A stretch of 64,000 bases of DNA, taken from the NCBI GenBank assembly GCA_965197745.1, contig CBDANS010000006.1, forward strand, positions 1,152,001 to 1,216,000, written 5' to 3'. The position numbers were made by a program, and so were the translations under genes. This stretch comes from Opitutales bacterium (lineage in GTDB: Bacteria > Verrucomicrobiota > Verrucomicrobiia > Opitutales > PNEW01). A model generated the notes under the pieces. It was given only the letters and a program-made list of their open reading frames with translations, searched no databases and had not been told where the DNA came from. Positions 1 to 64,000 of the stretch are shown here, piece by piece. Positions within the stretch are counted from its first letter, which is position 1, and every line of letters starts with the position of its first letter.

Positions 1-1359
1 ATCGCTGTCAGCACTACCTCCGACGTTTGTAACCTGTGCCCAGTAGTTCGTGCTCGCGGTGAGCGCACCCGTAGTTAAGGTATTGCCTGTGGCGCCGGCG
101 ACGGGATTGGCGGTGTCGCCGCTGTTGCCGGTATACCACTGGTAGGTGAGATCATCGCCCGTGGCAGTGACAGACAAAACAACCGCGGTTCCGGACGGCA
201 CATCCTGGCTCGCGGGCTGGGTGGTGATAGCGGGGGGTGGACCCTCGGAACCCGTACCGGGAGCGCCGATGGGGGTAAAGCCAAAATCGTCAAGGCTGAT
301 GTTGTCAAAGCTACCTGCGACGGCCGTTACGGTGCCATTGGCGTAGATGATTTTACCGATACCGCCGGGCGCGCCCAATTCGTTGGCATTGAAATCAAAA
401 AAGGTAAAGGGGATATCAAAACCTATATTAATATTGAGTGGGATATCTTTAGTCGATGTAAGGAGGGTGTCATTGGTGTCAAAAACCTGAATTTCACCGT
501 CTCCCTCGGTAAAAACAGCGGCGTAAAATTGTACCTTAAGCGCTGGTGTTTCAAAAGTGATGGTCCCGGAAAATTCATTGGTAATGATCCAAACCGCAGC
601 TTGGAGAACTTCAGAACCGGCAGCCGTTGCTGGAAGGGTAGGAAAAGAGTGATTAAAAGCCGGAAATGCTCCAAGTCCCTGTACAACACCCCCGGTAAAT
701 GTGGCTGTAAAAGGGGGTTGGCCCAAAGTAAAATTCGCAAGACTGGCAAATACAGGATTACCGGCGACCCCTTCAAAATCTTCGAATACGGTGTTATTCG
801 GAGGTCCATCGACATAGGTGAAACCCAGATCATCGATGGAAAATTGGCCCGTGACATTGACGACTTTTATTTCCTTGATCCCGGCCGTATAATTCAGGTC
901 TGTAGTGTCAGTATTATCACCACTGAAAGAGATAAAACTTTGTAAGGGCGGATTGGCGCCGGGGCTGATATCAACCGGTAAACCATCAACGACTCCCTGT
1001 TCACTTAAGGTAAAGAAGTTCTTATCACGCAACTCGATCCTGCCGGATCCATTGGTCTCGGCCGCATAAAATTGAGTAAGGTTTGCTCCTCTTTCAAATA
1101 GGATTTTCCCTTCCTGGGCACCGGGGACGAGGACCAGAGCCTTCGTCCCAGAATGGGCAAGGCCCGGGTTCTCTACTGTTTCCAGTGTGAAGTTTATTAC
1201 TCGTATAGTGAACGGTGATTGGCCGATCGTAAAATCAGATCCTTCAGCGGTTACATTTTCAAAGTCTAAAAAGGTATCGAGGTCCTGGGGGAGGGCATAG
1301 AGAAGCACGGGTAATCCAATAATAATAGACAAGCCTGTAAGTGATTTTAATATATTCAT
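1..1359 (-). CDS. Secreted Ig-like domain protein, paralogue of 22998..25220; runs off the left edge (3' end missing)
   Basis: Manual translation from ATG at 1359: MNILKSLTGLSIIIGLPVLLYALPQDLDTFLDFE...HSGTKAL...PPAITTQPASQDVPSGTAVVLSVTA...GSADSD. Colinear with the 740-aa protein; absent from the ORF track because it is incomplete. Confidence 0.85.
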   Translation of the reverse strand, partial: MNILKSLTGLSIIIGLPVLLYALPQDLDTFLDFENVTAEGSDFTIGQSPFTIRVINFTLETVENPGLAHSGTKALVLVPGAQEGKILFERGANLTQFYAAETNGSGRIELRDKNFFTLSEQGVVDGLPVDISPGANPPLQSFISFSGDNTDTTDLNYTAGIKEIKVVNVTGQFSIDDLGFTYVDGPPNNTVFEDFEGVAGNPVFASLANFTLGQPPFTATFTGGVVQGLGAFPAFNHSFPTLPATAAGSEVLQAAVWIITNEFSGTITFETPALKVQFYAAVFTEGDGEIQVFDTNDTLLTSTKDIPLNINIGFDIPFTFFDFNANELGAPGGIGKIIYANGTVTAVAGSFDNISLDDFGFTPIGAPGTGSEGPPPAITTQPASQDVPSGTAVVLSVTATGDDLTYQWYTGNSGDTANPVAGATGNTLTTGALTASTNYWAQVTNVGGSADSD

Positions 1360-1627
1360 AAGGATCCCCTCGCTGTTAGTTGTTATCTGCTTATATTTTA
1401 TTGAGAACTGCTGAGCACAGGATAGCAATGAGAGAATTTATTTCAACATTGAGTCCTATCACGGCATTTTCCTGTCGGGTTGGTTAGGGCTAATATAATA
1501 GAAAATTCGGTAACAGGCCAGCGCTGCTGTAATAATTTTAGTCGCCGTACCACCCGTCACCCTCAATGACCTGTTTGGAGCGATACCAGATAGGGAGCAA
1601 GTTTATTGTGGAGAGAGCGTCCCTGGC

Positions 1628-2485
1628 TTACCCGGAACCATTCGACTGCGTATCAAAATGAGTCGAACTCTCCCAGGCGACCATCGCCCGCTTGCGAATC
1701 TGGCCCCAGCGATAGTCGCCGACAATCCCTGTCTCGCGGATCACCCGATGGCAGGGGATCAGAAATGCAAGTGCGTTCCTGCCAACAGCAGATCCGACCG
1801 CGCGTGCCGCGGTGGGCTGACCTATAACATTAGCAAGCTGTCCATAACTGACCAGGGTACCGTGCTTCACCTGTAGCAATGCGCGCCACACGCGCACTTG
1901 AAAGGCAGTTCCTCGAACATAGACTTTCAGGGGAGGATCTGACGACGCGCGGGAAGGGCGTTCGAATATCCTGTTGGCAATCTGCCCGGCCATCATGTCA
2001 TCCCGCTGCATCACTGCTTCGGGCCAGCTCCTCCGAAGTTCAGCTAACGCTGTATCATCACGGCCCGGCTCGACGAAAGAAAGATGGCTGATACCGCGTG
2101 GCCCTTCGGCTAAAAGACAGCGTCCGAATGGGCTTTCTGAAAACCCGACAGAGAGTGTCCATCCTTTCCCCCCCGCTTTAAGCTCTCCAGGAGAGGCGGA
2201 TTCGAGGTTGACACAGAGATCATGCAATCGACCTGGTCCGGAAAGTCCCGCAGCCAGAGCCGTATCGAGAACGCTTTCGCCTTCTTTCAGCAATTTCCTG
2301 GCATGGGTTAGGGTAAGACACTGAAGAAAATTCTTGGGTGTAATGGCGGCCCACTTAGTGAACAGGCGGTGAAAATGAAAAGGGCTTAAACCGATTTTTC
2401 CCGCGAGGATCGCAATATCGGGCTGCTGGATGTGATGGTCGTCCAAATAGCTAATGGTGCGTGCGATCCGCTCGTAATCATTCAT
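1628..2485 (-). CDS. ada: AraC-HTH / methylated-DNA--protein-cysteine methyltransferase (Ada-like)
   Basis: N-terminal AraC HTH (LSPFHFHRLF), GTAFQVRVW and active-site IPCHRV motif. Confidence 0.93.
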   Translation of the reverse strand: MNDYERIARTISYLDDHHIQQPDIAILAGKIGLSPFHFHRLFTKWAAITPKNFLQCLTLTHARKLLKEGESVLDTALAAGLSGPGRLHDLCVNLESASPGELKAGGKGWTLSVGFSESPFGRCLLAEGPRGISHLSFVEPGRDDTALAELRRSWPEAVMQRDDMMAGQIANRIFERPSRASSDPPLKVYVRGTAFQVRVWRALLQVKHGTLVSYGQLANVIGQPTAARAVGSAVGRNALAFLIPCHRVIRETGIVGDYRWGQIRKRAMVAWESSTHFDTQSNGSG

Positions 2486-2724
2486 CGTTTGATTATATCA
2501 AAAATTAATCGCTAACCCCACCCGTTTCTTGCGACAATTTTTAGAACCCAAGTCTATAGGGTCAGGTTCTGCATTGAGGCATATAATAAAAATGTCAAAT
2601 TCGGGCTAGAAGCACACCGACTATCTAAGTGCTTGAGTTCTCAACCTCGTTCTACCACTATCGATTCCGTGACGACGCTATTCCAGGACAGTCTTGCGAT
2701 GACCGCCCCTGCAGCCCGATAACG

Positions 2725-3347
2725 ATGGCAGCAAAGCATAACAAGGCTCCCATTATTGTGCGATTTGCGGTGCTCCTCTTTACCGGCGTTCTTGGTATTC
2801 TCTGTTTCTGGTTTCTTGGTTTTCTGATTCGCGATGTCGGTTCGCTTCGCGGTCCTGAATACAAAACCATCGAAAAGGACTATGTATCACAGGATCTTTT
2901 AGTCCTTCAGGAAAACCTCTCAAAAAAGGCCATCAACCTTCAACGGCAGATAAAGCTAACGCGGGAGAAAAACAATCTCATCCGTTCAACAAGCAGAACC
3001 TATCAATCGACTCTCGATCAAGTTCTCACGACGCTTCGCCGATTACCCGAGTTTAAACTGTCCCACCTCGACTCCATTGCGCAAAATCTTCAGTCCTTCG
3101 AGGAAAACCAGCAACAACTGCAGTCGCAGTACCGGGATCTCGATAAACTCATCGAAGAAAAGGCTGTGGTGGAGCAGGAGATTGCCAATGTCAAACAGCG
3201 GCTGGATGAGCAGAGACGCGCCGCGCGGGAAGCTCATCGTCGTGAGATGAGCCAGCATCGTATGCTCCTCGGGCTTCTTCAGATTGCTATACTCCTGCCC
3301 ATTCTAGGGCTCTCCGGCTATCTCCTTGCTCGAAAACGGGAAGGACT
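2725..3347 (+). pseudogene. 5' half of a membrane / coiled-coil / double zinc-ribbon protein, truncated by IS3-A
   Basis: ATG 2725 (MAAKHNKAP), TM helix, long coiled coil, second TM helix, then the frame runs into the IS terminal repeat at 3348. Confidence 0.75.
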
Positions 3348-4665
3348 TGGTCGTGACCACGAAAACTGGTACACTTGAAAAGTTAGTCTGGGTAACCTAG
3401 AAAGGACTCAGACAATGAAAGGCAAAAGATACACAACTGAAGAGAAAATACGGATGCTGCGGCAGGCGGACAAAGGGAAAACGATCCTGGAAGCATGCCG
3501 CGAGAACAACATTAGCGAACAGACCTTCCACCGCTGGAAGCGTGAGTTTGGGATGATTGATGTCGACCAGGCCAAGCGGATGAAGGAACTCTTTGAAGGA
3601 GAACGCGCGGTTAAAACGGATGCTGGCGGACAAGATGCTGGGGATAGAGATCCTGCAGGAGACCCTCGAAAAAAAACTGTAAGCCCTGGGCACAAGCGGC
3701 AAGTGGCAGAGAGACTTGTGGCTCGGGGCCAGTGTTCGATGCGAGCGGGGTGCCGGTACTTTCGGCTGCACCGTTCCACCTATGCGTATAAGGCGAAGCA
3801 TCCGGATGCTTGGTTAATGAAACTGAAGGCGGCAGTAAGGCGGTTATCACGGCAATATGCCAGGTGGGGCTATCCGAAGATCACGAAGCTGTTGAAAGAC
3901 GAAGGCTGGGAGGTGGGTAAACGTCTCGTGCAAGGTCTACGACGCGAACTGGGCTTGGCGATCCCCCAACGCAAGCCAAGACGTCGGGGCAGGGGTGTTT
4001 CCACCGGGCTGCCGACCAAGGCCGAACATCCCGGCCATGTTTGGACCTGGGATTTTATCCACGATAAGACGGTCCGCGGTGGCAGTTTAAAAATGTTGAC
4101 CGTGCTCGATGAGTACACCCGCGAGTGTCGAGTGATCCATGTTGATCGCCATATCAATGCGGAAACGGTGCGCGGTATCATGCAAAAACTGCTTGCCCGT
4201 CATGGGCCGCCACAATATATTCGCAGTGACAACGGTTCCGTTCCGAGGAGCGAAGCGACGACATGCGAAGCCATTCATTGAAAAGGAATTGAGAGCCTGG
4301 CTAACTGCGATGAAAATCAAAACCCTCTATATCGAACCAGGAAGCCCTTGGCAGAACGGATACATCGAATCGTTGCATGCCCGTTTTCGCGAGGAGTGTT
4401 TAAACCGTGAACAGCTATGGACTTTGACCGAAGCCCGCGTGGTGATCGAGGACTGGCGCTGGCTTTACAATAATGTCCGACCCCACCGCAGCCTCGGCAA
4501 TATCACCCCACGGTGCTTCGCTGAAGACATTAATACCGAAGGCTTGGGCTCCATTCGGGCTACGCCCTCATTGCGCCCAAGCCTTGACTTCCTCTATCAA
4601 CTTAACTTCAACATTAACCTCTCCAGACTAACTCTCTCGGTGGACCAGTTTACGTAACCCGATCA
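3348..4665 (+). mobile_element. IS3-family element 'IS-A', copy 1 (1318 bp); transposase broken by a +1 T and a 31-nt insertion
   Basis: TG...CA ends with imperfect IRs (TGGTCGTGACCACGAAAACTGGTACAC / TGATCGGGTTACGTAAACTGGTCCAC), OrfA HTH at 3415, A8 slippage site near 3669, rve motifs WTWDF, SDNG, PWQNGYIES; no flanking direct repeat. Confidence 0.95.
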
Positions 4666-5021
4666 ATATATAGCGGGGTTGGGGGAAGATAAAAATGGAT
4701 CCCAAGTATAGTTTTCTCTATCATAAATAATTTCCTTTCTTAATTTGTTCCACTAATGCAGGGGATAGCTAACCTTTTTTATTCATTTTGTTCTTATTAA
4801 ATTACTATCTATAGCTAATACATTCCGTAAAATATAAAGTTGGTATCTGCTAATTATCATTCATTTTCCCGTATTTGTATGCATTTAAAAATTTCATAAG
4901 GGGTTTAAAGATAAAGATTAGAGGAAACCATTTGAAAGTGGATGAATGCAGATGTACGGTTTGAACAGATTCGAATACTGAAATGTTATCCATTGATAAT
5001 CAATTGTTTATGTAAGGTAGG

Positions 5022-5272
5022 TGGTCGGGTTACGCAAACAAGTTTACTGTGAGAGTTAGTCTGGAGAGGTTAATGTTGAAGTTAAGTTGATAGAGGAAGT
5101 CAGGGCTTGGGCGCAATGAGGGCGTAGCCCGAATGGAGCCTGATCCATCGATATTGATGTTTACAGTGAAACGCTGTGCGGTGATATTGCCGAGGTTGCG
5201 GTGGGAGTCAGACATTATTGTAAAACAAGCGAAAATCCTCGAATATCACGCGTGCTTCAGTTATAGTGTACA
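5022..5272 (-). mobile_element. Right-end fragment of an IS-A relative, inverted relative to copy 1
   Basis: TGGTCGGGTTACGCAAAC IRR and degenerate 3' orfB (GSIRATPSLRPS). Confidence 0.85.
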
Positions 5273-5285
5273 ATTCTGAAAATAA

Positions 5286-6188
5286 ATGATGGACCAAGAG
5301 TATCTTGTTAAAGGGCTTCTTGCATTGAGTCGGTCAATGGGAAAAGATATTTGGGCTGGCCATTGGGGTGCGTCAGTCATTGCCGCTTATTATTTCTTAC
5401 GTCACGACGAACTTACAGAAAGCACGCAGGATTTAATAAAGAATCAGACGGATTCATTTATCGAAGTGCATAAAGAATTTTTTAAGGAAACTACAACTGA
5501 GGAAGAGAATTTAGATTTTGAAATAAAAATCATTTCCGCTTTAGAAGAGAATATCGAAAAACTTTGTGAAATTGGGCACAATGTAATTTACGCCTCGATG
5601 GCGCTCAAAGCGTCCAGGGACGTTCCTGAGATGAGAACAGCTAAAGTTTGTGAAGGCATGTGTCATTTGATCTCAGCCTTTAACGATTGCACGCCTGGAT
5701 ATATCTGGGTCGATGGTAAGACAGAGGTAATTGAACCCGATAACACCGATACCATTGTTCCCAGGATTAATGACGCTGGTACGGCCAAAAAATATGTGTT
5801 GGATTCCTTTCTTAATGCTGAGAGAAGTTATCGTGAAGAGAGTGGGGACATGCAACTTGGTCATCTTCTTACTCATGGTCAGAGTATTGTGGAACTGTTC
5901 GAATTAGGATACTCCGAATTAGCCCAGGTAGCGTTTAAACCCTTTGCACAAAGAATTAAATTGATTAAGGGTTTAAGAAAAAGAAATCCATGTATCGATC
6001 CTTCAGAAGGTGTTGGAAATTTTATCTCTCCACTTAAAGAAGAATACTGGATGAATGATTATACAGATAGTGATTGGAATCACGGTCACATATTTAAATA
6101 TCCATATAGTTTTTATCAGTTACTAAAGGATGCTGAATATACTAAAATTGATGCTTTAGAACAAAAATTCGCATTTCTACAAATATAA
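5286..6188 (+). CDS. Hypothetical protein with repeated GH motifs (possible metal-binding helical protein)
   Basis: 300-aa ORF with GHWG, GHN, GHLLTH and HGH motifs; no family recognised. Confidence 0.7.
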   Translation: MMDQEYLVKGLLALSRSMGKDIWAGHWGASVIAAYYFLRHDELTESTQDLIKNQTDSFIEVHKEFFKETTTEEENLDFEIKIISALEENIEKLCEIGHNVIYASMALKASRDVPEMRTAKVCEGMCHLISAFNDCTPGYIWVDGKTEVIEPDNTDTIVPRINDAGTAKKYVLDSFLNAERSYREESGDMQLGHLLTHGQSIVELFELGYSELAQVAFKPFAQRIKLIKGLRKRNPCIDPSEGVGNFISPLKEEYWMNDYTDSDWNHGHIFKYPYSFYQLLKDAEYTKIDALEQKFAFLQI

Positions 6189-6237
6189 ATTTCAAGATAA
6201 CTGTAATATCCGTCACTTAATCGTTCAGTGGTACTCT

Positions 6238-7488
6238 ATGAAAATCGCCTTTCGCTCGTTATTTGCTTTCTTCCTGATTTCCTTTGGAATTTGTCCAGCT
6301 GTATATAGTCAAAAGGTATCGGTGGCGAAACCGGAAAAGGTCGGACTTTCATCGGCTCGACTGGAGCGCATCAATACTTTGATGCAAAACTACGTGGACG
6401 AGGAGAAATTGGCCGGGGTAGTTACGATGGTCGCACGTCAAGGGAAAGTGGCGCACTTCGAACGCTTCGGTGTGATGGACATCGAGTCGAAGAAACCGAT
6501 GCAACTCGACACTATCTTTCGGATTTATTCCATGAGCAAACCAATCACCAGTGTGTCGGTGATGATGCTTTACGAAGAGGGACGCTTCCAACTGAACGAT
6601 CCGGTTTCAAAGTATATTCCTGAATTCAAGGAGATAAAAGTTTTCGTCAAGAAAACGGCGGACGGTCTTGAACTCGCTGATTTGGAAAGAGAGATAACGA
6701 TACGTGATCTTCTCTCTCATACTGCAGGTCTAGGTTATGGTTGGAATGATGACCCTCCTTTTGATGAAATATACAGAGAAGCGGACCTCTTTAATCGAGA
6801 GGGAACGATAAAGGATTTGGTCGAAAAGTTGACCAAATTACCGCTCTTGTACCAGCCGGGGACAAAGTGGCATTACAGTGTATCCGTAGATGTCCTCGGC
6901 TATTTGGTTGAAGTTATTTCCGGTAAACCTTTCGATGAGTTTTTGGAAGAACGGATTTTTTATCCCCTGGGAATGAAAGATACAGCATTTCATGTTCCGG
7001 AAGAGAATTGGGACCGTTTCCCGACAAGCTATGAGCCCGACGAAAACGGGGGGATTAAAGTTTATGACACGTCATCTACCAGCCGTTATATTAAACCAAC
7101 AAGTCTCTTCAGCGGCGGTGGCGGTCTAGTTTCCACTGCGGAGGATTTTATGCGCTTCTGCCAAATGCTGCTAAAAGGCGGTGAATTAGAGGGAACACGT
7201 CTCTTAGGCCGCAAGACCGTCGAGTTAATGACCATGAATCACGCGCCGGAAGAGATTGGCTCAGGTGTAGGTTTTGGTTTGGGATTTTCTGTAGTTTTGG
7301 ATGTGGCAAAGACTGAAGAGCTGGGATCGATCGGTAAGTTCGGGTGGAGCGGCGCTGCGTATACTCATTTTTTTATAGATCCAAAAGAAGAGTTAATCGG
7401 GATTTTTATGACCCAGCTTATGAATCATAAAGACTATACTACCCGTGAAGAATTTAGAGTAAGCGTTTATCAGTCAATTGTTGACTGA
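6238..7488 (+). CDS. Serine hydrolase, beta-lactamase/CubicO-like family, with signal peptide
   Basis: SxxK motif (YSMSK), LLSHTAG, WHYS, GWSG. Confidence 0.92.
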   Translation: MKIAFRSLFAFFLISFGICPAVYSQKVSVAKPEKVGLSSARLERINTLMQNYVDEEKLAGVVTMVARQGKVAHFERFGVMDIESKKPMQLDTIFRIYSMSKPITSVSVMMLYEEGRFQLNDPVSKYIPEFKEIKVFVKKTADGLELADLEREITIRDLLSHTAGLGYGWNDDPPFDEIYREADLFNREGTIKDLVEKLTKLPLLYQPGTKWHYSVSVDVLGYLVEVISGKPFDEFLEERIFYPLGMKDTAFHVPEENWDRFPTSYEPDENGGIKVYDTSSTSRYIKPTSLFSGGGGLVSTAEDFMRFCQMLLKGGELEGTRLLGRKTVELMTMNHAPEEIGSGVGFGLGFSVVLDVAKTEELGSIGKFGWSGAAYTHFFIDPKEELIGIFMTQLMNHKDYTTREEFRVSVYQSIVD

Positions 7489-7519
7489 CGCTCAACCTAA
7501 TCTTTTTTATTAATCAAAA

Positions 7520-7617
7520 GGGGAGGAACGCGCTTCGTCGCGTTCGTTTAAAATTGAGAATCATTTATTTTTATTAGTTTATATTATGGTTACTGACGCA
7601 ACGAAGCGTATCCCCCC
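7520..7617. repeat. REP-like inverted palindrome pair
   Basis: GGAACGCGCTTCGTCGCGTTC ... GACGCAACGAAGCGTATCCCCC around an AT-rich spacer. Confidence 0.55.
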
Positions 7618-7765
7618 AATCTTCGACTCTCGACCTTTATATTTCCTATGAATATTGAGATCTTCGAAGAACCAGTATCTGCTTTATCTACCTATGGCGA
7701 AGGGTGATGCGCTGGCAGAAACGATAGGATCTAGCCAATTGGGGAATATTCTATGCTTTCGATGC

Positions 7766-7811
7766 TGACCTGCTCTCGTTTACTGTACCGGAACCAGTGT
7801 TAGTTCCGGCA
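7766..7811 (-). mobile_element. Isolated right terminal repeat of IS3 'IS-B'
   Basis: TGACCTGCTCTCGTTTACTGTACCGGAACCAGTGTTAG matches the IS-B end at 44603. Confidence 0.75.
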
Positions 7812-7812
7812 T

Positions 7813-8916
7813 TGACCTGTCCCCATAAAACTGGACTAGCCAAGATTTAATCTGGCATGGGGAAAAAGCTAATAAAGAATAGGAGAAAGAACCACCCATG
7901 AAAAGCAAAGGCAAACGCTATAATAAAGAACAAATCATCTATGCCCTGGGGCAAGTAGAAGGCGGTCGAAAGATCGCCGAAGGGTGCCGAGAGTTAGGGG
8001 TAAGCGAACAGACTTTTACCACCGTTGGAAAGGTAAATACGTGGGCCTGGGAATCAGTGAATTAAGACGGCTGAAGCAACTCGACGAAGAGAACGTCAGT
8101 TTGAAGAAGCTGGTAGCTGATCTGAGCCTGGACAAGCACATGGAGCAGGAAGTAATCGCAAAAAAGTTATAAAGCCAGTGGGCAAGAAGGCGATTTTGAC
8201 TGGTTAGTGGAAGCCTATGCGGTGAGCAAACGCCGGGCGTGCAGGTTGATGCAGATGTCTTGGTCGAGTTATAACTACCAGCCGGTGAAGAAGGACGAAC
8301 GGGCGCTGATCATGCGTATCTGTGACCTCGCCGCAGCGCGCGTGCGCTATGGGTATAGACGAATCACGGTGTTATTAAAGCGGGAAGGCTGGTCGGTGGG
8401 AAAGAAACGCGTCTATCGCATCTACAAGGGCGAAGGACTGGAAGTGCGCACGAAGAAACGCAAGAAGCGTGCCGCGCAAAGGCGGGTCTCACTGCCCGCG
8501 GCTTCAGCTGCCCAGGAGCGCTGGTCGATAGACTTTATGAGCGATCGACTGGCCAACGGCCGCCCCTTCCGTATTCTCACCTTGGTCGATCAGTATACCC
8601 GAGCTTGCCCACTGCTTCTGGCCGATACGTCCATCGGTGAGCGCAAAGTCGCTGCAGGAATCGGTCTTCCCGAAACCATTACCGTCGATAATGGTCCCGA
8701 GTTTGCCGGCAAAGTACTGGATGAATGGGCTTATGGCCATGGCATCAAGCTGGATTTTATCCGGCCAGGTCAACCCGTAGAGAATGGTTATATTGAGAGC
8801 TTCAATAGACGCTTACGTGATGAACTTCTTAACACGGAGCTATTTTGTACGCTGGCTGAAGCGAAAGAAAAACTTGAAGCCTGGCGGCTTGATTATAATA
8901 CTCAAAGACCACACAG
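7813..8916 (+). mobile_element. IS3-family element 'IS-B', copy 1; orfA frameshifted and right end truncated
   Basis: IRL TGACCTGTCCCC, orfA from ATG 7898 to 8172 with a frameshift near 8012, orfB 8207.. with WSIDF, VDNGPEF and ENGYIESFN; homology to copy 2 stops at CACACAG. Confidence 0.9.
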
Positions 8917-9080
8917 GCCTTTAATAGGAAGTTGAGCTCTCCTCCTTTGGACCCCTTATAAATCAACACTTTATGTTAATTTATAAACACTTATGAATCA
9001 ACTTATCGTTTATATCCAGAGAAACTAAATAAAAGTATATAGCGTTAAATAGCAAAAAGTGGGGAGCATTGGGGGAGCGG
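8917..9080 (-). other. Putative att-like end of an integrative element
   Basis: Exact IHF consensus AATCAACACTTTA at 8961 and GGGGAGC direct repeats at 9061 and 9072, about 140 bp from the junction that truncates IS-B. Confidence 0.45.
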
Positions 9081-9227
9081 AAGATGCTAGATCTCATTGT
9101 ATATTTTTAATTGTAATAACCGACGACAATTTCTAGATTCAATTAACAGTTCGATTCATTGGTGACCGAATTCAGAAATTTGCATGTATAACTCCGAAGC
9201 TTAATTCTAAAAAGACGGCATTCTTAC

Positions 9228-9420
9228 TTATAATAGTGAGGGCGATTGCGCTCCCCCCCTGTAGTCCATCTGGCCATAATTATTTCGCAAGCGATGGTAG
9301 CTTTGTGGACTGATGTTGTGTTCACGACAGACTTCCTGAATGCCTCTGCCGCTGTCTATTTCGCACGGGATTGCTATTTTCTGCTTGGTGCTGTGTCTTT
9401 TTCCGTTCTTATTTACAGAA
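9228..9420 (-). pseudogene. IS3 orfA remnant
   Basis: KRHSTKQKIAI...IQEVCREHNISPQSYHR HTH. Confidence 0.75.
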
Positions 9421-9459
9421 AGACTCTCACTGGCAATGATCCAATCCTTGGCGACCACG

Positions 9460-9814
9460 CCATGTAGTGGGTGATGATGATGATGTCCGGCTGGATATCC
9501 TATATCGTCTCTCCCAGCTCCAGCAGATTTTACCGCGTTGCTATGAGAGGCGTGTCGCCGAAGTCAAGAAAGCGATAGTCCTTTACTCCGAGAGCCGTAG
9601 CCGCCTTTACCCCATTTTCATGGAGAGTCCCCTGAACTCCTCCTCCGATTTCCCGAGATTGTGTTCAGAGTGTAATTCGATCCCATATGTCAGGGTCATT
9701 AGGGTCACCTCTTCTCCATGATTGACGTGATGGATAATCGTGCCTGCCGAAGCGGAGAACGGATTCGAGGGAGGCGCTTATTACCAGTATTTTCATTTTT
9801 TCATCGTTAGCCAT
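9460..9814 (-). pseudogene. PIG-L family deacetylase pseudogene
   Basis: Manual translation MANDEKMKILVISA..AGTIIHHVNHGEEVTLMTLTYG..AATALGVKDYRFLDFGD..IQPDIIIITH, with a frameshift and stops. Confidence 0.65.
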
Positions 9815-9925
9815 GCTTTCCTCCTATTGCCGCAGCCTAGGAGGATTAGTAACGGTTTTGTCAATTCGCATCGATAATTTTAAAAAATTTAAAGTGTATA
9901 GTAATATATTTGATCATGCATCAGA

Positions 9926-10064
9926 GCGGCCACTACGGAGCGTGGCTCTCCATTTCTCTTATCATGGTATGGTTTTAATTTTTTAACCTGCCCGTGCTCC
10001 TATATAATCCTATACAGATGTAACATACTATTTTTTCTAGAGGGCCACGCTCCGTCGTGGCCGC
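9926..10064. repeat. REP-like inverted pair
   Basis: GCGGCCACTACGGAGCGTGGCTCTCCA and its near reverse complement TAGAGGGCCACGCTCCGTCGTGGCCGC. Confidence 0.7.
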
Positions 10065-10126
10065 TAATGGCTTTTTATATCAACTTGCTAATTATAAAAG
10101 CACGAAAGCGCAGACAAAAAAAACTG

Positions 10127-10495
10127 CTATTCTTTTCCGCAGGTTTTTAAGCGACAGACATAAGAGAAGCCCCAGGCAAATAAGAACAATCCTAATAATT
10201 TCAGATACAGATTATCGACCGCAAAGAAAATGGAATACCCTCCGAACAGGATTATCGATGAAATAGCTACTATCTTTGTCGAGTATGAAATGCACCGGTT
10301 CTCTCGCCAATTTTTGATAATAGGGCCAAATGTTTTGCTAGAGAGCAGCCACTGATGCCATTTCTCGGATGATTTGGCAAAGCAACCTGCCGCTAACAAA
10401 ACAAATGGTGTTGTCGGCAACAATGGCACAAACACACCTAGCGCGGCAATACCGACAAATATAAAACCTAATGATCTGAATAATATCATGCTCAA
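10127..10495 (-). CDS. ybaN: YbaN / DUF454 inner membrane protein
   Basis: PLLPTTPFVLLAAGCFAKSS...FGPIIKNW signature. Confidence 0.9.
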   Translation of the reverse strand: MSMILFRSLGFIFVGIAALGVFVPLLPTTPFVLLAAGCFAKSSEKWHQWLLSSKTFGPIIKNWRENRCISYSTKIVAISSIILFGGYSIFFAVDNLYLKLLGLFLFAWGFSYVCRLKTCGKE

Positions 10496-10625
10496 TTAAT
10501 TAAGTTCATTATAATCTAATTACCAAATCGTGCAATATTCTGAAGAATAGCAGTCAGGTTCCAAAGGTTATATTCTGGCAGATGACTTTCCTGGCATTGG
10601 TGAAAAATTTTAAATTACGTTCGTG

Positions 10626-11215
10626 TGGAGTGACCGCCAAAAATCGTATCATTTACAGAGAGAGGTTATCCGGATAAACGGATAATCTCAATGAAAAGAA
10701 AAAGATATACAACAGAACAGACGATCGCAATACTACGGCAAGCCGATACTGGTAAAACCGTGCAGGAAGTCTGCCGTGGCAATAACTTAAGCGAACAGAC
10801 CATCTATCGCTGGGGTAAAAAGGATGGCAACTTGGAACTGGCCGATGCTCTAGCGCTATAAAGAGCTGTAAAAGAAAACACCGAGTTGAAGAAGCGAGCC
10901 GTAAAAGGTGCGGCTGAGAAAGGGTTGTGCTCGTTTTAGAGGGCTTGTGTTTAACCCCGTCTCAGTTGGTCAACATTCAGCTATCGGCCCAAGCAGATCA
11001 GTAAGAAAGTACAGCGGTTAGTCGAACGGATGGGAACCTTGTCCTGGGAACATCCTCGCTACGGTACCGGTGCATCCGTGCCTTGCTCGTCAAGGAAGGT
11101 TGGGCAACAAGCCGGAAGTTTGTCCAGGCACTACGACGATCAGAAGGGCTGCAGGTAGTAAGCCATCGAAAAAGCGTAGACCCCGTCAAGGGATCTCTAC
11201 AGGGTCGCCTACTAA
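10626..11215 (+). mobile_element. Degenerate IS3-family remnant 'IS-C'
   Basis: IRL TGGAGTGACCGCCAAAAATCGTATC, orfA MKRKRYTTEQ at 10691, decayed orfB (HPRYGTG...KEGW). Confidence 0.8.
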
Positions 11216-11372
11216 ATCATATGGAATTATATATAATTGTAACCAAAGGGATTTCGCCCTTCCAGTTTTCCGGTGTTTAATATGTCTCCACTGATCATCT
11301 TTTTTAGAGAGTGTATGCCTTACTTTGTAATATATCTGCTGAGGAAACCTTTAGTTTAATCTGAATTTAAAA

Positions 11373-11888
11373 ATGGGCAGGGTAGCAGTAATCGGAAATA
11401 CGGCTGGGGGAAAGTCCACGATGTGCAAAGCTTTGAGTGAATCCAAAGGGCTTCCGGTGCATGCTGTTGATAAAATACAATGGAACCCTGGATGAACATT
11501 TTCTCCTGAAGTGGAGGTTGAAGAAAAGTTAAACGAAATAATAAAAACTGATCTGTGGATCATTGATGGGTGGGGACCATGGAAAACCATTGAGAGACGG
11601 TTTAATGCAGCCGACACTATAATATTCGTCGATCACTCTATTGGGATCCATTTCTGGTGGGCTTTTAAAAGACAAATCCTGGTGTTGTTTTTCCCGGAAC
11701 GCCTTGATAAGCCAGAGGGGTGTACCCTTCTGCACGTAACCTGTAAATTGTTTAAAATGATTTGGAGAATACATCGGCAATTGAGACCTAAACTTCTTAA
11801 ACTTGTGGATTCATATAAAGGAAGAAAAAAGGTGTTTCATATAAAGTCGCCCACCGATTTAAGGCGCTTCATGATACAGTATTGTTAG
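11373..11888 (+). pseudogene. Adenylate-kinase-like / topology modulation (FlaR-type) protein with an in-frame TGA
   Basis: MGRVAVIGNTAGGKST P-loop, WNPG*TF at about 11492, WIIDG, ADTIIFVD. Confidence 0.85.
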
Positions 11889-11995
11889 ATAAGTTGTAAT
11901 AACATCCAACAGATCACTGAAAATACTGTCCACCCTTGGGTTACTATTGTATATAATCCCCTAAAAATAAATTAGAACAATGATCCTGATATGGT

Positions 11996-12580
11996 ATGGC
12001 TAACCAAAAACAAATCGCAAATGATGTTGTTCAAATTCTGAATGCATCTGGTAAATTTGGATCTATAATCCTTGATGGCAGTCTGAAATTAGATTCTTGG
12101 GATGAAATATCTGATATAGATATAGTCGTAGAGGAAAAAAGAAGAAGCCCGTTCGAGAACGTTATGGCAGCTCTTGATGAGATTAGGAAACAAAAGGAAA
12201 TTGTTTTCTACGATTGGGCTAAAAGTCTATTACCTGAAAAGTATCTACTCTCAATATATTTGAAAGGGATACCTGTTTTTTGGTTCGTGGACATAGCCTG
12301 TTATAAAGATCCGAGGTATCGTGATATATCAAAAGAAGAAATACCACAAGACCATGCAGAACACCTCTTGAAACTTTGGATATGTAACATCAAGCATGAG
12401 ATTCGGAAGAACCAGGAAAGGAACAAAATAGACAAAGTCTATCAGAGGCTATTTCATCTATCGGGAGAAGGGGTTACTGCGAAAGAGAAGTTCATGAAAA
12501 TTTGGAAGAAGATCCCGAAAGATTCTCTGGACAACTCTGTTTTAGCTGAGTGCGAGGAGGTTTTAAGCATGATTAGCTGA
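11996..12580 (+). CDS. Nucleotidyltransferase-domain protein
   Basis: GS...DEISDIDI Pol-beta-type motif. Confidence 0.7.
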   Translation: MANQKQIANDVVQILNASGKFGSIILDGSLKLDSWDEISDIDIVVEEKRRSPFENVMAALDEIRKQKEIVFYDWAKSLLPEKYLLSIYLKGIPVFWFVDIACYKDPRYRDISKEEIPQDHAEHLLKLWICNIKHEIRKNQERNKIDKVYQRLFHLSGEGVTAKEKFMKIWKKIPKDSLDNSVLAECEEVLSMIS

Positions 12581-12605
12581 ATTTATTTTATTCTGTTTTA
12601 TAAAG

Positions 12606-13132
12606 TGTGCAAAATTCGCAATATTTAAGAGAAGGATGTTAGCAGGTTAGCTGAAATCCATGTAAGATCCTGGCAAGTCGCATACAAAGGTATACTGCCT
12701 CAGGAATTCCTGGATAACTTTAGTATTAAACAACGCGAAAAATTGTGGAGAAACGATATCTTTCCGAAAATGGCTAGATCCAACTACGTATTGGAAGTAG
12801 CAGGTAATGTGCTTAGATGGGTCTCTGCAGGTCCGGCAAGGGATGATGATGATGATGAGAATATAATTGGTGAATTGTATGGCATTTATCTTGATCCGCA
12901 ATTTTACAGAATGGGTTAAGGTACTAAATTGTGGCATGAGGCAAAGCAACATTTACTTAGAGATGGATTCAATGAAATTGCACTGTGGGTTTTAGAGGGA
13001 AATGTGAGAGCTAGAAGATTTTATGAGAAAATAGGATTTTCATTGGTAAAGAATGCAGAAAAGAAATTGGTTTGGGTTGATGGTGTTAAAGAGGTAAGGT
13101 ATCGCTATATCGTCAGAAAAAGTGATGATTAA
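12606..13132 (+). pseudogene. GNAT acetyltransferase with two in-frame TAA stops
   Basis: LAEIHVRSWQVAYKGILP...GELYGIYLDP..RMG*GTKL...LWVLEGNVRARRFYEKIGF. Confidence 0.85.
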
Positions 13133-13226
13133 ACATGTAGTAGCCCTGACTTATTAATAGATCTTTATTATTTATCATGGATTAACCTCTAGCAAATTGT
13201 GCTAAGCAATAGACCAGATTATTTAT

Positions 13227-14255
13227 ATGAATACACAAGAAGCACTTGCTGCAATTGAAAGGTTTTCTGAGCCGCACGTCGTCGTCGTTGGCGACGTTAT
13301 GTTGGACATATATGAATTTTGTTCAACGGCAGAGAGTAAAGTTCTTGAATCTGAAAAACCAGGGAAACGTGCTTATAAGGCACAGGCTTTTCACAAGGTC
13401 CTTGGCGGAGCGGGAAATGTAGCTGCTAGTCTCGCATCGTTAGGTGTAAGCACATCTTTGGTAGGTGTTACAGGAAATGACGAGCATTACTTCAAGATCA
13501 GAGAACTGGCTGGTGATCTCAATATCAGACATTACTTTATTCGCGATTCATCGAGACCCTCAACCGTTAAGATGCGTCTTTATGTAGACAACGATTACCT
13601 TCTACGACGTGACCATGAATCTACGAACAAAATAGATAAGGAAACATCCGGAACAGTATTAAACGAAGTCCTTCATGAATTGAAGAACGCCGACGTTATT
13701 ATTCTCAGTGATTATAATAAAGGCGTATTCACTGAGGATAACACTTATCAGATTGTGAAGGAGTGTCGGATGCAGAACGTCCCACTCATTGTTGATTTCA
13801 AACCCCCGAATCTTGCTTTGTTTAAGGGTTCCGAGATCATGGCTCCAAACCAGCAAGAAGCAGTGGAGATGGTCTCAGGGTTTTCTCTAGACGATAGACT
13901 TGAAGATTCCGTTCGACGATTACACGATCTCCTTCAATGCGAAAATACGGTCGTAACTCTGGGAGATAAGGGAGTGTGCGGTTTCGATGGAACATGCTTT
14001 TTTCACATTCCAGGTCATAAAGTTAAAGCAGTCGATACTGTTGGCTGTGGAGATACGGTTCGTGCTGGTCTGGCATTGGGTTATGCGCTTGGCCTTAATC
14101 TAAGGGATTGTGCCGAATTGGGAAACGATGCTGCAGGAGTAATCGTTCAAAAACCGTTAACAGCAATGCTGTCGAGGGAGGAACTTACGGCATTTGTGCG
14201 CGCTAATCATTCGAAGATATTTGCAGAAACACAAAAATCTACACCAGCTAGTTAA
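13227..14255 (+). CDS. PfkB-family heptose-7-phosphate kinase-like protein (RfaE/HldE kinase domain only)
   Basis: VVGDVMLD, GGAGNVA, LSDYNKG, DTVGCGD. Confidence 0.85.
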   Translation: MNTQEALAAIERFSEPHVVVVGDVMLDIYEFCSTAESKVLESEKPGKRAYKAQAFHKVLGGAGNVAASLASLGVSTSLVGVTGNDEHYFKIRELAGDLNIRHYFIRDSSRPSTVKMRLYVDNDYLLRRDHESTNKIDKETSGTVLNEVLHELKNADVIILSDYNKGVFTEDNTYQIVKECRMQNVPLIVDFKPPNLALFKGSEIMAPNQQEAVEMVSGFSLDDRLEDSVRRLHDLLQCENTVVTLGDKGVCGFDGTCFFHIPGHKVKAVDTVGCGDTVRAGLALGYALGLNLRDCAELGNDAAGVIVQKPLTAMLSREELTAFVRANHSKIFAETQKSTPAS

Positions 14256-14282
14256 AAAGGTTAATCTAAATATTGGCTGAAA

Positions 14283-14720
14283 ATGAGTGATTGTATATTT
14301 TGCCAGATCATTGCTGGAGAAAGTCCGGCTAGCGTATTCTATGAAGATGATATTGTGCTTGGATTGATGACGATCGGCCCCGTTACGTGTGGCCCATTCC
14401 ATGATTTCACCAAAAAAGCATTTTACATATATGGCTGATATGGATGAAGAGACTGGACGTCATCTATTCACAATAACTCAGAGAACTGCCGCCGCAATAC
14501 GCCAATCAAGTATAAGGTGCGAGGGTAATAATCTCATCTTGGCGGACGGTGAAGCAGCATCCCAAGAAGTCTTTCATCTCCACATGCATATTTTCCCACG
14601 ATACAGGGGAGATTCGTTTAAACTCGTTGCAGACTGGAAAATAAGCCACCACGAGATGAACTAGATCAAGTTGCAGGACAGATAAAATCTGCGTATGATA
14701 AGCTTTGGTCGAATTCTTAA
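14283..14720 (+). pseudogene. HIT family protein, frameshifted
   Basis: MSDCIFCQIIAGESPAS...; frameshift near 14388; QEVFHLHMHIFPR. Confidence 0.85.
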
Positions 14721-14797
14721 ATAGAATGAAACGAGCAATAGGTTTCAATTTAAAATAAATTTAATTTTGGATCATAGTTTCAAACTAACTGAATAAT

Positions 14798-15409
14798 ATG
14801 AGGCAATGTGATGTTTTTTTGCAGAAACGGGGGGTTTTATTAAGAGACTTAGGCTATGAATCTGATCAAGGGCAGCTGGAACAAACCGCAAGCAGTATCA
14901 TTTTCTATCACTACACCAATCAAGAAAGGTTGGATGAAATATGGTCCTCGGGTGGGCTATGGGCACGTTTACGAGTTTTGCCCTCAGAACTCACTCCTGA
15001 ATTTGTGAATTATTACCTTATCGAAGGAATATTGGAGCCGTTGCCAAAGTGGTTTTGCGACGGACCCTATTTTGGTGACTTACCCCTCGAAATGATGAGG
15101 GAATATGTTGGCGATTACCTTCTTCGGATTGAGGTTCCACTAGACTTCCCCGGACTATATGTTGTTGATCATGCTCACCCGTTTGAATGTAAACATTTTA
15201 ATCGACGCGGATCTTATGCCTTACACTTAGGTTACGACTGTCGAACTGGTCATGAGGTGGTACGGGCTTTTACTCATTCCTACATTCCTGTCTCCGGGTA
15301 TAAGGGAGGTCATATTGCTCCAGGAGTACAGACTATTCGCAATGGTGAAGGAATAGCAATTCCGAAAAAGTATATCTCAGAATCAGAGTACCAACCTTTA
15401 CAGGAATAA
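14798..15409 (+). CDS. Hypothetical protein
   Basis: 203-aa ORF in the co-oriented array; FYHYT motif; no family assigned. Confidence 0.7.
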   Translation: MRQCDVFLQKRGVLLRDLGYESDQGQLEQTASSIIFYHYTNQERLDEIWSSGGLWARLRVLPSELTPEFVNYYLIEGILEPLPKWFCDGPYFGDLPLEMMREYVGDYLLRIEVPLDFPGLYVVDHAHPFECKHFNRRGSYALHLGYDCRTGHEVVRAFTHSYIPVSGYKGGHIAPGVQTIRNGEGIAIPKKYISESEYQPLQE

Positions 15410-15415
15410 TCAATC

Positions 15416-15955
15416 TTGAGAACAATCACCCAAGAACAAGTAGAAGCTATCAAAACACTATTCACGGAGGCAGAGCGCCAAGGGATTCTGTTGTGGCTTG
15501 AAAGTGGGTGGGCTATCGATGCCAGGCTTGGTAAAATTACTCGAGCCCACGAAGATATAGACGTTGCTTTCCCTGACGATCATCGAACCACTTATTTGGA
15601 ACTTATTAAGTTGCTTGGGTATAACCGATACCAGGAGATGGATTACGGGTTCCTCACATTCAAAGATGGAATTCTTTTAGATTTAGAGCCCTGTTTCCAA
15701 TTGAATGGAGAGTACAATTTGAAAGGTTTCCCAAGCGGAACCTGTCCTTTCGCTAAGGAGGGGACAATAGATGTCTTCAAAGTCAGATGCTTGAGCTGGA
15801 AAGGTATGTACTTTGAATTTATCAACTACATGGTTGAAACTCCGCAAGACAGATGGAGACCCCAGGATTTCGATAGCTTAAAGGTGATCAAAAATCAAAT
15901 CGGGATAGAAAATAGGAAACTTTTACAAGAGCAATATAAGAGATCGACGACATAA
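15416..15955 (+). CDS. Aminoglycoside 2''-nucleotidyltransferase (ANT(2'')/AadB-like) homologue
   Basis: GWAIDARLG..TR.H.DID, DYGFL, LLD.EP, P.G.CP...EG.I, VRC.SW colinear with AadB as recalled from memory; same length class. Confidence 0.8.
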   Translation: MRTITQEQVEAIKTLFTEAERQGILLWLESGWAIDARLGKITRAHEDIDVAFPDDHRTTYLELIKLLGYNRYQEMDYGFLTFKDGILLDLEPCFQLNGEYNLKGFPSGTCPFAKEGTIDVFKVRCLSWKGMYFEFINYMVETPQDRWRPQDFDSLKVIKNQIGIENRKLLQEQYKRSTT

Positions 15956-16014
15956 ACTAAGCATTCAATTAATTCGATAAAAGTATCGAAGATAATATTT
16001 TTAATATTTAAGAA

Positions 16015-16434
16015 ATGAATATTACTCAATTACCTTTTAACCGGTTCATAGGCATAGAAAAGTGTGAGAATAAAGATGATGGAATATTTCAACTACCAGC
16101 GGATCCAAAATACTTAAACCATGTAGATACCGTTCACGCCAGTGCTTTATATGCTTTAGCTGAAGCGGCGAGCGGCGAGTTTCTGGCTCAAAATATAAAG
16201 TTAGATAAAGAATCTGTATCCCCTATCCTTCGACGTGCTGACATCAAGTACCGAAAGCCAGCAACGGGGCAAGTTTACGCGAAGGGGATCTACAAAGAAG
16301 AAGATTGGGATAAGTTTCACGAATCCTATTATAAGAAAAAGATAGCACTGATTGCATTTCAGATTGATATAATTAATGACGAGAATACTGCAGTTGCTAC
16401 AGCCCACTATGAGTGGTTTGTCTCAGGAAAATAA
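16015..16434 (+). CDS. Hot-dog fold thioesterase (PaaI/DUF4442-like)
   Basis: YLNHVDTVHASALYALAE, IKYRKPA. Confidence 0.85.
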   Translation: MNITQLPFNRFIGIEKCENKDDGIFQLPADPKYLNHVDTVHASALYALAEAASGEFLAQNIKLDKESVSPILRRADIKYRKPATGQVYAKGIYKEEDWDKFHESYYKKKIALIAFQIDIINDENTAVATAHYEWFVSGK

Positions 16435-16512
16435 TATCTGAGGAATTATACTTAAACTTTCATTCAATTTAAAAAGCGGCGTTTACGTTTCTTATAGGGA
16501 ACAATGAAATTA

Positions 16513-16632
16513 AAAAACGGATAACATGGCTTTGGGAAGATTGGATAATACCTATTCTTATCGCATGTGCATTTGTCATTCCTATTAGATCAAGTTTGGC
16601 TGACTGGTACTGGGTGCTATCAGGATCAATGA
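16513..16632 (+). pseudogene. Signal peptidase I N-terminal fragment cut by IS-C
   Basis: KKRITWLWEDWIIPILIACAFVIPIRSSLADWYWVLSGSM, ending at the IS repeat. Confidence 0.6.
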
Positions 16633-17018
16633 TGGCGTGACCCAAAAAAAGTCGTATCATTTACAGTGAGAGGTTATCGGAATAAACAGATAACCTCAAT
16701 GAAAAGAAAAGATACACAACAGAACAGATCATAGCAATACTGCGGCAAGCCGATACCGGCAAAACGGTAGAGGAAATCTGCCGTGGTAACAACCTAAGCG
16801 AACAAACCTTCTATCGCTGGGGTAAAAAGGATGGCAACTTGGAGCTGGACGATGCGAAGCGCTATAAAAAGCTGGAAAAAGAAAACACCGAACTGAAGAA
16901 GCTGCTTGCTGATCAAATGCTCAAGAACCAGGTCTTGGAGGAAACGCTGTTAAAAAAGTGGTGAGCCCAAAGCAGAAGACGCGAGCAGTAAAAGATACGA
17001 TTTTTTTGGGTCACTCCA
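16633..17018 (+). mobile_element. Mini IS-C: frameshifted orfA between two inverted IRL-type repeats
   Basis: TGGCGTGACCCAAAAAAAGTCGTATC ... GATACGATTTTTTTGGGTCACTCCA; orfA about 16698-16964. Confidence 0.8.
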
Positions 17019-17180
17019 CGGGGACCCTACCAAATGCGTGTGGTTGACGAAACTGAAGGCAGTTGTAAGATGGTTATCACATCAATCATCAATAAGGTTC
17101 GCCTGGACGGTGAACCACCTCTCGCTCATGGATGAGCCAGGTACTGATGTTCCTTCGTGCTTCATTGTAGTCTGCATAAC

Positions 17181-18521
17181 TGGTCGTGACCACGAAAACT
17201 GGTCCACTTGAAAAGTTAGTCTGGGACACCTGGAAAGGACTCAGACAATGAAAGGCAAAAGCTATACAACCGAAGAGAAGATACGGATGCTGCGGCAGGC
17301 GGACAAAGGGAAAACGATCCTGGAAGCATGCCGCGAGAACAACATAAGCGAACAGAGCTTCCACCGCTGGAAACGTGAGTTTGGGATGATTGATGTCAAC
17401 CAGGCCAAGCGGATGAAGGAACTCTTTGAAGGAGAACGCGCGGTTAAAACGGATGCTGGCGGACAAGCTGCTGGGGATAGAGATTGTGCAGGAGACCCTC
17501 GAAAAAAAATGGGAGATGCCGCTTACGCTCGGTAGTAAGCCCTGGGCACAAGCGGCAAGTGGCAGAGAGACTTGTGGCCCGGAGCCAGTGTTCGATGCGT
17601 GGAGCGTGCCGATACTTTCACCTGCACCGCTCCACCTATGCGTATGGGGCGAAGTATCCGGATGCCTGGCTAACGAAACTGAAAGCGGCAGTAAGGCGGT
17701 TATCACGGCAATACGCGAGGTGGGGCTATCCGAAGATCACGAAGCTGTTGAAGGACGAAGGCTGGCAGGTGGGTAAAGGTCTCGTGCAAGGTCTGCGACG
17801 TGAACTGGGCCTGGCGATCCCCCCACGCAAGCCAAGGCGTCGGCGCAGGGGTGTCTCCACCGGGCTGCCGACGAAGGCCGAACATCCCGACCCTGTTTGG
17901 ACCTGGGATTTTATTCACGATAAGACGGTCCGCGGTGGGAATCTCAAAATGCTGACCGTCCTTGACGGGTACACCCGCGAGTGCCGGGTGATCCATGTCG
18001 ATCGCCATATCAATGCGGAGAAGGTGCGCGGGGTCATGCAAAAACTGCTCGACCGTAATGGGCCGCCAAAATATATTCGCAGCGACAATGGATCGGTTCC
18101 GAGGAGCTAAGCGACGACATGCGAAGCCATTTATTGGAAGTGAATTGAGAGCCTGGCTAACTGCGATGAAAATCAATACCCTCTATATCCAACCAGCAAG
18201 CCCTTGGCAGAACGGATACATCGAATCGTTGCATGCCCGTTTTCGCGAGGAGTGTTTAAACCGTGAACAGCTATGGACTTTGACCAAAGCCCGCGTGGTG
18301 ATCGAAGATTGGCGCTGGCTTTACAATAATGTCCGACCCCACCGCAGCCTCGGCAATATCACCCCACGGTGCTTCGCTGAAGACATTAATACCAAAGGCT
18401 TGGGCTCCATTCGGGCTACGCCCTCATTGCGCCCAAGCCTTGACTTCCTCTACCAACTTAACTTCAACATTAACCTCTCCAGACTAACTCTCCCGGTGGA
18501 CCAGTTTGCGTAACCTGACCA
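17181..18521 (+). mobile_element. IS-A copy 3 (diverged), with an additional 23-nt insertion at the orfA stop
   Basis: Same IRs and ORFs as 3348..4665; many substitutions in the middle third. Confidence 0.93.
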
Positions 18522-18577
18522 TGCTCTTTAGGACCAGACATCTTCATTAATGCTTTAGCTGCTTTATTAATCTTTTT

Positions 18578-19122
18578 CGGAATGTTCACTTTAAGGGCTA
18601 AGCAAGAACTTCTCAAGTCTTTTATGGATAGTAGCCATATTCTTTAATTGACACTCTCATATTACTAAAACGGCCCAACCTTCCTTTCTTATTTAGCTTA
18701 GGTGCTTTTTGTCTCTAACAGCATTGCGTTTCAATTTCGGGTTCCAATAGCCTTTATTAGTTTTTGGCATATTTTTACCTGCCTTGCAATGGTGTCCATG
18801 CCAGAAGCAGGCATGCGCAGAATATAACCTTTTTCCGTTTGGTGAAAACTACGTCTGGCTTTCCGGGCAACGCATTATAATGAATCCTGCATCCTCTAAA
18901 TCCCATGTCTAATAAAAGACGCCTTAGCTTCAATTCAGGAGTAGTATTTTTCGACTTAACCCGTGCCATATGAGGTCTAGAAATATTAAATTAAAAAATA
19001 CTTTTAGGGTTTGACATATTTATAAATAGTTAAGTGAAAATGGTTATTTGGGATTTTTTAAAAATAGACGATATTAAACCCTTTGCGAAATATGAGATTT
19101 AGCTCTTAAAGTGAACATTCCG
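18578..19122 (-). mobile_element. 545-bp non-autonomous element with about 24-bp TIRs carrying a vsr pseudogene
   Basis: CGGAATGTTCACTTTAAGGGCTAA ... TTAGCTCTTAAAGTGAACATTCCG; 401 bp repeated at 25632..26032. Confidence 0.8.
18591..18969 (-). pseudogene. vsr: Very-short-patch repair endonuclease pseudogene
   Basis: MARVKSKNTTPE..LPGKPDVVF, frameshift, then CFWHGH..YWNPKLKRN..GWAVLVI*ECQ. Confidence 0.88.
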
Positions 19123-19133
19123 TAAAATAATTA

Positions 19134-19964
19134 TCAGAAACGGGACTCCCAATCGGTGGCGATTTTAAAACTTTCCTCGAGGACGCTTTCGGTTGTCTCA
19201 CGAGTGGAAGCCACTTCAAGAGTCCTTGAACCGGTAAAATTTAGATCTGCTAATCTTCCAATAAACCCATCCCAGTCAATGATCCCTTTCCCTGGCACCC
19301 AGTGTTGATCGCCGTTTCCGTCGGTATCATGCAAATGTAAGGTGAACAATCTGTCCGCCGCCACATTTAATTGCTGCAGCGGGTCGTGTCCTGAGAACCT
19401 GGCGTGAGTAGTATCAAGACATAAGCCAACATACTCCCTTGGCATATCTGCAATTAACTCGAACAGATCTTCCATTGAATGTAAGGGCCGCGCTGACCCA
19501 ACATGGCACAGATTCTCCAAAGCAATTTTTATTCCAGTATCGATTGCGCTTTCAACCAACTCGAGAATAGATTCTTTAGTCTTGGTTACGCTCGCATCTC
19601 GATTTTCTTCTCTATACATGCTGAACATATCAGGATAGGAGCCATTGGGGTGAACGACCACCGATTCAGCTCCCAGCTCCTTAAAAAAAGTAAACGACCT
19701 GGCAACTTCCGCCAGCGAAACTTTTCTTTTTTCACTATCCAGCGATGCCAAATCGATGCCCCCAATCGGGCTGTGACCAACGCGCATTGAAAGATCAAAG
19801 CGATTCATAAGCGAATGAATCTCTTCTATCGAATCCATTCCAAGCGAGAAATGAGGAGGTTCCCATAACAACTCAACCTCGTTAAAGCCCGCTTTTTTTA
19901 TTCTTTCAAGGCCCGATTCCAGTTCTTCAGGCAGAATAACCGTGGTGTTGATTCCGTATTGCAT
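19134..19964 (-). CDS. Sugar phosphate isomerase/epimerase (xylose isomerase-like TIM barrel)
   Basis: IALEN, LCLDTTH, LHLHD, H.VPG.G.IDW, TLE. Confidence 0.9.
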   Translation of the reverse strand: MQYGINTTVILPEELESGLERIKKAGFNEVELLWEPPHFSLGMDSIEEIHSLMNRFDLSMRVGHSPIGGIDLASLDSEKRKVSLAEVARSFTFFKELGAESVVVHPNGSYPDMFSMYREENRDASVTKTKESILELVESAIDTGIKIALENLCHVGSARPLHSMEDLFELIADMPREYVGLCLDTTHARFSGHDPLQQLNVAADRLFTLHLHDTDGNGDQHWVPGKGIIDWDGFIGRLADLNFTGSRTLEVASTRETTESVLEESFKIATDWESRF

Positions 19965-19968
19965 TTTA

Positions 19969-20003
19969 GTCGAAAGTCAAAGGTCGAAGGTCAAAAGTCA
20001 GAG
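19969..20003. repeat. Imperfect 7-bp tandem repeat (GTCRAAR)
   Basis: gtcgaaa gtcaaag gtcgaag gtcaaaa gtcagag. Confidence 0.6.
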
Positions 20004-20199
20004 GATGATTCACATCAGTCACCATAATCGATTGCGAATTTTCGATTTTATTTTTTAAAAAATTAAAAATACCGCAATTGTCAGAAGGAGAACCATGTGG
20101 GGTGCTATTTCTAAGAGACTATTCTGAAGTGTATTAAGCCAACTCGATTAAAAGCAGCTTAGATTATTAATAGCAAATTTTTTTGAATTAAGATAATAC

Positions 20200-22152
20200 T
20201 TATTGTTTAATATAAATCTGTTCGTTGTATAGAGAGCGACCCCAGCCCCGGTAAATGTAGGCGTGAGTACTTGTCCAGGGGACATTGCCGAGGCGTATGT
20301 GCGCGCCCCAGACAAAATAAGCCGAGCCAACAACAATTACCGGAATATTATCGGTGTGCAGATCGCGAACGCGGATCATATACTCACGGACTTTGGCCGG
20401 GTCGGTAGTGGTGAGGACTGATTCGATGTAACGAGTTGCGTCGTGTAACCAATTCGGCCCCTCTTTATGCGCATTACGATGCCAATAGGGGGCCGTTGGT
20501 CCTGTAATTGCCCAATTAGACATTTCGCTGAGAGGATCGGTATGGCCTGATTGTCCCCATTGATGGATATCAAAATCGCCACTTAAATAACGAGGTATAA
20601 TCAATTCTCTCAGCAGCGGATTAATGTTGGTCTTAATTCCAATTTTTTTCCAATGTGCAGAAACAATTTCGCAAACATCGATACCAATTTTTTTTGTAGA
20701 TGTTACATTGATATTCATCTCAAATCGGGTTCCATCTTTGAATTCACGAAACCCGTCACCATCCGTATCACGATACCCAGCCTCTTCCAGTAAGGCGCGA
20801 GATTTTTCTGGATCGTATGCGGAATATTTCATGTGGGCCTCCTTTGAATAGTAAGGATTGGGCGGGCCGAACGAATATCCAGACGGGTCGAATATACCGA
20901 AATAAATGATCTCTTTGATTTCTTCCCGGTTGATAGCATGAGATAAAGCCATGCGCACATTCTTGTTCCGAAATGCTTCCCGCATCGCGGGATTGTGCGC
21001 GTCCCAATTAAGGTAGAAAGCGGGGCCATGAGTAGGGCCAGATACGCGGAGCTTAAACCGCCCTTTTTGTTCTTCCGATTTAAGCGTGGGATACATGTCC
21101 ATCTGAAAATATCTTCCGAAAAGATCGAGTTCACCATTGATAAAATTCAGAAGCAGAACTTTAGGGTTCTGAATGATTTCAAAGGTGTACCTGTCAGCGT
21201 AGGGTAGCTGGTTCCCCTCACTATCAATCTTCCAGTAATAGGGGTTTCGCTCATAGACAATGCGTTGACCAGATACCCATTCCACGGGCACCCATGCGGA
21301 GAGCCGTGGCAGACCTGGTCGCATGACAAGCTGCGCGCTGGTCGTGAGATCGCGAAAGTCCTTGTAATTGGCATCTGGATTGTATTTCGGGTGGTGTTTG
21401 GCGAGGATGTGTTTGGGGTAGGCAATATCTTCGTGACTGAGCGCTTTGCGGACACGCCCCAATGGTTTTGGAGAGGAGATCTTCAACGTGTGCGCATCGA
21501 TTTTTTCTAATTTTATCGGTTTACCATCCACTTGCCAATAGGGTGGCGGTATCGTGGGTGTGCTTCGCGCGCTGTTGTTAAAGACCATGTCGTAATACCA
21601 GAAAAGTATGTCGTCGACGGTGAAAGGAACACCATCCGACCACTTTACCCCTTTCCGTATATTTACAATAGCCGTTTTCCCATCGTCGGATAATGCAAAG
21701 TGATCAGCGAGATTGAGCTGAATACTTTTTGGCGGGTAGGGCCGCTCATAGCCCATCAAGTTATCATTGAAGGATTTTACCGGACCTTGTGTATCGCCGA
21801 TATCACTGGTGAGCGCCCGTCGAATCGTTCCCCCGTAATTACCAATTTCTTCTAAGGGAACAACGACGAGCGGGTTATCCGGGAGTCGTTCACTGACCGA
21901 CGGCAGCGCACCTGCTTTAACTTTCGCGGCCAACATCGGTGCCTCATTAAAGCTGCGGTTCGTGAGTATTGCGGAGTCAATTTTTAAGGGGGCCCTGGTT
22001 ATTATTTCGCGTTGAGCAATAATTTCTTCATTACCGGTTTCGGACAAAGGTTCAAGTTCGGGGTCAGGTGCTAAACAACGGCACAGCATAAGTGCGAGAA
22101 CCAGAGACAGGATCACGGGTAATACTGGTTGCTGCATATGATCTATTCTCAC
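20200..22152 (-). CDS. ABC transporter substrate-binding protein, family 5 (peptide/oligosaccharide)
   Basis: EAPML...LPSVSERLP, KGVKWSDG.PFT.DD, RNPYYWKID.EGNQLPY. Confidence 0.93.
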   Translation of the reverse strand: MRIDHMQQPVLPVILSLVLALMLCRCLAPDPELEPLSETGNEEIIAQREIITRAPLKIDSAILTNRSFNEAPMLAAKVKAGALPSVSERLPDNPLVVVPLEEIGNYGGTIRRALTSDIGDTQGPVKSFNDNLMGYERPYPPKSIQLNLADHFALSDDGKTAIVNIRKGVKWSDGVPFTVDDILFWYYDMVFNNSARSTPTIPPPYWQVDGKPIKLEKIDAHTLKISSPKPLGRVRKALSHEDIAYPKHILAKHHPKYNPDANYKDFRDLTTSAQLVMRPGLPRLSAWVPVEWVSGQRIVYERNPYYWKIDSEGNQLPYADRYTFEIIQNPKVLLLNFINGELDLFGRYFQMDMYPTLKSEEQKGRFKLRVSGPTHGPAFYLNWDAHNPAMREAFRNKNVRMALSHAINREEIKEIIYFGIFDPSGYSFGPPNPYYSKEAHMKYSAYDPEKSRALLEEAGYRDTDGDGFREFKDGTRFEMNINVTSTKKIGIDVCEIVSAHWKKIGIKTNINPLLRELIIPRYLSGDFDIHQWGQSGHTDPLSEMSNWAITGPTAPYWHRNAHKEGPNWLHDATRYIESVLTTTDPAKVREYMIRVRDLHTDNIPVIVVGSAYFVWGAHIRLGNVPWTSTHAYIYRGWGRSLYNEQIYIKQ

Positions 22153-22164
22153 TCCTATTATAGC

Positions 22165-22462
22165 TTATTGTCTTATGTAATTCTGCTCGTAATAAAGTGA
22201 GCGACCCCATCCCCGGTAAACATAAGCATTGGTGCTTGTCCAGGGCACATTATCCAGGCGGGAGCTGGCACCCCACACATAATAAACCGAGCTTACAACA
22301 ATAACGGGAATGTTATCCATATGCAGATCGCAAATGTGGTTCATATATCCGCGGAGCTCGGTTGCATCAACGGTGGTTATAGCGTCAATGTATTTTGGGT
22401 GCAATGGATCGATGTATCCCTTGATGTCGGTGCTGAGAATGGCCGTTAGCTTACGTTCCGTG
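22165..22462 (-). pseudogene. Chimeric remnant: adenylate-cyclase-like N-terminal motif fused to a duplicate of the SBP C-terminus
   Basis: ERKLTAILSTDIKGY followed by DLHMDNIPVIVVSSVYYVWGA...RGWGRSLYYEQ, which mirrors the end of 20200..22152. Confidence 0.65.
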
Positions 22463-22805
22463 ACTGATCGCTCCCCTCTTAATGTGCTACCTGCACAATT
22501 CAAAACAGATCAGCCTATTACTTCCGTGCTTTGTGTGTCAATTCAGGGTGAAGCCATGGTATTCATCCTAACAATACTCACATGCCATCCACAGCTTAGT
22601 AATCTCGAGCACTGACAAGCGATGAGAGCGTTTTGGTGGTGGTGACATAAGGGGTCAAACGTAGAATTTAAATGTTATCAACCGATGCCAAATTTCTAAT
22701 CTTATGAAAATGCATCCATGCTCCATTGTTCATGATCCAAGAAATTCTTGTCAACTTATCAATGTTTAAATTCTTCGTTTGACCCTTTTACCTATTCCCC
22801 CATTT

Positions 22806-22994
22806 TGATTTGCGATTGCCGATTTGCGATGAGGGATGTCGGGCTGCGCCTCGGTAGTCCATTGTGTTGAATAGCCACCAGCCGTCGCCAAGGCTATGGC
22901 AGGCAGGCAAGAGGTACAAAAAGCACAAGAGATATTCGTTTAGAAATCTGTTTGGGAACAGCCAGGCACAATCCGCAATCGCAAATCGACAATT
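22806..22994. repeat. Composite intergenic repeat (heptamer arrays with nested micro-palindromes)
   Basis: GATTTGC/GCAAATC heptamers in inverted arrangement around GGCTGCGCCTCGGTAG and GCCGTCGCCAAGGCTATGGCAGGCAGGC. Confidence 0.65.
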
Positions 22995-22997
22995 GCC

Positions 22998-25220
22998 TCA
23001 TTCAATCGTTACTTCATCGACCTCGACGGTAATCTCATCCCCATCCTCGTTGACGAATGTCGCATTGATACTCTGAGTTGGTTGAGGGGTGTTGTCCGAT
23101 TTAAAGTTGTTCTGCGTAATCAAGGTCTCAAACCCGGGTGTCGTCGATCCGCTTGGCGCTATTACTATAGAGGTTCCATTAGTCTGCATGAGATCCCCTC
23201 CGGTGATCCGCAACCCGGGGTTACCGGCGGGAACCGTGAAGGAGCCAGAGCCAAACAACAGGTGTGGTAATGCATCGCCATCAGCATCAATGTCACCTAC
23301 AGTTAAGCGTACCGCGATCGGTACGCCACGCGCATCGAAGCCAACCTTGCCGGTGCTTCCACTGAACACAGCATTCGATAACTGTACCCCTCCCAGTCCC
23401 GTGGAGTTGACTACTTCCACGAGGGCTACGTCGGCCTGGGCGTCATAGACCTGTCCTTCGGGGAACAGTGCCTGGTTAAAGGCGTTGATCCTGCCCACCG
23501 TGAAAATGCTGAAGAAGGTATTGGCGTCCGCTCCGTCAATGACCACGCTCGGCTTGCCCGTCACATATTCGACGGCCTGGTTGTAGCGTGGGGGGACGGC
23601 CGGGGGCAGGAAGGTTGCCGGGTCGAGGGTTACGGTAAAGGTACCGTTACCTGAGAACTCTACCTGTACAATGTCTTCGTTTTCGTCCATGAAGGAAACG
23701 CGGGTGATCTGTCCCGGTTTGGCCTGGAGTTGGACGGACTCTCCGGTGAGTAATATCTGGTCGAAGACGTTACCGTTGGCATGCTGAATGTCTTCACCCG
23801 CGATATCCCCCGAGCCATCGAGAACGAGGGGAACGGAAGTCGCTGCTACGGTGATGACCGCGGTATCGCTGTCAGCGCTTCCTCCAGCGTTAGTTATCTG
23901 TGCCCAGAAGTTAGTGCTCGCAGTGAGAGCACCGGTAGTTAAAGTGCCACTGGTCGCACCGGCGATGGGACTGGCGGTGTCGCCGCTGTTACCGGTAAAC
24001 CATTGGTAAGAGAGATCATCACCGCTGGCGGCAACAGTGAGGACTACCGCGGTGCCGGATGGGACTTCCTGGCTCGCGGGCTGGGTGGTGATAGATGGAC
24101 CTGTTTGGGGGGGCGGTTCGCCGCCACCGTCGAAACCCGGGGCTCCAATAGGAGTAAAACCGAAGTCGTCGATAGTCGTTGAGCTGAATAATGGATTTAC
24201 ATCTTTATTATCGATTAAAAGGATTTTGGCAATGCCGCCTACAGCTCCCAATTCACTGGCAAGAAATGTATAATGAGGAACTCCTGATCCCTGCAGGACA
24301 TTCTGCTGCAGGTCTGTTTCCCTGGCGATTAAATTATCTTCAGTATCATATACCTCAATAGTACCATCGGATTCACCGCCACTGCTAGCTGCTAACGTGA
24401 TGGTGGAGGCAAAAAATTGTACCCGCGCCGCCGGTGTTTCGAAGGTGATCGTTCCGGTATCACCATTCTGAACTCTCCAGTTAGCACGTTTTGTGCGGGA
24501 TTGTTCGTTGAGCGGAGGTGAAGTTTCCTCGGATAAATCTGCGCCTGAAAAGGTCGCGGTAATGGGTGATGTTCCAAGGGTAATATCATCATTCGACTCG
24601 GGGAATTCAGAAAAGAAAGTAAATACCGTGTTGTTCCTCGGCCCATCGATGAGGGTATAACCCACATCGTCGACGACTAGTGTACCCGAAACATTCAGGA
24701 ATTTTATTTCATTCATACCGTCAATGTAATTGAGATCTGTTTCGTCGAAGTAATTGCCACTGAAAGCCACGATTCTTTGCAGCGCGGGATTGGAATCAGG
24801 ATTGATGCTGGTTGGAAAACCCGTAAAAATGCCCTGCTGAGTTAATTCAATTAATTCGACTCCCACAATATCGACGGTAATTTCTCGAACCTCGATCTTG
24901 CCCGCGCCCGCGGTTTCAGCCACGTAGAATTCGATTTCAGCAATCCCTTTTCTCGTGAAGATTTTTCCCTCCTGGCCGGGTCCCAGAGTTATTGCTTTCG
25001 TTCCTGAGTGCAACAGACTTGGGTCCTCCAGCGTTGTTACTGTAAACCCGATGAATTGGATATCATTAGGCGGGGCACCGAGTAAAAAGTCTCCCGATCC
25101 TTCGGCATCTTCAAAATCCAAAAATACTTCCTGGTCCTGTGGAAGCGCTCGGAGAAGAAGTGGAAATAAAAGTGAAATTAGCGATACCGATACGAGATTT
25201 TTTATACGCATTTTGACCAC
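22998..25220 (-). CDS. Secreted multi-domain protein (beta-rich N-terminal repeats, Ig-like domain, conserved C-terminal domain)
   Basis: Signal peptide, PSITTQPASQ..L.YQW Ig motif; C-terminal ~270 aa similar to 47571..48455. Confidence 0.88.
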   Translation of the reverse strand: MVKMRIKNLVSVSLISLLFPLLLRALPQDQEVFLDFEDAEGSGDFLLGAPPNDIQFIGFTVTTLEDPSLLHSGTKAITLGPGQEGKIFTRKGIAEIEFYVAETAGAGKIEVREITVDIVGVELIELTQQGIFTGFPTSINPDSNPALQRIVAFSGNYFDETDLNYIDGMNEIKFLNVSGTLVVDDVGYTLIDGPRNNTVFTFFSEFPESNDDITLGTSPITATFSGADLSEETSPPLNEQSRTKRANWRVQNGDTGTITFETPAARVQFFASTITLAASSGGESDGTIEVYDTEDNLIARETDLQQNVLQGSGVPHYTFLASELGAVGGIAKILLIDNKDVNPLFSSTTIDDFGFTPIGAPGFDGGGEPPPQTGPSITTQPASQEVPSGTAVVLTVAASGDDLSYQWFTGNSGDTASPIAGATSGTLTTGALTASTNFWAQITNAGGSADSDTAVITVAATSVPLVLDGSGDIAGEDIQHANGNVFDQILLTGESVQLQAKPGQITRVSFMDENEDIVQVEFSGNGTFTVTLDPATFLPPAVPPRYNQAVEYVTGKPSVVIDGADANTFFSIFTVGRINAFNQALFPEGQVYDAQADVALVEVVNSTGLGGVQLSNAVFSGSTGKVGFDARGVPIAVRLTVGDIDADGDALPHLLFGSGSFTVPAGNPGLRITGGDLMQTNGTSIVIAPSGSTTPGFETLITQNNFKSDNTPQPTQSINATFVNEDGDEITVEVDEVTIE

Positions 25221-25557
25221 TGGATTTGATTTAACTCCGAATCCCAGTTTATTCGACTGCTGCTTTTGTAACAGTAAAAAGATCTCGGATTCAACAATTA
25301 ATTGTGATTTCAGTAAATTAATTCAGCAACTAGACTTCCCCCCCGCGGTGACGGAGCTTCCACCTTCGTTCAGTAGGGGTGAACTACGGCGTGACAAGAC
25401 GTATTGTAGGTTAGCTAGTAGTAGTCGAAACCTGGTAGAACTCGTACACCTATCGATAGGTTGGAAGCTGCTTGTCAGCCGTGGCGATCCAGGGGAATGT
25501 CAATACGCGTCCGGCATTCCCAAGGAATGGAAGATGTGGCTTTTCGCAATAACAAAA

Positions 25558-25632
25558 GGTGAAGCGGGCTGTCCCTAGCGCGCTTCTTCAATTGCGACAC
25601 TCTCAAACGCGGTAGGGACACCGCGTTCCACC
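25558..25632. repeat. REP-like inverted pair (related single copy at 55554..55581)
   Basis: GGTGAAGCGGGCTGTCCCTAGCGCGCTT ... AACGCGGTAGGGACACCGCGTTCCACC. Confidence 0.65.
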
Positions 25633-26032
25633 ATTGCGTTTCAATTTCGGGTTCCAATAGCCTTTATTAGTTTTTGGCATATTTTTACCTGCCTTGCAAT
25701 GGTGTCCATGCCAGAAGCAGGCATGCGCAGAATATAACCTTTTTCCGTTTGGTGAAAACTACGTCTGGCTTTCCGGGCAACGCATTATAATGAATCCTGT
25801 ATCCTCTAAATCCCATGTCTAATAAAAGACGCCTTAGCTTCAATTCAGGAGTAGTATTTTTCGACTTAACCCGTGCCATATGAGGTCTAGAAATATTAAA
25901 TTAAAAAATACTTTTAGGGTTTGACATATTTATAAATAGTTAAGTGAGAATGGTTATTTGGGGTTTTTTAAAAATAGACGATATTAAACCCTTTGCGAAA
26001 TATGAGATTTGGCCCTTAAAGTGAACATTCCG
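25632..26032 (-). mobile_element. Truncated second copy of the vsr-carrying TIR element
   Basis: Near-identical to 18722..19122 with the same vsr frameshift; one TIR retained. Confidence 0.85.
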
Positions 26033-26064
26033 TAATACAAAGAACGACACTTTTGGACTGTGTT

Positions 26065-27460
26065 CTAATCTTTTCGCCCCAGGAGCAAGATGATCAAACC
26101 TGCTAAAACACCGATCATTCCCTCATATACCATATTATGCCAGCCCAGATACCGCCAAAATAAGACCATCGATAATCCCGTGCAAACGGCCATTATGCTC
26201 ACCCTTTGGCTGGGCTTTGTTCCCAGGCACAACACCAACAACAAAGGGGCAAAGGCACTGCCCATTCCAGACCAAGCCATCATAACCAAGCCAAAAACAC
26301 TCTGGCTACTGGCCAAGGCCCAAAGGAGTGCGCCGACGGTTAATAGCCATCGTGATTGCCTTTATTAAGATGGTGCTTTCGATTCTGCGCGGCAATAAAT
26401 CATGCGTTATTGCCGCTGAGCAGCCGAGGATCAACGAGTCGGCAGTGGACATGGTGGCGGCAAAGATACCGGCCAGCATCAATCCCACCAATGCGGGAGG
26501 CAACAGATGCAGTGCCATCGTGGGCAAAGCGAGTTCCGCGTCAAAAGAACCAGCGTCGGCAAAATAAATACACGAAAGCAACCCTACGCCGAGTGCCATG
26601 CAGAAAAAGACAAAACTCCAGAGGTAATACCATAGCCTTGCCTGATACATTTTACCGGTGTCTTCCAGGGTCATGAAACGCACCATGATATGGGGTTGAC
26701 CGATGACCGCCAGACCGGCAAATAACCAACTGATCGCAAACAATAGGCCACCGCTCAGGCCGGGGAAGGCCGTATTGGCAGGGAACCAATCAAGGAAGCC
26801 CTCGATTTGGTCCATTTGCTCAAAAGTGCTGGCTACGCCTCCCAGAGATTCAACTACCACAATCAGAAGCAGGCCCATAGCCAGCACCATCACGGCAGAT
26901 TGCGCCGCGTCGGTCCAGATCGAGGCGCGAATACCGCCCGCGCAACAATACAAGGTCACCAAAACTGAGCCCATCACGGCTCCCGCCCAGTAAGGCCATT
27001 CAAACAGGACGTGCAGCGCTTTACTCCCGGCGACAAGTTGCGCCCCGGCATAGGCCATGAGAAAGACCAGGGAGATGGCCCCAATGACACGCTGCAATAC
27101 GGAATTACGTAGCTCATGCCAATAACTGATCACCCCTGCGTAACTGACTTCCCCGGTTCCCTCCGTAGCTGCTCTAAGTCGAGAATGAACCAGAAAAGAA
27201 GCCAGAAAATCGCCCACGAAAAGTCCGGACATTACCCAGATGGACGACAACCCGACGCCGTAGGCATATCCAATCCATCCGGTGAACATGAAACCGCTAT
27301 TTTTGGTTGCCACTGCGGACAGCCCAACCAACCAGGGTCTCACCGTTCCGCTGGCAAGGTAATAGTCTTGCCTGGTGCCACGGTGTTGCCAGACCGAGGA
27401 CAAGCCAATCAAAGTAAAGCCCAAAAGACAGCAGATAAAAACGCTAATCATGACAGCCAC
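26065..27460 (-). pseudogene. putP: Sodium/proline symporter (SSS family), frameshifted near 26330
   Basis: DYYLA, GLSAVAT, GG..ASIWTD, GQPHIMVRFM, AATMSTADS; C-terminus in a second frame (AWSGMGSAFAP). Confidence 0.82.
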
Positions 27461-28329
27461 TTATATATGCGGCTCTCTGATTGAGACTAGCCCAAAAATC
27501 TCATACCTTTCATAGCGAGACTGCATAGACTGCTATAAATTACAGCCCTTCAGAAGCAGAAGGTTTGTGAGGATTTCGGAGGACAATGAATAACAATCAG
27601 GTGAAGCTGGGCTTGTTTCTAAGGGGGGATCAATTTGTTTCCAGCATCCTGACAGTGAAAGATATTTGAGTATGCCCATGGAGTACCCCTTTAACCCCTA
27701 TGCTTCCACCAAAACGCGTATACGGTGTTTCCCATGCTGCCCATTTCTCTTAAGAGTGCCAAAGGCACTGTATTTTGATCGGACATGAGTGGGCGCAAGC
27801 ACACGAAGTCCCGTAACAGTAACCAGGGCTTGTTCGAAGAACGCAAACTCGGCCCGTGTATATCCCATGAATACCATCAGGGGATGTCTTTCGAGAGAAT
27901 CTCATGCCAGAGGCAATAACATAACACCTCAGAACTGTCCTCTTCCAGATGGGGTTCGCTTATACTGCATGAGCGTGGAGTGCGTCGATTATTTAAGAGA
28001 TGGAAAGCAACGCTCTGATCCATAAAAAACGGGTTTGTGTTCCAGGAAAGATGTCAGCTGACAAGTCAAGTTATAGATGTTAAGGAGGGGCCAAAAAGGA
28101 AATTTAAAACAGGAAAGTATTAAATAAGATGAATTATCAAAACATTAGTTCAATAGTGCATTTTACCTGTGATCAGAAAAACTCATCTGAAACCTGAGTT
28201 TCTGAATCTGCTTCATCGGGAAATCTGGAGGTGCTATTACAGGTACCTTCGCGATTAAACTTGTCTCTACCGGGCGCATAAATTCATTGTTTTCATCACA
28301 AGGTGCACTTAATCGGCAATGTTAAATCT

Positions 28330-28523
28330 ACTCAAAAATTCTTGGCCGATTCCTGACTGAACCTCATCAAAAAGTATTATTCCTGCCAATTCCTGGCAAA
28401 CATTTTGAGGCAAGGTCAGGAAAACAAAGGAAAATATAAATTATTATTGTATCGTTATTTAAATGTAACTATTTGTTAATAAGCAGCTTATAAGGCATTA
28501 TTGAGTCCCGTTCATAGTCGGTT
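28330..28523 (+). mobile_element. Element end with ATTCCT direct repeats terminating at TCGGTT (homologous to 45893..46086)
   Basis: About 190-bp alignment with 45893..46086 that stops right after CCGTTCATAGTCGGTT. Confidence 0.7.
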
Positions 28524-28826
28524 TCATCGAATCGTTCCATGCTCGTTTTCGCGAGGAGTGTTTAACCGTGAACAGTTATGGACTTTAACCGAAGCGCGCG
28601 TGGTAATCGAAGATTGGCGCTGGCTTTACAATCATGTCCGTCCCCACCGCAGCCCCGGCAATGTCACCCAACGGCACTTTGCTGAAGACATCAATGCCAA
28701 AGGCTTGGGCTCCATTCGGGCTACGCCCTCATTGCGCCCAAGCCTTGACTTCCTCTACCAACTTAACTTCAACTTAAACCTCTCCAGACTAACTCTCCCG
28801 GTGGACCAGTTTGCGTAATCCGACCA
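28519..28826 (+). mobile_element. 3' fragment of IS-A with its IRR
   Basis: (N)GFIES..NREQLWTLTEAR..GSIRATPSL, ends GTAATCCGACCA. Confidence 0.88.
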
Positions 28827-29210
28827 GACGCTCAAAGCCATCCAGCAGTGTCTGCGAGAGCACCCGATCGGCACGATTTATATCGACCATGACTGTCTCT
28901 GGCACAACGGACCTGCCGAAAACTTCAACCATCGCTTACGGGCTGAATGCCTTGAGCGCGAGTTGCTATACACCCTGACTGAATCCCGTGTGGTAATCGA
29001 ACCATAGCATCAGACCTACAATAATGAACATCCCCACAGTCGTTTAGGCTTTAAAAGCCCACTAGAGTTTGTCCGTTTCCTTTCCGATCTTGGCCGCGTT
29101 CGGGCTATGCTCTCACTTCGCCAAGATCTCTCCTATACAGCAATCCTAAAACCATTAACACCCGATAACTCTCTCACTTAATAATTGGTACGAAATACGG
29201 GATCCGATCA
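28827..29210 (+). mobile_element. 3' fragment of another IS3 element
   Basis: TIYIDHDCLWHNGPAENFNHRLRAECLERE..HPHSRLG, ends GGATCCGATCA. Confidence 0.75.
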
Positions 29211-29220
29211 GCACAATCAG

Positions 29221-29403
29221 CCCGTGTACTTACCCTTCCTACAGAGTTAGGTTTATTCGCTCACCCCTAATTTCGGACACCCTTCTACCACCTTCTACCT
29301 GTCTTTGCCCATTGATGATTAATACTTTCTCCTATTTTTTTATTAGGTTTTCGACCCACGCCAGACTAAATTTTAATCGCTCCAGTTCTACGCGGACAGA
29401 TCA
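29221..29403 (-). mobile_element. Decayed left end of IS-B
   Basis: GCTCACCCCTAA..CCAGACTAAAT..GGACAGATCA aligns with 45634..45892, with deletions. Confidence 0.75.
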
Positions 29404-29685
29404 ATAAACAATTACTATTGATGCGTATACACCGTGTCAGGGTATTTTGTTACGCAAGTTTTAAGTGAATGTAATTTCTTTATAGCAACTACAAACCTCA
29501 CCCTCCTCTTTTCTAAGTTTTAATATTCCTATCTATTCCTATCAAATTATAAGCACTTTAGTTCCTAATCTTGCCTTTGTATACTAATTTAATGATTAGA
29601 CATTTTCAATACATTAATATCTATATATTAGATATTTATATAATATATAAGTACTTGGGTGATATTTATTATATATCTATATTAT

Positions 29686-29958
29686 CGGTTTCTCTGTCCG
29701 GTTTGCGAATATCCGGTTCGTGTCGGACCGCTCAAATACCTTTACTGGACGCGGCGCACATTTCGAAAGATTAAACTCGGAATGCAGGGAGACTTCACCA
29801 TGGACGAACCCTATACCTGTCCGGCATGCGGAACGGCGCTCTTCGAAACCTGCTCTTCCTGTGAGAATACGAGACACTCGCTTTTACCGAACTGCCACCA
29901 CTGCGGAGCCGGGAAGCCGGATTTCAACGTAAGTCTGGGGATCGAAGAGAGCTCATAA
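29686..29958 (+). pseudogene. 3' zinc-ribbon fragment, probably the C-terminus of the gene cut at 3347
   Basis: RFLCPVCEYP...CPACG...CSSC...CHHCG; no credible start; coding-like composition starts abruptly at CGGTT. Confidence 0.7.
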
Positions 29959-30044
29959 TCACCGTGCAGCTACGGCGGCAAAACTTTGCACGGCTGGAAG
30001 ATCATCAACTGATCCCTTATAACCCTCTGTAAAAAAATACGCCA

Positions 30045-30956
30045 TCAATCTCCGTTTGCTTTCGCCCATGCCCTCAACGGAACATCGTCCCAATTTTCCG
30101 GCTGCCAGTACTGAGATGTCGGGTGAAAATTGGGATCCTTGCCCAATGGATTGTCCCCTACGGCCAAGGCTCCAAGCAGCTGACGCCGAATCGGTGAACA
30201 TCTGGCGATTAGTTCAGGGTCCTGCTGATTATAATCCGTGGGACGGAGCCACCGGTAATGGTAGCCAATGTGCATGATTTTTCGAATTTTTTCCGAGAGG
30301 TTCGGGCCGACGCAGTGCCAGGTGGCGGTACGCCACAACACCGCGGCCCCCGGCGGCAGCTTGAGTTCAACCGCGTCGAAAGCATCTGACTTGTCCTTCA
30401 TGGCCCACAATTCTTGAGGGGTCCGCTTGTAACTGCCCGGTGCTAACCACAGGTTACCGCAATTGGATTCACTAAGATCAGAGAGGACGTAGAACACTTT
30501 AATCTCCATGAAAGGAAGCCGTCCATCGAGTGAAGGTGCCGAGAAGATATGTTCGCTCGCCAGGTCCGGATGCCAGTTGACATTCAGGTAACCGACCTGT
30601 TTGTCTGCGCCGTCCCCGGCGCCAACATCGCCTGCCTGCAGGTCTTCCGGGTAAGGGGGGCGGTAGTCGAGATGAGAGGTCCGGATCTGGATGTTCCAAC
30701 CGATTGCGTCAACGACCAGTGGCAGCATTCTTGGGTGGTCGATCAAGTCGAGAAAGGCATCGTGATGGGCTAAGGCATTACGGATCGCAAAGGGGTCATC
30801 AGGGCCGATTCCTTTTTCGTCGCGAATCTTAGCGGCAACCTCATCGATGGCTGACAGTAATCGATCTAACTCCTCACGGGTTAAAAAATTTTCGAGGATT
30901 ATGTATCCCAATTCCTCGAAGTCTTTCTTCTGCTGAGGTGTCATTGCCAGGAGCAT
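30045..30956 (-). CDS. Phytanoyl-CoA dioxygenase (PhyH) family protein
   Basis: FEELGYIILENFL, WHPD, TWHCVGPN. Confidence 0.9.
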   Translation of the reverse strand: MLLAMTPQQKKDFEELGYIILENFLTREELDRLLSAIDEVAAKIRDEKGIGPDDPFAIRNALAHHDAFLDLIDHPRMLPLVVDAIGWNIQIRTSHLDYRPPYPEDLQAGDVGAGDGADKQVGYLNVNWHPDLASEHIFSAPSLDGRLPFMEIKVFYVLSDLSESNCGNLWLAPGSYKRTPQELWAMKDKSDAFDAVELKLPPGAAVLWRTATWHCVGPNLSEKIRKIMHIGYHYRWLRPTDYNQQDPELIARCSPIRRQLLGALAVGDNPLGKDPNFHPTSQYWQPENWDDVPLRAWAKANGD

Positions 30957-31033
30957 GGGTTTCCTTTTATGAGTTTATTCACGCCCGAAAAATAGGGTAA
31001 TGGCAATTATTAATTAAGGCAGTGTTAGGTTTA

Positions 31034-31061
31034 AGGGTTCAGGGTTCAGGGTTCAGGGTTC
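31034..31061. repeat. (AGGGTTC)4 tandem heptamer
   Basis: Direct reading. Confidence 0.9.
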
Positions 31062-31078
31062 AAGAAAATCGATAGCGT

Positions 31079-32752
31079 TTATTCCGGTGCCCACGCGCGA
31101 GGGGCAATGCCATCGAGGTGTGTTTTGACATCGACAACCGCTGGTTTTCCCGCGGCAAACGCCTGGTCCAGCGCACTTGCCAGTTCAGTTGCTTTGTTGA
31201 CGGTTATACCCAGACAGCCTATCGATTCTGCTATCCTGGCGAAGTCGGCATCGGGGAAGAGCCAGAGATCATCAGAACCTGCCGTCTGTCCGCCGTAAAT
31301 ATCTTCAACTCCACCTTTTTCCTGGTTCAGTGAGTGATTGTTGTTGACCAGGGTAACGGTGTTGATCCCGTACTTCAACGCGGTTTCCAAGTCAGCCAGA
31401 TGGTACCAGATACCGCCATCACCCGTGAATAAGAGGACAGGTCGGTCCGGTTGGGCACATTTGGCCCCCATCGCCGCGGGTAGACCCCATCCCAGCGAAC
31501 CGGCACAGCGAATAAAGGTCTGATCAGGGTGTTTAAGGTCTATCATGGTGCCGGTCCATACCCCCGAATGGCCCGTGTCGGAAACAAGAATTGCGTCGGA
31601 TGGAAGGTAGTCGGTCAGTTCCCGGCAGAGACGCTCCGGCAGGATCGGCATGATGTCCGAGTTGACCTTATCGCTTACGCTTTTTTCCCAGGTTTGGACC
31701 AACATCTGCATGCGTTTAATCCATTCCGTGTGCGGTTCAGCCGTATCAGCCTGCTCAATCATTTTGCGCAGCGTGTTTCTAACATCGCCCTGCATCCCCA
31801 CTTTAATCGAATAATTGCGGCCCAGTTCCTCAGCGTTAATATCGAGTTGGATGACCGGCGTTCCCCGCGGCGGGATGGTGTAGCTGTTGGTGATCTGTCC
31901 CCCGGTATGACTGCCGATAAAGAAGACCAAATCGGCCTCGCAGAGTGTCTGGTTGGCGCAAGCCCTTGAGTATAAACCCGGAATACCCACGGCAAGGGGG
32001 TGATCATAAGGAAACATGGCTTTGGCATTGAGGGAAGTGGCTACCGGAATTGAGAGTTTCTCGGCCAGGGCGATCAGTTCAGCGCGAGCGCCCGAACTGG
32101 TTACACCACCGCCAGCAACGATGACCGGCCGGTCGGCCCGGTTGAGTAACTGAAGCGCTGCCGAAATTTTTTCGGTCTCCGTTTCCGGACGGGAAGGGGG
32201 CAGATGGGTAAACATCTCTTCGATGATGACCTCCAAATCGGCCTCCTCATTAACGACCATTCCTCCTTCAAGGCCCTCCAGGTTCAGATGAACGGGGCCG
32301 GGTGTCCCCGATGTAGCTGAGCGGAAGGCCTGGCGTAAATAGATAGGGAGTTGTTCCGGATTGGAGACAAAAGCGCTGTATTTAGTGACGGCCGAGAAGG
32401 GATTGACATGATCGACTTCCTGGTAGGCGTGACGTTGTTGGTGGATCTGGTATTCCCGTCCGGTTATGGCAATGACCGGAGAACAGGCGAGGTAGGCGTC
32501 CTGTAAACCCGCGGCGAGATTAACCGCGCCCACCGATTGGGCCATACAGAGACCGGGGCTGCGGTTTACGCGGGCGTAAGCATCAGCCATATACGCAGCT
32601 GCTTTTTCACCGTGGGTTTGAATCCGCTTTATCCCCAGTTTTTCCATTTCCATCAACGCCCGGGGGGCGATATAGGGCATATAGAAAACATGGGTTAATC
32701 CGTGTCCATGGAATGTATCGGCAATGAATTTAGCGCCAGTCATTTTAGTCAT
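31079..32752 (-). CDS. Thiamine-diphosphate-binding enzyme (acetolactate synthase-like)
   Basis: HGEKAAAYMADAYAR, GSLGWGLPAAMGA, GDGG...NN. Confidence 0.92.
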   Translation of the reverse strand: MTKMTGAKFIADTFHGHGLTHVFYMPYIAPRALMEMEKLGIKRIQTHGEKAAAYMADAYARVNRSPGLCMAQSVGAVNLAAGLQDAYLACSPVIAITGREYQIHQQRHAYQEVDHVNPFSAVTKYSAFVSNPEQLPIYLRQAFRSATSGTPGPVHLNLEGLEGGMVVNEEADLEVIIEEMFTHLPPSRPETETEKISAALQLLNRADRPVIVAGGGVTSSGARAELIALAEKLSIPVATSLNAKAMFPYDHPLAVGIPGLYSRACANQTLCEADLVFFIGSHTGGQITNSYTIPPRGTPVIQLDINAEELGRNYSIKVGMQGDVRNTLRKMIEQADTAEPHTEWIKRMQMLVQTWEKSVSDKVNSDIMPILPERLCRELTDYLPSDAILVSDTGHSGVWTGTMIDLKHPDQTFIRCAGSLGWGLPAAMGAKCAQPDRPVLLFTGDGGIWYHLADLETALKYGINTVTLVNNNHSLNQEKGGVEDIYGGQTAGSDDLWLFPDADFARIAESIGCLGITVNKATELASALDQAFAAGKPAVVDVKTHLDGIAPRAWAPE

Positions 32753-32994
32753 TATGCTTACATCTCCTGATTATATTTTACCTGGTTAGCACCCTCAGTT
32801 GGCTAGAACAGGTAGATTCGGAATTGAATGCTCACTCGGATCTTCACGCTGCCATCTGGAATCGATATGATTTACTACCAGGCTTCCGGGCAATAGGACG
32901 TATCCTGTTTAATTACGGGTTTATGTAACTTTCCCCCCGCTGTTACGAAAAACAGCAGCGATGTCTTAAAAAGGTGAGAACTTATTGAGATCGA

Positions 32995-33300
32995 TCACTT
33001 ACTATAACCGTTTAATTTATACAGGGTGTATTTGACCGTAATTTCTTCCCCGGTTTTAATCTCTCTATTGGTTTCCATCAAAGTACAATCATCGCGTTCT
33101 AACTTAGAACAGTTTGGGGTGTCACTGTGATTTACATAACCCCCCAGAGGCGTGCGAATGGCGCCGTGATCAAATCTTTCATCCTTAATGTGAATGATGC
33201 CTAAAAGCGTCCCTCGCGGGAGGTCTTCTTTTGCGTAGATACCAAATCCATGAAGGGGGGATGCTTTGATGGTAAGAAAGTCGGGTAATGGTTTATACAT
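32995..33300 (-). CDS. Small SET-domain protein
   Basis: HGFGIYAKEDL, YVNHSDTPNC, IKTGEEITVKY. Confidence 0.9.
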   Translation of the reverse strand: MYKPLPDFLTIKASPLHGFGIYAKEDLPRGTLLGIIHIKDERFDHGAIRTPLGGYVNHSDTPNCSKLERDDCTLMETNREIKTGEEITVKYTLYKLNGYSK

Positions 33301-33434
33301 AATTCAAGGGTTTGTTTAGTAGATGATGACCCATCTTTTTTTTATTTTAAATCACCGCAGTCAAGAAAAAGATAAAGATATAGCTTATAAATTGAAAATA
33401 TACGCATTTCTAATCCCCTGGCAGACTTTTTTGA

Positions 33435-34343
33435 CTAGATGCGGTAATATATTTCCGCGTTTTTCCAGAACAAACGTGAACGTTCCCTCTCGGAAAAATC
33501 TTTGACAATCTCAGCATAGGCGCCCCATAGCCGGCTGTAGCCGGACATGATTTTATCGACGGGAAAATTACTGGCGAACATGCAGCGTTCGACTCCCATG
33601 ATCTCAATCGCACCCAGGACAAACGGTCTTATCATTTCCATGGTCCAGTTTTTGTTCATCATGGGCAAAGCCGAGATCTTGACTGAGACCTGCGACGCCT
33701 CGGCAAGTGATTGAAGTCCGGACTTCCACTGGTCCAGGTTCGATAGGTCCAAGTCTTTCGGCATTCCGGTGTGATTTAATATGATCGGAACCTCCGGGAT
33801 TTTTTTCGCAAGCTGGGCGGCCTCCTCCAGCTGCCATGGCCAGATCTGCAAATCGAAAGATAAATTGTTTTTACCCAGGAATCGAAAGCCACGCTGCCAA
33901 TCGGAATCGTTCATGAGGTGATTGTGATCAGTGAATCGAAGAGTGGAGTCTTCCGCAAAATTTAACATTTGACGAATACCGCGCATGTTCGGGTGCTCTA
34001 TGTGACGGGCCAGTGTATCGGCGACTTCGGGTGTGGATAAATTCGCAAACCCCACGATGGCATGGGGCATACCGCGGGAATACGGGTCGTCGGCAACAGA
34101 CTGAAGCCAGGCCGTCTCTTTCACGGGATCTTCGTCGTGATCGAACTCTACCTGGATATGAACGCACTTGTGCAGTTCAACGGCTGAGGCATCATTATGC
34201 AGGTCGACAATAAGGTATGACTTGGCGAGGTCAGAAAAGTCACCCGCGAAATGAGAAATGGGTTCGACAAGCCAGGGGTAGTGATTTTTTTCGAGATCCC
34301 AGAGGTGGATGTGCGTATCAATAATTTTCATCGTGGATTTCAT
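33435..34343 (-). CDS. Amidohydrolase_2 family protein (L-fuconolactonase-like)
   Basis: IIDTHIHLWD, ILNHTG, MFASNFPVD. Confidence 0.9.
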   Translation of the reverse strand: MKSTMKIIDTHIHLWDLEKNHYPWLVEPISHFAGDFSDLAKSYLIVDLHNDASAVELHKCVHIQVEFDHDEDPVKETAWLQSVADDPYSRGMPHAIVGFANLSTPEVADTLARHIEHPNMRGIRQMLNFAEDSTLRFTDHNHLMNDSDWQRGFRFLGKNNLSFDLQIWPWQLEEAAQLAKKIPEVPIILNHTGMPKDLDLSNLDQWKSGLQSLAEASQVSVKISALPMMNKNWTMEMIRPFVLGAIEIMGVERCMFASNFPVDKIMSGYSRLWGAYAEIVKDFSERERSRLFWKNAEIYYRI

Positions 34344-34400
34344 AGAGCCTTCATTTTACGGGGCAACAACCGTATGGCAAAATTGGCATTCGAGGCAGGT

Positions 34401-35345
34401 TTATTTTTCGATAAGACCCGTGATGAATGCCTGAAGTTCATCCTGTTGTTGATCATTGAACGTGTAATAAGGCGGTCTGCGGTAGCGTTTCGAATGGCCG
34501 GCAAATTCCAATATGCCGTGAACCGCCGCGTCAAAGCCACCTTCTACGGCATTTTCGCCAACAGCTTTTATATAATCAAATAAAGGCATATCGTAGTCAC
34601 GTATGAAATCGGTGGCTGTTTTCATATCCCCTTCGGATATGGCATTCCAATAGCGCCACGCCAATTCCGGGCAAAAGAGAATAAATAATGAGAAACCGCC
34701 ATCCACGCCATAGGGCAGCATGTTCATATGATTCTCTTTTAACCCTCCCGCGATTATCGCCCAATGGTCATGGGCAATAAGGCATACCTTTCGAACAAAT
34801 ACGCCGCCAACATCGTCCTTGAGAGCAACCACCCCGGGCGCGCGATTAACAAGGGCCTCGATTACTTTGTAAGCAAAAGCCTCCGGACGGTTTCTTAAAT
34901 AATTTGTTACAATCATAACAGGGATATGCTCACCTGCGGCACTGTAATGTGCGACGAGTGTTTCTACGGTTGTCGAACCCGCCCAGTCGGGAGGTAAAAC
35001 CATGAGCATATCCGCCCCCAGGTCCGCGCAGTATTTCGCGAATGCTTTTGTTTTTCCCGTCCACCATTGATGGGTGGCTGCAACGACCATGGCGCGATTA
35101 TTGACGTGCTTAACGACCACTTTGGTAACCTCTGTGACTTCACTATCATTGAGAAGGGAAAATAAACTGTCACCCCATGTAAGAATAACGTTCTTAGCAC
35201 CTGCCTCGATGACATAGTCCAGTTGCCGACACAGACCACCCCAGTCAATCTCACCATCTGATTTAAAAGGGGTTCGAATTGACGGACAGGGACCGGAGAG
35301 AGCGGTCCGAAGTTCGGGGGGGCATTTCTCAATAGTGTGAACCAT
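34401..35345 (-). CDS. Dihydrodipicolinate synthase family aldolase/lyase
   Basis: TPFKSDGEID, GADMLMVLPP, Schiff-base VALKDD. Confidence 0.88.
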   Translation of the reverse strand: MVHTIEKCPPELRTALSGPCPSIRTPFKSDGEIDWGGLCRQLDYVIEAGAKNVILTWGDSLFSLLNDSEVTEVTKVVVKHVNNRAMVVAATHQWWTGKTKAFAKYCADLGADMLMVLPPDWAGSTTVETLVAHYSAAGEHIPVMIVTNYLRNRPEAFAYKVIEALVNRAPGVVALKDDVGGVFVRKVCLIAHDHWAIIAGGLKENHMNMLPYGVDGGFSLFILFCPELAWRYWNAISEGDMKTATDFIRDYDMPLFDYIKAVGENAVEGGFDAAVHGILEFAGHSKRYRRPPYYTFNDQQQDELQAFITGLIEK

Positions 35346-35366
35346 AAATAATTCGTCAGACGTATA

Positions 35367-35963
35367 TTACTCTTTCTCGGTGTAACAGGACTCGACGATG
35401 GACGGATTTAAGAGGGAAATTTCTTTTGCAATCTCGTCGGTGGTATAGCGCGGCGTGATGTGTTGAGGGCAATTCCAATCATATGCGCGAATTTTCATGA
35501 TAAATATACGCTCGATGTGAGCTTCGTAGTCAGGCATTTCAACGCTCTTTACCAACTCAGGTTCTTCGTTGGCATGATGCACTTCGCTCTCGGCCCAGAT
35601 CTTCAGACGCTGCTTTGTCGGATAATCAATTAAAAACAGGGAAGTCTTTTTAGTGCTGATTATATTTCCGGAGCTGATGTACTGACGGTTTCCCCGGAAA
35701 TCAGCAAAGCCCAGGGTGCTATCGTCGAGAACTTTCAAGAAACCTATCGGTCCGCCGCGGAATTGAACATAGGGCCAACCGTTATCACCGACGGTTGCGA
35801 GATAAAAGCTGTCACGACTTTCAATAAAAGGTTTTTCGCGATCGGTAAGAACGTAACGATCACCCGAAAGTTCCATACGTGAGTAGGATTTGCGCGAGCC
35901 ATACTGCTCCTGAAACTGCTTTACGCTCTCGGTAAAAGCATACTTTGTGAAATTTTCATTCAT
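35367..35963 (-). CDS. Pyridoxamine 5'-phosphate oxidase family FMN-binding protein
   Basis: FYLATV..GWPYVQFRGGP.GFLKV, DWNCPQHITPR. Confidence 0.92.
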   Translation of the reverse strand: MNENFTKYAFTESVKQFQEQYGSRKSYSRMELSGDRYVLTDREKPFIESRDSFYLATVGDNGWPYVQFRGGPIGFLKVLDDSTLGFADFRGNRQYISSGNIISTKKTSLFLIDYPTKQRLKIWAESEVHHANEEPELVKSVEMPDYEAHIERIFIMKIRAYDWNCPQHITPRYTTDEIAKEISLLNPSIVESCYTEKE

Positions 35964-36124
35964 TTTATTTCCTTTCACTTAATTTATTTACAGGAGGCTA
36001 TATTTCTGAGGGATTAACTGTCGAGGATTTGAGGCAGCTTACTTTCCTTGTATATTTAATTTAATGCGGATTTAATTACCTGTTACCGGGTCATTTTCTT
36101 CAAGATTATTTAGCATGCAAGGTT

Positions 36125-36608
36125 ATGAGAACGCTTCGTGAATATTGGGTATTCGCGATTATTTTAAAGGCTGCGATCATCATGGGTCTCCTGGGCTGCT
36201 CGGAGAACAATGATTCCAGAACTGAAATCGAACGGGATGTGCCGAAACGAGGACCCGTAAATACTGAAGGATTCCGCTTTCATTACACCGGTCCGTTCCC
36301 CACAACCTTCAGTGAAGCTCCAGAACTTGCTAAAATGGTCGAAGAGGGTAAATTGCCGCCAATCATAGACCGCCTTCCGGAGGAACCCCTGGTTGTTCCC
36401 CCTATCGAGAGGATCGGGCAATACGGCGGCACCTGGAAGCGCGGATTCACCGGGCCTATTGACCGTCAAAATATCGACCGGATTATGCATGACCATATGG
36501 TCTATTACGACCTGGACGGACATACCCTGATGCCGCATATTGCGAAAGGTTGGGATATGAGCGAAGACGGAACTACCTTTACTTTCCATCTGCGCAAGGG
36601 GATGAAGG
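36125..36608 (+). pseudogene. 5' part of a family-5 ABC substrate-binding lipoprotein, cut by IS-A copy 2
   Basis: Lipobox LLGC, FSEAPEL..LPP..DRLP, FHLRKGMK then the IS. Confidence 0.9.
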
Positions 36609-37926
36609 TGGTCGTGACCACGAAAACTGGTACACTTGAAAAGTTAGTCTGGGTAACCTAGAAAGGACTCAGACAATGAAAGGCAAAAGATACACAACTG
36701 AAGAGAAAATACGGATGCTGCGGCAGGCGGACAAAGGGAAAACGATCCTGGAAGCATGCCGCGAGAACAACATTAGCGAACAGACTTTCCACCGCTGGAA
36801 GCGTGAGTTTGGGATGATTGATGTCGACCAGGCCAAGCGGATGAAGGAACTCTTTGAAGGAGAACGCGCGGTTAAAACGGATGCTGGCGGACAAGATGCT
36901 GGGGATAGAGATCCTGCAGGAGACCCTCGAAAAAAAACTGTAAGCCCTGGGCACAAGCGGCAAGTGGCAGAGAGACTTGTGGCTCGGGGCCAGTGTTCGA
37001 TGCGAGCGGGGTGCCGGTACTTTCGGCTGCACCGTTCCACCTATGCGTATAAGGCGAAGCATCCGGATGCTTGGTTAATGAAACTGAAGGCGGCAGTAAG
37101 GCGGTTATCACGGCAATATGCCAGGTGGGGCTATCCGAAGATCACGAAGCTGTTGAAAGACGAAGGCTGGGAGGTGGGTAAACGTCTCGTGCAAGGTCTA
37201 CGACGCGAACTGGGCTTGGCGATCCCCCAACGCAAGCCAAGACGTCGGGGCAGGGGTGTTTCCACCGGGCTGCCGACCAAGGCCGAACATCCCGGCCATG
37301 TTTGGACCTGGGATTTTATCCACGATAAGACGGTCCGCGGTGGCAGTTTAAAAATGTTGACCGTGCTCGATGAGTACACCCGCGAGTGTCGAGTGATCCA
37401 TGTTGATCGCCATATCAATGCGGAAACGGTGCGCGGTATCATGCAAAAACTGCTTGCCCGTCATGGGCCGCCACAATATATTCGCAGTGACAACGGTTCC
37501 GTTCCGAGGAGCGAAGCGACGACATGCGAAGCCATTCATTGAAAAGGAATTGAGAGCCTGGCTAACTGCGATGAAAATCAAAACCCTCTATATCGAACCA
37601 GGAAGCCCTTGGCAGAACGGATACATCGAATCGTTGCATGCCCGTTTTCGCGAGGAGTGTTTAAACCGTGAACAGCTATGGACTTTGACCGAAGCCCGCG
37701 TGGTGATCGAGGACTGGCGCTGGCTTTACAATAATGTCCGACCCCACCGCAGCCTCGGCAATATCACCCCACGGTGCTTCGCTGAAGACATTAATACCGA
37801 AGGCTTGGGCTCCATTCGGGCTACGCCCTCATTGCGCCCAAGCCTTGACTTCCTCTACCAACTTAACTTCAACATTAACCTCTCCAGACTAACTCTCTCG
37901 GTGGACCAGTTTACGTAACCCGATCA
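36609..37926 (+). mobile_element. IS-A copy 2, almost identical to 3348..4665
   Basis: Same IRs and identical translated transposase ORFs; no flanking direct repeat. Confidence 0.95.
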
Positions 37927-37970
37927 GGTGCAGACACTCCCGTGAGTTAACATTAGCTTTATGGAGTCAA

Positions 37971-38957
37971 ATGAACGAAGACCGAATAAAACATTTTCTT
38001 GTAGAAATTGGAATTAAAGGAGCGGATGATATCTATCGAAAGTCTTATTTCAGCAATGATTTTACGGATAGGCAGATTTATGTCGTAGAAAATAGTGCAA
38101 TAATAAAAACCTATAGTCGAAACGCACTTGGCAGTTATACGCTTGAGCAATATCTTGGGTCCATTATTGAGCAAGAAAACATATGGGCACCTCAGATTCT
38201 AGGGTATGCTTCATATGATGACGAAGCCTACCTTGTATTAGACTTCGTTGCCGGTCCCGTGTTGAATGATGTATATCAACAGCTGTCGTTTCATGACTAC
38301 TGCTTCATGCTAAGCTCATTGGGAAAAGCGATGCATTCGTTTCATTCCGTAAGCTTAAACGATAGACTGAATGTTCCTACCATTAAAGGGCATTCACCAA
38401 ACCATGTAACCGAGTCCAAGCAAAGATGGCGTGATTACACTGTTACCCTTGAGGCATTGTGCGATGCTGAACTGGTGACTCATATCGGCAAGACTGTCAT
38501 TTGCAGCTGTATTGACAATGTGTCTGACAGGGCGTTTTCAACAGATACCGTATTAAGCCATACGGATATTCACAACGAGAACGTGATGTTCGATAAGCGA
38601 AACTCGGAACGGCCGATCTCGATCATCGACTGGGAAATGGCCGCGATCCAGCCCAAGGAGCTGGACTTCGTTCATCCACTCCTGAATATCTTAGGTGAAG
38701 GATTTCCTGGGAGGCGTTTGGCCAATCAAGTCGTCTGTGGCAGTCAGAACGAGTTTCTAAGATCATTTGAAGATGGATATGGAGAGAGAATTGATTGGGA
38801 GGTTGTGATTTGTCACAGTTTTCTCTGGTATCTGGAATGTGCTCTCGAATCACATAATGAAGGTGAGGAAAGTTTAAGAAACTTCTATATTAAAACAGGA
38901 TTGGGTGGCTTGGAGTTTATAGGAGGGACTCAGTTAGATGAACTAACAAATGTATGA
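37971..38957 (+). CDS. APH/choline kinase family phosphotransferase
   Basis: HTDIHNENV, IIDWE. Confidence 0.87.
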   Translation: MNEDRIKHFLVEIGIKGADDIYRKSYFSNDFTDRQIYVVENSAIIKTYSRNALGSYTLEQYLGSIIEQENIWAPQILGYASYDDEAYLVLDFVAGPVLNDVYQQLSFHDYCFMLSSLGKAMHSFHSVSLNDRLNVPTIKGHSPNHVTESKQRWRDYTVTLEALCDAELVTHIGKTVICSCIDNVSDRAFSTDTVLSHTDIHNENVMFDKRNSERPISIIDWEMAAIQPKELDFVHPLLNILGEGFPGRRLANQVVCGSQNEFLRSFEDGYGERIDWEVVICHSFLWYLECALESHNEGEESLRNFYIKTGLGGLEFIGGTQLDELTNV

Positions 38958-39056
38958 AAAGTTAAATCGAGTCAGGCCATGTATTCCGGTAAAATAGTAA
39001 AATGCCAGTACCGAGCCTCGAAACTGCGGGACGACAGTTCACATGCAGCGCATGAC

Positions 39057-39989
39057 TTATTTCTCTTCAATCGCCGGATCGCCGTCGTTATCATCGACAG
39101 ATTGGTTGGATAAAATTTGAATTAATACAGCTCGATTCGGTCCGGAAGCAACTATCTGGCATTCGAAATTCTCGTTAACATCTATTGACGACTCCGCCGC
39201 TATTCTGTATTCTCGTTCTGCAGCCCCGAGAAATGTAGATTGGGATCTAAACGCATCCCTGGTGTAGTGTTCTGCAGATAGCCTCAGTCTAACTAATCTC
39301 TCTTCTTTCGCATTGTTTACTATCCGAAAATGCGTATGCGCAACGTTTTCTTCAAATCCCCATGTTGTATCAACTATCTCAATTTCGCTTTGCTTCAGGA
39401 GTGCGTAAATGAGCGATACAATAAGGCAAGCAGCGATAGTAGACCAAAACATCAAAGCATTTCCTTTTTTCCTTTTTTTCATCGACGTAGTTTGTATGCC
39501 AGGCTGTGGGGTGCGGTGCGATTGTAACCTATCGAACCTTTGGCGATTCTCGAAGACATCACTCTTCACGTATGGATTGGATTGCTTCGACCCTCCTTTA
39601 ACTGTCGCCGTTAATTCGCTCATCCGCTTGTCAATTTCGGTCTGGAGCCCTTTACCGACAAAACCAGAACACTTATTATAGAAGAACAATGCTTTTTCGA
39701 AGTTTTCAATCTTCGTGTCATTGCATTCGCTTCCTATTCCTTTCGCTCGATAAATTTCACTCATCAAGTAGCTTTTCTCGATAACCATTCGATCTGATTC
39801 CTCGAAAAGACGATAGACTTCGTCAACCGAGAGTGAAAGCAACATGCTTGCTGGCAAGCCAATCCATTGGCCGGTTATTTCATCAAGATCTGCTTCAATA
39901 CTTTCTTGAGAGGAGCTTTGATTGAGGATGCGGCGAATAAATTCACCTATCTGTTGAATCATCCGTAAAATATAATCTTCTCGAATCAT
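39057..39989 (-). CDS. DUF6483-like N-terminus, TM helix and C-terminal beta domain; hypothetical
   Basis: MIREDYILRMIQQ start; one TM segment. Confidence 0.7.
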   Translation of the reverse strand: MIREDYILRMIQQIGEFIRRILNQSSSQESIEADLDEITGQWIGLPASMLLSLSVDEVYRLFEESDRMVIEKSYLMSEIYRAKGIGSECNDTKIENFEKALFFYNKCSGFVGKGLQTEIDKRMSELTATVKGGSKQSNPYVKSDVFENRQRFDRLQSHRTPQPGIQTTSMKKRKKGNALMFWSTIAACLIVSLIYALLKQSEIEIVDTTWGFEENVAHTHFRIVNNAKEERLVRLRLSAEHYTRDAFRSQSTFLGAAEREYRIAAESSIDVNENFECQIVASGPNRAVLIQILSNQSVDDNDGDPAIEEK

Positions 39990-40255
39990 ATGCCTTCATG
40001 CCCCCAAGCGCTATGACGTGCGCCGACTTGTTAGCGTGCTTTGGTCAGGGTTCAGGTTAATCGCGAGAATGGCGAGCCGAAAGAACGGTCCCTTTATCGG
40101 TTCCACTTTAGCGAAAACGACTGACTGAATTTGTGAAATCCTTGAGGAAATAAGAGTGAGCGCTTCCGAAGCAGAATTGACCTTCTTCTATTATAGCCCA
40201 ATAAATGCTTATTCTTTTGGACTTTTCAGAATCCGTTCAACTCTTTTAGCAAACA

Positions 40256-41077
40256 ATGTCTATAATCAACACAGTAGATCATGAGCACGCATCTCGCTTT
40301 AAAGCAAATAGTGTTGTGGAACGGTATGGGTTTCGTTCTCCTTATCACCGGGATATAATTGATTTTCTCATTTCACTGATCCCTGAGCATGCGACAGCCG
40401 TACTGGATGCCGGTTGTGGACCGGGAAAGATCGCGCGTGAATTAATAGGTAAGGTTGATCGCATCGATGCTGTTGATTTCTCGGAAGAAATGATCCGACT
40501 GGGCAAATCATTGCCTAATGGCGACAATCCTAAAATCTGCTGGATGCACTCGAGAATTGAAGAGGCAACACTCAATCCGCCCTACGGTCTAATAGTTGTC
40601 GGTGCCAGTTTGCATTGGATGGAGCTGAATCTTGTTTTTCATAAGTTTAATGATGCGCTCGATCCAGCTGGCTCTCTAGTTATTATTGATGGGGATGGCC
40701 CCTGCAAAGTCCCTTGGGAGGAATTTCGAAATGATCTGATTTCCGAGTATTCAACCTATAAAGACTTCGTTCCCTTTGATGCGGTAAAAGCGTTGGAAAG
40801 CTCGGGTTATTTTTAGTTGATTGAACATCGCGTAATGGGGCCTTACGATTTCAATCAAACGATTGACCAATTTCTGAACGCAGAACACTCGCGAGCGTCT
40901 CTCTCAATAGAAGGACTGGGGGAAAACAAACGAAATGAATTTGACTGTAAAATGAAGGAAATTCTTCAACCGTTTATCGAAAATGGTATTTTAAAATACC
41001 AAGTAAAAACACGGGTCGTGTGGGGAAAAGCCATACACTGTGAACAGGATAACCAGATGAATAGTTCTACAGCGTAA
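40256..41077 (+). pseudogene. Class I SAM-dependent methyltransferase with an in-frame TAG at 40814
   Basis: VLDAGCGPG, SLHW; the frame continues past the stop to 41077. Confidence 0.85.
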
Positions 41078-41907
41078 TGGCTAAACATATAGAAGAATTG
41101 AATAGGAAAATGTTCTCTTCTGCTTCTAAGTTTCTTGAGGGAAGCAGAAGTGAAATGGATAAATCCTATATCAATTTCATTTCTGCAGCTATAAAGAATA
41201 AAGGCGTAACTAATTTTTTGGACATCGGTTGTGGGTTAGGATTCTTAACGAAAATCACAAAATCACTTGTCCCCAAATCTAGTGCAACGGGAGTAGATAT
41301 TTCTCCTGAATTAATTGAAATTGCTAAAAGAGATTCAGACGAGACATACAATTTTAAAGTCGATGACGCGTACGATTTATCATTTGAATCGGATACTTTT
41401 GATCTAACTATATGTCAGACTTTATTTATGCATTTATCACAACCTGAGAAAGCGTTGCGTCAGATGATTCAGGTTACTAAGCCGGGAGGTCAAGTTTTAG
41501 TAATTGAACCAATAATTCACTCTGACGGAAAGAATAGCTATGTTCCTGGAGAAGGATCAGTGAAAAAGATGCAAAGAGACAAGCTACATCGCTTTGATCA
41601 GACTCAAAAGGAAAGTGGAGGAATTGATATGTTTATTGCACCTAAGTTACCGAGTCTGTTTTTACAAAATAACTTAAATGACGTTCAAGTAACCTCTTTC
41701 AATCATTTTATATTAAAGACAGATTTAGTTTCAGAAAAATTAGATAAGGTTGAATTAAGTTCATATTATAAAATGATGATTTCATTAGGTTATCCAAAAT
41801 CCGAAATTGAAGAACTATTAAAGAATGAAGCTTTGTATAAATCCGTCCCAGGTGAGTTCAATTTTATAACATTGCTTGCGGTATCTGGCATTAAACCAAA
41901 TACATAG
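41077..41907 (+). CDS. Class I SAM-dependent methyltransferase
   Basis: FLDIGCGLG, GVDIS, TKPGG. Confidence 0.9.
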   Translation: MAKHIEELNRKMFSSASKFLEGSRSEMDKSYINFISAAIKNKGVTNFLDIGCGLGFLTKITKSLVPKSSATGVDISPELIEIAKRDSDETYNFKVDDAYDLSFESDTFDLTICQTLFMHLSQPEKALRQMIQVTKPGGQVLVIEPIIHSDGKNSYVPGEGSVKKMQRDKLHRFDQTQKESGGIDMFIAPKLPSLFLQNNLNDVQVTSFNHFILKTDLVSEKLDKVELSSYYKMMISLGYPKSEIEELLKNEALYKSVPGEFNFITLLAVSGIKPNT

Positions 41908-41964
41908 ATTTGATTGGGTTAAAAACGTAGAACATAGGGTAGAAAATAAATAACACGAACCGCT

Positions 41965-42435
41965 ATGAATCCTCAGTACGACGACCAATGTGAATCATGT
42001 AAAAACCTGCAAGGACAGATACGATTATCTAATGCACCAAGAATATTTGAAACTGCTCATTGGATAATTGAACACGTGCATCCCACTTCGGTAGAGGGAT
42101 GGGTGGTGTTGGTTTTAAAGAGACATTGCAAAGCCCTTCATGAACTAACTGCAGATGAATATTCAGAATTTAGTAAATTGCTTAAATCCGTTTGTGAAGC
42201 ATTACACAGTATACTAGATACAGAAAAAGAATACGTCATGCAATTTGCAGAAATGGCTGGATTCCACCACGTTCATTTTCATGTAATTGCCAGAGGAAAG
42301 GACTGGCCTGCAGAACTCAAAGGGCCACGAGTATTTTCTGGACACGGGGAAAAGGTGGAAAATCCTTTGACGTCCGAAGTAACAATTTCAATCGCGCTTA
42401 AAATTCAAAGTTATCTTCAATCACATTTTGAGTGA
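41965..42435 (+). CDS. HIT family protein
   Basis: CxxC and HHVHFHVI triad. Confidence 0.88.
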   Translation: MNPQYDDQCESCKNLQGQIRLSNAPRIFETAHWIIEHVHPTSVEGWVVLVLKRHCKALHELTADEYSEFSKLLKSVCEALHSILDTEKEYVMQFAEMAGFHHVHFHVIARGKDWPAELKGPRVFSGHGEKVENPLTSEVTISIALKIQSYLQSHFE

Positions 42436-42468
42436 TGACTTTTATTATACTTGGTGAACTGAATTTCT

Positions 42469-43479
42469 GTGATGTCTCCTACATTCCCAATTAATACATC
42501 TATTATATCCAGTGATGCTCTCCTGGAAAGAGTGTTAAATAGATATGTATTTAAAGGGGAAATAGAGTGTCATTTCTTTTGTTCTCGTGTAAATGACACA
42601 TATATTGTCGAAACGGATTCGAAGACTTACTACCTCCGCGTATATTATTACAGATGGAGATCGAGACGAGATATAGATGCAGAAATTGAACTTTTAAATT
42701 ATCTAAAGAAAAAGAAGATACCTGTTTCTGTCCCCGTAAAAAGAAAAGACGGATCATACATTACCAGGATAAATGCACCTGAGGGCATTCGATATGCCGT
42801 GTTATTTACAGGTGCTGAGGGTAGAGTTCCTCTTAATATGAACAATAAGCGTAGTTCATTATATGGAAAACTAGTAGCTAAAATTCACAATGTGACAGAT
42901 AAACTGGATAAAGAATATTTGAGATTCCACATTGATCTGAAGCATTTAATTGATGATCCATTGTGTCATATAGAATCATTACTTAAACATAGAAAAAACG
43001 ATTTTAATTATCTTTGTAAAATTGGAGAATCGCTGAAGCTTGAAATCGACAAGTTGTTACCCAAAACCAAACCACAATATGGAATATGTCATGGTGACCA
43101 CTTTGGTGGTAATGTTTTCTTTAACGAAAACGATGAATTGACGCTATTTGATTTTGATTGTTTTGGATATGGATGGAGAGCTTACGATATTGCTGTTTTT
43201 CTGTCTTCTAGAACTACAATTGGCAATTGGAGTATAGAAGCGAATTCAAAAAGGACAAGACGTTGGAACGCTTTCTTGAAAGGTTATACTAAGGAACGAG
43301 AGCTGAGTGACGAAGAAATAATAGCAACAAAGATATTCGTTCCGATTAGGCAAATATGGGTTTTAGGTTTGCAAACACAAAGTTCCGAACGATTCGGAAG
43401 AGCATGGATGGGCGATGCATATTTCGACCAGCATATTAATTTCATCAAGGATTGGATTAAAAACTACAAAGTATTATGA
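42469..43479 (+). CDS. Homoserine-kinase-type-II / APH family phosphotransferase
   Basis: CHGDHFGGN, FDFD, YDIA. Confidence 0.9.
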   Translation: MMSPTFPINTSIISSDALLERVLNRYVFKGEIECHFFCSRVNDTYIVETDSKTYYLRVYYYRWRSRRDIDAEIELLNYLKKKKIPVSVPVKRKDGSYITRINAPEGIRYAVLFTGAEGRVPLNMNNKRSSLYGKLVAKIHNVTDKLDKEYLRFHIDLKHLIDDPLCHIESLLKHRKNDFNYLCKIGESLKLEIDKLLPKTKPQYGICHGDHFGGNVFFNENDELTLFDFDCFGYGWRAYDIAVFLSSRTTIGNWSIEANSKRTRRWNAFLKGYTKERELSDEEIIATKIFVPIRQIWVLGLQTQSSERFGRAWMGDAYFDQHINFIKDWIKNYKVL

Positions 43480-43579
43480 GTGTTCTAACTAGTGATTCTT
43501 GAACACAATTTCATCAATCTATTATTGGAAATAAAGGCTCAATTCAAAATTTAATACCAGCAAACAGTGTCGAATAAAA

Positions 43580-44596
43580 ATGAATATCGACTATATCATT
43601 AAATATTTCAACAAGCGCAAAACCAGAATTAATCCGGATAAAGAACCTGGGTTTAGTTCTGCAATAATCCATAATGGGCAGATGATTTATGAATTAAATC
43701 ATGGTCTAGCCAATCTTGAGCATGAAACTCCGCTAACCAGCAGTTCTCTGTACTATTTGGCTTCAGTGTCTAAACAGTTTACTGCGACCTGTGTTTTAAA
43801 TTTAGTAAACGATAAACGACTAAAGTTAAGTCAGGACATTAGAGAGATTGTAAAGGAGACAAAACATTTTAAAAAGAAAATCACAGTTCAAAATTTATTA
43901 AATCATACAAGTGGTATACCAGATTACTTCCAGTATTTTGCTTGTCAGCTTGGGCGACATCCAAGTGACTACTTTGAAAACGCAGATATTTTAAGAGTTT
44001 TGAGTAATATTTATTCCGTTGATTTTCAACCAAACGAAAAATTTAGTTATAGTAATACCAACTATATTATTCTCACCCAGATAGTAAAACTTATCTCTGG
44101 AATATCGTTTCCTAAGTATGCAAAAAAAGTAATATTCACTCCCTTAGGAATGAAAATAACGCTTTTTGATAACGATAGGTACAAAGTTATTAAGAATCGG
44201 GTATATAGTTATACTACTGAGTCTAACAAACCACGAAGATATAGAGTTGAATTGAAAAATTCGTGTACCGTTGGCGATGGAGGTGTTCTTTCTAATATCA
44301 ACGACCTTGCTAAATGGGAGATAAACTTCCATGACAATAAAATCTTACCAAAGAATATAATTAGAAGACTAACAAACAATTTAAGATTATCGAATGGTAA
44401 GTATGTTAATTATGGTAATGGTCTATTTCTGAAAGATGTAGGTAAATATAAATTAAATTATCATGGTGGAGCGTTTGAGGGATTTCGTACATATAATCTT
44501 AGAGTTCCATCAATGAAATTGTCTGTTATTTATCTTTCTAACAATCCTTCACAAGTTTTTGATTTTAACCCCAGTTTCATTTTTAGAAAGAAATAG
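43580..44596 (+). CDS. Serine hydrolase, beta-lactamase family
   Basis: ASVSKQF, LLNHTSG, YSN, HGG. Confidence 0.9.
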   Translation: MNIDYIIKYFNKRKTRINPDKEPGFSSAIIHNGQMIYELNHGLANLEHETPLTSSSLYYLASVSKQFTATCVLNLVNDKRLKLSQDIREIVKETKHFKKKITVQNLLNHTSGIPDYFQYFACQLGRHPSDYFENADILRVLSNIYSVDFQPNEKFSYSNTNYIILTQIVKLISGISFPKYAKKVIFTPLGMKITLFDNDRYKVIKNRVYSYTTESNKPRRYRVELKNSCTVGDGGVLSNINDLAKWEINFHDNKILPKNIIRRLTNNLRLSNGKYVNYGNGLFLKDVGKYKLNYHGGAFEGFRTYNLRVPSMKLSVIYLSNNPSQVFDFNPSFIFRKK

Positions 44597-44602
44597 CTGA
44601 CG

Positions 44603-45892
44603 TGACCTGCACCCGATTACTGTACCAGAGCCAGTGTTAGATCCGGCAGGGTGGTATGGGTTTTAATTTTCTTAGACATGGCTCTCTGGGCGTATTCGGC
44701 CGGAGGCCGATAGCCCAGAGAGCTGTGTGGTCTTTGAGTATTATAATCAAGCCGCCAGGTTTCAAGTTTTTCTTTCACTTGTACCAGCGTAATAAATATC
44801 TCGGTGTTAAGAAGTTCATCGCGCAAGCGTCCATTGAAGCTCTCTATATAGCCATTTTCTACGGGTTTACCTGGCCGGATAAAATCCAGCTCGATGCCAT
44901 GGCCATAAGCCCACTGATCCATTACTTTGCCGGCAAACTCAGGACCATTATCGACGGTAATGGTTTCGGGAAGACCGATTCGTTCAGCGGCTTTCGTAAG
45001 TGCTGCAGTGACTTTATGACCACCGATGGACGTATCGGCCAGAAGCAGTGGGCAAGCTCGGGTATACTGATCGACAACGGTGAGAATGCGGAAAGGGCGG
45101 CCGTTGACCAGCCGATCGCTCATAAAGTCCATCGACCAGCGTTCCTGGGCAGCTGAAGCCGCGGGCAGTGAGACCCGCCTTTGCGCGGCACGCTTCTTAC
45201 GTTTCTTCGTGCGCACTTCCAGCCCTTCAGCCTTGTAGATCCGATAGACGCGTTTCTTTCCTACCGACCAGCCCTCCCGCTTTAACCAGCCCTCCCGCTT
45301 TAATAACACCGTGATTCGCCTATACCCGTAGCGCACACGCGCGGCGGCGAGGTCTCGTATGCGCACAATCAGCGCGCGTTCGTCCCTCATCACCGGCTGA
45401 TAGTTATAACTCGACCAATACAACTGCATCAGCCTGCACGCCCGGCGTTTGCTCACTGCATAAGCTTCCACTAACCACTCAACAATCGCCTTCTTGCCCA
45501 CTGGCTTTATAACTTTTTTGCGATTACTTCCTGCAGCATGTGCTTGTCCAGGCTCAGATCAGCTACCAGTTTCTTCAAACTGCTGTTCTCTTCGTCAAGT
45601 TGCTTCAGCCGTCTTAATTCACTTATTCCCATGCCCGCGTATTTACCCTTCCAACGGTGGTAGGTCTGTTCGCTCACCCCTAACTCCCGGCACACTTCAG
45701 CGATCCTTCGACCACCTTCAACCTGCCTTAGGGCATAGATGATTTGTTCATTATTATAGCGTTTGTCAGGCCTTCTCGGCTGCGCCTCGTTTTCCTTTGC
45801 TTTTCATGGGTCGTTCTTTCTTCTATTATTTATTTGTTTTTCACCCATGCCAGACTAAATCTTGGCTGCTACAGTTTTTCGGGGACAGGTCA
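44603..45892 (-). mobile_element. IS-B copy 2, full length; orfA broken by a 28-nt insertion; 18-bp duplication in orfB
   Basis: TGACCTG at both ends; orfA ATG 45807, orfB 44617..45501 with DDE motifs and LKREGW twice. Confidence 0.93.
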
Positions 45893-46086
45893 ACTAAAAA
45901 AACTCTTGCCCAATTCCTGGCTGAAAATCAACAAAAAGCATGATTCCTGCCCATTCCTGCCAAGCATTTAGAGGCAACGTCAGGAAATCAGAGGAAAACA
46001 TAAATTATTTATGTATCGCTATTTAAGTTTAAACATTTATTAATAAGTGACTTATGAACATTACTAAGTTCCGTTCATAGTCGGTT
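45893..46086 (+). mobile_element. Element end with ATTCCT direct repeats terminating at TCGGTT
   Basis: Homologous to 28330..28523; the SBP frame resumes at GGT TAT ACA GTT. Confidence 0.7.
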
Positions 46087-47496
46087 ATACAGTTCGTTAC
46101 ATCTTTCATAAACCGAACTACTCTTTCATCGAGAAAGCAGCGAGTTTGACTGGGGCCGGCCAAAGCGCGCGTCAATATAACTGTCCCTTTTATGCTCCCC
46201 GACATTATTTAAAGCAGTTTCTCCCGAAGTATGTCTCTTCAGCAGAACTCGCTCGTAAAGTTAAAGCCTACGGAATGGAGAGTTGGGTTTCGCTCTTCAT
46301 CCGCGTGTCAAGGTTGCACGAAAACCCGAAATTACCCGTGGTGGGACCATGGAAGACAGTAACACCAATTACCGGTGACGTCTTTTCTCTCGAGCGCAAC
46401 CCCTATTACTTTGCTGTCGATCCCGAAGGGAATCAGTTGCCCTACATCGATCGCATTGAAATGAATCTGGTTGAAGACATAGAAGTCTTTAACATGCGAG
46501 TAATTTCGGGGGCGGTTGACATGCAGCATCGTCATGTCCTTCTCGACAAAGTGCCGGTCCTGAAAAGCGAGGCGAAGAAGGGCAACTACCGGGTGCTTTT
46601 ATGGCCGGGCCTGGGAGGTTCCGATGCGGCTATTTTTTGTCAACCAGACGTGGCAGGGGGATCCGGAGATTGAAAAGTGGCTGCGAAGTCGCGATTTTCG
46701 TATGGCCCTCTCACTCGGCATTGATCGTGAAGAAATTAACGAGGCCATTTTTTTAGGAATCGGTGAGCCGCGACCGTTCGTAACCCTTCCCGGGAACAGG
46801 TTCTACCCTGGCCCGGAATACGAGAGGAAGTATGCCGAACGCGATCTAGTGAAAGCCAACGCGATCTTGGACCGTATCGGCTTAGCGTCGAAGGGCAAGA
46901 ATGGATACCGTTTACGAACGGATAATAAGGAACCGTTGATTTTTACCCTGGCGGTGTTAAGTCGAACCTTTTTAAATTTCGAAGGCATCGGTGAACTGGT
47001 GATTCGCCACGGGAAAGACATCGGCATTAATTTACATTTAAAAGTTGAGGAACGCAGTCTGTTTTTTAGACGATCGGAAAGTAACGAACAACAACTTGCG
47101 ATGTTTGGTCCCGCCGCGGTAAAACCGTGGGCCTATCCACAGATAACCATACCGATTAATAGACAGGCGAATTTCGCACCAGACGTCGGTATATGGTACC
47201 AATCGGATGGTAAAAGAGGAATAGCTCCTACCGGTGGTCTCAAACAGCTGCTCGATATATATGATAAAGGCAATAGCGTACCCTTAGAGAAACGCATCGA
47301 TCTGGGCAAAGAGCTGTGGCGCGTTCACGTTGATAATCTTTACGCCATTGGACTCATTGGGAACTCCCCAGCCTATAACGGCGTGGTAGTGGTGAAGAAT
47401 TATTTTCGTAATGTCCCGGATGTTGCCCCCAACAGCTCAGCTCATCAAAACCCGGGCATTGTTCGTCCCGAACAGTTTTTCTTCGAGCAGAACTAA
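46083..47496 (+). pseudogene. 3' part of the family-5 SBP split at 36608, with an additional frameshift near 46635
   Basis: GYTVRYIFHKP..APRHYLKQF..RNPYYFAVDPEGNQLPYID / FRMALSLGIDREEINE..PEQFF. Confidence 0.88.
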
Positions 47497-47570
47497 CGGG
47501 TAGACGCAAGCTGATCAATAGTTTGACTTTGTTCCTTGCCCATGCAGAGAAAGCAATCTGCCCCTTTTTC

Positions 47571-48455
47571 CTAAATAGTAGTCTTTTCTATGGGGAACGA
47601 GATGGCCGCTCCATCTTCATTCACGAAAGTGGTACTGATCACCTGTTTCGTTGGCTGGGCAGTCCCGTCAGACTTGACATTGTTCTGTATGATCAGGGTT
47701 TCAAATCCTCGACTCTGTGAATTACCCGCCGCAACTCTAACCGATACATTGTTGGTCTGACGAAGATCCCCGCCGGCTACACGCATCCCTGGATTGGGTG
47801 CGGCAACGGTGAAGGAATCATCACCAAATAAAAGATAGGGAACCGCATCGCCCGAGGCGTCGATATCACCGATCAACACCCGGACTGCCACAGACACTCC
47901 GGGGGCTTTTAACCCCACGTCCCCGGTGTCGTGATTGAATCGGGTGTTCGCGCAGAGAATACCTCCAAATCCTGTTGAGTTGGTGATTTCAAGTAGCGCG
48001 ACATCGGCCATGGCGTCATAATCTTCACCTTTGGGAAAAAGGGCTTGATTCACGGCATTGATCGAACCCACCGTGAAGATACTTAAGAAAGTATTTTCGT
48101 CGGCCTGTTCCACTCTTATCGTTGGGCGTCCTCCAACGTAATTCACGGTCGGTTGATTGTATTTTGCCGGTGGGGCCGCGGCGACAAAAGTATCCGGGTC
48201 AAGGCTAACCGTTACCACGGCGTTACCGGAAAACTCAACCTGTGTAATATCTTCGTTCACATCGAGGAAGGAGACACGAGTGATCTCGGAACCATCCGTG
48301 AGCAGCGTCACGCTTTCACCGGTAAGCAAGACCTGATTATAAATATTTCCATCGGGATGGGTGATATCTTCGCCAACAACGACTCCCTCACCGCTTTCTA
48401 CCAGATCGGCAGACTCTAAAGTCGTGCCAAGAAAAGTAAGAAAAGAAAGAGCCAC
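47571..48455 (-). CDS. Secreted protein consisting only of the C-terminal domain of 22998..25220 (start uncertain)
   Basis: GEDITHPDGNIYNQVLLTGESV..DITQVEFSGN..NQALFP..GGDL. Confidence 0.85.
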   Translation of the reverse strand: MALSFLTFLGTTLESADLVESGEGVVVGEDITHPDGNIYNQVLLTGESVTLLTDGSEITRVSFLDVNEDITQVEFSGNAVVTVSLDPDTFVAAAPPAKYNQPTVNYVGGRPTIRVEQADENTFLSIFTVGSINAVNQALFPKGEDYDAMADVALLEITNSTGFGGILCANTRFNHDTGDVGLKAPGVSVAVRVLIGDIDASGDAVPYLLFGDDSFTVAAPNPGMRVAGGDLRQTNNVSVRVAAGNSQSRGFETLIIQNNVKSDGTAQPTKQVISTTFVNEDGAAISFPIEKTTI

Positions 48456-48805
48456 TAAATATTTGTGTAAATCTTCATATCCATAACTATTTTATTATAT
48501 TAAAAGAACAGATAAGTATAAGGAGTTCTCCACACGCAGCAAGAAATTAGGTTTAGGTCTGTTCCACGGGCATTATTTTAACAAGCTCTTTACATTCGAT
48601 TTCTCTCGAGCGAATCAGTATGTCTGACGCTGCTTTGCGGTGTTTCATTCTTTAAGGGATAAGGAAGAATTGGCCTGAAAGTCAGTTTATAAATTTAACA
48701 TTTGATTAATGAGAAAAATTTCGGGTTATATTTGGAGCTATCAATAATGCTTAATCATTCAAATTCTTGCCCCCCATTCCCAATTAGTTAACGGAGGAAT
48801 ATTTA

Positions 48806-50287
48806 GTGCGTATTGCCGTTGGATGTATCGGACACGAAACCAATACTTTTTCTCTTGTTCCCACCACTATCGATAGCTTCAAAAAGCGGAGTTACTTTAT
48901 CGGTGAGGAAATGTTTCCGGAGTTTCGAAATACGGGCACCATCATGGGGGGGGGTATGGACGCCGCAGAGCAATTGGGAATAGAACTTATCCCGCTTTTG
49001 TGGACTTTTGCCAACCCGTCTGGAATCGTGAAGCAAACAACCTACGACACGCTGAAAGCTGAGTTCCTGGATCGCTTAAGGGATGCGGGAAAGATCGATG
49101 GTGTCCTCCTTGATTTACACGGGGCAATGACAGTGGAGGAGATCGAAGATGGCGAGGGGGACTTAATGGCGGCTGTGCATGATCTAGTCGGGGAACTGCC
49201 AATTATAACAACGCTGGATCTTCATGCGAACATAGGTCCTCAAATGGTGAAAAATTCAGACATCATCATCGGGTACGATACCTATCCTCATGTCGATATG
49301 TACGATCGCGGGTATGAAGCGGCGCAATTACTGGTTAAAATTATTAAGGGTAGTGTTAAACCGACGATGGCTTATCGACAGCTCCCCTTGCTCACCCCAC
49401 CTCCCGGTCAATGTACTATGAGGCAACCGATGATTGATGTTCTAAAAAATCTTCACGCCCTGGAAGAACAGCCCGGCGTGGAAACCGCGACACTGGCGAT
49501 GGGATTTCCATTTGCCGATATTAGTATTGCCGGGGTAACGGTGCTGGTGACGACGAATGGGAACCAGACACTTGCCGATAAACTGGCCGATGAATTTTCG
49601 ACCACTATCTGGGGGATGCGAAAAGAAATTCAGGGAAATCTTGTTTCGATTGAAGAGGCAATAGAGTACGCTAATAAATCCGAGGGGAAACCGATTGTCC
49701 TATCGGAAGGTTCCGATAACCCGGGCGGTGGAGCGCCCTGTGATGGCACGCATATTCTCCGTGCCTTCATCGACGCCGATATGCGAGATACCGTCTTTGC
49801 GATCATTGCCGATCCTGAATCGGTTAAACACGCGATTGAGGCGGGAGTCGGAAACACGGTTTCACTCAAGGTAGGGGGAAAGACTGACCCCAGGCATGGC
49901 GAACCCATCGCCCTCAACGGGTACGTAAAATTAATTACAGATGGAACGTTTGTGCATAAGGGACCGATGAGCCGCGGGATAAAATCAGGAATGGGAATGA
50001 CCGTCGTCCTTATAGTCGGAGGCATCGAAATCATCCTGACAGAGGAACGCACTCAGCCCTTTGACGCCGAGGTTCTTCGCAGTGTCGGTATTGAACCAAC
50101 GGACCGAAAAATTATCGTGCTCAAATCCGCCGTTCACTTTCGTGCCGATTACACCCCGATTGCCCATGAAATCCTCGATGTCGATACCCCCGGTATACAT
50201 AGCCCAAATCTATTAAATTACTCCTATAAAAATGTCCGGCGCCCCATCTATCCGCTGGATGAGAATGCAGAATTTGTGAAAGGATAA
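48806..50287 (+). CDS. M81 family metallopeptidase (MlrC-like)
   Basis: HETNTFS, LDLHGAM, LDLHAN, TYPHVD, DNPGGG, LKSAVHF. Confidence 0.93.
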   Translation: MRIAVGCIGHETNTFSLVPTTIDSFKKRSYFIGEEMFPEFRNTGTIMGGGMDAAEQLGIELIPLLWTFANPSGIVKQTTYDTLKAEFLDRLRDAGKIDGVLLDLHGAMTVEEIEDGEGDLMAAVHDLVGELPIITTLDLHANIGPQMVKNSDIIIGYDTYPHVDMYDRGYEAAQLLVKIIKGSVKPTMAYRQLPLLTPPPGQCTMRQPMIDVLKNLHALEEQPGVETATLAMGFPFADISIAGVTVLVTTNGNQTLADKLADEFSTTIWGMRKEIQGNLVSIEEAIEYANKSEGKPIVLSEGSDNPGGGAPCDGTHILRAFIDADMRDTVFAIIADPESVKHAIEAGVGNTVSLKVGGKTDPRHGEPIALNGYVKLITDGTFVHKGPMSRGIKSGMGMTVVLIVGGIEIILTEERTQPFDAEVLRSVGIEPTDRKIIVLKSAVHFRADYTPIAHEILDVDTPGIHSPNLLNYSYKNVRRPIYPLDENAEFVKG

Positions 50288-50394
50288 TCCGCCGGTGCAA
50301 ATGGCAGAGAACAAAGCTTTTAATTCAGCCCTTGTCATAGGCGACACAGTCATCTCTACTTATACTGGTTTTCATTTTAACTTCGATAAATACT

Positions 50395-51255
50395 ATGGCT
50401 TATAAATTTGATCCGAGTACGATGTACATGATGCCGACCCACTTTGGCCAGGGTCTGGGTCCGAGGCAGGGGCCTCAGAAACGAAAATTCGAATGCAAGG
50501 ATAATCCGAAGAGTAAAAGCTTCTCTGTAAGTTTCCTGACGAATCGCGAACAACTCGAGGCCCTCTTACCCGAACGATTCGAGGTAGGGGAGGAGCCGCT
50601 CGTAACCGTTTTTGCTACATACATGAAAGAAATCGAATGGTTGGCCGGTCGCGGATATAATGTCCTCGGCGTCAATTTTCCGGCTATCTTTAAAGGAGAG
50701 CGAGACCATGCTGTGGGCGACTTCCTGGCGGTACTTTGGGAAAATTTAACTGATCCGATATTAACCGGACGTGAACAGATTGGATATTCTAAAATCTACT
50801 GCGAAATCCCAGAGCCGTCCGTGCTTGGTGGAGAAACCCATATAACTGCCAGTTGGCTCGGTTTCAAGTTTCTGGATATTAATCTCAAAGAGATGACCCC
50901 TTTAGATAGGGGCCAGCCCCCGGATCGATCAGAGGAATCGAGAGATGAGAAACCGAATGATGCTGTTTTAAAAGGAATGCTGCACTATAAATATATGCCC
51001 AGAACAGGAGAGTGGGGGACCGCCGATGCCAGCTATGCCGTTCTCACCCCGGAAGAAAATCCGAATTGGACAGCGAAAGAAGAATCACAGGGCAAGGGAA
51101 CGGTGGAATTTCATAAAGCAAGGTGGGAGGATATGCCGACGCAGTATTTAATCGTCAACGGGTTGCAAGAACTGGAAATAAAGGAATACCGCGATGCGAC
51201 ATATTGTAAAAGTGTGGGTGGAAAAGACTTAAGTGATCAAAGGATCCTTCTCTAA
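50395..51255 (+). CDS. Acetoacetate decarboxylase family protein
   Basis: MPTHFG, WLAGRGYN, GREQIGYSK. Confidence 0.85.
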   Translation: MAYKFDPSTMYMMPTHFGQGLGPRQGPQKRKFECKDNPKSKSFSVSFLTNREQLEALLPERFEVGEEPLVTVFATYMKEIEWLAGRGYNVLGVNFPAIFKGERDHAVGDFLAVLWENLTDPILTGREQIGYSKIYCEIPEPSVLGGETHITASWLGFKFLDINLKEMTPLDRGQPPDRSEESRDEKPNDAVLKGMLHYKYMPRTGEWGTADASYAVLTPEENPNWTAKEESQGKGTVEFHKARWEDMPTQYLIVNGLQELEIKEYRDATYCKSVGGKDLSDQRILL

Positions 51256-51309
51256 AGACAGGGATAATGGGGGCAAGCGGTAATTTATTTTAATCAGGAA
51301 AAAACAATA

Positions 51310-52275
51310 ATGAAAAAAGCATTTTGGGAAAGTTTACCCAAGGGTTTTCATCACCGACGGATGGGAACCAGGAAAATCGGATTTGAGTGCTTCGTCTGGA
51401 AAGGGGACCCGGGTGAGGTGGTGTTGGCCAACGGTTCCACGCATGGAGATGAATATGAAGGACCGATTTTTTTAATGTCACTGGTCAATACCTGGAGACC
51501 GCTTAATCTTCGGGGCACTGTTATCATTATCCCGATCTTAAATGAAGGGGCCTTTAAGGCCGGGACAAGGTGTCGTCCCGATGATGAAAAAGATTTATCG
51601 CGTGTATTTCCGGGTAAATCGAAAGGGAGCTCCACGGAGCGACTGGCCAACTTATGCCTTAATGAATTAATAAGGCACATCAATTACTGGTTTGATTTTC
51701 ATAGTGCCGGTCCTATTAACGAAATCGCACAGTTCGTCGGTTATTATACTCATCCAAACCGTAAAGTGAATGAAGCGCAGGAAAAGATGGCTGCCTGTTT
51801 TGACAGGTACTGGCACTGGGCTGCTCCTTATCTGCCCGGTCGAACCGCGAGCGCAGCTCACGAGTTAAATGTCCCCTTCAATTACACCGAAAGTCGAGGT
51901 GGGGGAGGTGTATTAAATGAGGACCTGGCGATACACAAAGAAGGGTTCTTCGAATTTTTAAAAAGGTTCAACTTTATAAAAGGAAAGAAGAGAAAATTGC
52001 GCAGGCAGACGATAAGAATCAGCGATCGAGCAGAAGAAGCGCATCTTCAAACAACCCACCTGTCTCCCGCTTCCGGGTTATTGAGATTGAATGTAAAAGT
52101 CAGAGATAGAGTAAAGAAAGGGCAGATTATAGGTCATGTATATCCCCTTGATGGCGCTCCGGCCAAAAGCATAAAGGCGGAAAATTCGGGCACGGTTGTC
52201 GTCCTTCACCGCAGGGGGACCACGCAAAAAGGAGGGGTGACGGTGACGATTGTGCCGTTAAAGGGAAGAATATAA
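51310..52275 (+). CDS. Succinylglutamate desuccinylase/aspartoacylase (M14) family
   Basis: HGDEYEG, DLSRVFPG, DFHS. Confidence 0.9.
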   Translation: MKKAFWESLPKGFHHRRMGTRKIGFECFVWKGDPGEVVLANGSTHGDEYEGPIFLMSLVNTWRPLNLRGTVIIIPILNEGAFKAGTRCRPDDEKDLSRVFPGKSKGSSTERLANLCLNELIRHINYWFDFHSAGPINEIAQFVGYYTHPNRKVNEAQEKMAACFDRYWHWAAPYLPGRTASAAHELNVPFNYTESRGGGGVLNEDLAIHKEGFFEFLKRFNFIKGKKRKLRRQTIRISDRAEEAHLQTTHLSPASGLLRLNVKVRDRVKKGQIIGHVYPLDGAPAKSIKAENSGTVVVLHRRGTTQKGGVTVTIVPLKGRI

Positions 52276-52388
52276 GGTTTAAGCTGTGGCCCTGAAGTGT
52301 ACGGGCCCGTTTTATTTCATAGGGTGATCAAGGACAGACAGCCCGCCTCACCACCGCGCATACCCCTGTTAGACCTTCGACCTAGCAA

Positions 52389-53270
52389 TTAATGATTGTT
52401 TACAAATTTCTGCACCCGCATGCCTAAATTGACGTCCGATACGTAGACAGCTCCATCTTTTCCAACTGCTATATCATGACCCCAGTACAATTGGCCGTTG
52501 TATTTTCCAAAACGACCCCACGTTTCCAAAACGGCTCCATTTAAATCCATTTTCACGGCAACATTGCGTTCCGGCGGGGCCTCTTTGAGTTCACCTCCAT
52601 AGATTACGTAAAGATAACCATCATCTCCCACACTCATTCCCCAGGGTCTTCCGTTTTCTTTGCTAATCCATTCATAGAGGAACTCACCTTCACTATCGAA
52701 TACCTGGATCCTGCTATTTGACCGGTCGGCAACATATACCCTGTTTTTATTGTCTGAGGCAATCCCATGGGGTAAATTGAAGTCACCCGGGGTTTCCCCA
52801 AGTTGGCCCCATTCAGTAAGGTATTGCCCCTCTTTATTAAATTTGACCACGCGGTTATTACCATAACCATCAGATATATAAAAATCACCACTGGGAAGAA
52901 CGGTAACTCCTGTGGGGCCCCCTAAATGGTCATGATCGTCACCGTTGACCTCCTTTTCCCCTATTGTCATCAAGAGTTCTCCATCGTTGCTGAATTTATA
53001 AACTTGATGGTTTCCCGCATCAGTCACCCAGAGGTTATCCTCGGAATCGACTTCAATATCATGGAGGTTATTGAACAAGGTGTCGTCCCAGGATACAACC
53101 TGTTCTCCAGTTTCACCGTCAAAAGCGCGCACTTTGTTGGCGCCGCGATGAGAAATAAACACACGATTGTGAGAATCAACACTGACACCGGTCACCTGAC
53201 CTAAAGAATCGTTTTCCGGCAGTTGTGGCCAACCATGGACCACTTGATAGTTATCGTTAGAATTATCCAT
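52389..53270 (-). CDS. NHL-repeat peptidyl-alpha-hydroxyglycine alpha-amidating lyase family
   Basis: SDGYGNNRV, FNLPHGI, YVADRSNSRIQVF. Confidence 0.9.
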   Translation of the reverse strand: MDNSNDNYQVVHGWPQLPENDSLGQVTGVSVDSHNRVFISHRGANKVRAFDGETGEQVVSWDDTLFNNLHDIEVDSEDNLWVTDAGNHQVYKFSNDGELLMTIGEKEVNGDDHDHLGGPTGVTVLPSGDFYISDGYGNNRVVKFNKEGQYLTEWGQLGETPGDFNLPHGIASDNKNRVYVADRSNSRIQVFDSEGEFLYEWISKENGRPWGMSVGDDGYLYVIYGGELKEAPPERNVAVKMDLNGAVLETWGRFGKYNGQLYWGHDIAVGKDGAVYVSDVNLGMRVQKFVNNH

Positions 53271-53434
53271 GATATTTACTTTTCAAATTATTTGTGAAGA
53301 GATTTTTTTAAGTAATTGGGAAGTCTATACTATAGCGAGATAAATTTAATGGAGTTTGGCTATTATTTTTCTGGCAGAAATGCGATCTTACGACAGACTA
53401 TGCCTTAGCCTGTATCAATCATTTCCCTACGTGT

Positions 53435-54451
53435 ATGCCGACAGAATCCACCGCAAAACAAATCTACGACGAGGCCATCATTATCGATGCCTTGAATGTG
53501 AGTAACTGGGACAGCCCAGCTGTATTTGAGAGCTTGGGAGCCGGGCGTGTCACGGCGATCAATGCCACCCTGGTGACATGGGAAAATTATCAGCAAACGA
53601 TGGATCACATCGCGAAGTGGAAGGGTATTTTCAACGAGCGACGAGAGATGCTTATGCAAATATTGTCGGTCGACGACATCATGAAAGCCAAAAAAGAGGA
53701 GAAAGTGGGGGTCATCTTAGGGTGGCAGAACGCGACGCCCATTGAGAATGATTTACGGCGAATAGAATTGTTTCGTGACCTGGGCATTCTTATTATGCAA
53801 CTTACATTTCACGAGCGAAATTTTATTGGCAATGGATGTTTCGAGCGACGTGATGATGGATTAAGCAACTTTGGTGTTGACGCGGTGCGCGAAATGAACC
53901 GCTTGGGTATCCTCATTGATCTCTCCCATTCCGGCGAAAGCACGACAATAGAGACTATCGAGATGTCCAGTAAACCGGTGGCTTTTACGCACGCCCATGC
54001 CCGCAGCTTTTGTGATCACCCGCGAAACAAGACTGATGAAGCCCTTACCCTCCTGGCAGAGCGAGGTGGTGTCATCGGAACCCCGGCATTCAACATGTTT
54101 CTCCCCTCCGGACGCGCATCAACGATTGATGATTTCATTGTTGCCATCGATTATCTGGTCCAGCGTATTGGTGTCGAACATGTAGGTATTGGAACAGACT
54201 TTACCCAGGACCAGCCGCAGGTGTTCTGGGATTACATCGGCGCCCAGCAGGGGACAAAGCTGCCATCCACCTTCTACGAATCTACTGAGGATCACTACAA
54301 ACTACCGCATTCCCCGAAGGGTCTGGAAACGCCGGATAAATTACCCGATGTCGCTGACGCACTGATGGCGCGCGGCTACCATTCATCGGATATTGTCAAG
54401 ATTATGGGCGGTAACTGGCTGCGCCTGTTTCGTGAGGTTTGGACCGCGTAA
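53435..54451 (+). CDS. Membrane dipeptidase (M19) family
   Basis: IDLSH, FTH, HPRNK.D, GIGTDF. Confidence 0.92.
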   Translation: MPTESTAKQIYDEAIIIDALNVSNWDSPAVFESLGAGRVTAINATLVTWENYQQTMDHIAKWKGIFNERREMLMQILSVDDIMKAKKEEKVGVILGWQNATPIENDLRRIELFRDLGILIMQLTFHERNFIGNGCFERRDDGLSNFGVDAVREMNRLGILIDLSHSGESTTIETIEMSSKPVAFTHAHARSFCDHPRNKTDEALTLLAERGGVIGTPAFNMFLPSGRASTIDDFIVAIDYLVQRIGVEHVGIGTDFTQDQPQVFWDYIGAQQGTKLPSTFYESTEDHYKLPHSPKGLETPDKLPDVADALMARGYHSSDIVKIMGGNWLRLFREVWTA

Positions 54452-54507
54452 TCTTAAAAGAGTCCATTGACAAAAAAAATCCTTCTAAACCTACAGTTGA
54501 ATAAGCA

Positions 54508-55548
54508 ATGACCAAAAATTTTAAAGTTGGTATTACAAGAGATTCACTGGGTGATGACGGTAAATTAAATTATAAAGATCTGGGTCTTGATATTCTGGAT
54601 CGCGCTGAAAACGTCTCCTATTCGTTCCTCGACAAGTTTGAACCTGTGATGCCACCAGAATATATAAAGGATGTGGACGGAATGATAACGTTATCACCAA
54701 GCTATAACAAAAGCACCTTTACGGGTGGAGCCGAGCGCTTGATAGCGCTCGCCCGGCTCGGGGTCGGTTATGACAACGTCGATGTAGAGGCCTGTAATGA
54801 TTCGAACGTAGCTCTCTTTACAGCGAGAGGCACCGTGAACTACCCTATGGCAGAAGCGACGATTGGATGGATGCTTGCACTGAATCATCATATATTCATT
54901 AAAGACAACCTCGTGCGCACCGGGAATTGGGGTGACCGAAATCTTTATATGGGCACCGAGCTCCGTGACCGCACCATGGGAATTGTCGGGGTCGGTGGCA
55001 TTGGGGGGACTATCGTCCATCTTTTAAAAACATTCAAAATGAAGGAAACACTCGCTTACGATCCGTATTTGAGCGAAGAGCAGGCAACGAAACTCGGGGT
55101 TACACAAGTCGACCTTAATACCTTGATGCGTGAATCTGACTATATCTCGGTCAATTGCCCATTAGTAGAAGAGACGCGTAACCTTATCGATGCTGAACAG
55201 CTCGCGATGATGAAGCCGACCGCTTATTTAATCACGACTGCTCGCGGAGGCATCGTCAACGAATCAGCTTTAGTCGAGGTTCTTCAGAAAAAGAAAATCG
55301 CAGGCGCTGCCGTCGATGTATTTGAAGAGGAGCCGACAGGGGAAAACCATCCCTACGCTGAACTGGATAATGTTATCCTCGCGCCCCACGCGATTGGATG
55401 GACAGACGAGTTATTCCGCGATATGGGAAGAATGTGTTGCTCGCAAATGGTAACACTGGCTAAAGCTGAGATACCCGAGGGGTTGATAAATACGGAAGTA
55501 TTAGAGAACCCCGGATTCCAGGAAAAGCTGGAGCGGTTTAAGGAGTAA
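54508..55548 (+). CDS. D-isomer-specific 2-hydroxyacid dehydrogenase
   Basis: GVGYDNVD, GxGxxG, TARG, DVFEEEP, APH. Confidence 0.92.
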   Translation: MTKNFKVGITRDSLGDDGKLNYKDLGLDILDRAENVSYSFLDKFEPVMPPEYIKDVDGMITLSPSYNKSTFTGGAERLIALARLGVGYDNVDVEACNDSNVALFTARGTVNYPMAEATIGWMLALNHHIFIKDNLVRTGNWGDRNLYMGTELRDRTMGIVGVGGIGGTIVHLLKTFKMKETLAYDPYLSEEQATKLGVTQVDLNTLMRESDYISVNCPLVEETRNLIDAEQLAMMKPTAYLITTARGGIVNESALVEVLQKKKIAGAAVDVFEEEPTGENHPYAELDNVILAPHAIGWTDELFRDMGRMCCSQMVTLAKAEIPEGLINTEVLENPGFQEKLERFKE

Positions 55549-55664
55549 TTGCAAAGCGTGCTAGGGACAGCCCGCTCCACCTTGTTTGGCAATAATTATG
55601 ATGCATAATTGTTTAGGAGTAGAAGTAATAAAGACAAAGAGGCAGACGAAGACGAAGATTTAGG

Positions 55665-56591
55665 TTACGGATCCATCCCTTCGGGCATAAAAGTTTCTAC
55701 GAGGGCATAACGGTGATGACCGGGTTCTTGTGGCCATCCACGATGGGCGCAGCGCTGAAAAGTCATGGCGAAGTCACCGGCTTTGCCGAGAAATTTGATC
55801 TCCCTCTTGCGGTCCCAGAAGTTATAATTCGACCCATTCGACTGTCCTGACCGTTCGGCAATTTCGATGTTGCATTGACGTATTTCCAGGTTGTCATGCG
55901 TGCCGCGCGCGAAGCAATAAGGTCCATCAGCCGGAGAATCCACATCATCAAGATAGAGGAACGCTTTTACTTTATCACCGAATCCATCGGCGTGGAAGCC
56001 ACGCGTCTCGGTTATATTTCTATTTATGTATATATTAAACAGCCGTGAGACATAAGGCTTCCCTGATACGCTCCTTAATACTTTAAGAATAAAATCCTTT
56101 CGCTCTTTATTATTGAAGGTTTCGTGACATTCGGGAAAAAGCGGGTCCGCACGGAAAATATCAACCAGACCGTCATCACCCGGAGGTCCGATATGCCCTG
56201 CCCTGACATTAATTATCGGTCTCCCGTAATTAAATAAAGTGGTGGGATTGGCTTTCTTCCCTCCTGGAATGTTTTCGAAAGTACAATTTAGAAAGTAATC
56301 TTCAGTCTCATCATCCGTGCAATTGGCAATATGGGAAGCGACTTTCTCCCCGCCAAGGAGTGATTCCAGTTTAAAGCGAAGCGTTTGGACTTCGTCTTTA
56401 GAAACAAAATTTCTTAAGATGAGACCGCCATTGCCGGACATACTGCGACAGGTTTTGTCGAAGAGTGAATCTCGATCCTTCTCCTCCTCCCAGTTAAAAT
56501 CATGTTCGGGAAACTCTGCCGGTACGGCTTGTCCTTCACTCATTTTATCAGCCAGTTTATCGACCAGATAATTTATGATATCCACGCTCAT
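55665..56591 (-). CDS. PhyH-like 2OG-Fe(II) dioxygenase
   Basis: FHAD, KAFLYLDDV...GP, HRG. Confidence 0.8.
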   Translation of the reverse strand: MSVDIINYLVDKLADKMSEGQAVPAEFPEHDFNWEEEKDRDSLFDKTCRSMSGNGGLILRNFVSKDEVQTLRFKLESLLGGEKVASHIANCTDDETEDYFLNCTFENIPGGKKANPTTLFNYGRPIINVRAGHIGPPGDDGLVDIFRADPLFPECHETFNNKERKDFILKVLRSVSGKPYVSRLFNIYINRNITETRGFHADGFGDKVKAFLYLDDVDSPADGPYCFARGTHDNLEIRQCNIEIAERSGQSNGSNYNFWDRKREIKFLGKAGDFAMTFQRCAHRGWPQEPGHHRYALVETFMPEGMDP

Positions 56592-56714
56592 ACTAGAGGG
56601 ATGGGGACGAGTAATGGGTTTATGCTTAAATATATTGACGTAATATAAATAAAATCAGCTTATTAGGCTAGAGAAAGTAGCTTGTTTAAAAAACAATTCA
56701 CGTTGGTCAACGCC

Positions 56715-57500
56715 ATGATCACTAAAGAACAGATAGCGCACTTCGAAACCTTTGGTTTTCTCGTACTGAGGCAGGCATTTTCACCAGATGAAATGGAGAA
56801 AATGATTTGCGATTTTGATTACATGATCGAAAAACTAAAACTGAGAGATGAGAACGCGGGCGCGGTATTGAGAACAGAATTATCGGGAGCGTTTATCGAG
56901 AAACATCCCTCATTGGCAAAACTTGCTGAGGATGACCGTATCTACGAGACAATCGAACAGTTACTGGGGCCAGGGTTTATCTGGACAGGATCCGAGGGCA
57001 TATTCGGCCGCAGTCTTGCCCCCTGGCATGCGGACCGACCAGGTAAAATCGAACTCAACTATATGACGATCAAGGTTCATTTATACCTTGATCCGACAAC
57101 GAAAGCATCCTGTGCCCTGCGTGTTATCCCGGGTTCTCACCGTTCGCCTTTCCACGAAATTCTTAAACCGATATTCTCATCTGGAAAAAATCCTGACGCA
57201 CAACCCTACGGAGTGGAGGGGAAGGAAGTCCCCTCGTACCCATTTGAATCCAATCCAGGTGATGTAATATTCTTCAACCAGTGTCTTTTGCACTCGGTGT
57301 ATGGCAATTTAGAAAATGAACGTCGCTATATTGCGCTGAAATTCGGGGAGAGGATTAAGAATGATGACGACATCGCCACATTGCTGCGGTATAAATCAGA
57401 CGGGATAATATTCCGGCCCCATGAAGCGTTTGTAAAAAGTGACAGTGCGCGGATTCGGGGAATGGTGGAAAGCCTCGTCAAGCATGGGGAAAAAGTCTAA
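56715..57500 (+). CDS. Phytanoyl-CoA dioxygenase family protein
   Basis: FETFGFLV, WHAD, VIPGSH, LLHS. Confidence 0.9.
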   Translation: MITKEQIAHFETFGFLVLRQAFSPDEMEKMICDFDYMIEKLKLRDENAGAVLRTELSGAFIEKHPSLAKLAEDDRIYETIEQLLGPGFIWTGSEGIFGRSLAPWHADRPGKIELNYMTIKVHLYLDPTTKASCALRVIPGSHRSPFHEILKPIFSSGKNPDAQPYGVEGKEVPSYPFESNPGDVIFFNQCLLHSVYGNLENERRYIALKFGERIKNDDDIATLLRYKSDGIIFRPHEAFVKSDSARIRGMVESLVKHGEKV

Positions 57501-57526
57501 GGTTTAAATCTTCGTCTGCTTATTTA

Positions 57527-57773
57527 TTGTCATTGCGAGGGAGGTTATCAGCCGACCGCGGCTACCGATCCCCGCAACTGCAGGACGACATCTTTCAATC
57601 CAAGCGAATAATCATTATGTTTCCAGATACTAGATCTGGCACGGATCTTTCCAATGATCGTCAGTATCTTCGAATAATGCATTCGTATAACTGAGAGTTA
57701 ACCCTAACAACTAAGGACTTACTATACGCAACAGACATTGGCCTGGATTGCTTCGCTTTGCTCGCAATGACAA
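57527..57773. repeat. Palindromic element with 13-bp terminal IRs (GTCATTGCGAG type)
   Basis: TTGTCATTGCGAG ... GGATTGCTTCGCTTTGCTCGCAATGACAA between convergent genes. Confidence 0.75.
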
Positions 57774-57844
57774 AAGGGACAATAACGAAGAGTATTGGCA
57801 CCAATACTTATCAGGGTTCACCATGGAGCCTTGATTCGACTAAA

Positions 57845-59482
57845 CTATTTAAATTTAGAATACTCTACTTCCTTCTTCGTGATAAATTCCAGGAGTGCGG
57901 GTACGCCCTCCTGAGTTTGCTTAATTCCCCGTTGAATGGCAGGGATAATCTCATCTGGAGTCGTGATGCGCTCCCCATAGCCACCAAAGGATTTAGCCAT
58001 ATCAGCGTAATTTCCTGAAATATCGGTAGCCCGGTATTTTTCCGTGGAAACCGGCATAATGCCTATTTCGATAGCCATGGAGAAATTGTTAAAAAGTATC
58101 GAGAGGATAGGAATTTTTTCCCGGACGGCCGTCTCGAAATCCATCCCGGTGAATCCTATGGCGGCGTCTCCCCAAACGTTAATGCAAAGCTTATCCGGCA
58201 TCGACAACTTGGCACCCATCGCCAGACCCAGGCCATAACCGAGTTGGGTCGATTTGCCCCAGCCGATGTAAGAAAGCGGAGTTATCGGTGCCCAAAATGG
58301 GGTGATTTGATCCCGTGGACTTCCAGAATCGTGTGTGATTATCGTATTTGCCACGTCGACGGTGTGCATAAGATCCCATATCACCCTGTAGGGAGTTAAG
58401 GGCACTTCATCTGAAGTGAGCTTCGGCATCCATTTGCCCATCCATTCTGCTTTAACCGAATTAATCTCCTCGGTTACTTCATTGATACGCCCCCTTGGTT
58501 TTCCCTCTAAACGCTCTCGGATATTAGCAAGCAAGGCATTTAAAATCAGGCTGGCATCTCCAACCAGGGGATGATCAGCATCGATGTCTCTATTGATATC
58601 ATCAGGATCGATTGTAGAATGAATAATCGTTTTACCAAAGGGCAAAGGCACTCCGAATATGGTGTGACTGAAACTACAACCGATACCAAACACCACGTCT
58701 GCGTTATTTATAAAATCGTTTACGGCTTGAGGATAGGTATTGCCACCAGAACCCAGAGAGAGGGGATGGTTTTCAGGGAAAGCGCTTTTTCCTGCGAGGC
58801 TTGTGGTTACCGGTGCTTCGAGCAGTTCTGCCAGCTCTTTCAAATCTTGCCAGGCCTGAGCATAATGAACGCCTTGACCGGCGTAAATCACGGGCCGTTT
58901 AGCGTCTAATAATGCGCCGGCCGCTTGGTCTAGCGCTTCAAGATCGGGACCGGAACGAAAAGAGGATGTCGGGTGGTAATCGAGTGGCTCCGGTAATTCT
59001 TCATTAAAGAGATCGGCAGGAATTTCGACCAGAGCGGGACAGGGACGGCCATTCCTGACCGCAGAAAAAGCGCGACGCATGGCTGCCGGCAAGGCGGAAG
59101 CCAGCGTTATCTGTTCGCAGGACTTGGTAATTTCACGAAAATTAATAAGGGAAGAGAAGTTAGGTTGAACAAATGCATGCGCTCTCGAATTACCTGCCGG
59201 AAGCACAACAATGGGCACCGATTCCGCATAAGCTTGTGCCACACCGCCAAAGGCATTCTCCGTGCCGGGTCCATTTTGCATACAAAATACACCGATACGC
59301 TGTCCGGATGACATCCGGCTGAAAGCGTCGGCCATGTGAAGTCCAATCCTTTCCTGACGCACAATGATGGTGCGAATGTCCAGATTGGCGGCGGATTCGA
59401 TAATGGGATTTACGGGGTAGGCAAAAAGGATTTCCACCCCTTCGGCTTTGAGTATTTGCGCGATCGCGTCGACAACTTTCAT
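57845..59482 (-). CDS. Thiamine-diphosphate-requiring enzyme
   Basis: RQER..HMADAFSR, LGYGLGLAMGA, GDAA...NN. Confidence 0.92.
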   Translation of the reverse strand: MKVVDAIAQILKAEGVEILFAYPVNPIIESAANLDIRTIIVRQERIGLHMADAFSRMSSGQRIGVFCMQNGPGTENAFGGVAQAYAESVPIVVLPAGNSRAHAFVQPNFSSLINFREITKSCEQITLASALPAAMRRAFSAVRNGRPCPALVEIPADLFNEELPEPLDYHPTSSFRSGPDLEALDQAAGALLDAKRPVIYAGQGVHYAQAWQDLKELAELLEAPVTTSLAGKSAFPENHPLSLGSGGNTYPQAVNDFINNADVVFGIGCSFSHTIFGVPLPFGKTIIHSTIDPDDINRDIDADHPLVGDASLILNALLANIRERLEGKPRGRINEVTEEINSVKAEWMGKWMPKLTSDEVPLTPYRVIWDLMHTVDVANTIITHDSGSPRDQITPFWAPITPLSYIGWGKSTQLGYGLGLAMGAKLSMPDKLCINVWGDAAIGFTGMDFETAVREKIPILSILFNNFSMAIEIGIMPVSTEKYRATDISGNYADMAKSFGGYGERITTPDEIIPAIQRGIKQTQEGVPALLEFITKKEVEYSKFK

Positions 59483-59698
59483 ATATTTCGATAATTGTAA
59501 TTTATAAATAAATCAGCTTTCTGGCCTTCTAAGGATAACACTCAAAGACTAAGCCCCTGTTAATACAAGCGTGATTTCCTTAAAAATTTTGTGAATAGGG
59601 AAGAATTTATAGATAGACTCGTTTAGGGGATTAATTTATTAGTCTCACCTTTCGTGATTATTCCTCTATCATAACTCCAGAGAAAACCAGTATTAACA

Positions 59699-60877
59699 AT
59701 GAGCAAAATTAATCGGGTAGAAATTCACGAGTTTTCATTCGATATAGAGAACCTCGGGTTGGAGCAGGCGACTTCCGGTGTCGGCAACATGGCCTATGTC
59801 GCCGGTGATAAATTGAAAACGGTCCGCTATGCCGTTAATATAAAAACGGATGACGGGTTGCAGGGAGAATACGTCACACACTGGGGCGGAACGCTATCGT
59901 CCATGGCCCAGTCGAAAATGCTGGCGCCGCTACTCATCGGCCGGAATCCGGAAGAGCGTGAAATCATCTACGATGATCTGAAACGTGATATCAGAGCTTA
60001 TGATCATATGGGTCACGGGCCTCTCGACATCGCGCTCTGGGATCTCGTCGGAAAAATGTATAAGACCTCGGTAAAAAGTCTGCTCGGTGGTTTTCGCGAA
60101 CGCCTGCCCGTATATGCCAGCACTTATCATGGACAGCTCGGAGGAGGGGGTCTGGATTCCATAGAAGCTTTTGCGGACTTTGCCGAGGAGTGCAAGGAAA
60201 TGGGATTTTCCGGCTTTAAGATTCACGGATGGAACGACGGTGACGCAAACAAAGAAGCAGTAAATGTATTAAGTGTGCGCGCACGAGTAGGGGACAAGAT
60301 GAAACTGATGATTGATCCCGCCTGCGAGCTACGCACATGGAATGATGCGCTCTACGTTGGCCGGGCCTGCGATGAAGCTGACTATTTCTGGTACGAGGAC
60401 CCTTATCGTGACGCGGCGGTGTCTGCATTCGGGCACCAGCGACTGCGTGAAAAACTGCAAACGCCGCTTTTAATCAGTGAGCACGTGCGAGGGTTGGAGC
60501 AAAAAGCGAGTTTTCTTGTGAATGGTGGCTGCGATATGATTCATGCCGACCCGGAATATGATATGGGAATTACCGGAGTCATGAAAATTGCCCATTTTTG
60601 CGAGGCCCTCGGATTGGATGTTCAACTCCATGCCTGCGGGCCGGCACAACGAGTTGCCATGTCTGCGATCCGCAATACGCATCTGTATGAAATGGCATTG
60701 ATGGGACCAAAGATGCCAAACTCCGTGCCCCCTGTTTATCTGTGTGGCTATTCCGATCAACCGGGTGATCTGGGAGAAGATGGCTGTGTCCCCGTTCCGG
60801 ATGGACCGGGGATGGGCGTGGTCTACGACTGGGATTTCATTGAAAGAAATCGGACAGAGCACAGCGTTTTCGAATAG
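59699..60877 (+). CDS. Mandelate racemase/muconate lactonizing enzyme (enolase superfamily)
   Basis: DIALWDL, FKIH, LMID, WYEDP, PDGPGMG. Confidence 0.92.
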   Translation: MSKINRVEIHEFSFDIENLGLEQATSGVGNMAYVAGDKLKTVRYAVNIKTDDGLQGEYVTHWGGTLSSMAQSKMLAPLLIGRNPEEREIIYDDLKRDIRAYDHMGHGPLDIALWDLVGKMYKTSVKSLLGGFRERLPVYASTYHGQLGGGGLDSIEAFADFAEECKEMGFSGFKIHGWNDGDANKEAVNVLSVRARVGDKMKLMIDPACELRTWNDALYVGRACDEADYFWYEDPYRDAAVSAFGHQRLREKLQTPLLISEHVRGLEQKASFLVNGGCDMIHADPEYDMGITGVMKIAHFCEALGLDVQLHACGPAQRVAMSAIRNTHLYEMALMGPKMPNSVPPVYLCGYSDQPGDLGEDGCVPVPDGPGMGVVYDWDFIERNRTEHSVFE

Positions 60878-60895
60878 AAGATTCTCGCGACACCA

Positions 60896-61798
60896 CTATT
60901 TTAAAGATCGCTTCCCGAAATATTTTTTCCATTTGCTCAGGTTCTCGGACTCATTCCGGATAAAGTCTATGTTTTCCTCAATTTTATTCATGTAAGGGTT
61001 GACGCCATCGGGGTAGGGTTGCGCGAGATATTTATAGAGGCCATGGCACTCATCCTCTAATTTCGGAATGACGATATTTTCCCAAAAATACGGTGTGCTG
61101 CGAATGAGGTCCTCGTGGCTTTTAAAAATACGGTTATCACGAGGAATGTTACGGTAATCGTCGGATTCTTCAAATTCGCGGTAGAGCGATGACAGTTTAT
61201 TCATATAATGGTGATCGCTCATCTGTCCGAGATAATCGGCGGTGCAAATAGATTCCCCAACAATCCTTTCACGCGGATTGTTAAAAGGAACGGCATCAAT
61301 GATACTACGTGGTCCTGTGCAACTGATAAGATGTTGCACGATGAGAATATCGTAATTCGACCAATCTTTTTGCGTCAGGTAGAGCGCGGCCAGTTCACAA
61401 CTCCGTTGCTTGTGGACGAAAGTGTATTTAGCGCCTGTTCCCTCAGTTTCGCCCTGTTCTTTAAGAAAACCTATATCGTGAAGGAGAATAGCAAATAAAC
61501 CATTTTCAAAATCGTTGTCCTCTAAAACGGGGGTGACTTTCTGGAAATGTCGATTGGTTAATAATCGCAGCCAGCAGAGCGTTGCCAGTAATGTGTGTTC
61601 GAGATCATGATATACAGTATCGATTGCCTGGTATTCCCAGAAATTGCCCGAAAATATTTCATTAACGTCCGAAAAGAGCTGTGCAATCATTACCGAATCC
61701 GCATCGGGAAACGCGTCTCTTTGTGCTTCAATTACGGCCTTCTCTACGGCGCGGTAATCAGAGGTATTTATTTCATCCAGTGTGTAGTTTCTAAACAT
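60896..61798 (-). CDS. HD-domain metal-dependent phosphohydrolase
   Basis: YHDLEH, LLHDIG, ADYLGQM. Confidence 0.87.
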   Translation of the reverse strand: MFRNYTLDEINTSDYRAVEKAVIEAQRDAFPDADSVMIAQLFSDVNEIFSGNFWEYQAIDTVYHDLEHTLLATLCWLRLLTNRHFQKVTPVLEDNDFENGLFAILLHDIGFLKEQGETEGTGAKYTFVHKQRSCELAALYLTQKDWSNYDILIVQHLISCTGPRSIIDAVPFNNPRERIVGESICTADYLGQMSDHHYMNKLSSLYREFEESDDYRNIPRDNRIFKSHEDLIRSTPYFWENIVIPKLEDECHGLYKYLAQPYPDGVNPYMNKIEENIDFIRNESENLSKWKKYFGKRSLK

Positions 61799-61838
61799 CG
61801 CTCTTAATCCATAGACAAGACCATCAATTATTTAAATC

Positions 61839-62180
61839 TTATAATAAGCTATCGGTTTTTGCGGCCATAATAAAATCATTGCGATGCAACCCCCTGATTT
61901 TATGAGTCCACCAGGTAACGGTCACTTTTCCCCATTCGGTGAGAAGAGCAGGATGATGCCCTTCCGTTTCTGCCAAAGCACCCACATTATTCGTAAAGTC
62001 AAGGGCCTCGGCAAAATTTTTAAAGAGAAAGACCCGCTCTAATTGATTAATTCCGTTAGACTTAATCATATTCCAATTGGGGATCTGCGGATTCAGCTCG
62101 GCGATTTCCTCATCAGAGATGGTTGGCGCGCCTTTGCGGCATACCTCACAATTCAACTGTTTCAATTTGTGATTACCCAT
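61839..62180 (-). CDS. phhB: Pterin-4-alpha-carbinolamine dehydratase
   Basis: [31 protein letters not shown]. Confidence 0.95.
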
Positions 62181-62311
62181 GGTTATAGGCTCATTTACTT
62201 TATATCTTGTAACACTACGATAAGATATTTAAATACACTATAAAATAGAAGCGATACTTGATTATGGCAAATGTCCATGAAGTGAATCTGTGAATTGGGT
62301 GGGGGATTAAT

Positions 62312-62602
62312 ATGAGCACTAAATCAGAGAAAAGCTATGTCGTCGCGGTCTCACTCTCAGGATTTTTTGGGTTTTTAGGTGTCCAGCATTTCTACCTGGG
62401 CAGGTACCTTGAAGGGTTAATCGATGTATTGCTGACGATAGCATGGCTCTATTACTTTATTGTCGAAAGACCGTTAATTGGACTCACCTATTTAGGGATC
62501 GATTTTTTGCACGCTTTTATTACAACTATTCTCTTACTAACAGGGTCGATGAAAGATGGTAAAGGCCATGTCGTCTGTTATCCAGGTCAAACACTAAAAT
62601 AA
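62312..62602 (+). CDS. TM2 domain protein
   Basis: GFLGVQHFYLG. Confidence 0.85.
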   Translation: MSTKSEKSYVVAVSLSGFFGFLGVQHFYLGRYLEGLIDVLLTIAWLYYFIVERPLIGLTYLGIDFLHAFITTILLLTGSMKDGKGHVVCYPGQTLK

Positions 62603-62615
62603 TAAAGGAAATAAT

Positions 62616-62846
62616 ATGAATGAAACTATCGCAAAAAGTGAAAAAGGATTTGTACCCACAATCCTCCTATGTTTTTTCTTGAGTTTTCTCGGCGTGCACC
62701 GTTTCTATGTGGGAAAAATCGGCACCGGTATATTAATGCTGATAACTATGGGTGCATTAGGAATATGGACCCTGGTTGACTTTATTATGATTGTCTGTGG
62801 ATCCTTTACGGACAAAGACGGATTACCGATAAAGCCCCAATCCTGA
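62616..62846 (+). CDS. TM2 domain protein
   Basis: LCFFL..LGVHRFYVGK, IWTLVD. Confidence 0.9.
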   Translation: MNETIAKSEKGFVPTILLCFFLSFLGVHRFYVGKIGTGILMLITMGALGIWTLVDFIMIVCGSFTDKDGLPIKPQS

Positions 62847-62879
62847 GCTCGGGGTCCCGTTACCCAGGACCTGGAGCTT
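62845..62879. terminator. Stem-loop between convergent genes (possible terminator)
   Basis: GAGCTCGGGGTCC-cgttaccca-GGACCTGGAGCTT. Confidence 0.4.
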
Positions 62880-63027
62880 GATGCGTTTCACTACGCTCAA
62901 CAGTAATTTCGTAAACAGCCGTGGGATCGATGCCCAACGTGTATTTATGGTTTTTGCTTATTAAAATTACGACCTAGCCAATGCATTTTTAAGATCGTTA
63001 TCATCAGATAGGCGGTGTTTCCCGCGG

Positions 63028-63312
63028 TTAAAGATCCGAGGTAAGTTCATCAAATTCTTCCACGGATAGCGCGGGCGATGATGAGATGGCAATACCTGTC
63101 AGTTTTGTCAATGTCACCGAGGCTAGAATAGCGTCGGTCAAATTCGGGAAATTAACGATAAATACTAAATCGTGCTCTCCCAGCAGAATATAATGGGCAA
63201 TGACTTCACCGCCGTTATTTTCGATCACATCCACGGCCCATTGCGTGCGCTCAGCGCTGATGCCTTTAATGGCGTCAGGGGTATATTTACCAAACATGAA
63301 GAATGTAGCCAT
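63028..63312 (-). CDS. GYD domain protein
   Basis: MATFFMFGKYT, GGEV...Y.LLGEHD. Confidence 0.88.
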   Translation of the reverse strand: MATFFMFGKYTPDAIKGISAERTQWAVDVIENNGGEVIAHYILLGEHDLVFIVNFPNLTDAILASVTLTKLTGIAISSSPALSVEEFDELTSDL

Positions 63313-63560
63313 AATCCAATTCCTTTCCTTGAGTGTTAATGAGCTGTGGATTCTTATCTTCTCTCCAATCAAATTGAATAGCGATAGAGATCAAATTTCG
63401 CTCAATTAACACGCATTCGCAAATAATTAGGACGGAATTAATAACGCCCGGTATTCCGCCGATAATCGTCGCTTGGACCGTAATTAAAACCTGTGAGCAA
63501 TCGCTAATTGCCTGATGATTAGCGCATTCAATTAAGCGGGGTGTGTAGTGTGCACGTCAC

Positions 63561-64000
63561 TTATCTAAACATCCCCACTTTGTGCAATATAGAATTAAAC
63601 CGTAAATCGTCACGAATAGGATCGAAGGCGGGATCGTGACTGATAACAAAAAGCCAGGGAGCGCTTTCCTCAAGGGCTTTTTCAAGCCATTCAAGGGCTT
63701 TTCCATAATTACCCAATCCTATATAGACGATAGCAATAAAATTGGGCTGTATATATTCATGGCTCGAACGCTCTTTCAAGTCGTCGAGTATTTTTCGAGC
63801 TTCGTTATGCTCACCGGAAATAGCGTAGGCCCATCCCAAAGTGGCTGTCGTCCACGCGCTTTCTCCCGAGAAAATCACTGATTTTTGAAGCTGGGTGATA
63901 CCCTTTTTATAACGGGCTTGAATGATGTAAACCTGGCCCAGGAGGTAATGGGCAAGAGCAAATTGGGGATCGAGTTCGAGTGCTTTGATTAACCGGGCTT
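63561..64000 (-). CDS. C-terminal TPR region of a larger protein (kinase/cyclase-TPR type); 5' end outside the window
   Basis: Frame open to the window edge: ALELDPQFALAHYLLGQVY...ALEWLEKA..DPAFDPIRDD.RF. Confidence 0.85.
   Translation of the reverse strand, partial: ARLIKALELDPQFALAHYLLGQVYIIQARYKKGITQLQKSVIFSGESAWTTATLGWAYAISGEHNEARKILDDLKERSSHEYIQPNFIAIVYIGLGNYGKALEWLEKALEESAPWLFVISHDPAFDPIRDDLRFNSILHKVGMFR

Follow-up and report, generated by a model that had tools for sequence, protein, structure and literature searches.

Copies of the insertion sequence IS-A in this Opitutales genome are interrupted by a 34-nt block just after the SDNG motif of orfB, and related short modules recur in other transposase genes and in fragments of tRNA genes. 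Our best reading, to which we give a probability of roughly 0.6, is that a mini-insertion resembling REP elements or the SDRs of cyanobacteria kills the transposase and that the dead copies are mobilised in trans. On this reading the module would be a secondary insertion, one of a family of ~26-45-nt sequence-conserved elements, whose arrival would put 34 nt in place of the Glu codon GAG and thereby shift the frame. The interrupted IS-A, its ends intact, would be non-autonomous and was most likely amplified with the transposase of a few uninterrupted copies; conversion and recombination would spread the insert among IS copies or remove it again. For the entry of the module itself, our best guess is a single-strand mechanism like that of REP or IS200 elements, which would prefer G^A(A/G)T in exposed loops. 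Read in this way, IS copies that look "broken yet spreading" are explained without any recoding.

The window, the whole stretch of 64,000 nt that was analysed, is G000:C6:1152001-1216000 of a 4.45 Mb genome assembly (G000; 7 contigs, 92% complete). Its features are given here in window coordinates:

3348..4664, plus strand: IS-A copy 1 (subfamily A1, IS3 family), with its left end (3348-3369) and right end (4642-4664) placed by end motifs.
3415..4281, plus strand: 288-aa ORF comprising the orfA HTH, an out-of-frame leucine-zipper region and the N-terminal part of orfB, with a stop 8 nt past the insert.
3592..3594, plus strand: TTT variant in orfA, CTC TTT GAA GGA G, where canonical copies read CTC GAG AAG GAG.
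3669..3676, plus strand: A8 run at the end of orfA, located by motif.
4139..4657, plus strand: +1-frame ORF (ORF list, Pfam) with the C-terminal part of orfB (rve_3, catalytic Glu region), in which the insert is translated as FRGAKRRHAKP.
4240..4273, plus strand: 34-nt mini-insert (D2 type) that occupies the place of the Glu codon in SDNGS-E-F, with the remainder of orfB shifted into the +1 frame, defined by the sequence, the ORF list and the empty allele.
17181..18520, plus strand: IS-A copy 2 (diverged subfamily A'), ~91.8% identical to copy 1.
17510..17535, minus strand: second mini-insert, 26 nt, of a related CTACCGAGCG... subtype, antisense, right after the A8 run and replacing CTG.
18096..18129, plus strand: mini-insert of IS-A copy 2 with the change G13T, by which frame 0 gains a TAA and which is synonymous in the +1 frame.
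36609..37925, plus strand: IS-A copy 3 (subfamily A1).
37501..37534, plus strand: 34-nt mini-insert in IS-A copy 3, identical to the block at 4240.

Frame 0 of copy 1 reads ...PQYIRSDNGS and then VPRSEATTCEAIH*. For the C-terminal part of orfB (FIEKELRAWL...PWQNGYIES...REECLN) one must move to the +1 frame, where no stop interrupts the insert. The D of SDNG we take to be the second catalytic Asp of an IS3 transposase. Where one codon is expected there are 34 nt, a net gain of 31 nt, and the block is an insertion because the empty sister allele reads GGT TCC GAG TTT ATT, that is, GSEFI. This allele and the ORF list bear out the initial annotation, which had described a 34-nt block replacing one codon and frameshifting orfB; its positions are also right, the block being exact at 4240-4273 and 37501-37534 and carrying one mismatch (G13T) at 18096-18129, and both of the GCGAAGC heptamers it had reported are present. 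A shuffle control supports the specificity of searches with the exact 34-mer (GTTCC...GCCA): 0 of 100 shuffles matched. Pfam finds HTH_Tnp_1, HTH_21, rve and rve_3 in copy 1, and the rve match of the 288-aa ORF (3415..4281) stops at position 76 of the 102 in the profile. The TTT variant fuses the start of orfA to the orfB frame, with loss of the leucine zipper; all three window copies (3/3) have it, and both states are found among the copies of a further subfamily, A2. The A8 run at 3669..3676 presumably occupies the usual position of the IS3 -1 frameshift site.

Insert-free alleles, which the initial annotation had proposed to look for, do exist in the genome. By blastn there are 41 near-full copies of IS-A in G000, 36 filled and 5 empty at the D2 site, and about 20 of the genome copies match copy 1 at 99.4-100% identity. 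Four of the empty copies are A2 copies reading SDNGSEF and the fifth is a decayed copy. A2 copies with and without the block are otherwise almost identical across the whole element. Two of the empty A2 copies are intact and of canonical IS3 structure (88-aa orfA with HTH_Tnp_1, A8 run, 307-aa orfB), and the other two have a 415-aa fused frame, with orfA reading CTC TTT GAA. The uninterrupted A2 orfB matches the NCBIfam model NF033516 (transpos_IS3) at 217.1 bits against a cut-off of 160, and rve and rve_3 as well; at locus L130, orfA (HTH_Tnp_1) spans 168-434 and orfB 455-1378, with the A8 run between them. On the strength of the curated-model match and of overlapping orfA and orfB (-1 frame) with an A-rich run, we assign the host element to the IS3 family, frameshifting itself being predicted. 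An artefact of assembly or sequencing, such as a systematic consensus error in every IS, is extremely improbable as an origin of the block: it would account for identical recurrence in many copies and nothing more, whereas the block is found in independent assemblies (G032, G060 and named public records) and in contigs of independent sequencing runs (at a depth of ~95 in run X1), and filled and empty alleles coexist within one assembly.

The initial annotation had placed the block in all three copies of IS-A, which is correct for the window but understates its spread. G000 holds 73 copies of the 34-mer (allowing up to 3 mismatches), 51 of them identical, and every one lies between SDNGS and F(I/x). 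Their flanks are B-type in 34 cases (context PSYIRSDNGS, block, FIAHQVQQWL), A1-like in 22, A2 in nine, A' in three and other in five. The orfB of family B shares about 45-50% protein identity with that of family A. The 34-mer is not specific to IS-A: at least two IS3 families are hit. Copies of family B also carry related blocks at other codons:

After the first catalytic Asp (LID, block, YTRKC): 45 nt, same orientation, in frame but with a TGA.
Within PW-Q-NG: +43 nt, same orientation.
At the catalytic Glu codon (RD, block, CLN): 38 nt replacing the codon, same orientation.

In family A, the 26-nt antisense insert after the A8 run is present in 6 of the 41 copies, window copy 2 included. When 21 distinct members are aligned, the consensus is G-T-W-C-C-G-A-G-G-A-R-C, a spacer, GYGACGACA, a second spacer, GCGAAGC and a tail, usually with CCA at its end: CCA follows GCGAAGC in 11 of the 21, and the rest have TCA, ACA or other tails.

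The oligonucleotide d(GCGAAGC) forms a DNA mini-hairpin of special stability, which lies outside the nearest-neighbour folding model used here. Within that model, the hairpin that had been claimed for the block did not hold up: the 34-mer folds at -1.6 kcal/mol (z +1.35), a value equalled or bettered by 189 of 200 shuffles. RNAalifold finds a 4-pair inner helix common to all 21 aligned members (21/21) with zero covariation, and neither this consensus fold nor the shuffle test of the 34-mer revealed a stable structure. An outer stem seen in single folds (GGAGCG/CGCCC vs GAACG/CGTTC) was discarded as a family feature; it is missing from the 34-mer and from the first-Asp type. The changes that have spread within the 34-mer (G13A, G13T, G28A, G28C) are mostly synonymous in the +1 frame, a pattern that would also fit translation of the insert.

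Three filled/empty pairs (at the D2, Glu and slippery sites) define the junctions. In each, a 5'-TWCC...CCA-3' module replaces AG after G or C, with net gains of +31 nt at D2, +35 nt at the Glu site and +23 nt at the slippery site; an A run leaves the junction at PWQNG ambiguous. More generally, the dinucleotide at the empty site is AG or AA after G or C, and the target motif can be written G^A(A/G)T. The sense strand of uninterrupted IS-A has only six such sites, of which three (3/6) are used: the two Asp sites and the Glu site. Chance could explain this "catalytic" pattern at about 1 in 20, aided by the D-E and S-E-F motifs. The module does appear to have a genuine insertion preference, judging from its recurrence at G^AAT sites of tRNA loops in several genera.

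Copies of the module outside IS elements occur in G000 only just downstream of two tRNA genes, and zero copies were found in its other genes and intergenic DNA. At these tRNA-linked loci the module sits inside a copy of the T-loop, GGTTCG^A(A)TCC, and the partial tRNA copy extends to the CCA end. The same arrangement is found by tRNA-Ser, tRNA-Arg and other tRNA genes in Puniceicoccaceae, Pelagicoccus and Woeseiaceae, and upstream of tRNA-Ser genes copies of the D-loop, G(C/T)CG^AATG, carry the module. An intact tRNA gene adjoins the interrupted partial copy in every case. A search for the tRNA-linked unit as a dispersed repeat gave no further copies in G000, and in an Rfam scan of the tRNA-linked copies nothing but tRNAs exceeded threshold, the remaining hits being noise (RtT scored 23.7 bits, with a threshold of 45). 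A speculative and rather doubtful interpretation of these sites is that the modules are "nano-elements" that home to single-stranded G^A(A/G)T, namely the Asp/Asp/Glu codons of DDE transposases and the D- and T-loops of tRNAs, with subtypes tuned to their sites. If true, they would be a parasite or a defence that switches off transposases and forces duplication of the tRNA genes it hits, by a mechanism unlike those of described transposons; an unknown HUH enzyme, or a process that captures a CCA-ended small RNA or DNA copy, would be examples.

Across 201 sampled Opitutales genomes, the exact block occurs in three (73 copies in G000, 12 in G032 and 14 in G060), and a strict consensus motif, looser than the exact block, in nine, with 0 for a reversed-pattern control. 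Further occurrences are:

Cerasicoccus IS3 (named public record): the same SDNG/DNGP codon.
Ruficoccus IS3 (named public record): between DWRW and YNN.
IS3 of G171, from another host family: the Glu site.
Lentimonas IS5-type gene (named public record): a 39-nt insertion, in frame and open.

Matches to a degenerate pattern in high-GC phyla, actinomycetes among them, were disregarded as probable chance hits in coding DNA.

That copies with a dead transposase do spread in this genome follows from B1, a subgroup of family B, because it has grown to 14 copies, all with one and the same plain nonsense codon at a position where the sister subgroup B2 has Arg. Trans-mobilisation, one of the explanations offered in the initial annotation, is supported by this amplification and by the existence of possible helpers, both the intact insert-free A2 copies of G000 (two canonical and two fused uninterrupted copies) and, in G060, at least nine uninterrupted A-like orfB copies against two filled ones. 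The B-like elements of G060 comprise two uninterrupted copies and more than 40 with only the in-frame first-Asp insert and its TGA. No uninterrupted B copy that could act as a helper was found in the 92%-complete assembly of G000. A2 and A1 are 94% identical with near-identical ends, and we infer from their sequences that the A2 transposase may cross-mobilise A1. Haplotype mosaics show that the insert has moved between copies, or been lost, by inter-copy conversion or recombination: the 13 A2 copies include all four combinations of insert or empty site with GA or TTT in orfA, another pair of SNPs is mosaic too, and one copy changes from B-type to A-type flanks, left to right, at the insert.

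Family B also provides arguments for a different view, in which a driven, site-specific system (a "transposase killer", whether IS parasite or host defence) homes actively to these codons with an unknown enzyme and one subtype per site, hitch-hiking on the IS being secondary. B1 and B2 are 89.6% identical overall, 75-80% between the two inserts (left of the D2 block) and 96-98% to the right of D2; their inserts match at 79 of 79 positions, against 10-25% divergence of the flanks. The frames of B2 around the inserts are pristine when the inserts are read through, and under purifying selection (dN/dS 0.075 for orfA and 0.175 for orfB). Recent site-specific acquisition, or selection on the insert, fits this combination of identical inserts and pristine frames better than passive hitch-hiking does. 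The sites are filled in 14/14 B1, 9/9 B2 and 22/22 A1-like copies, and 34 of 34 B copies of at least 1300 nt in G000 carry at least one module, though B1 and B2 look recently amplified. At least six distinct sites are hit within IS3 genes and none in the other ~98% of the genome, bar the tRNA fragments. The same pairing of subtype and codon recurs even in distant IS3 lineages and host families (the Glu site of G171 is an example), which homologous conversion explains poorly. We nonetheless consider active homing unlikely. No linked enzyme was found: the one RAYT-like gene of G000 (similar to Y1_Tnp / REP_Tyr_transpos) scores 66.6 bits against a cut-off of 80 and has neither a motif copy nor a notable inverted repeat beside it. 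Homologues of this gene are found in 6 of the 9 genomes with the motif and in 53 of the 192 without it, which is a weak association, and the genomes are not independent of each other. In addition, only half of the GA(A/G)T sense sites are used, with chance at the odds given above, G060 retains its empty IS-A copies beside the two filled ones, and fixation can also be obtained by founder effects and conversion.

Trans-mobilisation of dead copies has a second competitor in the idea, also raised in the initial annotation, that filled copies still make transposase, the insert being bypassed by a hop or frameshift of the ribosome, spliced out of the RNA or reversibly excised from the DNA, and that the block acts as a brake or switch. 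Several features speak for this: the 34-mer is open in the +1 frame, where its common variants are synonymous; at its start it has an AGG codon and a GAGGAG that resembles a Shine-Dalgarno sequence; and CCG in frame 0 and the CCA right before TTC could serve as take-off and landing triplets. The Lentimonas IS5 copy, moreover, has an open in-frame version of 39 nt. Contigs also bear on the question. We mapped those from three RNA libraries and from a sequencing run that is probably DNA to IS-A copy 1, the RNA and DNA samples being different ones. Two RNA libraries from one study, X15 and X16, contain an insert-free A1-like form in which 4240 is joined to 4274 with AG between, at depths of 22 and 8.5; one insert-free contig of 848 nt has only five other differences across 375 nt. 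None of the contigs of run X1 is insert-free (depth of the insert ~95), contigs being a kind of data that cannot show absence, and the contigs of X17 cover the 3' end only.

The junction of the insert-free form speaks against removal of the insert as its source. It reads TCC GAG TTC, and the insert allele can supply only 12+6 of the 20 junction letters; the form does not come from one excision because GAG is unobtainable from the insert allele. The ancestral GAG argues against splicing, and by comparison with the DNA of relatives, where empty sites occur, the insert-free RNA form is most simply the ancestral allele. X15 and X16 belong to a different study from X1, and they also hold insert-bearing contigs, some with B-type flanks, as well as orfA forms without the extra T that occur as DNA in G000. 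Nor is there a shared rule by which the inserts could be read: a single frameshift rule was rejected, since sister inserts need +1, -1/+2 or read-through of an in-frame TGA or TAG, and a translational bypass would find near-matching triplets (CCG...CCA) only in the 34-mer and none in the first-Asp and Glu-site inserts. Structure gives no help either, the consensus fold and the fold of the 34-mer having shown nothing stable. We therefore regard skipping or removal of the insert as very improbable. An intact IS-A elsewhere, with no insert-free transcripts, had been named beforehand as the outcome that would reduce the case to ordinary trans-mobilisation; the intact copies were found, and insert-free RNA contigs exist too, but with GAG.

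Several known systems resemble the modules in part. Programmed translational bypass occurs in gene 60 of phage T4 and in the "byps" of Magnusiomyces mitochondria; short sense-strand inserts in coding sequence (27-55 nt) are a likeness, but the modules lack family-wide take-off or landing codons and a frame rule, and transcripts of empty alleles account for the RNA data. MITEs are non-autonomous IS derivatives mobilised in trans. Like them, the interrupted elements have intact ends and a broken transposase, with broken copies outnumbering intact ones by 36 to 4-5 in family A and by more than 40 to 2 in family B of G060; unlike them, they are full-length elements killed by a tiny specific insertion and not by internal deletion. 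The SDRs of heterocystous cyanobacteria are reportedly mobile repeats of ~20-30 nt that insert into mobile elements and genes and whose transposase is unknown. They share with the modules a very small size and a location within other mobile elements and genes, but they come from another phylum and have another sequence. Rickettsia palindromic elements (RPEs) are in-frame insertions in genes that probably stay functional, whereas most modules here break the frame or add a stop, and do so in transposase genes. In the account of Di Nocera et al. (2013; PMC3733652), RPEs are short palindromic repeats inside protein-coding genes.

The closest comparison is with REPs, for which that paper and Bertels and Rainey (2011; PMC3116915) served as sources on REPs, REPINs and RAYTs. 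REPs are described there as elements of 20-40 bp with a GTAG tag and degenerate forms such as the GTGG of Opitutus terrae, and REPs within genes are known, O. terrae being said to have them particularly often (Di Nocera et al., 2013; PMC3733652). Set against REPs as these sources portray them, the modules have a similar size, a GT(A/T)C tag, an imperfect hairpin, an unpaired tail that the CCA would fit and a RAYT-like gene in the genome. They differ in position, lying here only inside IS3 genes and tRNA-gene fragments whereas REPs as described are mostly extragenic, and in arrangement, all modules of G000 being single and never the inverted doublets of REPs and REPINs. Their tag is GT(A/T)C and not the GTAG/CGTC given for REPs, and three more bases precede any stem (the REP stem being put at 6-9 bp). 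Further differences are that shuffles of the 34-mer give hairpins as good as its own and that the modules recur strongly at particular codons. Hammerhead ribozymes, bulge-helix-bulge introns, CRISPR repeats, integron attC sites and mimics of IS3 ends were also considered and dismissed by eye, their defining motifs being missing. A literature search for the module motif found no description of it.

The modules are among the smallest site-recurrent inserted modules in bacteria, and they offer clean filled and empty sites. Such sites are seldom available for REP-like repeats, and how those repeats move is a matter of continuing debate. With transposases disabled at or next to their catalytic codons and duplications of tRNA genes marked, they may shape the IS load and the tRNA loci of marine Opitutales. 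At a practical level, the modules will make gene callers split or miss many transposase genes.

In the source genome (G000), two units of 70-150 nt lie 3' of tRNA genes, one after tRNA-Asn and the other after a second tRNA gene:

G000:C6:355464-355700 (L031:965-1200), hairpin unit with a mini-insert, 3' of a tRNA gene
G000:C5:236458-236611 (L032:659-812), hairpin unit with a mini-insert, 3' of a tRNA gene

Each is a long hairpin with the mini-insert in its T-loop: the 3' arm copies the tRNA from the T-loop to the CCA end, the 5' arm is the complement of the 3' arm, and the arms co-vary with the adjacent tRNA. The same architecture recurs in several further genera, frequently in tandem. There is also a sequence likeness within the module itself. 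Its initial 9 nt (GTACCGAGG) recur unchanged in Opitutales tRNA-Ser (..GGTACCGAGGGTTCGAATCC..), where they span the last part of the variable arm and the first part of the T-stem. This match is possibly a clue to where the module came from:

L048:1700-1788, tRNA-Ser gene with the 9-nt match
L059:1615-1704, tRNA-Ser gene with the 9-nt match

In other Opitutales genomes (L059:1480-1704 and L101:1440-1715) the promoter and 5' part of a tRNA-Ser gene are tandemly duplicated. The mini-insert occupies the D-loop of the upstream copy and the downstream copy is intact, which suggests that a module insertion in a tRNA gene either survives only with a duplication or itself produces one. In a Woeseiaceae record (L071:1470-1660), an interrupted partial copy of tRNA-Arg lies downstream of the gene. 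The copy ends in ...CGGGCGCGCCA, yet CCA is not encoded in the tRNA-Arg gene itself; the copy could therefore be RNA-derived or have come from another genome.

Within transposase genes, one IS3 copy is chimeric:

G000:C7:1673285-1674709, chimeric IS3 copy

Sequence to the left of its 34-nt block is family B and sequence to the right is family A; here the block is thus a recombination joint between otherwise unlike IS families. In the window, orfA is altered at three sites:

3585-3601, TTT-variant stretch of IS-A orfA
17418-17434, the same
36846-36862, the same

These sites read CTC TTT GAA GGA G, whereas canonical copies read CTC GAG AAG GAG. TTT thus replaces GA at a G^AG site. This substitution puts the start of orfA in one frame with orfB, so that the leucine zipper is bypassed and a -1 frameshift is no longer needed, and it might be the footprint of a lost module.

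Two other transposase genes occur in the genome:

G000:C7:983386-984180, (-), third-family IS3-type orfB, uninterrupted
G000:C6:163149-163742 (L093/L124), (-), single-copy RAYT-like Y1 transposase, 198 aa

The first, whose product is 51% identical to A2 OrfB, has a 320-aa open frame free of stops and of the mini-insert. The second may be truncated, judging by its homologues in other Opitutales, whose open frames run to about 300-350 aa.

The window is an IS graveyard, its 64 kb holding three full copies and at least five partial ones. Fragments of IS-A and IS-B are dispersed along it:

5022-5258, (-), IS-A or IS-B fragment
10623-11216, the same class
16633-16996, the same class
28519-28825, the same class
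28990-29210, the same class

Follow-up and report, generated by a model that had tools for sequence, protein, structure and literature searches.

Three AT-rich segments in the window (the whole 64,000-nucleotide stretch of Opitutales DNA analysed here) are very probably the integrase-distal arms, that is, the P-arm side of attR, of lambda-Int-like tyrosine-integrase genomic islands. The elements are ordinary cargo islands of 15-34 kb, do not constitute a mobile element class of their own and call for no new recombination machinery. An earlier note on this DNA had proposed that the segments are right ends of tyrosine-recombinase elements whose recombinase and left ends have been lost locally. 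Both parts of that proposal agree with our results: intact members with an integrase, an X- or B-type arm, a split target and empty sites in relatives exist elsewhere, and the contig carrying the window contains no Phage_integrase match, no integrase-side (P'-arm) remnant and no attL. Because of this absence, the assignment of the window copies rests on arm homology. All three are orphans, and copies A and B lie within a heap of IS fragments (Table 1).

Table 1. Features of the window, with positions counted from its first letter
Feature	Position	Strand	Basis or remark
X-type attR arm remnant A (conserved integrase-distal arm)	27688..28523	+	left limit approximate; right boundary sharp, 28523
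Putative arm-type integrase sites, copy A	28349..28423	+	ATTCCTG at 28349, 28379, 28389; inverted CAGGAAA at 28417
Putative element-side core half-site AGTCGGTT	28516..28523	+	inter-copy homology ends past its last T
IS3-family orfB 3' fragment, from (N)GFIES codons; target side of attR	28524..28826	+	repeat families D1, D8
B-type attR arm remnant, ends in TATCGGTT	29404..29690	+	left side cut by IS3-family end at 29403; repeat family D10
Double-zinc-ribbon ORF, right of B-type end	29691..29958	+	weak Pfam DZR match, below cut-off
Family-5 solute-binding protein (SBP) gene, 5' fragment	36125..36600	+	tblastn match C6:1188257-1188607; ORF translation; Pfam SBP_bac_5
IS3-family copy, left edge of putative island remnant	36596..37926	+	repeat families D1-D4; ORFs
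Low-GC cargo remnant of putative island	37927..44602	+	Pfam; GC
IS3-family element (rve domains) inside X-type arm	44603..45892	-	repeat families I1-I4, I9-I10; truncates arm to 194 bp
X-type attR arm remnant C, terminating in CATAGTCGGTT	45893..46086	+	homology to other X-type copies
SBP gene 3' part, resumes at ...YTVRY	46087..47496	+	frameshift near 46624-46673

Arm copies and their common end

Two of the segments (28330-28523 and 45893-46086, about 190 bp each and designated X-type) are 82% identical, and their similarity stops directly after CCGTTCATAGTCGGTT. This sharp stop, already remarked on in the earlier note, recurs in the 4.45-Mb Opitutales genome (G000), in which the X-type segment is present in 15 copies: 11 of these end in exact CATAGTCGGTT, three in near variants (TCGATA, TCGGTA and TCGAAT), and one is decayed. 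Additional X-type copies with an identical end were found in two relatives, G001 and G002. The arm was not found in 37 other genomes of the same order, and a scan of the genome contig collection with ATTCCTGNNNATTCCTG-N105-135-ATAGTCGGTT returned a single locus, in a related Opitutales MAG, and none outside the clade. TCGGTT by itself shows no enrichment in the window (41 matches versus 38 expected), so the non-random feature is its position.

The homology of copy A covers C1:23687-24260 and extends, with gaps, to the copies at C6:1450358-1451349 and C4:165117-165887. No boundary or TCGGTT could be fixed that would give the X-type copies a shared left end; only three copies extend to ~770-840 bp, and a search for arm fragments without the right end found none. 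Within the conserved arm, a Pfam search at E<=10 with the open frames of the C4 and C6:1451k copies, both strands included, gave no family match. A short ORF, MKNNKFMRPVETS..., that begins beside the AT-rich part was rejected as a candidate, as it is broken or variable in length in most copies.

The third segment (29404-29690, designated B-type) is unrelated in sequence to the X-type pair, and its reported TCGGTT terminus is borne out by its one paralogue in G000 (C1:26916-27181, 79% identity), where homology likewise stops at TCGGTT. In G002, B-type copies adjoin a tRNA-His fragment and a truncated MgtC-like reading frame, the latter read by eye.

Paired ATTCCT repeats, noted previously in all three segments, are largely confined to the arms. 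ATTCCT-N4-ATTCCT occurs in the window at exactly 28379, 29525 and 45943 (3 matches versus 0.04 expected; none of 100 shuffled sequences had as many), and 12 of its 13 occurrences in G000 fall inside X- or B-type copies. The repeat layout of copy C (45913, 45943, 45953 and 45981) matches that of copy A, and the B-type segment carries ATTCCTA at 29525 and 29535 together with GTTCCTA at 29561.

Integrases and intact islands

The best-resolved arrangement is in G002, where tRNA-His is followed by a 421-aa integrase (PF00589, 54.9 bits) at C2:~1643.5 kb. About 34 kb downstream of the integrase, at C2:~1609.6 kb, lies a B-type end and then a 45-nt tRNA-His 3' fragment that starts in the anticodon loop (CCTCGG|ATTGTGGTTCC...); G000 retains just a B-like end beside a tRNA-His 3' fragment (C7:1519817-1519860), and its assembly, which is 92% complete, lacks the intact tRNA-His. 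The G002 integrase has six homologues in G000, at 43-44% identity, and a co-oriented X-type end lies 15-40 kb downstream of five of them within a search span of 45 kb. When ends were placed at random (20,000 trials), the mean was 0.52 pairings, and five were reached in two trials. Two of the G000 integrases share one X-type end, leaving four distinct pairs.

PF00589 scored above its cut-off in the integrases on C7 (48.5 bits) and C4 (45.8 bits) of G000, and these two, like the G002 enzyme, each sit just inside attL. The C4 island (30.6 kb; attL gcgataTCGGTATCAGCTCCCGTCTattataa, attR ttcatagTCGATATCAGCTTCCGTTGagcac) splits a gene identified by Pfam as an ECF sigma factor. The C7 island (15.5 kb; attL GACGGGTCTGCCTCCCCGTCTTTTAAAG, attR TCGGTTCTGCCTCTTCGTCTTCG) occupies a REP-like hairpin, and its two junctions have a common 7-nt centre. 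The flanks of both islands are contiguous in G001 and G002, which thus hold the empty sites. Contigs of four public runs, which are short-read contigs broken at repeats, contained no attL-attR joint or circle junction of the C7 island.

As these examples show, an intact island runs from the left half of the target through the integrase-side arm and the integrase gene (416-432 aa) into a cargo region of 15-34 kb, then an X- or B-type arm with terminal AGTCGGTT and finally the right half of the target. Genome G000 has 15 X-type ends versus only 6 integrases, and arm fragments without the right end were not found, a bias that we explain by inference. In the window, insertion of IS copies and recombination between them probably removed the integrase sides.

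The proximity of ATTCCT repeats to integrases extends the pattern to the other arm. ATTCCTG is located upstream of three of the four integrase copies in the 428-429-aa group, and a ATCCTATCATATTCCTATCAT motif lies upstream of the G002 421-aa integrase; the ATTCCT motif is present on both island arms. Heterobivalent integrases of the lambda-Int type use arm-type as well as core-type sites. The islands resemble that system in having short repeats on either arm, phased at ~10 bp and 105-175 bp away from the crossover, that may serve as arm sites, and also in the extra N-terminal region of their integrases and in putative inverted core half-sites around a short overlap. Unlike in lambda-Int, the ~145 N-terminal residues are without a Pfam match, to arm-binding families or any other. 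This extra region would most likely bind the ATTCCT(G/A) repeats as arm-type sites.

These pairings and empty sites also bear on the possibility that the X- and B-type segments are small non-autonomous (MITE-like) transposons that duplicate or require TCGGTT and insert themselves into genes. Such elements would fit the C1 B-type copy, which has TCGGTT at its right end and a second one 271 bp upstream, about 265 bp inward from that end, where its homology to the window copy stops on the left. This second TCGGTT counts against the island reading, and removal of the interval would keep the frame open. However, the DNA to the left of this copy is not orthologous to the 5' part of the ankyrin gene in G001 and G002, and window copy B has CTATTG at the position matching the second TCGGTT. 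The X-type copies have no left end in common, intact copies have integrase partners at a distance of 15-34 kb, and relatives have empty sites. The MITE-like reading is largely refuted, and we consider it very improbable.

Target sites and IS3 genes

The earlier note took CGGTT to be the target core. This is not strictly so, as empty sites vary: they read AACGGTT in IS3-B and AACGGAT in IS3-A (AACGGAT|ACATCGAATCG at the matching point of orfB in intact copies), and others lack CGG, namely GATGATT or GACAATT in the SBP orthologues and CATTTT or CATCAT in the ankyrin orthologues. From sequence comparison, TCGGTT looks like an element-side core half-site beside the overlap region and not a required target core. 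In inverted orientation, the AGTCGGTT half-site nearly matches CCGTCT, the half-site that attL has on its integrase side; the reconstructed attP contains AGTCGG ... CCGTCT. In the proposed mechanism, AGTCGGTT and the CCGTCT of the other arm would be inverted core half-sites flanking the overlap region of strand exchange, with the exact cleavage points presumed, and a circular attP would read ...CATAGTCGG(T/A)T - 7 nt - CCCGTCT.... Homology between copies would stop directly past TCGGTT because the core half-sites border the strand-exchange overlap.

The targets, in turn, would be symmetric CGG-N8-10-(C/T)CG sites, comprising the tRNA-His anticodon stem-loop, the REP-like hairpin, the GFIES-coding site of IS3 and occasional other genes. 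A (C/T)CG lies 8-10 nt past CGG in 10 of 12 distinct target types versus 1000 of 10,253 (9.8%) genomic CGGTT sites, a pattern that was defined post hoc, after inspection of the data, and with two further B-type regex matches (one on C5, one on C6) excluded from the 12 types.

In the Islander report on tRNA-integrating islands (PMC4383910), the anticodon-centred attP class is described as splitting its target so that a regenerated tRNA stands beside the integrase and the displaced 3' tRNA fragment at the far end, with crossover in the anticodon loop and the stem providing inverted half-sites. The G002 tRNA-His island has exactly this arrangement. In contrast to the class as described there, most G000 copies are in secondary targets (IS3 transposase genes, the REP-like hairpin and protein genes), and most have lost the integrase side. 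Islands with dusA-specific integrases are reported likewise to enter the 5' end of a protein-coding gene (PMC4482086), comparable to the C4 island in the ECF sigma-factor gene; their target is a different one and the family described here is promiscuous, not locked to one gene.

IS3 genes are the most frequent right flank, with orfB fragments adjoining 8 of the 15 X-type copies. Two IS3 subfamilies each have dozens of copies in G000 (46-49 BLAST matches to 150-nt flank queries). Among 86 IS3 left parts, only one borders island DNA, and it does so 12 nt beyond the CGG(T/A)T site rather than at it, versus the 8 X-IS3 right junctions; IS3-A orfB holds one attL-type junction, in which the CGT-N9-AATATATC spacing is as at other attL sites. 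A candidate 'Element Y' at the same IS3 site was rejected: it is a 42-bp in-frame insert 9 bp upstream and not another element end.

The abundance of IS3 raises the alternative that the junctions arose incidentally from IS3 activity or IS-IS recombination, with the AT-rich DNA merely a hot spot for IS3 fragments. The IS3 right flanks, the high copy number of each subfamily and the IS3 ends that abut several copies on the left would all be expected if so. Nevertheless, the same nucleotide joins the end to the tRNA-His, SBP, sigma-factor and ankyrin genes, to the MgtC-like frame (by eye) and to REP-like hairpins; breaks inside orfB are not made by IS3 transposition, and whole-island insertions are evident from the empty sites in relatives. 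We regard this alternative as very unlikely, if a shade less so than the MITE-like one.

Elements of the IS110/IS1111 family home to repeated, hairpin-like targets, have sharp, repeat-free ends, and employ a DEDD transposase with an RNA guide. The island family is like them in its repeated, hairpin-like targets and sharp repeat-free ends, a likeness judged against the IS110 copies of G000 only. The AT-rich segment might encode an RNA, guide or bridge, with which an IS110-type or TnpB-type element directs insertion into IS3 genes and repeats, as its constant end, absence of inverted repeats and repeated-sequence targets would allow; IS110-family elements in G000 even use the same REP-like repeat. 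Yet no DEDD transposase adjoins any copy, and the six DEDD matches in the genome lie elsewhere. Positions 27000-30500 of the window had no Rfam match at E<=1, and copy A and its surroundings, in which no structured RNA was found, folded no better than shuffled sequence (z of -1.5 and -1.0). The TnpB zinc ribbon (PF07282) had 0 matches in the genome, its controls matching in 8 of 14 genomes, and the genome contains no reverse transcriptase. A Y2 search of the genome gave no match, and its controls were equally silent. A guide-RNA origin of the segments is therefore the least credible of the explanations considered, with next to no probability.

Returning to the integrase islands, we tentatively suggest, with confidence somewhat short of even, that this integrase family uses the DNA for the (N)GFIES motif of IS3 transposases, which we take to lie near the catalytic glutamate, as a regular secondary attachment site. 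If true, each IS3 burst would create new landing pads, every landing would knock out one IS copy, and IS-IS recombination would strip the integrase side to leave one-sided attR scars; in this symbiont lineage the spread of islands would then be tied mechanistically to IS expansion. That attachment sites include IS3 transposase genes and a REP-like hairpin makes a modest point about the interplay of islands and IS during IS expansion in a host-associated genome.

The split solute-binding protein gene and its island remnant

The claim that interrupted genes resume at the junctions stands for two of the three: the IS3 orfB frame resumes at G-F-I-E-S and the SBP frame at Y-T-V-R-Y. The zinc-ribbon ORF (29686) has no orthologue in G001 or G002 and no paralogue in G000, and no empty site was obtained for it. 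The SBP orthologues of G001 and G002 run through the split point without interruption, and in the window a probable island remnant, at least 8 kb long and closed by copy C, splits the gene. The 5' fragment corresponds approximately to residues 1-124 of the paralogue query. At the IS3 copy that forms the left edge, SBP residues ~125-172 are missing along with attL and the integrase side, and the sequence past 37926 is not SBP.

For the annotation of these Opitutales genomes, the analysis yields a simple rule: wherever an X- or B-type arm has (A)GTCGGTT as its terminus, an integrase island, or the scar of one, has its far end. The integrase-island reading accounts for several 5'-truncated genes, and the rule delimits horizontally acquired cargo, here low-GC genes of the kinase, methyltransferase and beta-lactamase families. 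Specifically, Pfam identified two APH-family kinases, a DUF6483-like protein, two methyltransferases, a HIT protein and a beta-lactamase-family protein in the cargo remnant, whose GC content of 0.382 (38%) is below that of the window (0.457) and of the SBP gene (0.487).

Two unrelated arm families with a common end

The AT-rich segments that we term copies A and C are 82% identical, and their alignment ends immediately after CCGTTCATAGTCGGTT. Copy B is unrelated in sequence to these X-type arms, yet it also terminates in TCGGTT. The spaced repeat ATTCCT-N4-ATTCCT occurs at three sites in the window versus 0.04 expected; the hexamer TCGGTT alone is not enriched there. Copies A and B are embedded amid IS fragments.

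Positions of features in the window (bare coordinates) and on contigs of the assembly (contig:coordinates)
Feature	Position	Remark
Copy A (X-type)	28330-28523	whole copy about 27688-28523
ATTCCTG, copy A	28349, 28379, 28389
Copy C (X-type)	45893-46086
ATTCCTG, copy C	45913, 45943, 45953
CAGGAAA	28417 (copy A); 45981 (copy C)	inverted repeat unit
Copy B (B-type)	29404-29690
Repeats, copy B	29525, 29535; 29561	ATTCCTA; GTTCCTA
GCGTAYRCRGTGT	27714-27728; C6:1450385-1450399; C1:26911-26925	exact matches
Variant of GCGTAYRCRGTGT	29421-29437	copy B
SBP gene, 5' part	36125-36600	first ~124 residues
IS3 copy	36596-37926	between SBP parts
Cargo	37927-44602	6.7 kb, 38% GC (low)
Second IS3-type element	44603-45892	reduces X-type arm to 194 bp
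SBP gene, remainder	from 46087
X-type copies flanked by REP-like hairpin	C7:150508, C7:1049285, C7:988584

We searched the 4.45-Mb, seven-contig assembly, in which the window is C6:1152001-1216000, for further copies. The sharp common ends claimed in the earlier note are real: 11 of 15 X-type copies stop at the exact end CATAGTCGGTT, three have close variants and one has a decayed end, and the B-type arm ends in TCGGTT. Homology between X-type copies extends 190 to about 840 bp inward and diverges beyond, and no X-type fragment lacking the right end was found. X-type copies with the same end are also present in two same-family genomes, G001 and G002; none was detected in one further same-family genome or in 37 same-order genomes. 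The B-type arm has relatives in G002 and a single paralogue in the assembly (C1:26916-27181), in which an extra TCGGTT lies 271 bp upstream of the terminal one; the DNA to the left of this extra hexamer is not the 5' part of the ankyrin gene.

Genome-wide, 12 of 13 ATTCCT-N4-ATTCCT sites fall within X- or B-type copies, and this is therefore a putative functional motif common to both unrelated types. The near-palindromic GCGTAYRCRGTGT, found in both arm types at the inner limit of the conserved region, has three exact matches in the genome, every one in these arms, and may be a protein-binding site; the variant in copy B is missed by the exact pattern.

Other machineries were considered and set aside. 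No Rfam match at E<=1 was found in 27000-30500, the arm folds no better than shuffled sequence on either strand (z -1.5 and -1.0), and open frames within it matched no Pfam family. The genome contains neither a TnpB zinc-ribbon domain nor a reverse transcriptase; a Y2-transposase search was empty, as were its control searches, and IS110-type transposases are located away from the arms. A short minus-strand ORF (MKNNKFMRPVETS..., 28240-28296) starts just within the AT-rich arm and runs inward; among the X-type copies it is intact in two (42-56 codons) and broken in the rest.

Probable cognate integrases and their islands

A B-type end in G002 (…CAGTCCTCGG) abuts ATTGTGGTTCCGGGGGTCGCCGGTTCAAATCCGGTCAGCCACCCCA, which corresponds to the 3'-terminal 45 nt of tRNA-His from the anticodon loop onward. 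A second occurrence of this 29-mer, on the same strand at a distance of 34 kb, lies within an intact tRNA-His (ARAGORN) directly followed by a gene for a 421-aa tyrosine recombinase (PF00589, 54.9 bits); between the two lies ATCCTATCATATTCCTATCAT, the B-type repeat motif. This is the classic arrangement of the tRNA-integrated islands described in the Islander paper, in which one end bears the regenerated tRNA and the integrase, and the opposite end a displaced 3' fragment; 'anticodon centered' attP sites are a major class there (PMC4383910). ARAGORN found no tRNA-His among 44 tRNA genes in the assembly under study, which has a 3' fragment only (C7:1519817-1519860), with a B-like end (…CTACAGTATCGATT) ahead of it. 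A gap in the assembly probably hides the complete gene, perhaps next to a further island.

Six homologues of the G002 integrase (43-44% identity) are encoded in the assembly. Five have a co-oriented X-type end less than 45 kb downstream (15.4, 17.0, 30.6, 37.0 and 39.4 kb), counting two integrases that share one end; random placement of X-type ends reached five pairings in 2 of 20,000 trials. In the 428-429-aa group, three of four integrase copies carry ATTCCTG about 20 bp into the upstream arm.

Two islands were delimited at both the integrase-side (attL) and arm-bearing (attR) junctions. On contig C4, these read …gcgataTCGGTATCAGCTCCCGTCTattataaTATATACC… and …ttcatagTCGATATCAGCTTCCGTTGagcac…, and the two flanks are parts of a single ECF sigma-factor gene (Pfam). 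In both G001 and G002 these flanks are contiguous, and the intervening 30.6 kb is therefore an insertion. On contig C7, attL is GACGGGTCTGCCTCCCCGTCTTTTAAAG/AATATATC and attR is TCGGTT/CTGCCTCTTCGTCTTCG, with the common centre CTGCCTC (slashes mark junctions); these flanks are likewise contiguous in both relatives, so this 15.5-kb island was inserted into a REP-like hairpin. Contigs from four public runs, which break at repeats, did not show its excision product.

The pairing of five of six integrases with X-type ends, together with split targets whose flanks are contiguous in relatives, supports the proposal that the segments are right ends of a tyrosine-recombinase element family. That first reading was essentially right: these are genomic islands of the ordinary, already known kind with a tyrosine integrase, carried by an uncultured lineage. 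Their promiscuous symmetric targets, IS3 transposase genes among them, and the one-sided survival of their far ends are mildly unusual.

Putative core sites and targets

On the integrase-side arm, CCGTCT is invariant nine bases ahead of (A/T)ATATA(T/C)C in the C4 island, three full C7 copies and the IS3-A junction, and the X-type arm always contributes AGTCGG(T/A)(T/A). AGTCGG matches AGACGG, the reverse complement of CCGTCT, at five of six positions; from sequence, the two look like inverted core half-sites flanking the exchange region. TCGGTT most plausibly represents the element-side half-site, and the homology break just past it the overlap edge.

The targets agree with such half-sites: (C/T)CG follows 8-10 nt past CGG in 10 of 12 distinct target types versus 9.8% of all CGGTT sites in the genome, a pattern defined post hoc. 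CGGTT had been proposed as the target core, but empty sites need not contain it: those in orthologues of the window's solute-binding-protein (SBP) gene read GATGATT/ATACGG and GACAATT/ATACTA, and those in ankyrin orthologues CATTTT/TTCGC and CATCAT/TTCGC.

The split SBP gene and repeated targets

Copy C is the closing end of an island remnant that splits the SBP gene, which is uninterrupted in G001 and G002. Within the cargo, the enzyme genes (for two APH-family kinases, two methyltransferases, a HIT protein and a beta-lactamase-family protein) share one strand, and a gene for a DUF6483-like protein is on the opposite one. The locus no longer has SBP residues ~125-172, attL or the integrase. 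The suggested loss of recombinase and left ends holds, because the window's contig contains neither a Phage_integrase match nor an integrase-side arm. The SBP 3' part is frameshifted at 46624-46673, where ORFs 46146-46673 and 46624-47496 overlap, so decay of the gene has followed its interruption.

IS3-family orfB, in two subfamilies, forms the right flank of 8 of 15 X-type copies, always at the same codon, (N)GFIES, where uninterrupted IS3 copies have the sequence AACGGTT/TCATCGAG or AACGGAT/ACATCGAA. REP-like sequence (CTGCCTCTTCGTCTTCG) flanks three copies, and the SBP and ECF sigma-factor genes one each; the ends of the other two are decayed. Against the eight right junctions with IS3, the 86 IS3 left parts yielded no junction with island DNA at CGG(T/A)T and a single one 12 nt beyond it, spaced like attL. 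Island-borne IS3 copies probably recombine with the long IS3 left part, which would delete the integrase side.

The REP-like hairpin repeat (GACGAAGACGG...CTTCGTCTTCGTC, e.g. C7:166014-166100) is abundant in all three genomes; besides being an attachment site of integrase islands, it is where a 1.28-kb IS110-family element, present in four near-identical copies, inserts. One IS3 orfB subfamily carries a 42-bp in-frame insert 9 bp upstream of GFIES (CTACCGAGCGAAGCGACACCTCAACGAGCC...AATAACAA, read as LPSEATPQRAIARIT), at C7:161092-161143; at least 12 further IS3 copies share it (C6:565960-566011, for example), and those examined in the window lack it. Several insert-bearing copies change to TACCGAGGAACGTAGTGACGACATAGC 33 bp downstream. 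Both inserts start with TACCGAG, a similarity that points to a small insert of mobile or hairpin type.

Follow-up and report, generated by a model that had tools for sequence, protein, structure and literature searches.

The window, as the 64,000-nucleotide stretch of Opitutales DNA analysed here is termed, contains on its minus strand a 1,290-bp insertion sequence element, IS-B copy 2 (44603-45892; ends TGACCTGTCCCC...GCAGGTCA), with whose edge the loose ends of read contigs at 44603 coincide. The features of IS-B are those of the IS3 family, with matches to PF01527 (E 1.2e-21), PF00665 (E 4.6e-19), rve_3 and HTH_21, terminal inverted repeats of the form TGACCTG...CAGGTCA and a slippery region reading GCAAAAAAG (A6G). 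The orfA frame (45507-45803, minus strand; HTH_Tnp_1, PF01527) is a stop-to-stop ORF of 98 aa, while orfB (44617-45558, minus strand) is open over 313 aa and includes the HTH_21, rve and rve_3 domains. Between the two lies the slippery site A AAA AAG (45513-45519, minus strand), presumably the site of the usual -1 frameshift into orfB, as in the IS3 family. An in-frame 18-nt tandem duplication within orfB (45268-45303; LKREGW twice) occurs in three IS-B copies that carry the segment described below, and is absent from one metatranscriptome contig.

In copy 2, a segment of 28 nt (45766-45793; minus-strand sequence AAAACGAGGCGCAGCCGAGAAGGCCTGA), of the variant beginning with AAAA, lies after codon 5 of orfA and holds the heptamer GCGCAGC and an in-frame TGA. 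Its flanks, AAAGG and CAAACG, are contiguous at 7911|7912 in IS-B copy 1 (7813-8916, plus strand), an otherwise decayed copy with an empty site and a cut 3' end. Comparison of the two copies bears out the preliminary description in so far as it reported 28 extra bases and a stop after thirteen codons. The ATG of orfA is found at 45807-45805 and the TGA (45768-45766) forms codon 14, leaving a truncated leader ORF of ATG, twelve codons and stop (45766-45807, minus strand; MKSKGKRGAAEKA). As the segment length equals 3n+1, the remainder of orfA falls in the +1 frame, which is open across the insert and has no ATG, GTG or TTG upstream of the helix-turn-helix. With a TGA at codon 14 and the helix-turn-helix part in a frame lacking a usable start, neither OrfA nor OrfAB would thus be produced by ordinary decoding. 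Among the Logan contigs of four runs, no joint or indel is listed at 45766-45793, and the sole RNA contig on IS-B ends at 45612, short of the segment.

The segment is found at the same site in six of the ten IS-B copies of this genome (G000) that keep their 5' end, the other four being empty, and in two of the twelve such copies in a sister-genus genome (G060), where the loops read ATA. Neither of the two IS-B copies of G032 carries it, and no IS-B match was found in G083 (82 % complete). It had been presented as a third, independent hit on a transposase gene; its recurrence at one site in both genomes marks it instead as an inherited, recombining allele. Searching the 4.45-Mb genome for the 25-mer core with up to five mismatches gave nothing outside IS-B save one unrelated match with five mismatches, and a scan of species-representative genomes, a collection that may omit near relatives, gave a single match in an unrelated Chlamydiota MAG gene, which is taken as chance. 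Small sequence variants distinguish the carrier alleles. Those of G000 begin with TTCA or AAAA and have a GCA or ACA loop, TTCA being the commoner and more widespread variant and AAAA that of copy 2 in the window. The carriers occupy six different loci and belong to different sub-lineages, and must thus have been transposed.

The empty state of orfA is ancestral, since IS-A, a separate IS3 relative, keeps uninterrupted the GKRY codons which the insert splits, and since an in-frame start codon exists in the empty form only. The reported lack of a target duplication holds for the TTCA variant, which has no flanking repeat, and not at face value for the AAAA variant, which is flanked by AAACG...AAACG; this repeat is read here as secondary rather than as a target duplication. 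At locus L025 of G032, a 7-nt tandem duplication (CAAAGG CAAAGG-A) is located exactly at the 28-mer site, which indicates that the spot is prone to slippage.

A tree of nineteen IS-B copies was built with the insert columns removed (200 bootstraps), leaving out the 5' fragment C7:1678088, the decayed C5:31485, the truncated L023, L037 (same place as L028b) and L034. The carriers do not form one clade in this tree, as the seven filled rows require five changes, at least three of which are forced by well-supported branches, and a single origin of the filled rows is seen in none of the 200 bootstrap trees. Aligned over 1,274 columns, the filled L022 and the empty L038 of G060 are the same apart from positions 95-96 and 130, the indel and three further sites that lie scattered. 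What has been copied between these otherwise identical elements is thus a stretch of about 36 nt that also carries three flanking SNPs, which shows that the 28-nt allele moves between IS-B copies by short-patch gene conversion. In all four empty copies of G000 orfB is shortened (230-259 aa versus 307-313 aa), and the copies with an intact orfB are carriers. No G000 copy has both genes intact and IS-B therefore looks extinct in this genome.

The whole is probably best accounted for by an old, shared and recombining insertion allele which disables orfA of IS-B and leaves its carriers non-autonomous. The 28 nt would have been inserted long ago at the 5' end of orfA in this IS3-family element, and the carriers would since have been spread by transposase supplied in trans from empty copies, a supply that seems clearer for IS-A, where intact empty copies exist. 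It is unlikely that the carriers are instead autonomous, with the insert a throttle on the transposase rather than a knock-out and with +1 slippage at AAA-A (codons 2-3) or AAA-G (codons 4-5) of the leader giving access to orfA. A slip at either A-run would indeed enter precisely the orfA frame, with no stop across the insert, and the carriers retain orfB (307-313 aa) and the A6G site where all four empty G000 copies are broken. Furthermore, orfB in a clade of three carriers (copy 2, C6:671212 and C7:976325) has ten synonymous and twelve non-synonymous changes, with 24 % synonymous expected (dN/dS 0.31-0.44; p = 0.024 in a binomial test that was not corrected for transition bias), and this skew, together with the intact orfB, hints that the carriers may still make some transposase. 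However, there are only 22 changes behind the skew, and variation that has been under selection can be brought in from other copies by recombination. Neither A-run is accompanied by a known stimulator, be it a rare codon, a stop or a suitably spaced Shine-Dalgarno-like element. The loop and stem of the hairpin drift uncompensated, and the carriers are 2.6-10 % apart, so that no recent burst took place.

The 28-nt segment had also been described as a hairpin. As such it is weak, the DNA fold of the insert region (-2.3 kcal/mol, under an energy model with no GNA-loop bonus) being matched or beaten by 155 of 200 dinucleotide shuffles. The core, with a 3-bp GGC/GCC stem, reads GGC-GCA-GCC, GGC-ACA-GCC, GGC-ATA-GCC or GGT-ATA-GCC across the alleles. 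GCGCAGC is kept in four of the eight carrier alleles seen, the others having ACA or ATA loops, and one stem includes a G-T pair. Compensating stem changes were not found among the segment alleles, and the core variation appears to be drift. No Rfam match was obtained for 45400-46000 at E values up to 1.

Mini-hairpins with a CGAG tag and GNA loop are nonetheless a real and large REP-like family in this genome. The preliminary description was thus right to propose a class of tiny tagged elements adding stops or frameshifts to IS3 transposase genes, for which filled and empty sites were found. The members take the form T(A/T)CCGAG, mini-hairpin, CGACATCTTCCA, with core heptamers GCGAAGC, GCGCAGC and ACGTAGT and with stems that covary (GGCGAAGCC, GACGAAGTC, CGTGAAACG and TCCCGC..GCGGGA). 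A strict scan distinguished 46 members, including 41 with a CCGAG head, 37 of which are in unique DNA; the TACCGAG head is present in 38 of the 46, and a relaxed pattern gives 275 matches. A related arm, consisting of TTGTCATTGCGAGGAG, a variable hairpin and GACGCGGC, occurs 69 times in the genome, and about half of these arms incorporate a nested mini-element. In all five filled/empty comparisons (three sites within IS3 transposase genes, a fourth following an A8 run, and an arm site), the element replaces A-R between S and T, and no target duplication was found at these five junctions. A motif, TTCCGAGGAGC-NNNN-GCGACGACACAAGCGAAGCG, lies within a longer palindrome (GGGCAGGATGAG...TCCATCCTGCCC) in unique DNA at C5:236555, C6:355558 and C6:355656 of G000, and is nearly identical to the insert at site 2 of the IS elements discussed below. 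Many dispersed copies, among them those at G000 C6:562586, C7:58805 and C5:499995, have flanking stretches of 10-14 nt that are alike on both sides (for example AATCCGCAATCAG ... AATCCGCAATCGG); the likeness may reflect a target duplication of unusual length or a larger repeat to which the flanks belong.

The search for a mobiliser flanked by the motif, proposed at the outset, had a divided outcome. Four small GIY-YIG genes encoding proteins of about 97 aa (G000 C7:1541878-1542337, C7:1545544-1546003, C7:483522-483957 and C6:787806-788269) are bracketed by related inverted TGTCAT-tagged arms. Three of the four left arms have a nested TACCGAG mini-hairpin, and the fourth represents the empty site GC-AA-TCCAG. 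Beside the single Y1 transposase gene (PF01797; C6:163380-163706), the motif is absent for 400 bp on either side.

Whether the 28-nt segment belongs to this family is a matter on which the evidence is about evenly balanced. It does include CGAG-GCGCAGC, in line with the motif class to which it was assigned, and its 12-mer CGAGGCGCAGCC is identical in a true member at 22835-22856 (minus strand; TACCGAG-GCGCAGC-CCGACATC). The likeness is statistically marginal, at p of about 0.02-0.04, the best local score of 12 being reached by 85 of 2000 shuffles, and with a smaller library from which this member is absent 401 to 857 of 1000 shuffles match as well as the segment does. A head-hairpin-tail model scores at least zero at 2702 of 8.9 million positions, or about 0.02 per 28-nt segment. 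The ends differ from those of the family: the segment has TTCACGAG or AAAACGAG, with an extra base, in the place of the head T(A/T)CCGAG, and its tail GAGAAGGCCTGA (model tail score -1.3 to -3.8 bits) departs from (C)GACAT...CCA and does not end in CCA. The empty site AAAGG^CAAACG, moreover, loses no base, contrary to the family junction. The segment may accordingly have begun, at about even chances, as one insertion of a CGAG-tagged family member whose 3' end has since decayed.

Clear family members are inserted at four sites in IS3 transposase genes, three of which interrupt a Glu codon at conserved motifs. These are site 1 (NGS|E|F; 73 filled and at least eight empty copies, with both states in at least three subfamilies), site 2 (LID|E|YTR; 30 filled and 9 empty), site 3 (RD|E|CLN; 14 filled and 28 empty) and the site after the A8 run of IS-A (4 filled and 35 empty). 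The site-1 insert of the IS-A DDE domain and the A8-run insert are taken to be the two others with which the 28-nt segment had been grouped. The former is present in all three IS-A copies of the window (37501-37534, plus strand, and also 4240-4273 and 18096-18129). Following the SDNGS codons, it converts GAG into GTTCC-GAG-GAGCGAAGCGACGACATGCGAAGCCA, with two GCGAAGC mini-hairpins and a net gain of 31 nt. The latter directly follows the slippery A8 run in IS-A copy 2 (17510-17535, plus strand; reverse complement TACCGAG-hairpin-GCATCTCCCA), and is also found at locus L054 of G060.

Programmed bypass or +1 recoding of the site-1 insert was considered and dropped on the finding of at least eight empty copies, four with open frames of 354-415 aa; the count of 38 out of 38 spanning alignments with the insert was an artefact of alignments that split at the gap and are blind to empty copies. 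One of the four empty IS-A copies with open frames matches a filled copy of its subfamily throughout the element, differing just in the insert patch and in a TTT/TTC change next to it, and G060 has about twelve identical empty IS-A copies with one long frame. The empty site-1 form is also represented in Logan contigs (X5 at depth 102; RNA run X21 at depth 22). As empty copies exist as DNA, RNA contigs of this form are uninformative on splicing. The filled IS-A copies are best read as non-autonomous derivatives with intact empty helpers at hand. In IS-A (3585-3604, 17418-17437 and 36846-36865), the helix-turn-helix and orfB share one frame and the leucine-zipper stretch is in the +1 frame (CTC TTT GAA). 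Comparing G000 with G060 shows conservative changes in the zipper frame but not in the through-frame. The contigs of four runs lack one T at CTC TTT GAA in 20-55 % of the depth, and no TT-for-TTT form of IS-A orfA occurs in the G000 assembly. Chimeric IS elements, represented by L014 and L020 of G032 and C7:1673745 of G000, combine an upstream half from one subfamily with a downstream half from another, and the site-1 insert is where they change over.

The three apparent transposase hits are alleles that have been copied many times, and it is thus events rather than copies that need to be counted. By events, four clear sites in IS elements (five with the 28-nt segment) stand against about 158 other matches and 69 arms, and over the total length, in which repeated DNA makes up 10.2 % of the genome, the inserts are not enriched in IS elements. 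Their high copy numbers there stem from the copying of the carrier elements. The case for a process that seeks out transposase genes, one of two alternatives offered in the preliminary description, therefore fails, and the other, that such elements are tolerated in dispensable DNA, fits better.

A more elaborate scheme is conceivable, and improbable, in which the tagged mini-hairpins replace A-R in S-AR-T targets by a precise mechanism, possibly on single-stranded DNA and with the small GIY-YIG nucleases. The GAG/GAA Glu codons of conserved IS3 transposase motifs would be recurrent targets, and filled alleles would overtake IS families by biased short-patch conversion, acting as a self-spreading IS brake, and the 28-mer of IS-B would be an early product of the process that has since decayed. 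A dedicated process, for example the same small nucleases, that drives hairpins into transposase genes for silencing or homing, with the 28 nt as one product, is very unlikely. It could draw on the four clear inserts in IS3 transposase genes (three at Glu codons of conserved motifs), on the excess of filled over empty copies at site 1 (73 versus at least 8, in at least three subfamilies), on the chimeras that break at the insert and on the related arms at the GIY-YIG genes. However, beyond the count by events (four to five IS sites against about 158 other matches and 69 arms, with repeats at 10.2 % of the genome), the filled:empty ratios go both ways (30:9, 14:28, 4:35 and, for IS-B, 6:4), the S-AR-T target serves outside IS DNA as well, at the arm site GC-AA-TCCAG, the IS-B junction departs from that rule, and the flanking SNPs that travel with the insert fit plain gene conversion. 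An ancestral origin of the 28 nt, with the empty copies arising as deletions between the AAACG repeats bordering the AAAA variant, is extremely improbable, for although slippage there would give exactly the AAAGGAAAACG of some empty copies, orfA with the segment has no in-frame start codon, the GKRY codons of the IS-A relative are uninterrupted, the more widespread TTCA variant has no AAACG repeat and the sister-genus copies are mostly empty.

The family cores GCGAAGC, GCGCAGC and ACGTAGT, the second of which is present in the 28-nt insert, are akin to the d(GCGNAGC) mini-hairpin DNA described in two reports (PMC13037366, PMC3201870). Unlike this DNA, four of the eight IS-B carrier alleles have lost the GNA loop (ACA, ATA), and stability in vitro says nothing about function in this genome. 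Among the known systems compared, the closest to the tagged mini-hairpins are tagged REPs and the Ssn/SRM systems. Palindromic repeats tagged GTAG or CGTC make up the former (Di Nocera et al. 2013, PMC3733652), in a study that also deals with Rickettsia RPEs and with intragenic REPs of Opitutus terrae. Like these REPs, the mini-hairpins are a genome family with a short conserved tag, a variable stem-loop with covarying arms and a short tail ending in CCA. Their copies are numerous and dispersed; some are nested within longer palindromes, others are intragenic. They differ in having a CGAG tag, in place of GTAG/CGTC, and stems that in many cases have no more than 2-3 bp closing a GNA loop. REP/RAYT systems combine a GTAG/CGTC tag with a stem of 6-9 bp and a RAYT gene flanked by repeats; here the tag is CGAG and the stem 3 bp. 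Unlike the intragenic REPs, the inserts in IS elements break the frame rather than add residues, and the 28-nt IS-B segment is without the ends of the family. The Ssn nucleases (Chenal et al. 2025, PMC11893778) are associated with hairpin repeats of the NTS/SRM type, an arrangement to which the four small GIY-YIG genes (97-aa class) bracketed by TGTCAT-tagged arms recurring 69 times may be likened. The published SRM pattern (HGTCWYN(0-2)YYVSBRHN(0-5)WNVSBRGN(0-2)RNCYNB; PMC11893778) was not enriched in the genome, with 16 matches versus 19 in the reversed control, and gave no match in 45700-45900, in the arms or in IS-B. In a PDB search with the GIY-YIG protein the closest solved structure was a UPF0213 protein (1zg2, E 1.5e-5) rather than SsnA. 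An Ssn-related motif would also be cleaved, as single-stranded DNA, by a cognate GIY-YIG nuclease of the cd10448 subfamily, for which the small GIY-YIG genes here may be candidates. Full-text literature searches retrieved no paper dealing with hairpin repeats that lie within the transposase genes of IS elements, which is not proof that none exists.

A further parallel is offered by non-autonomous IS derivatives, in which a small transposase lesion leaves the ends intact and which occur alongside intact helpers, sometimes in greater number. Ectopic gene conversion likewise shuffles alleles among IS copies. Unlike in the usual derivatives of this kind, the lesion of IS-B is a 28-nt insert, possibly derived from a REP-like element, and no intact IS-B helper is left in this genome. 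The analysis has as a by-product provided clean filled/empty pairs for a REP-like hairpin family, which define its junction (A-R replaced, with no target duplication) and show gene conversion over very short tracts to be the route by which inserts pass from one IS copy to another. Filled copies unable to encode a full-length transposase outnumber the intact helper copies. The 28-nt segment, though real, is an unremarkable lesion: an insertion allele that is inherited and recombines within a decaying IS family.
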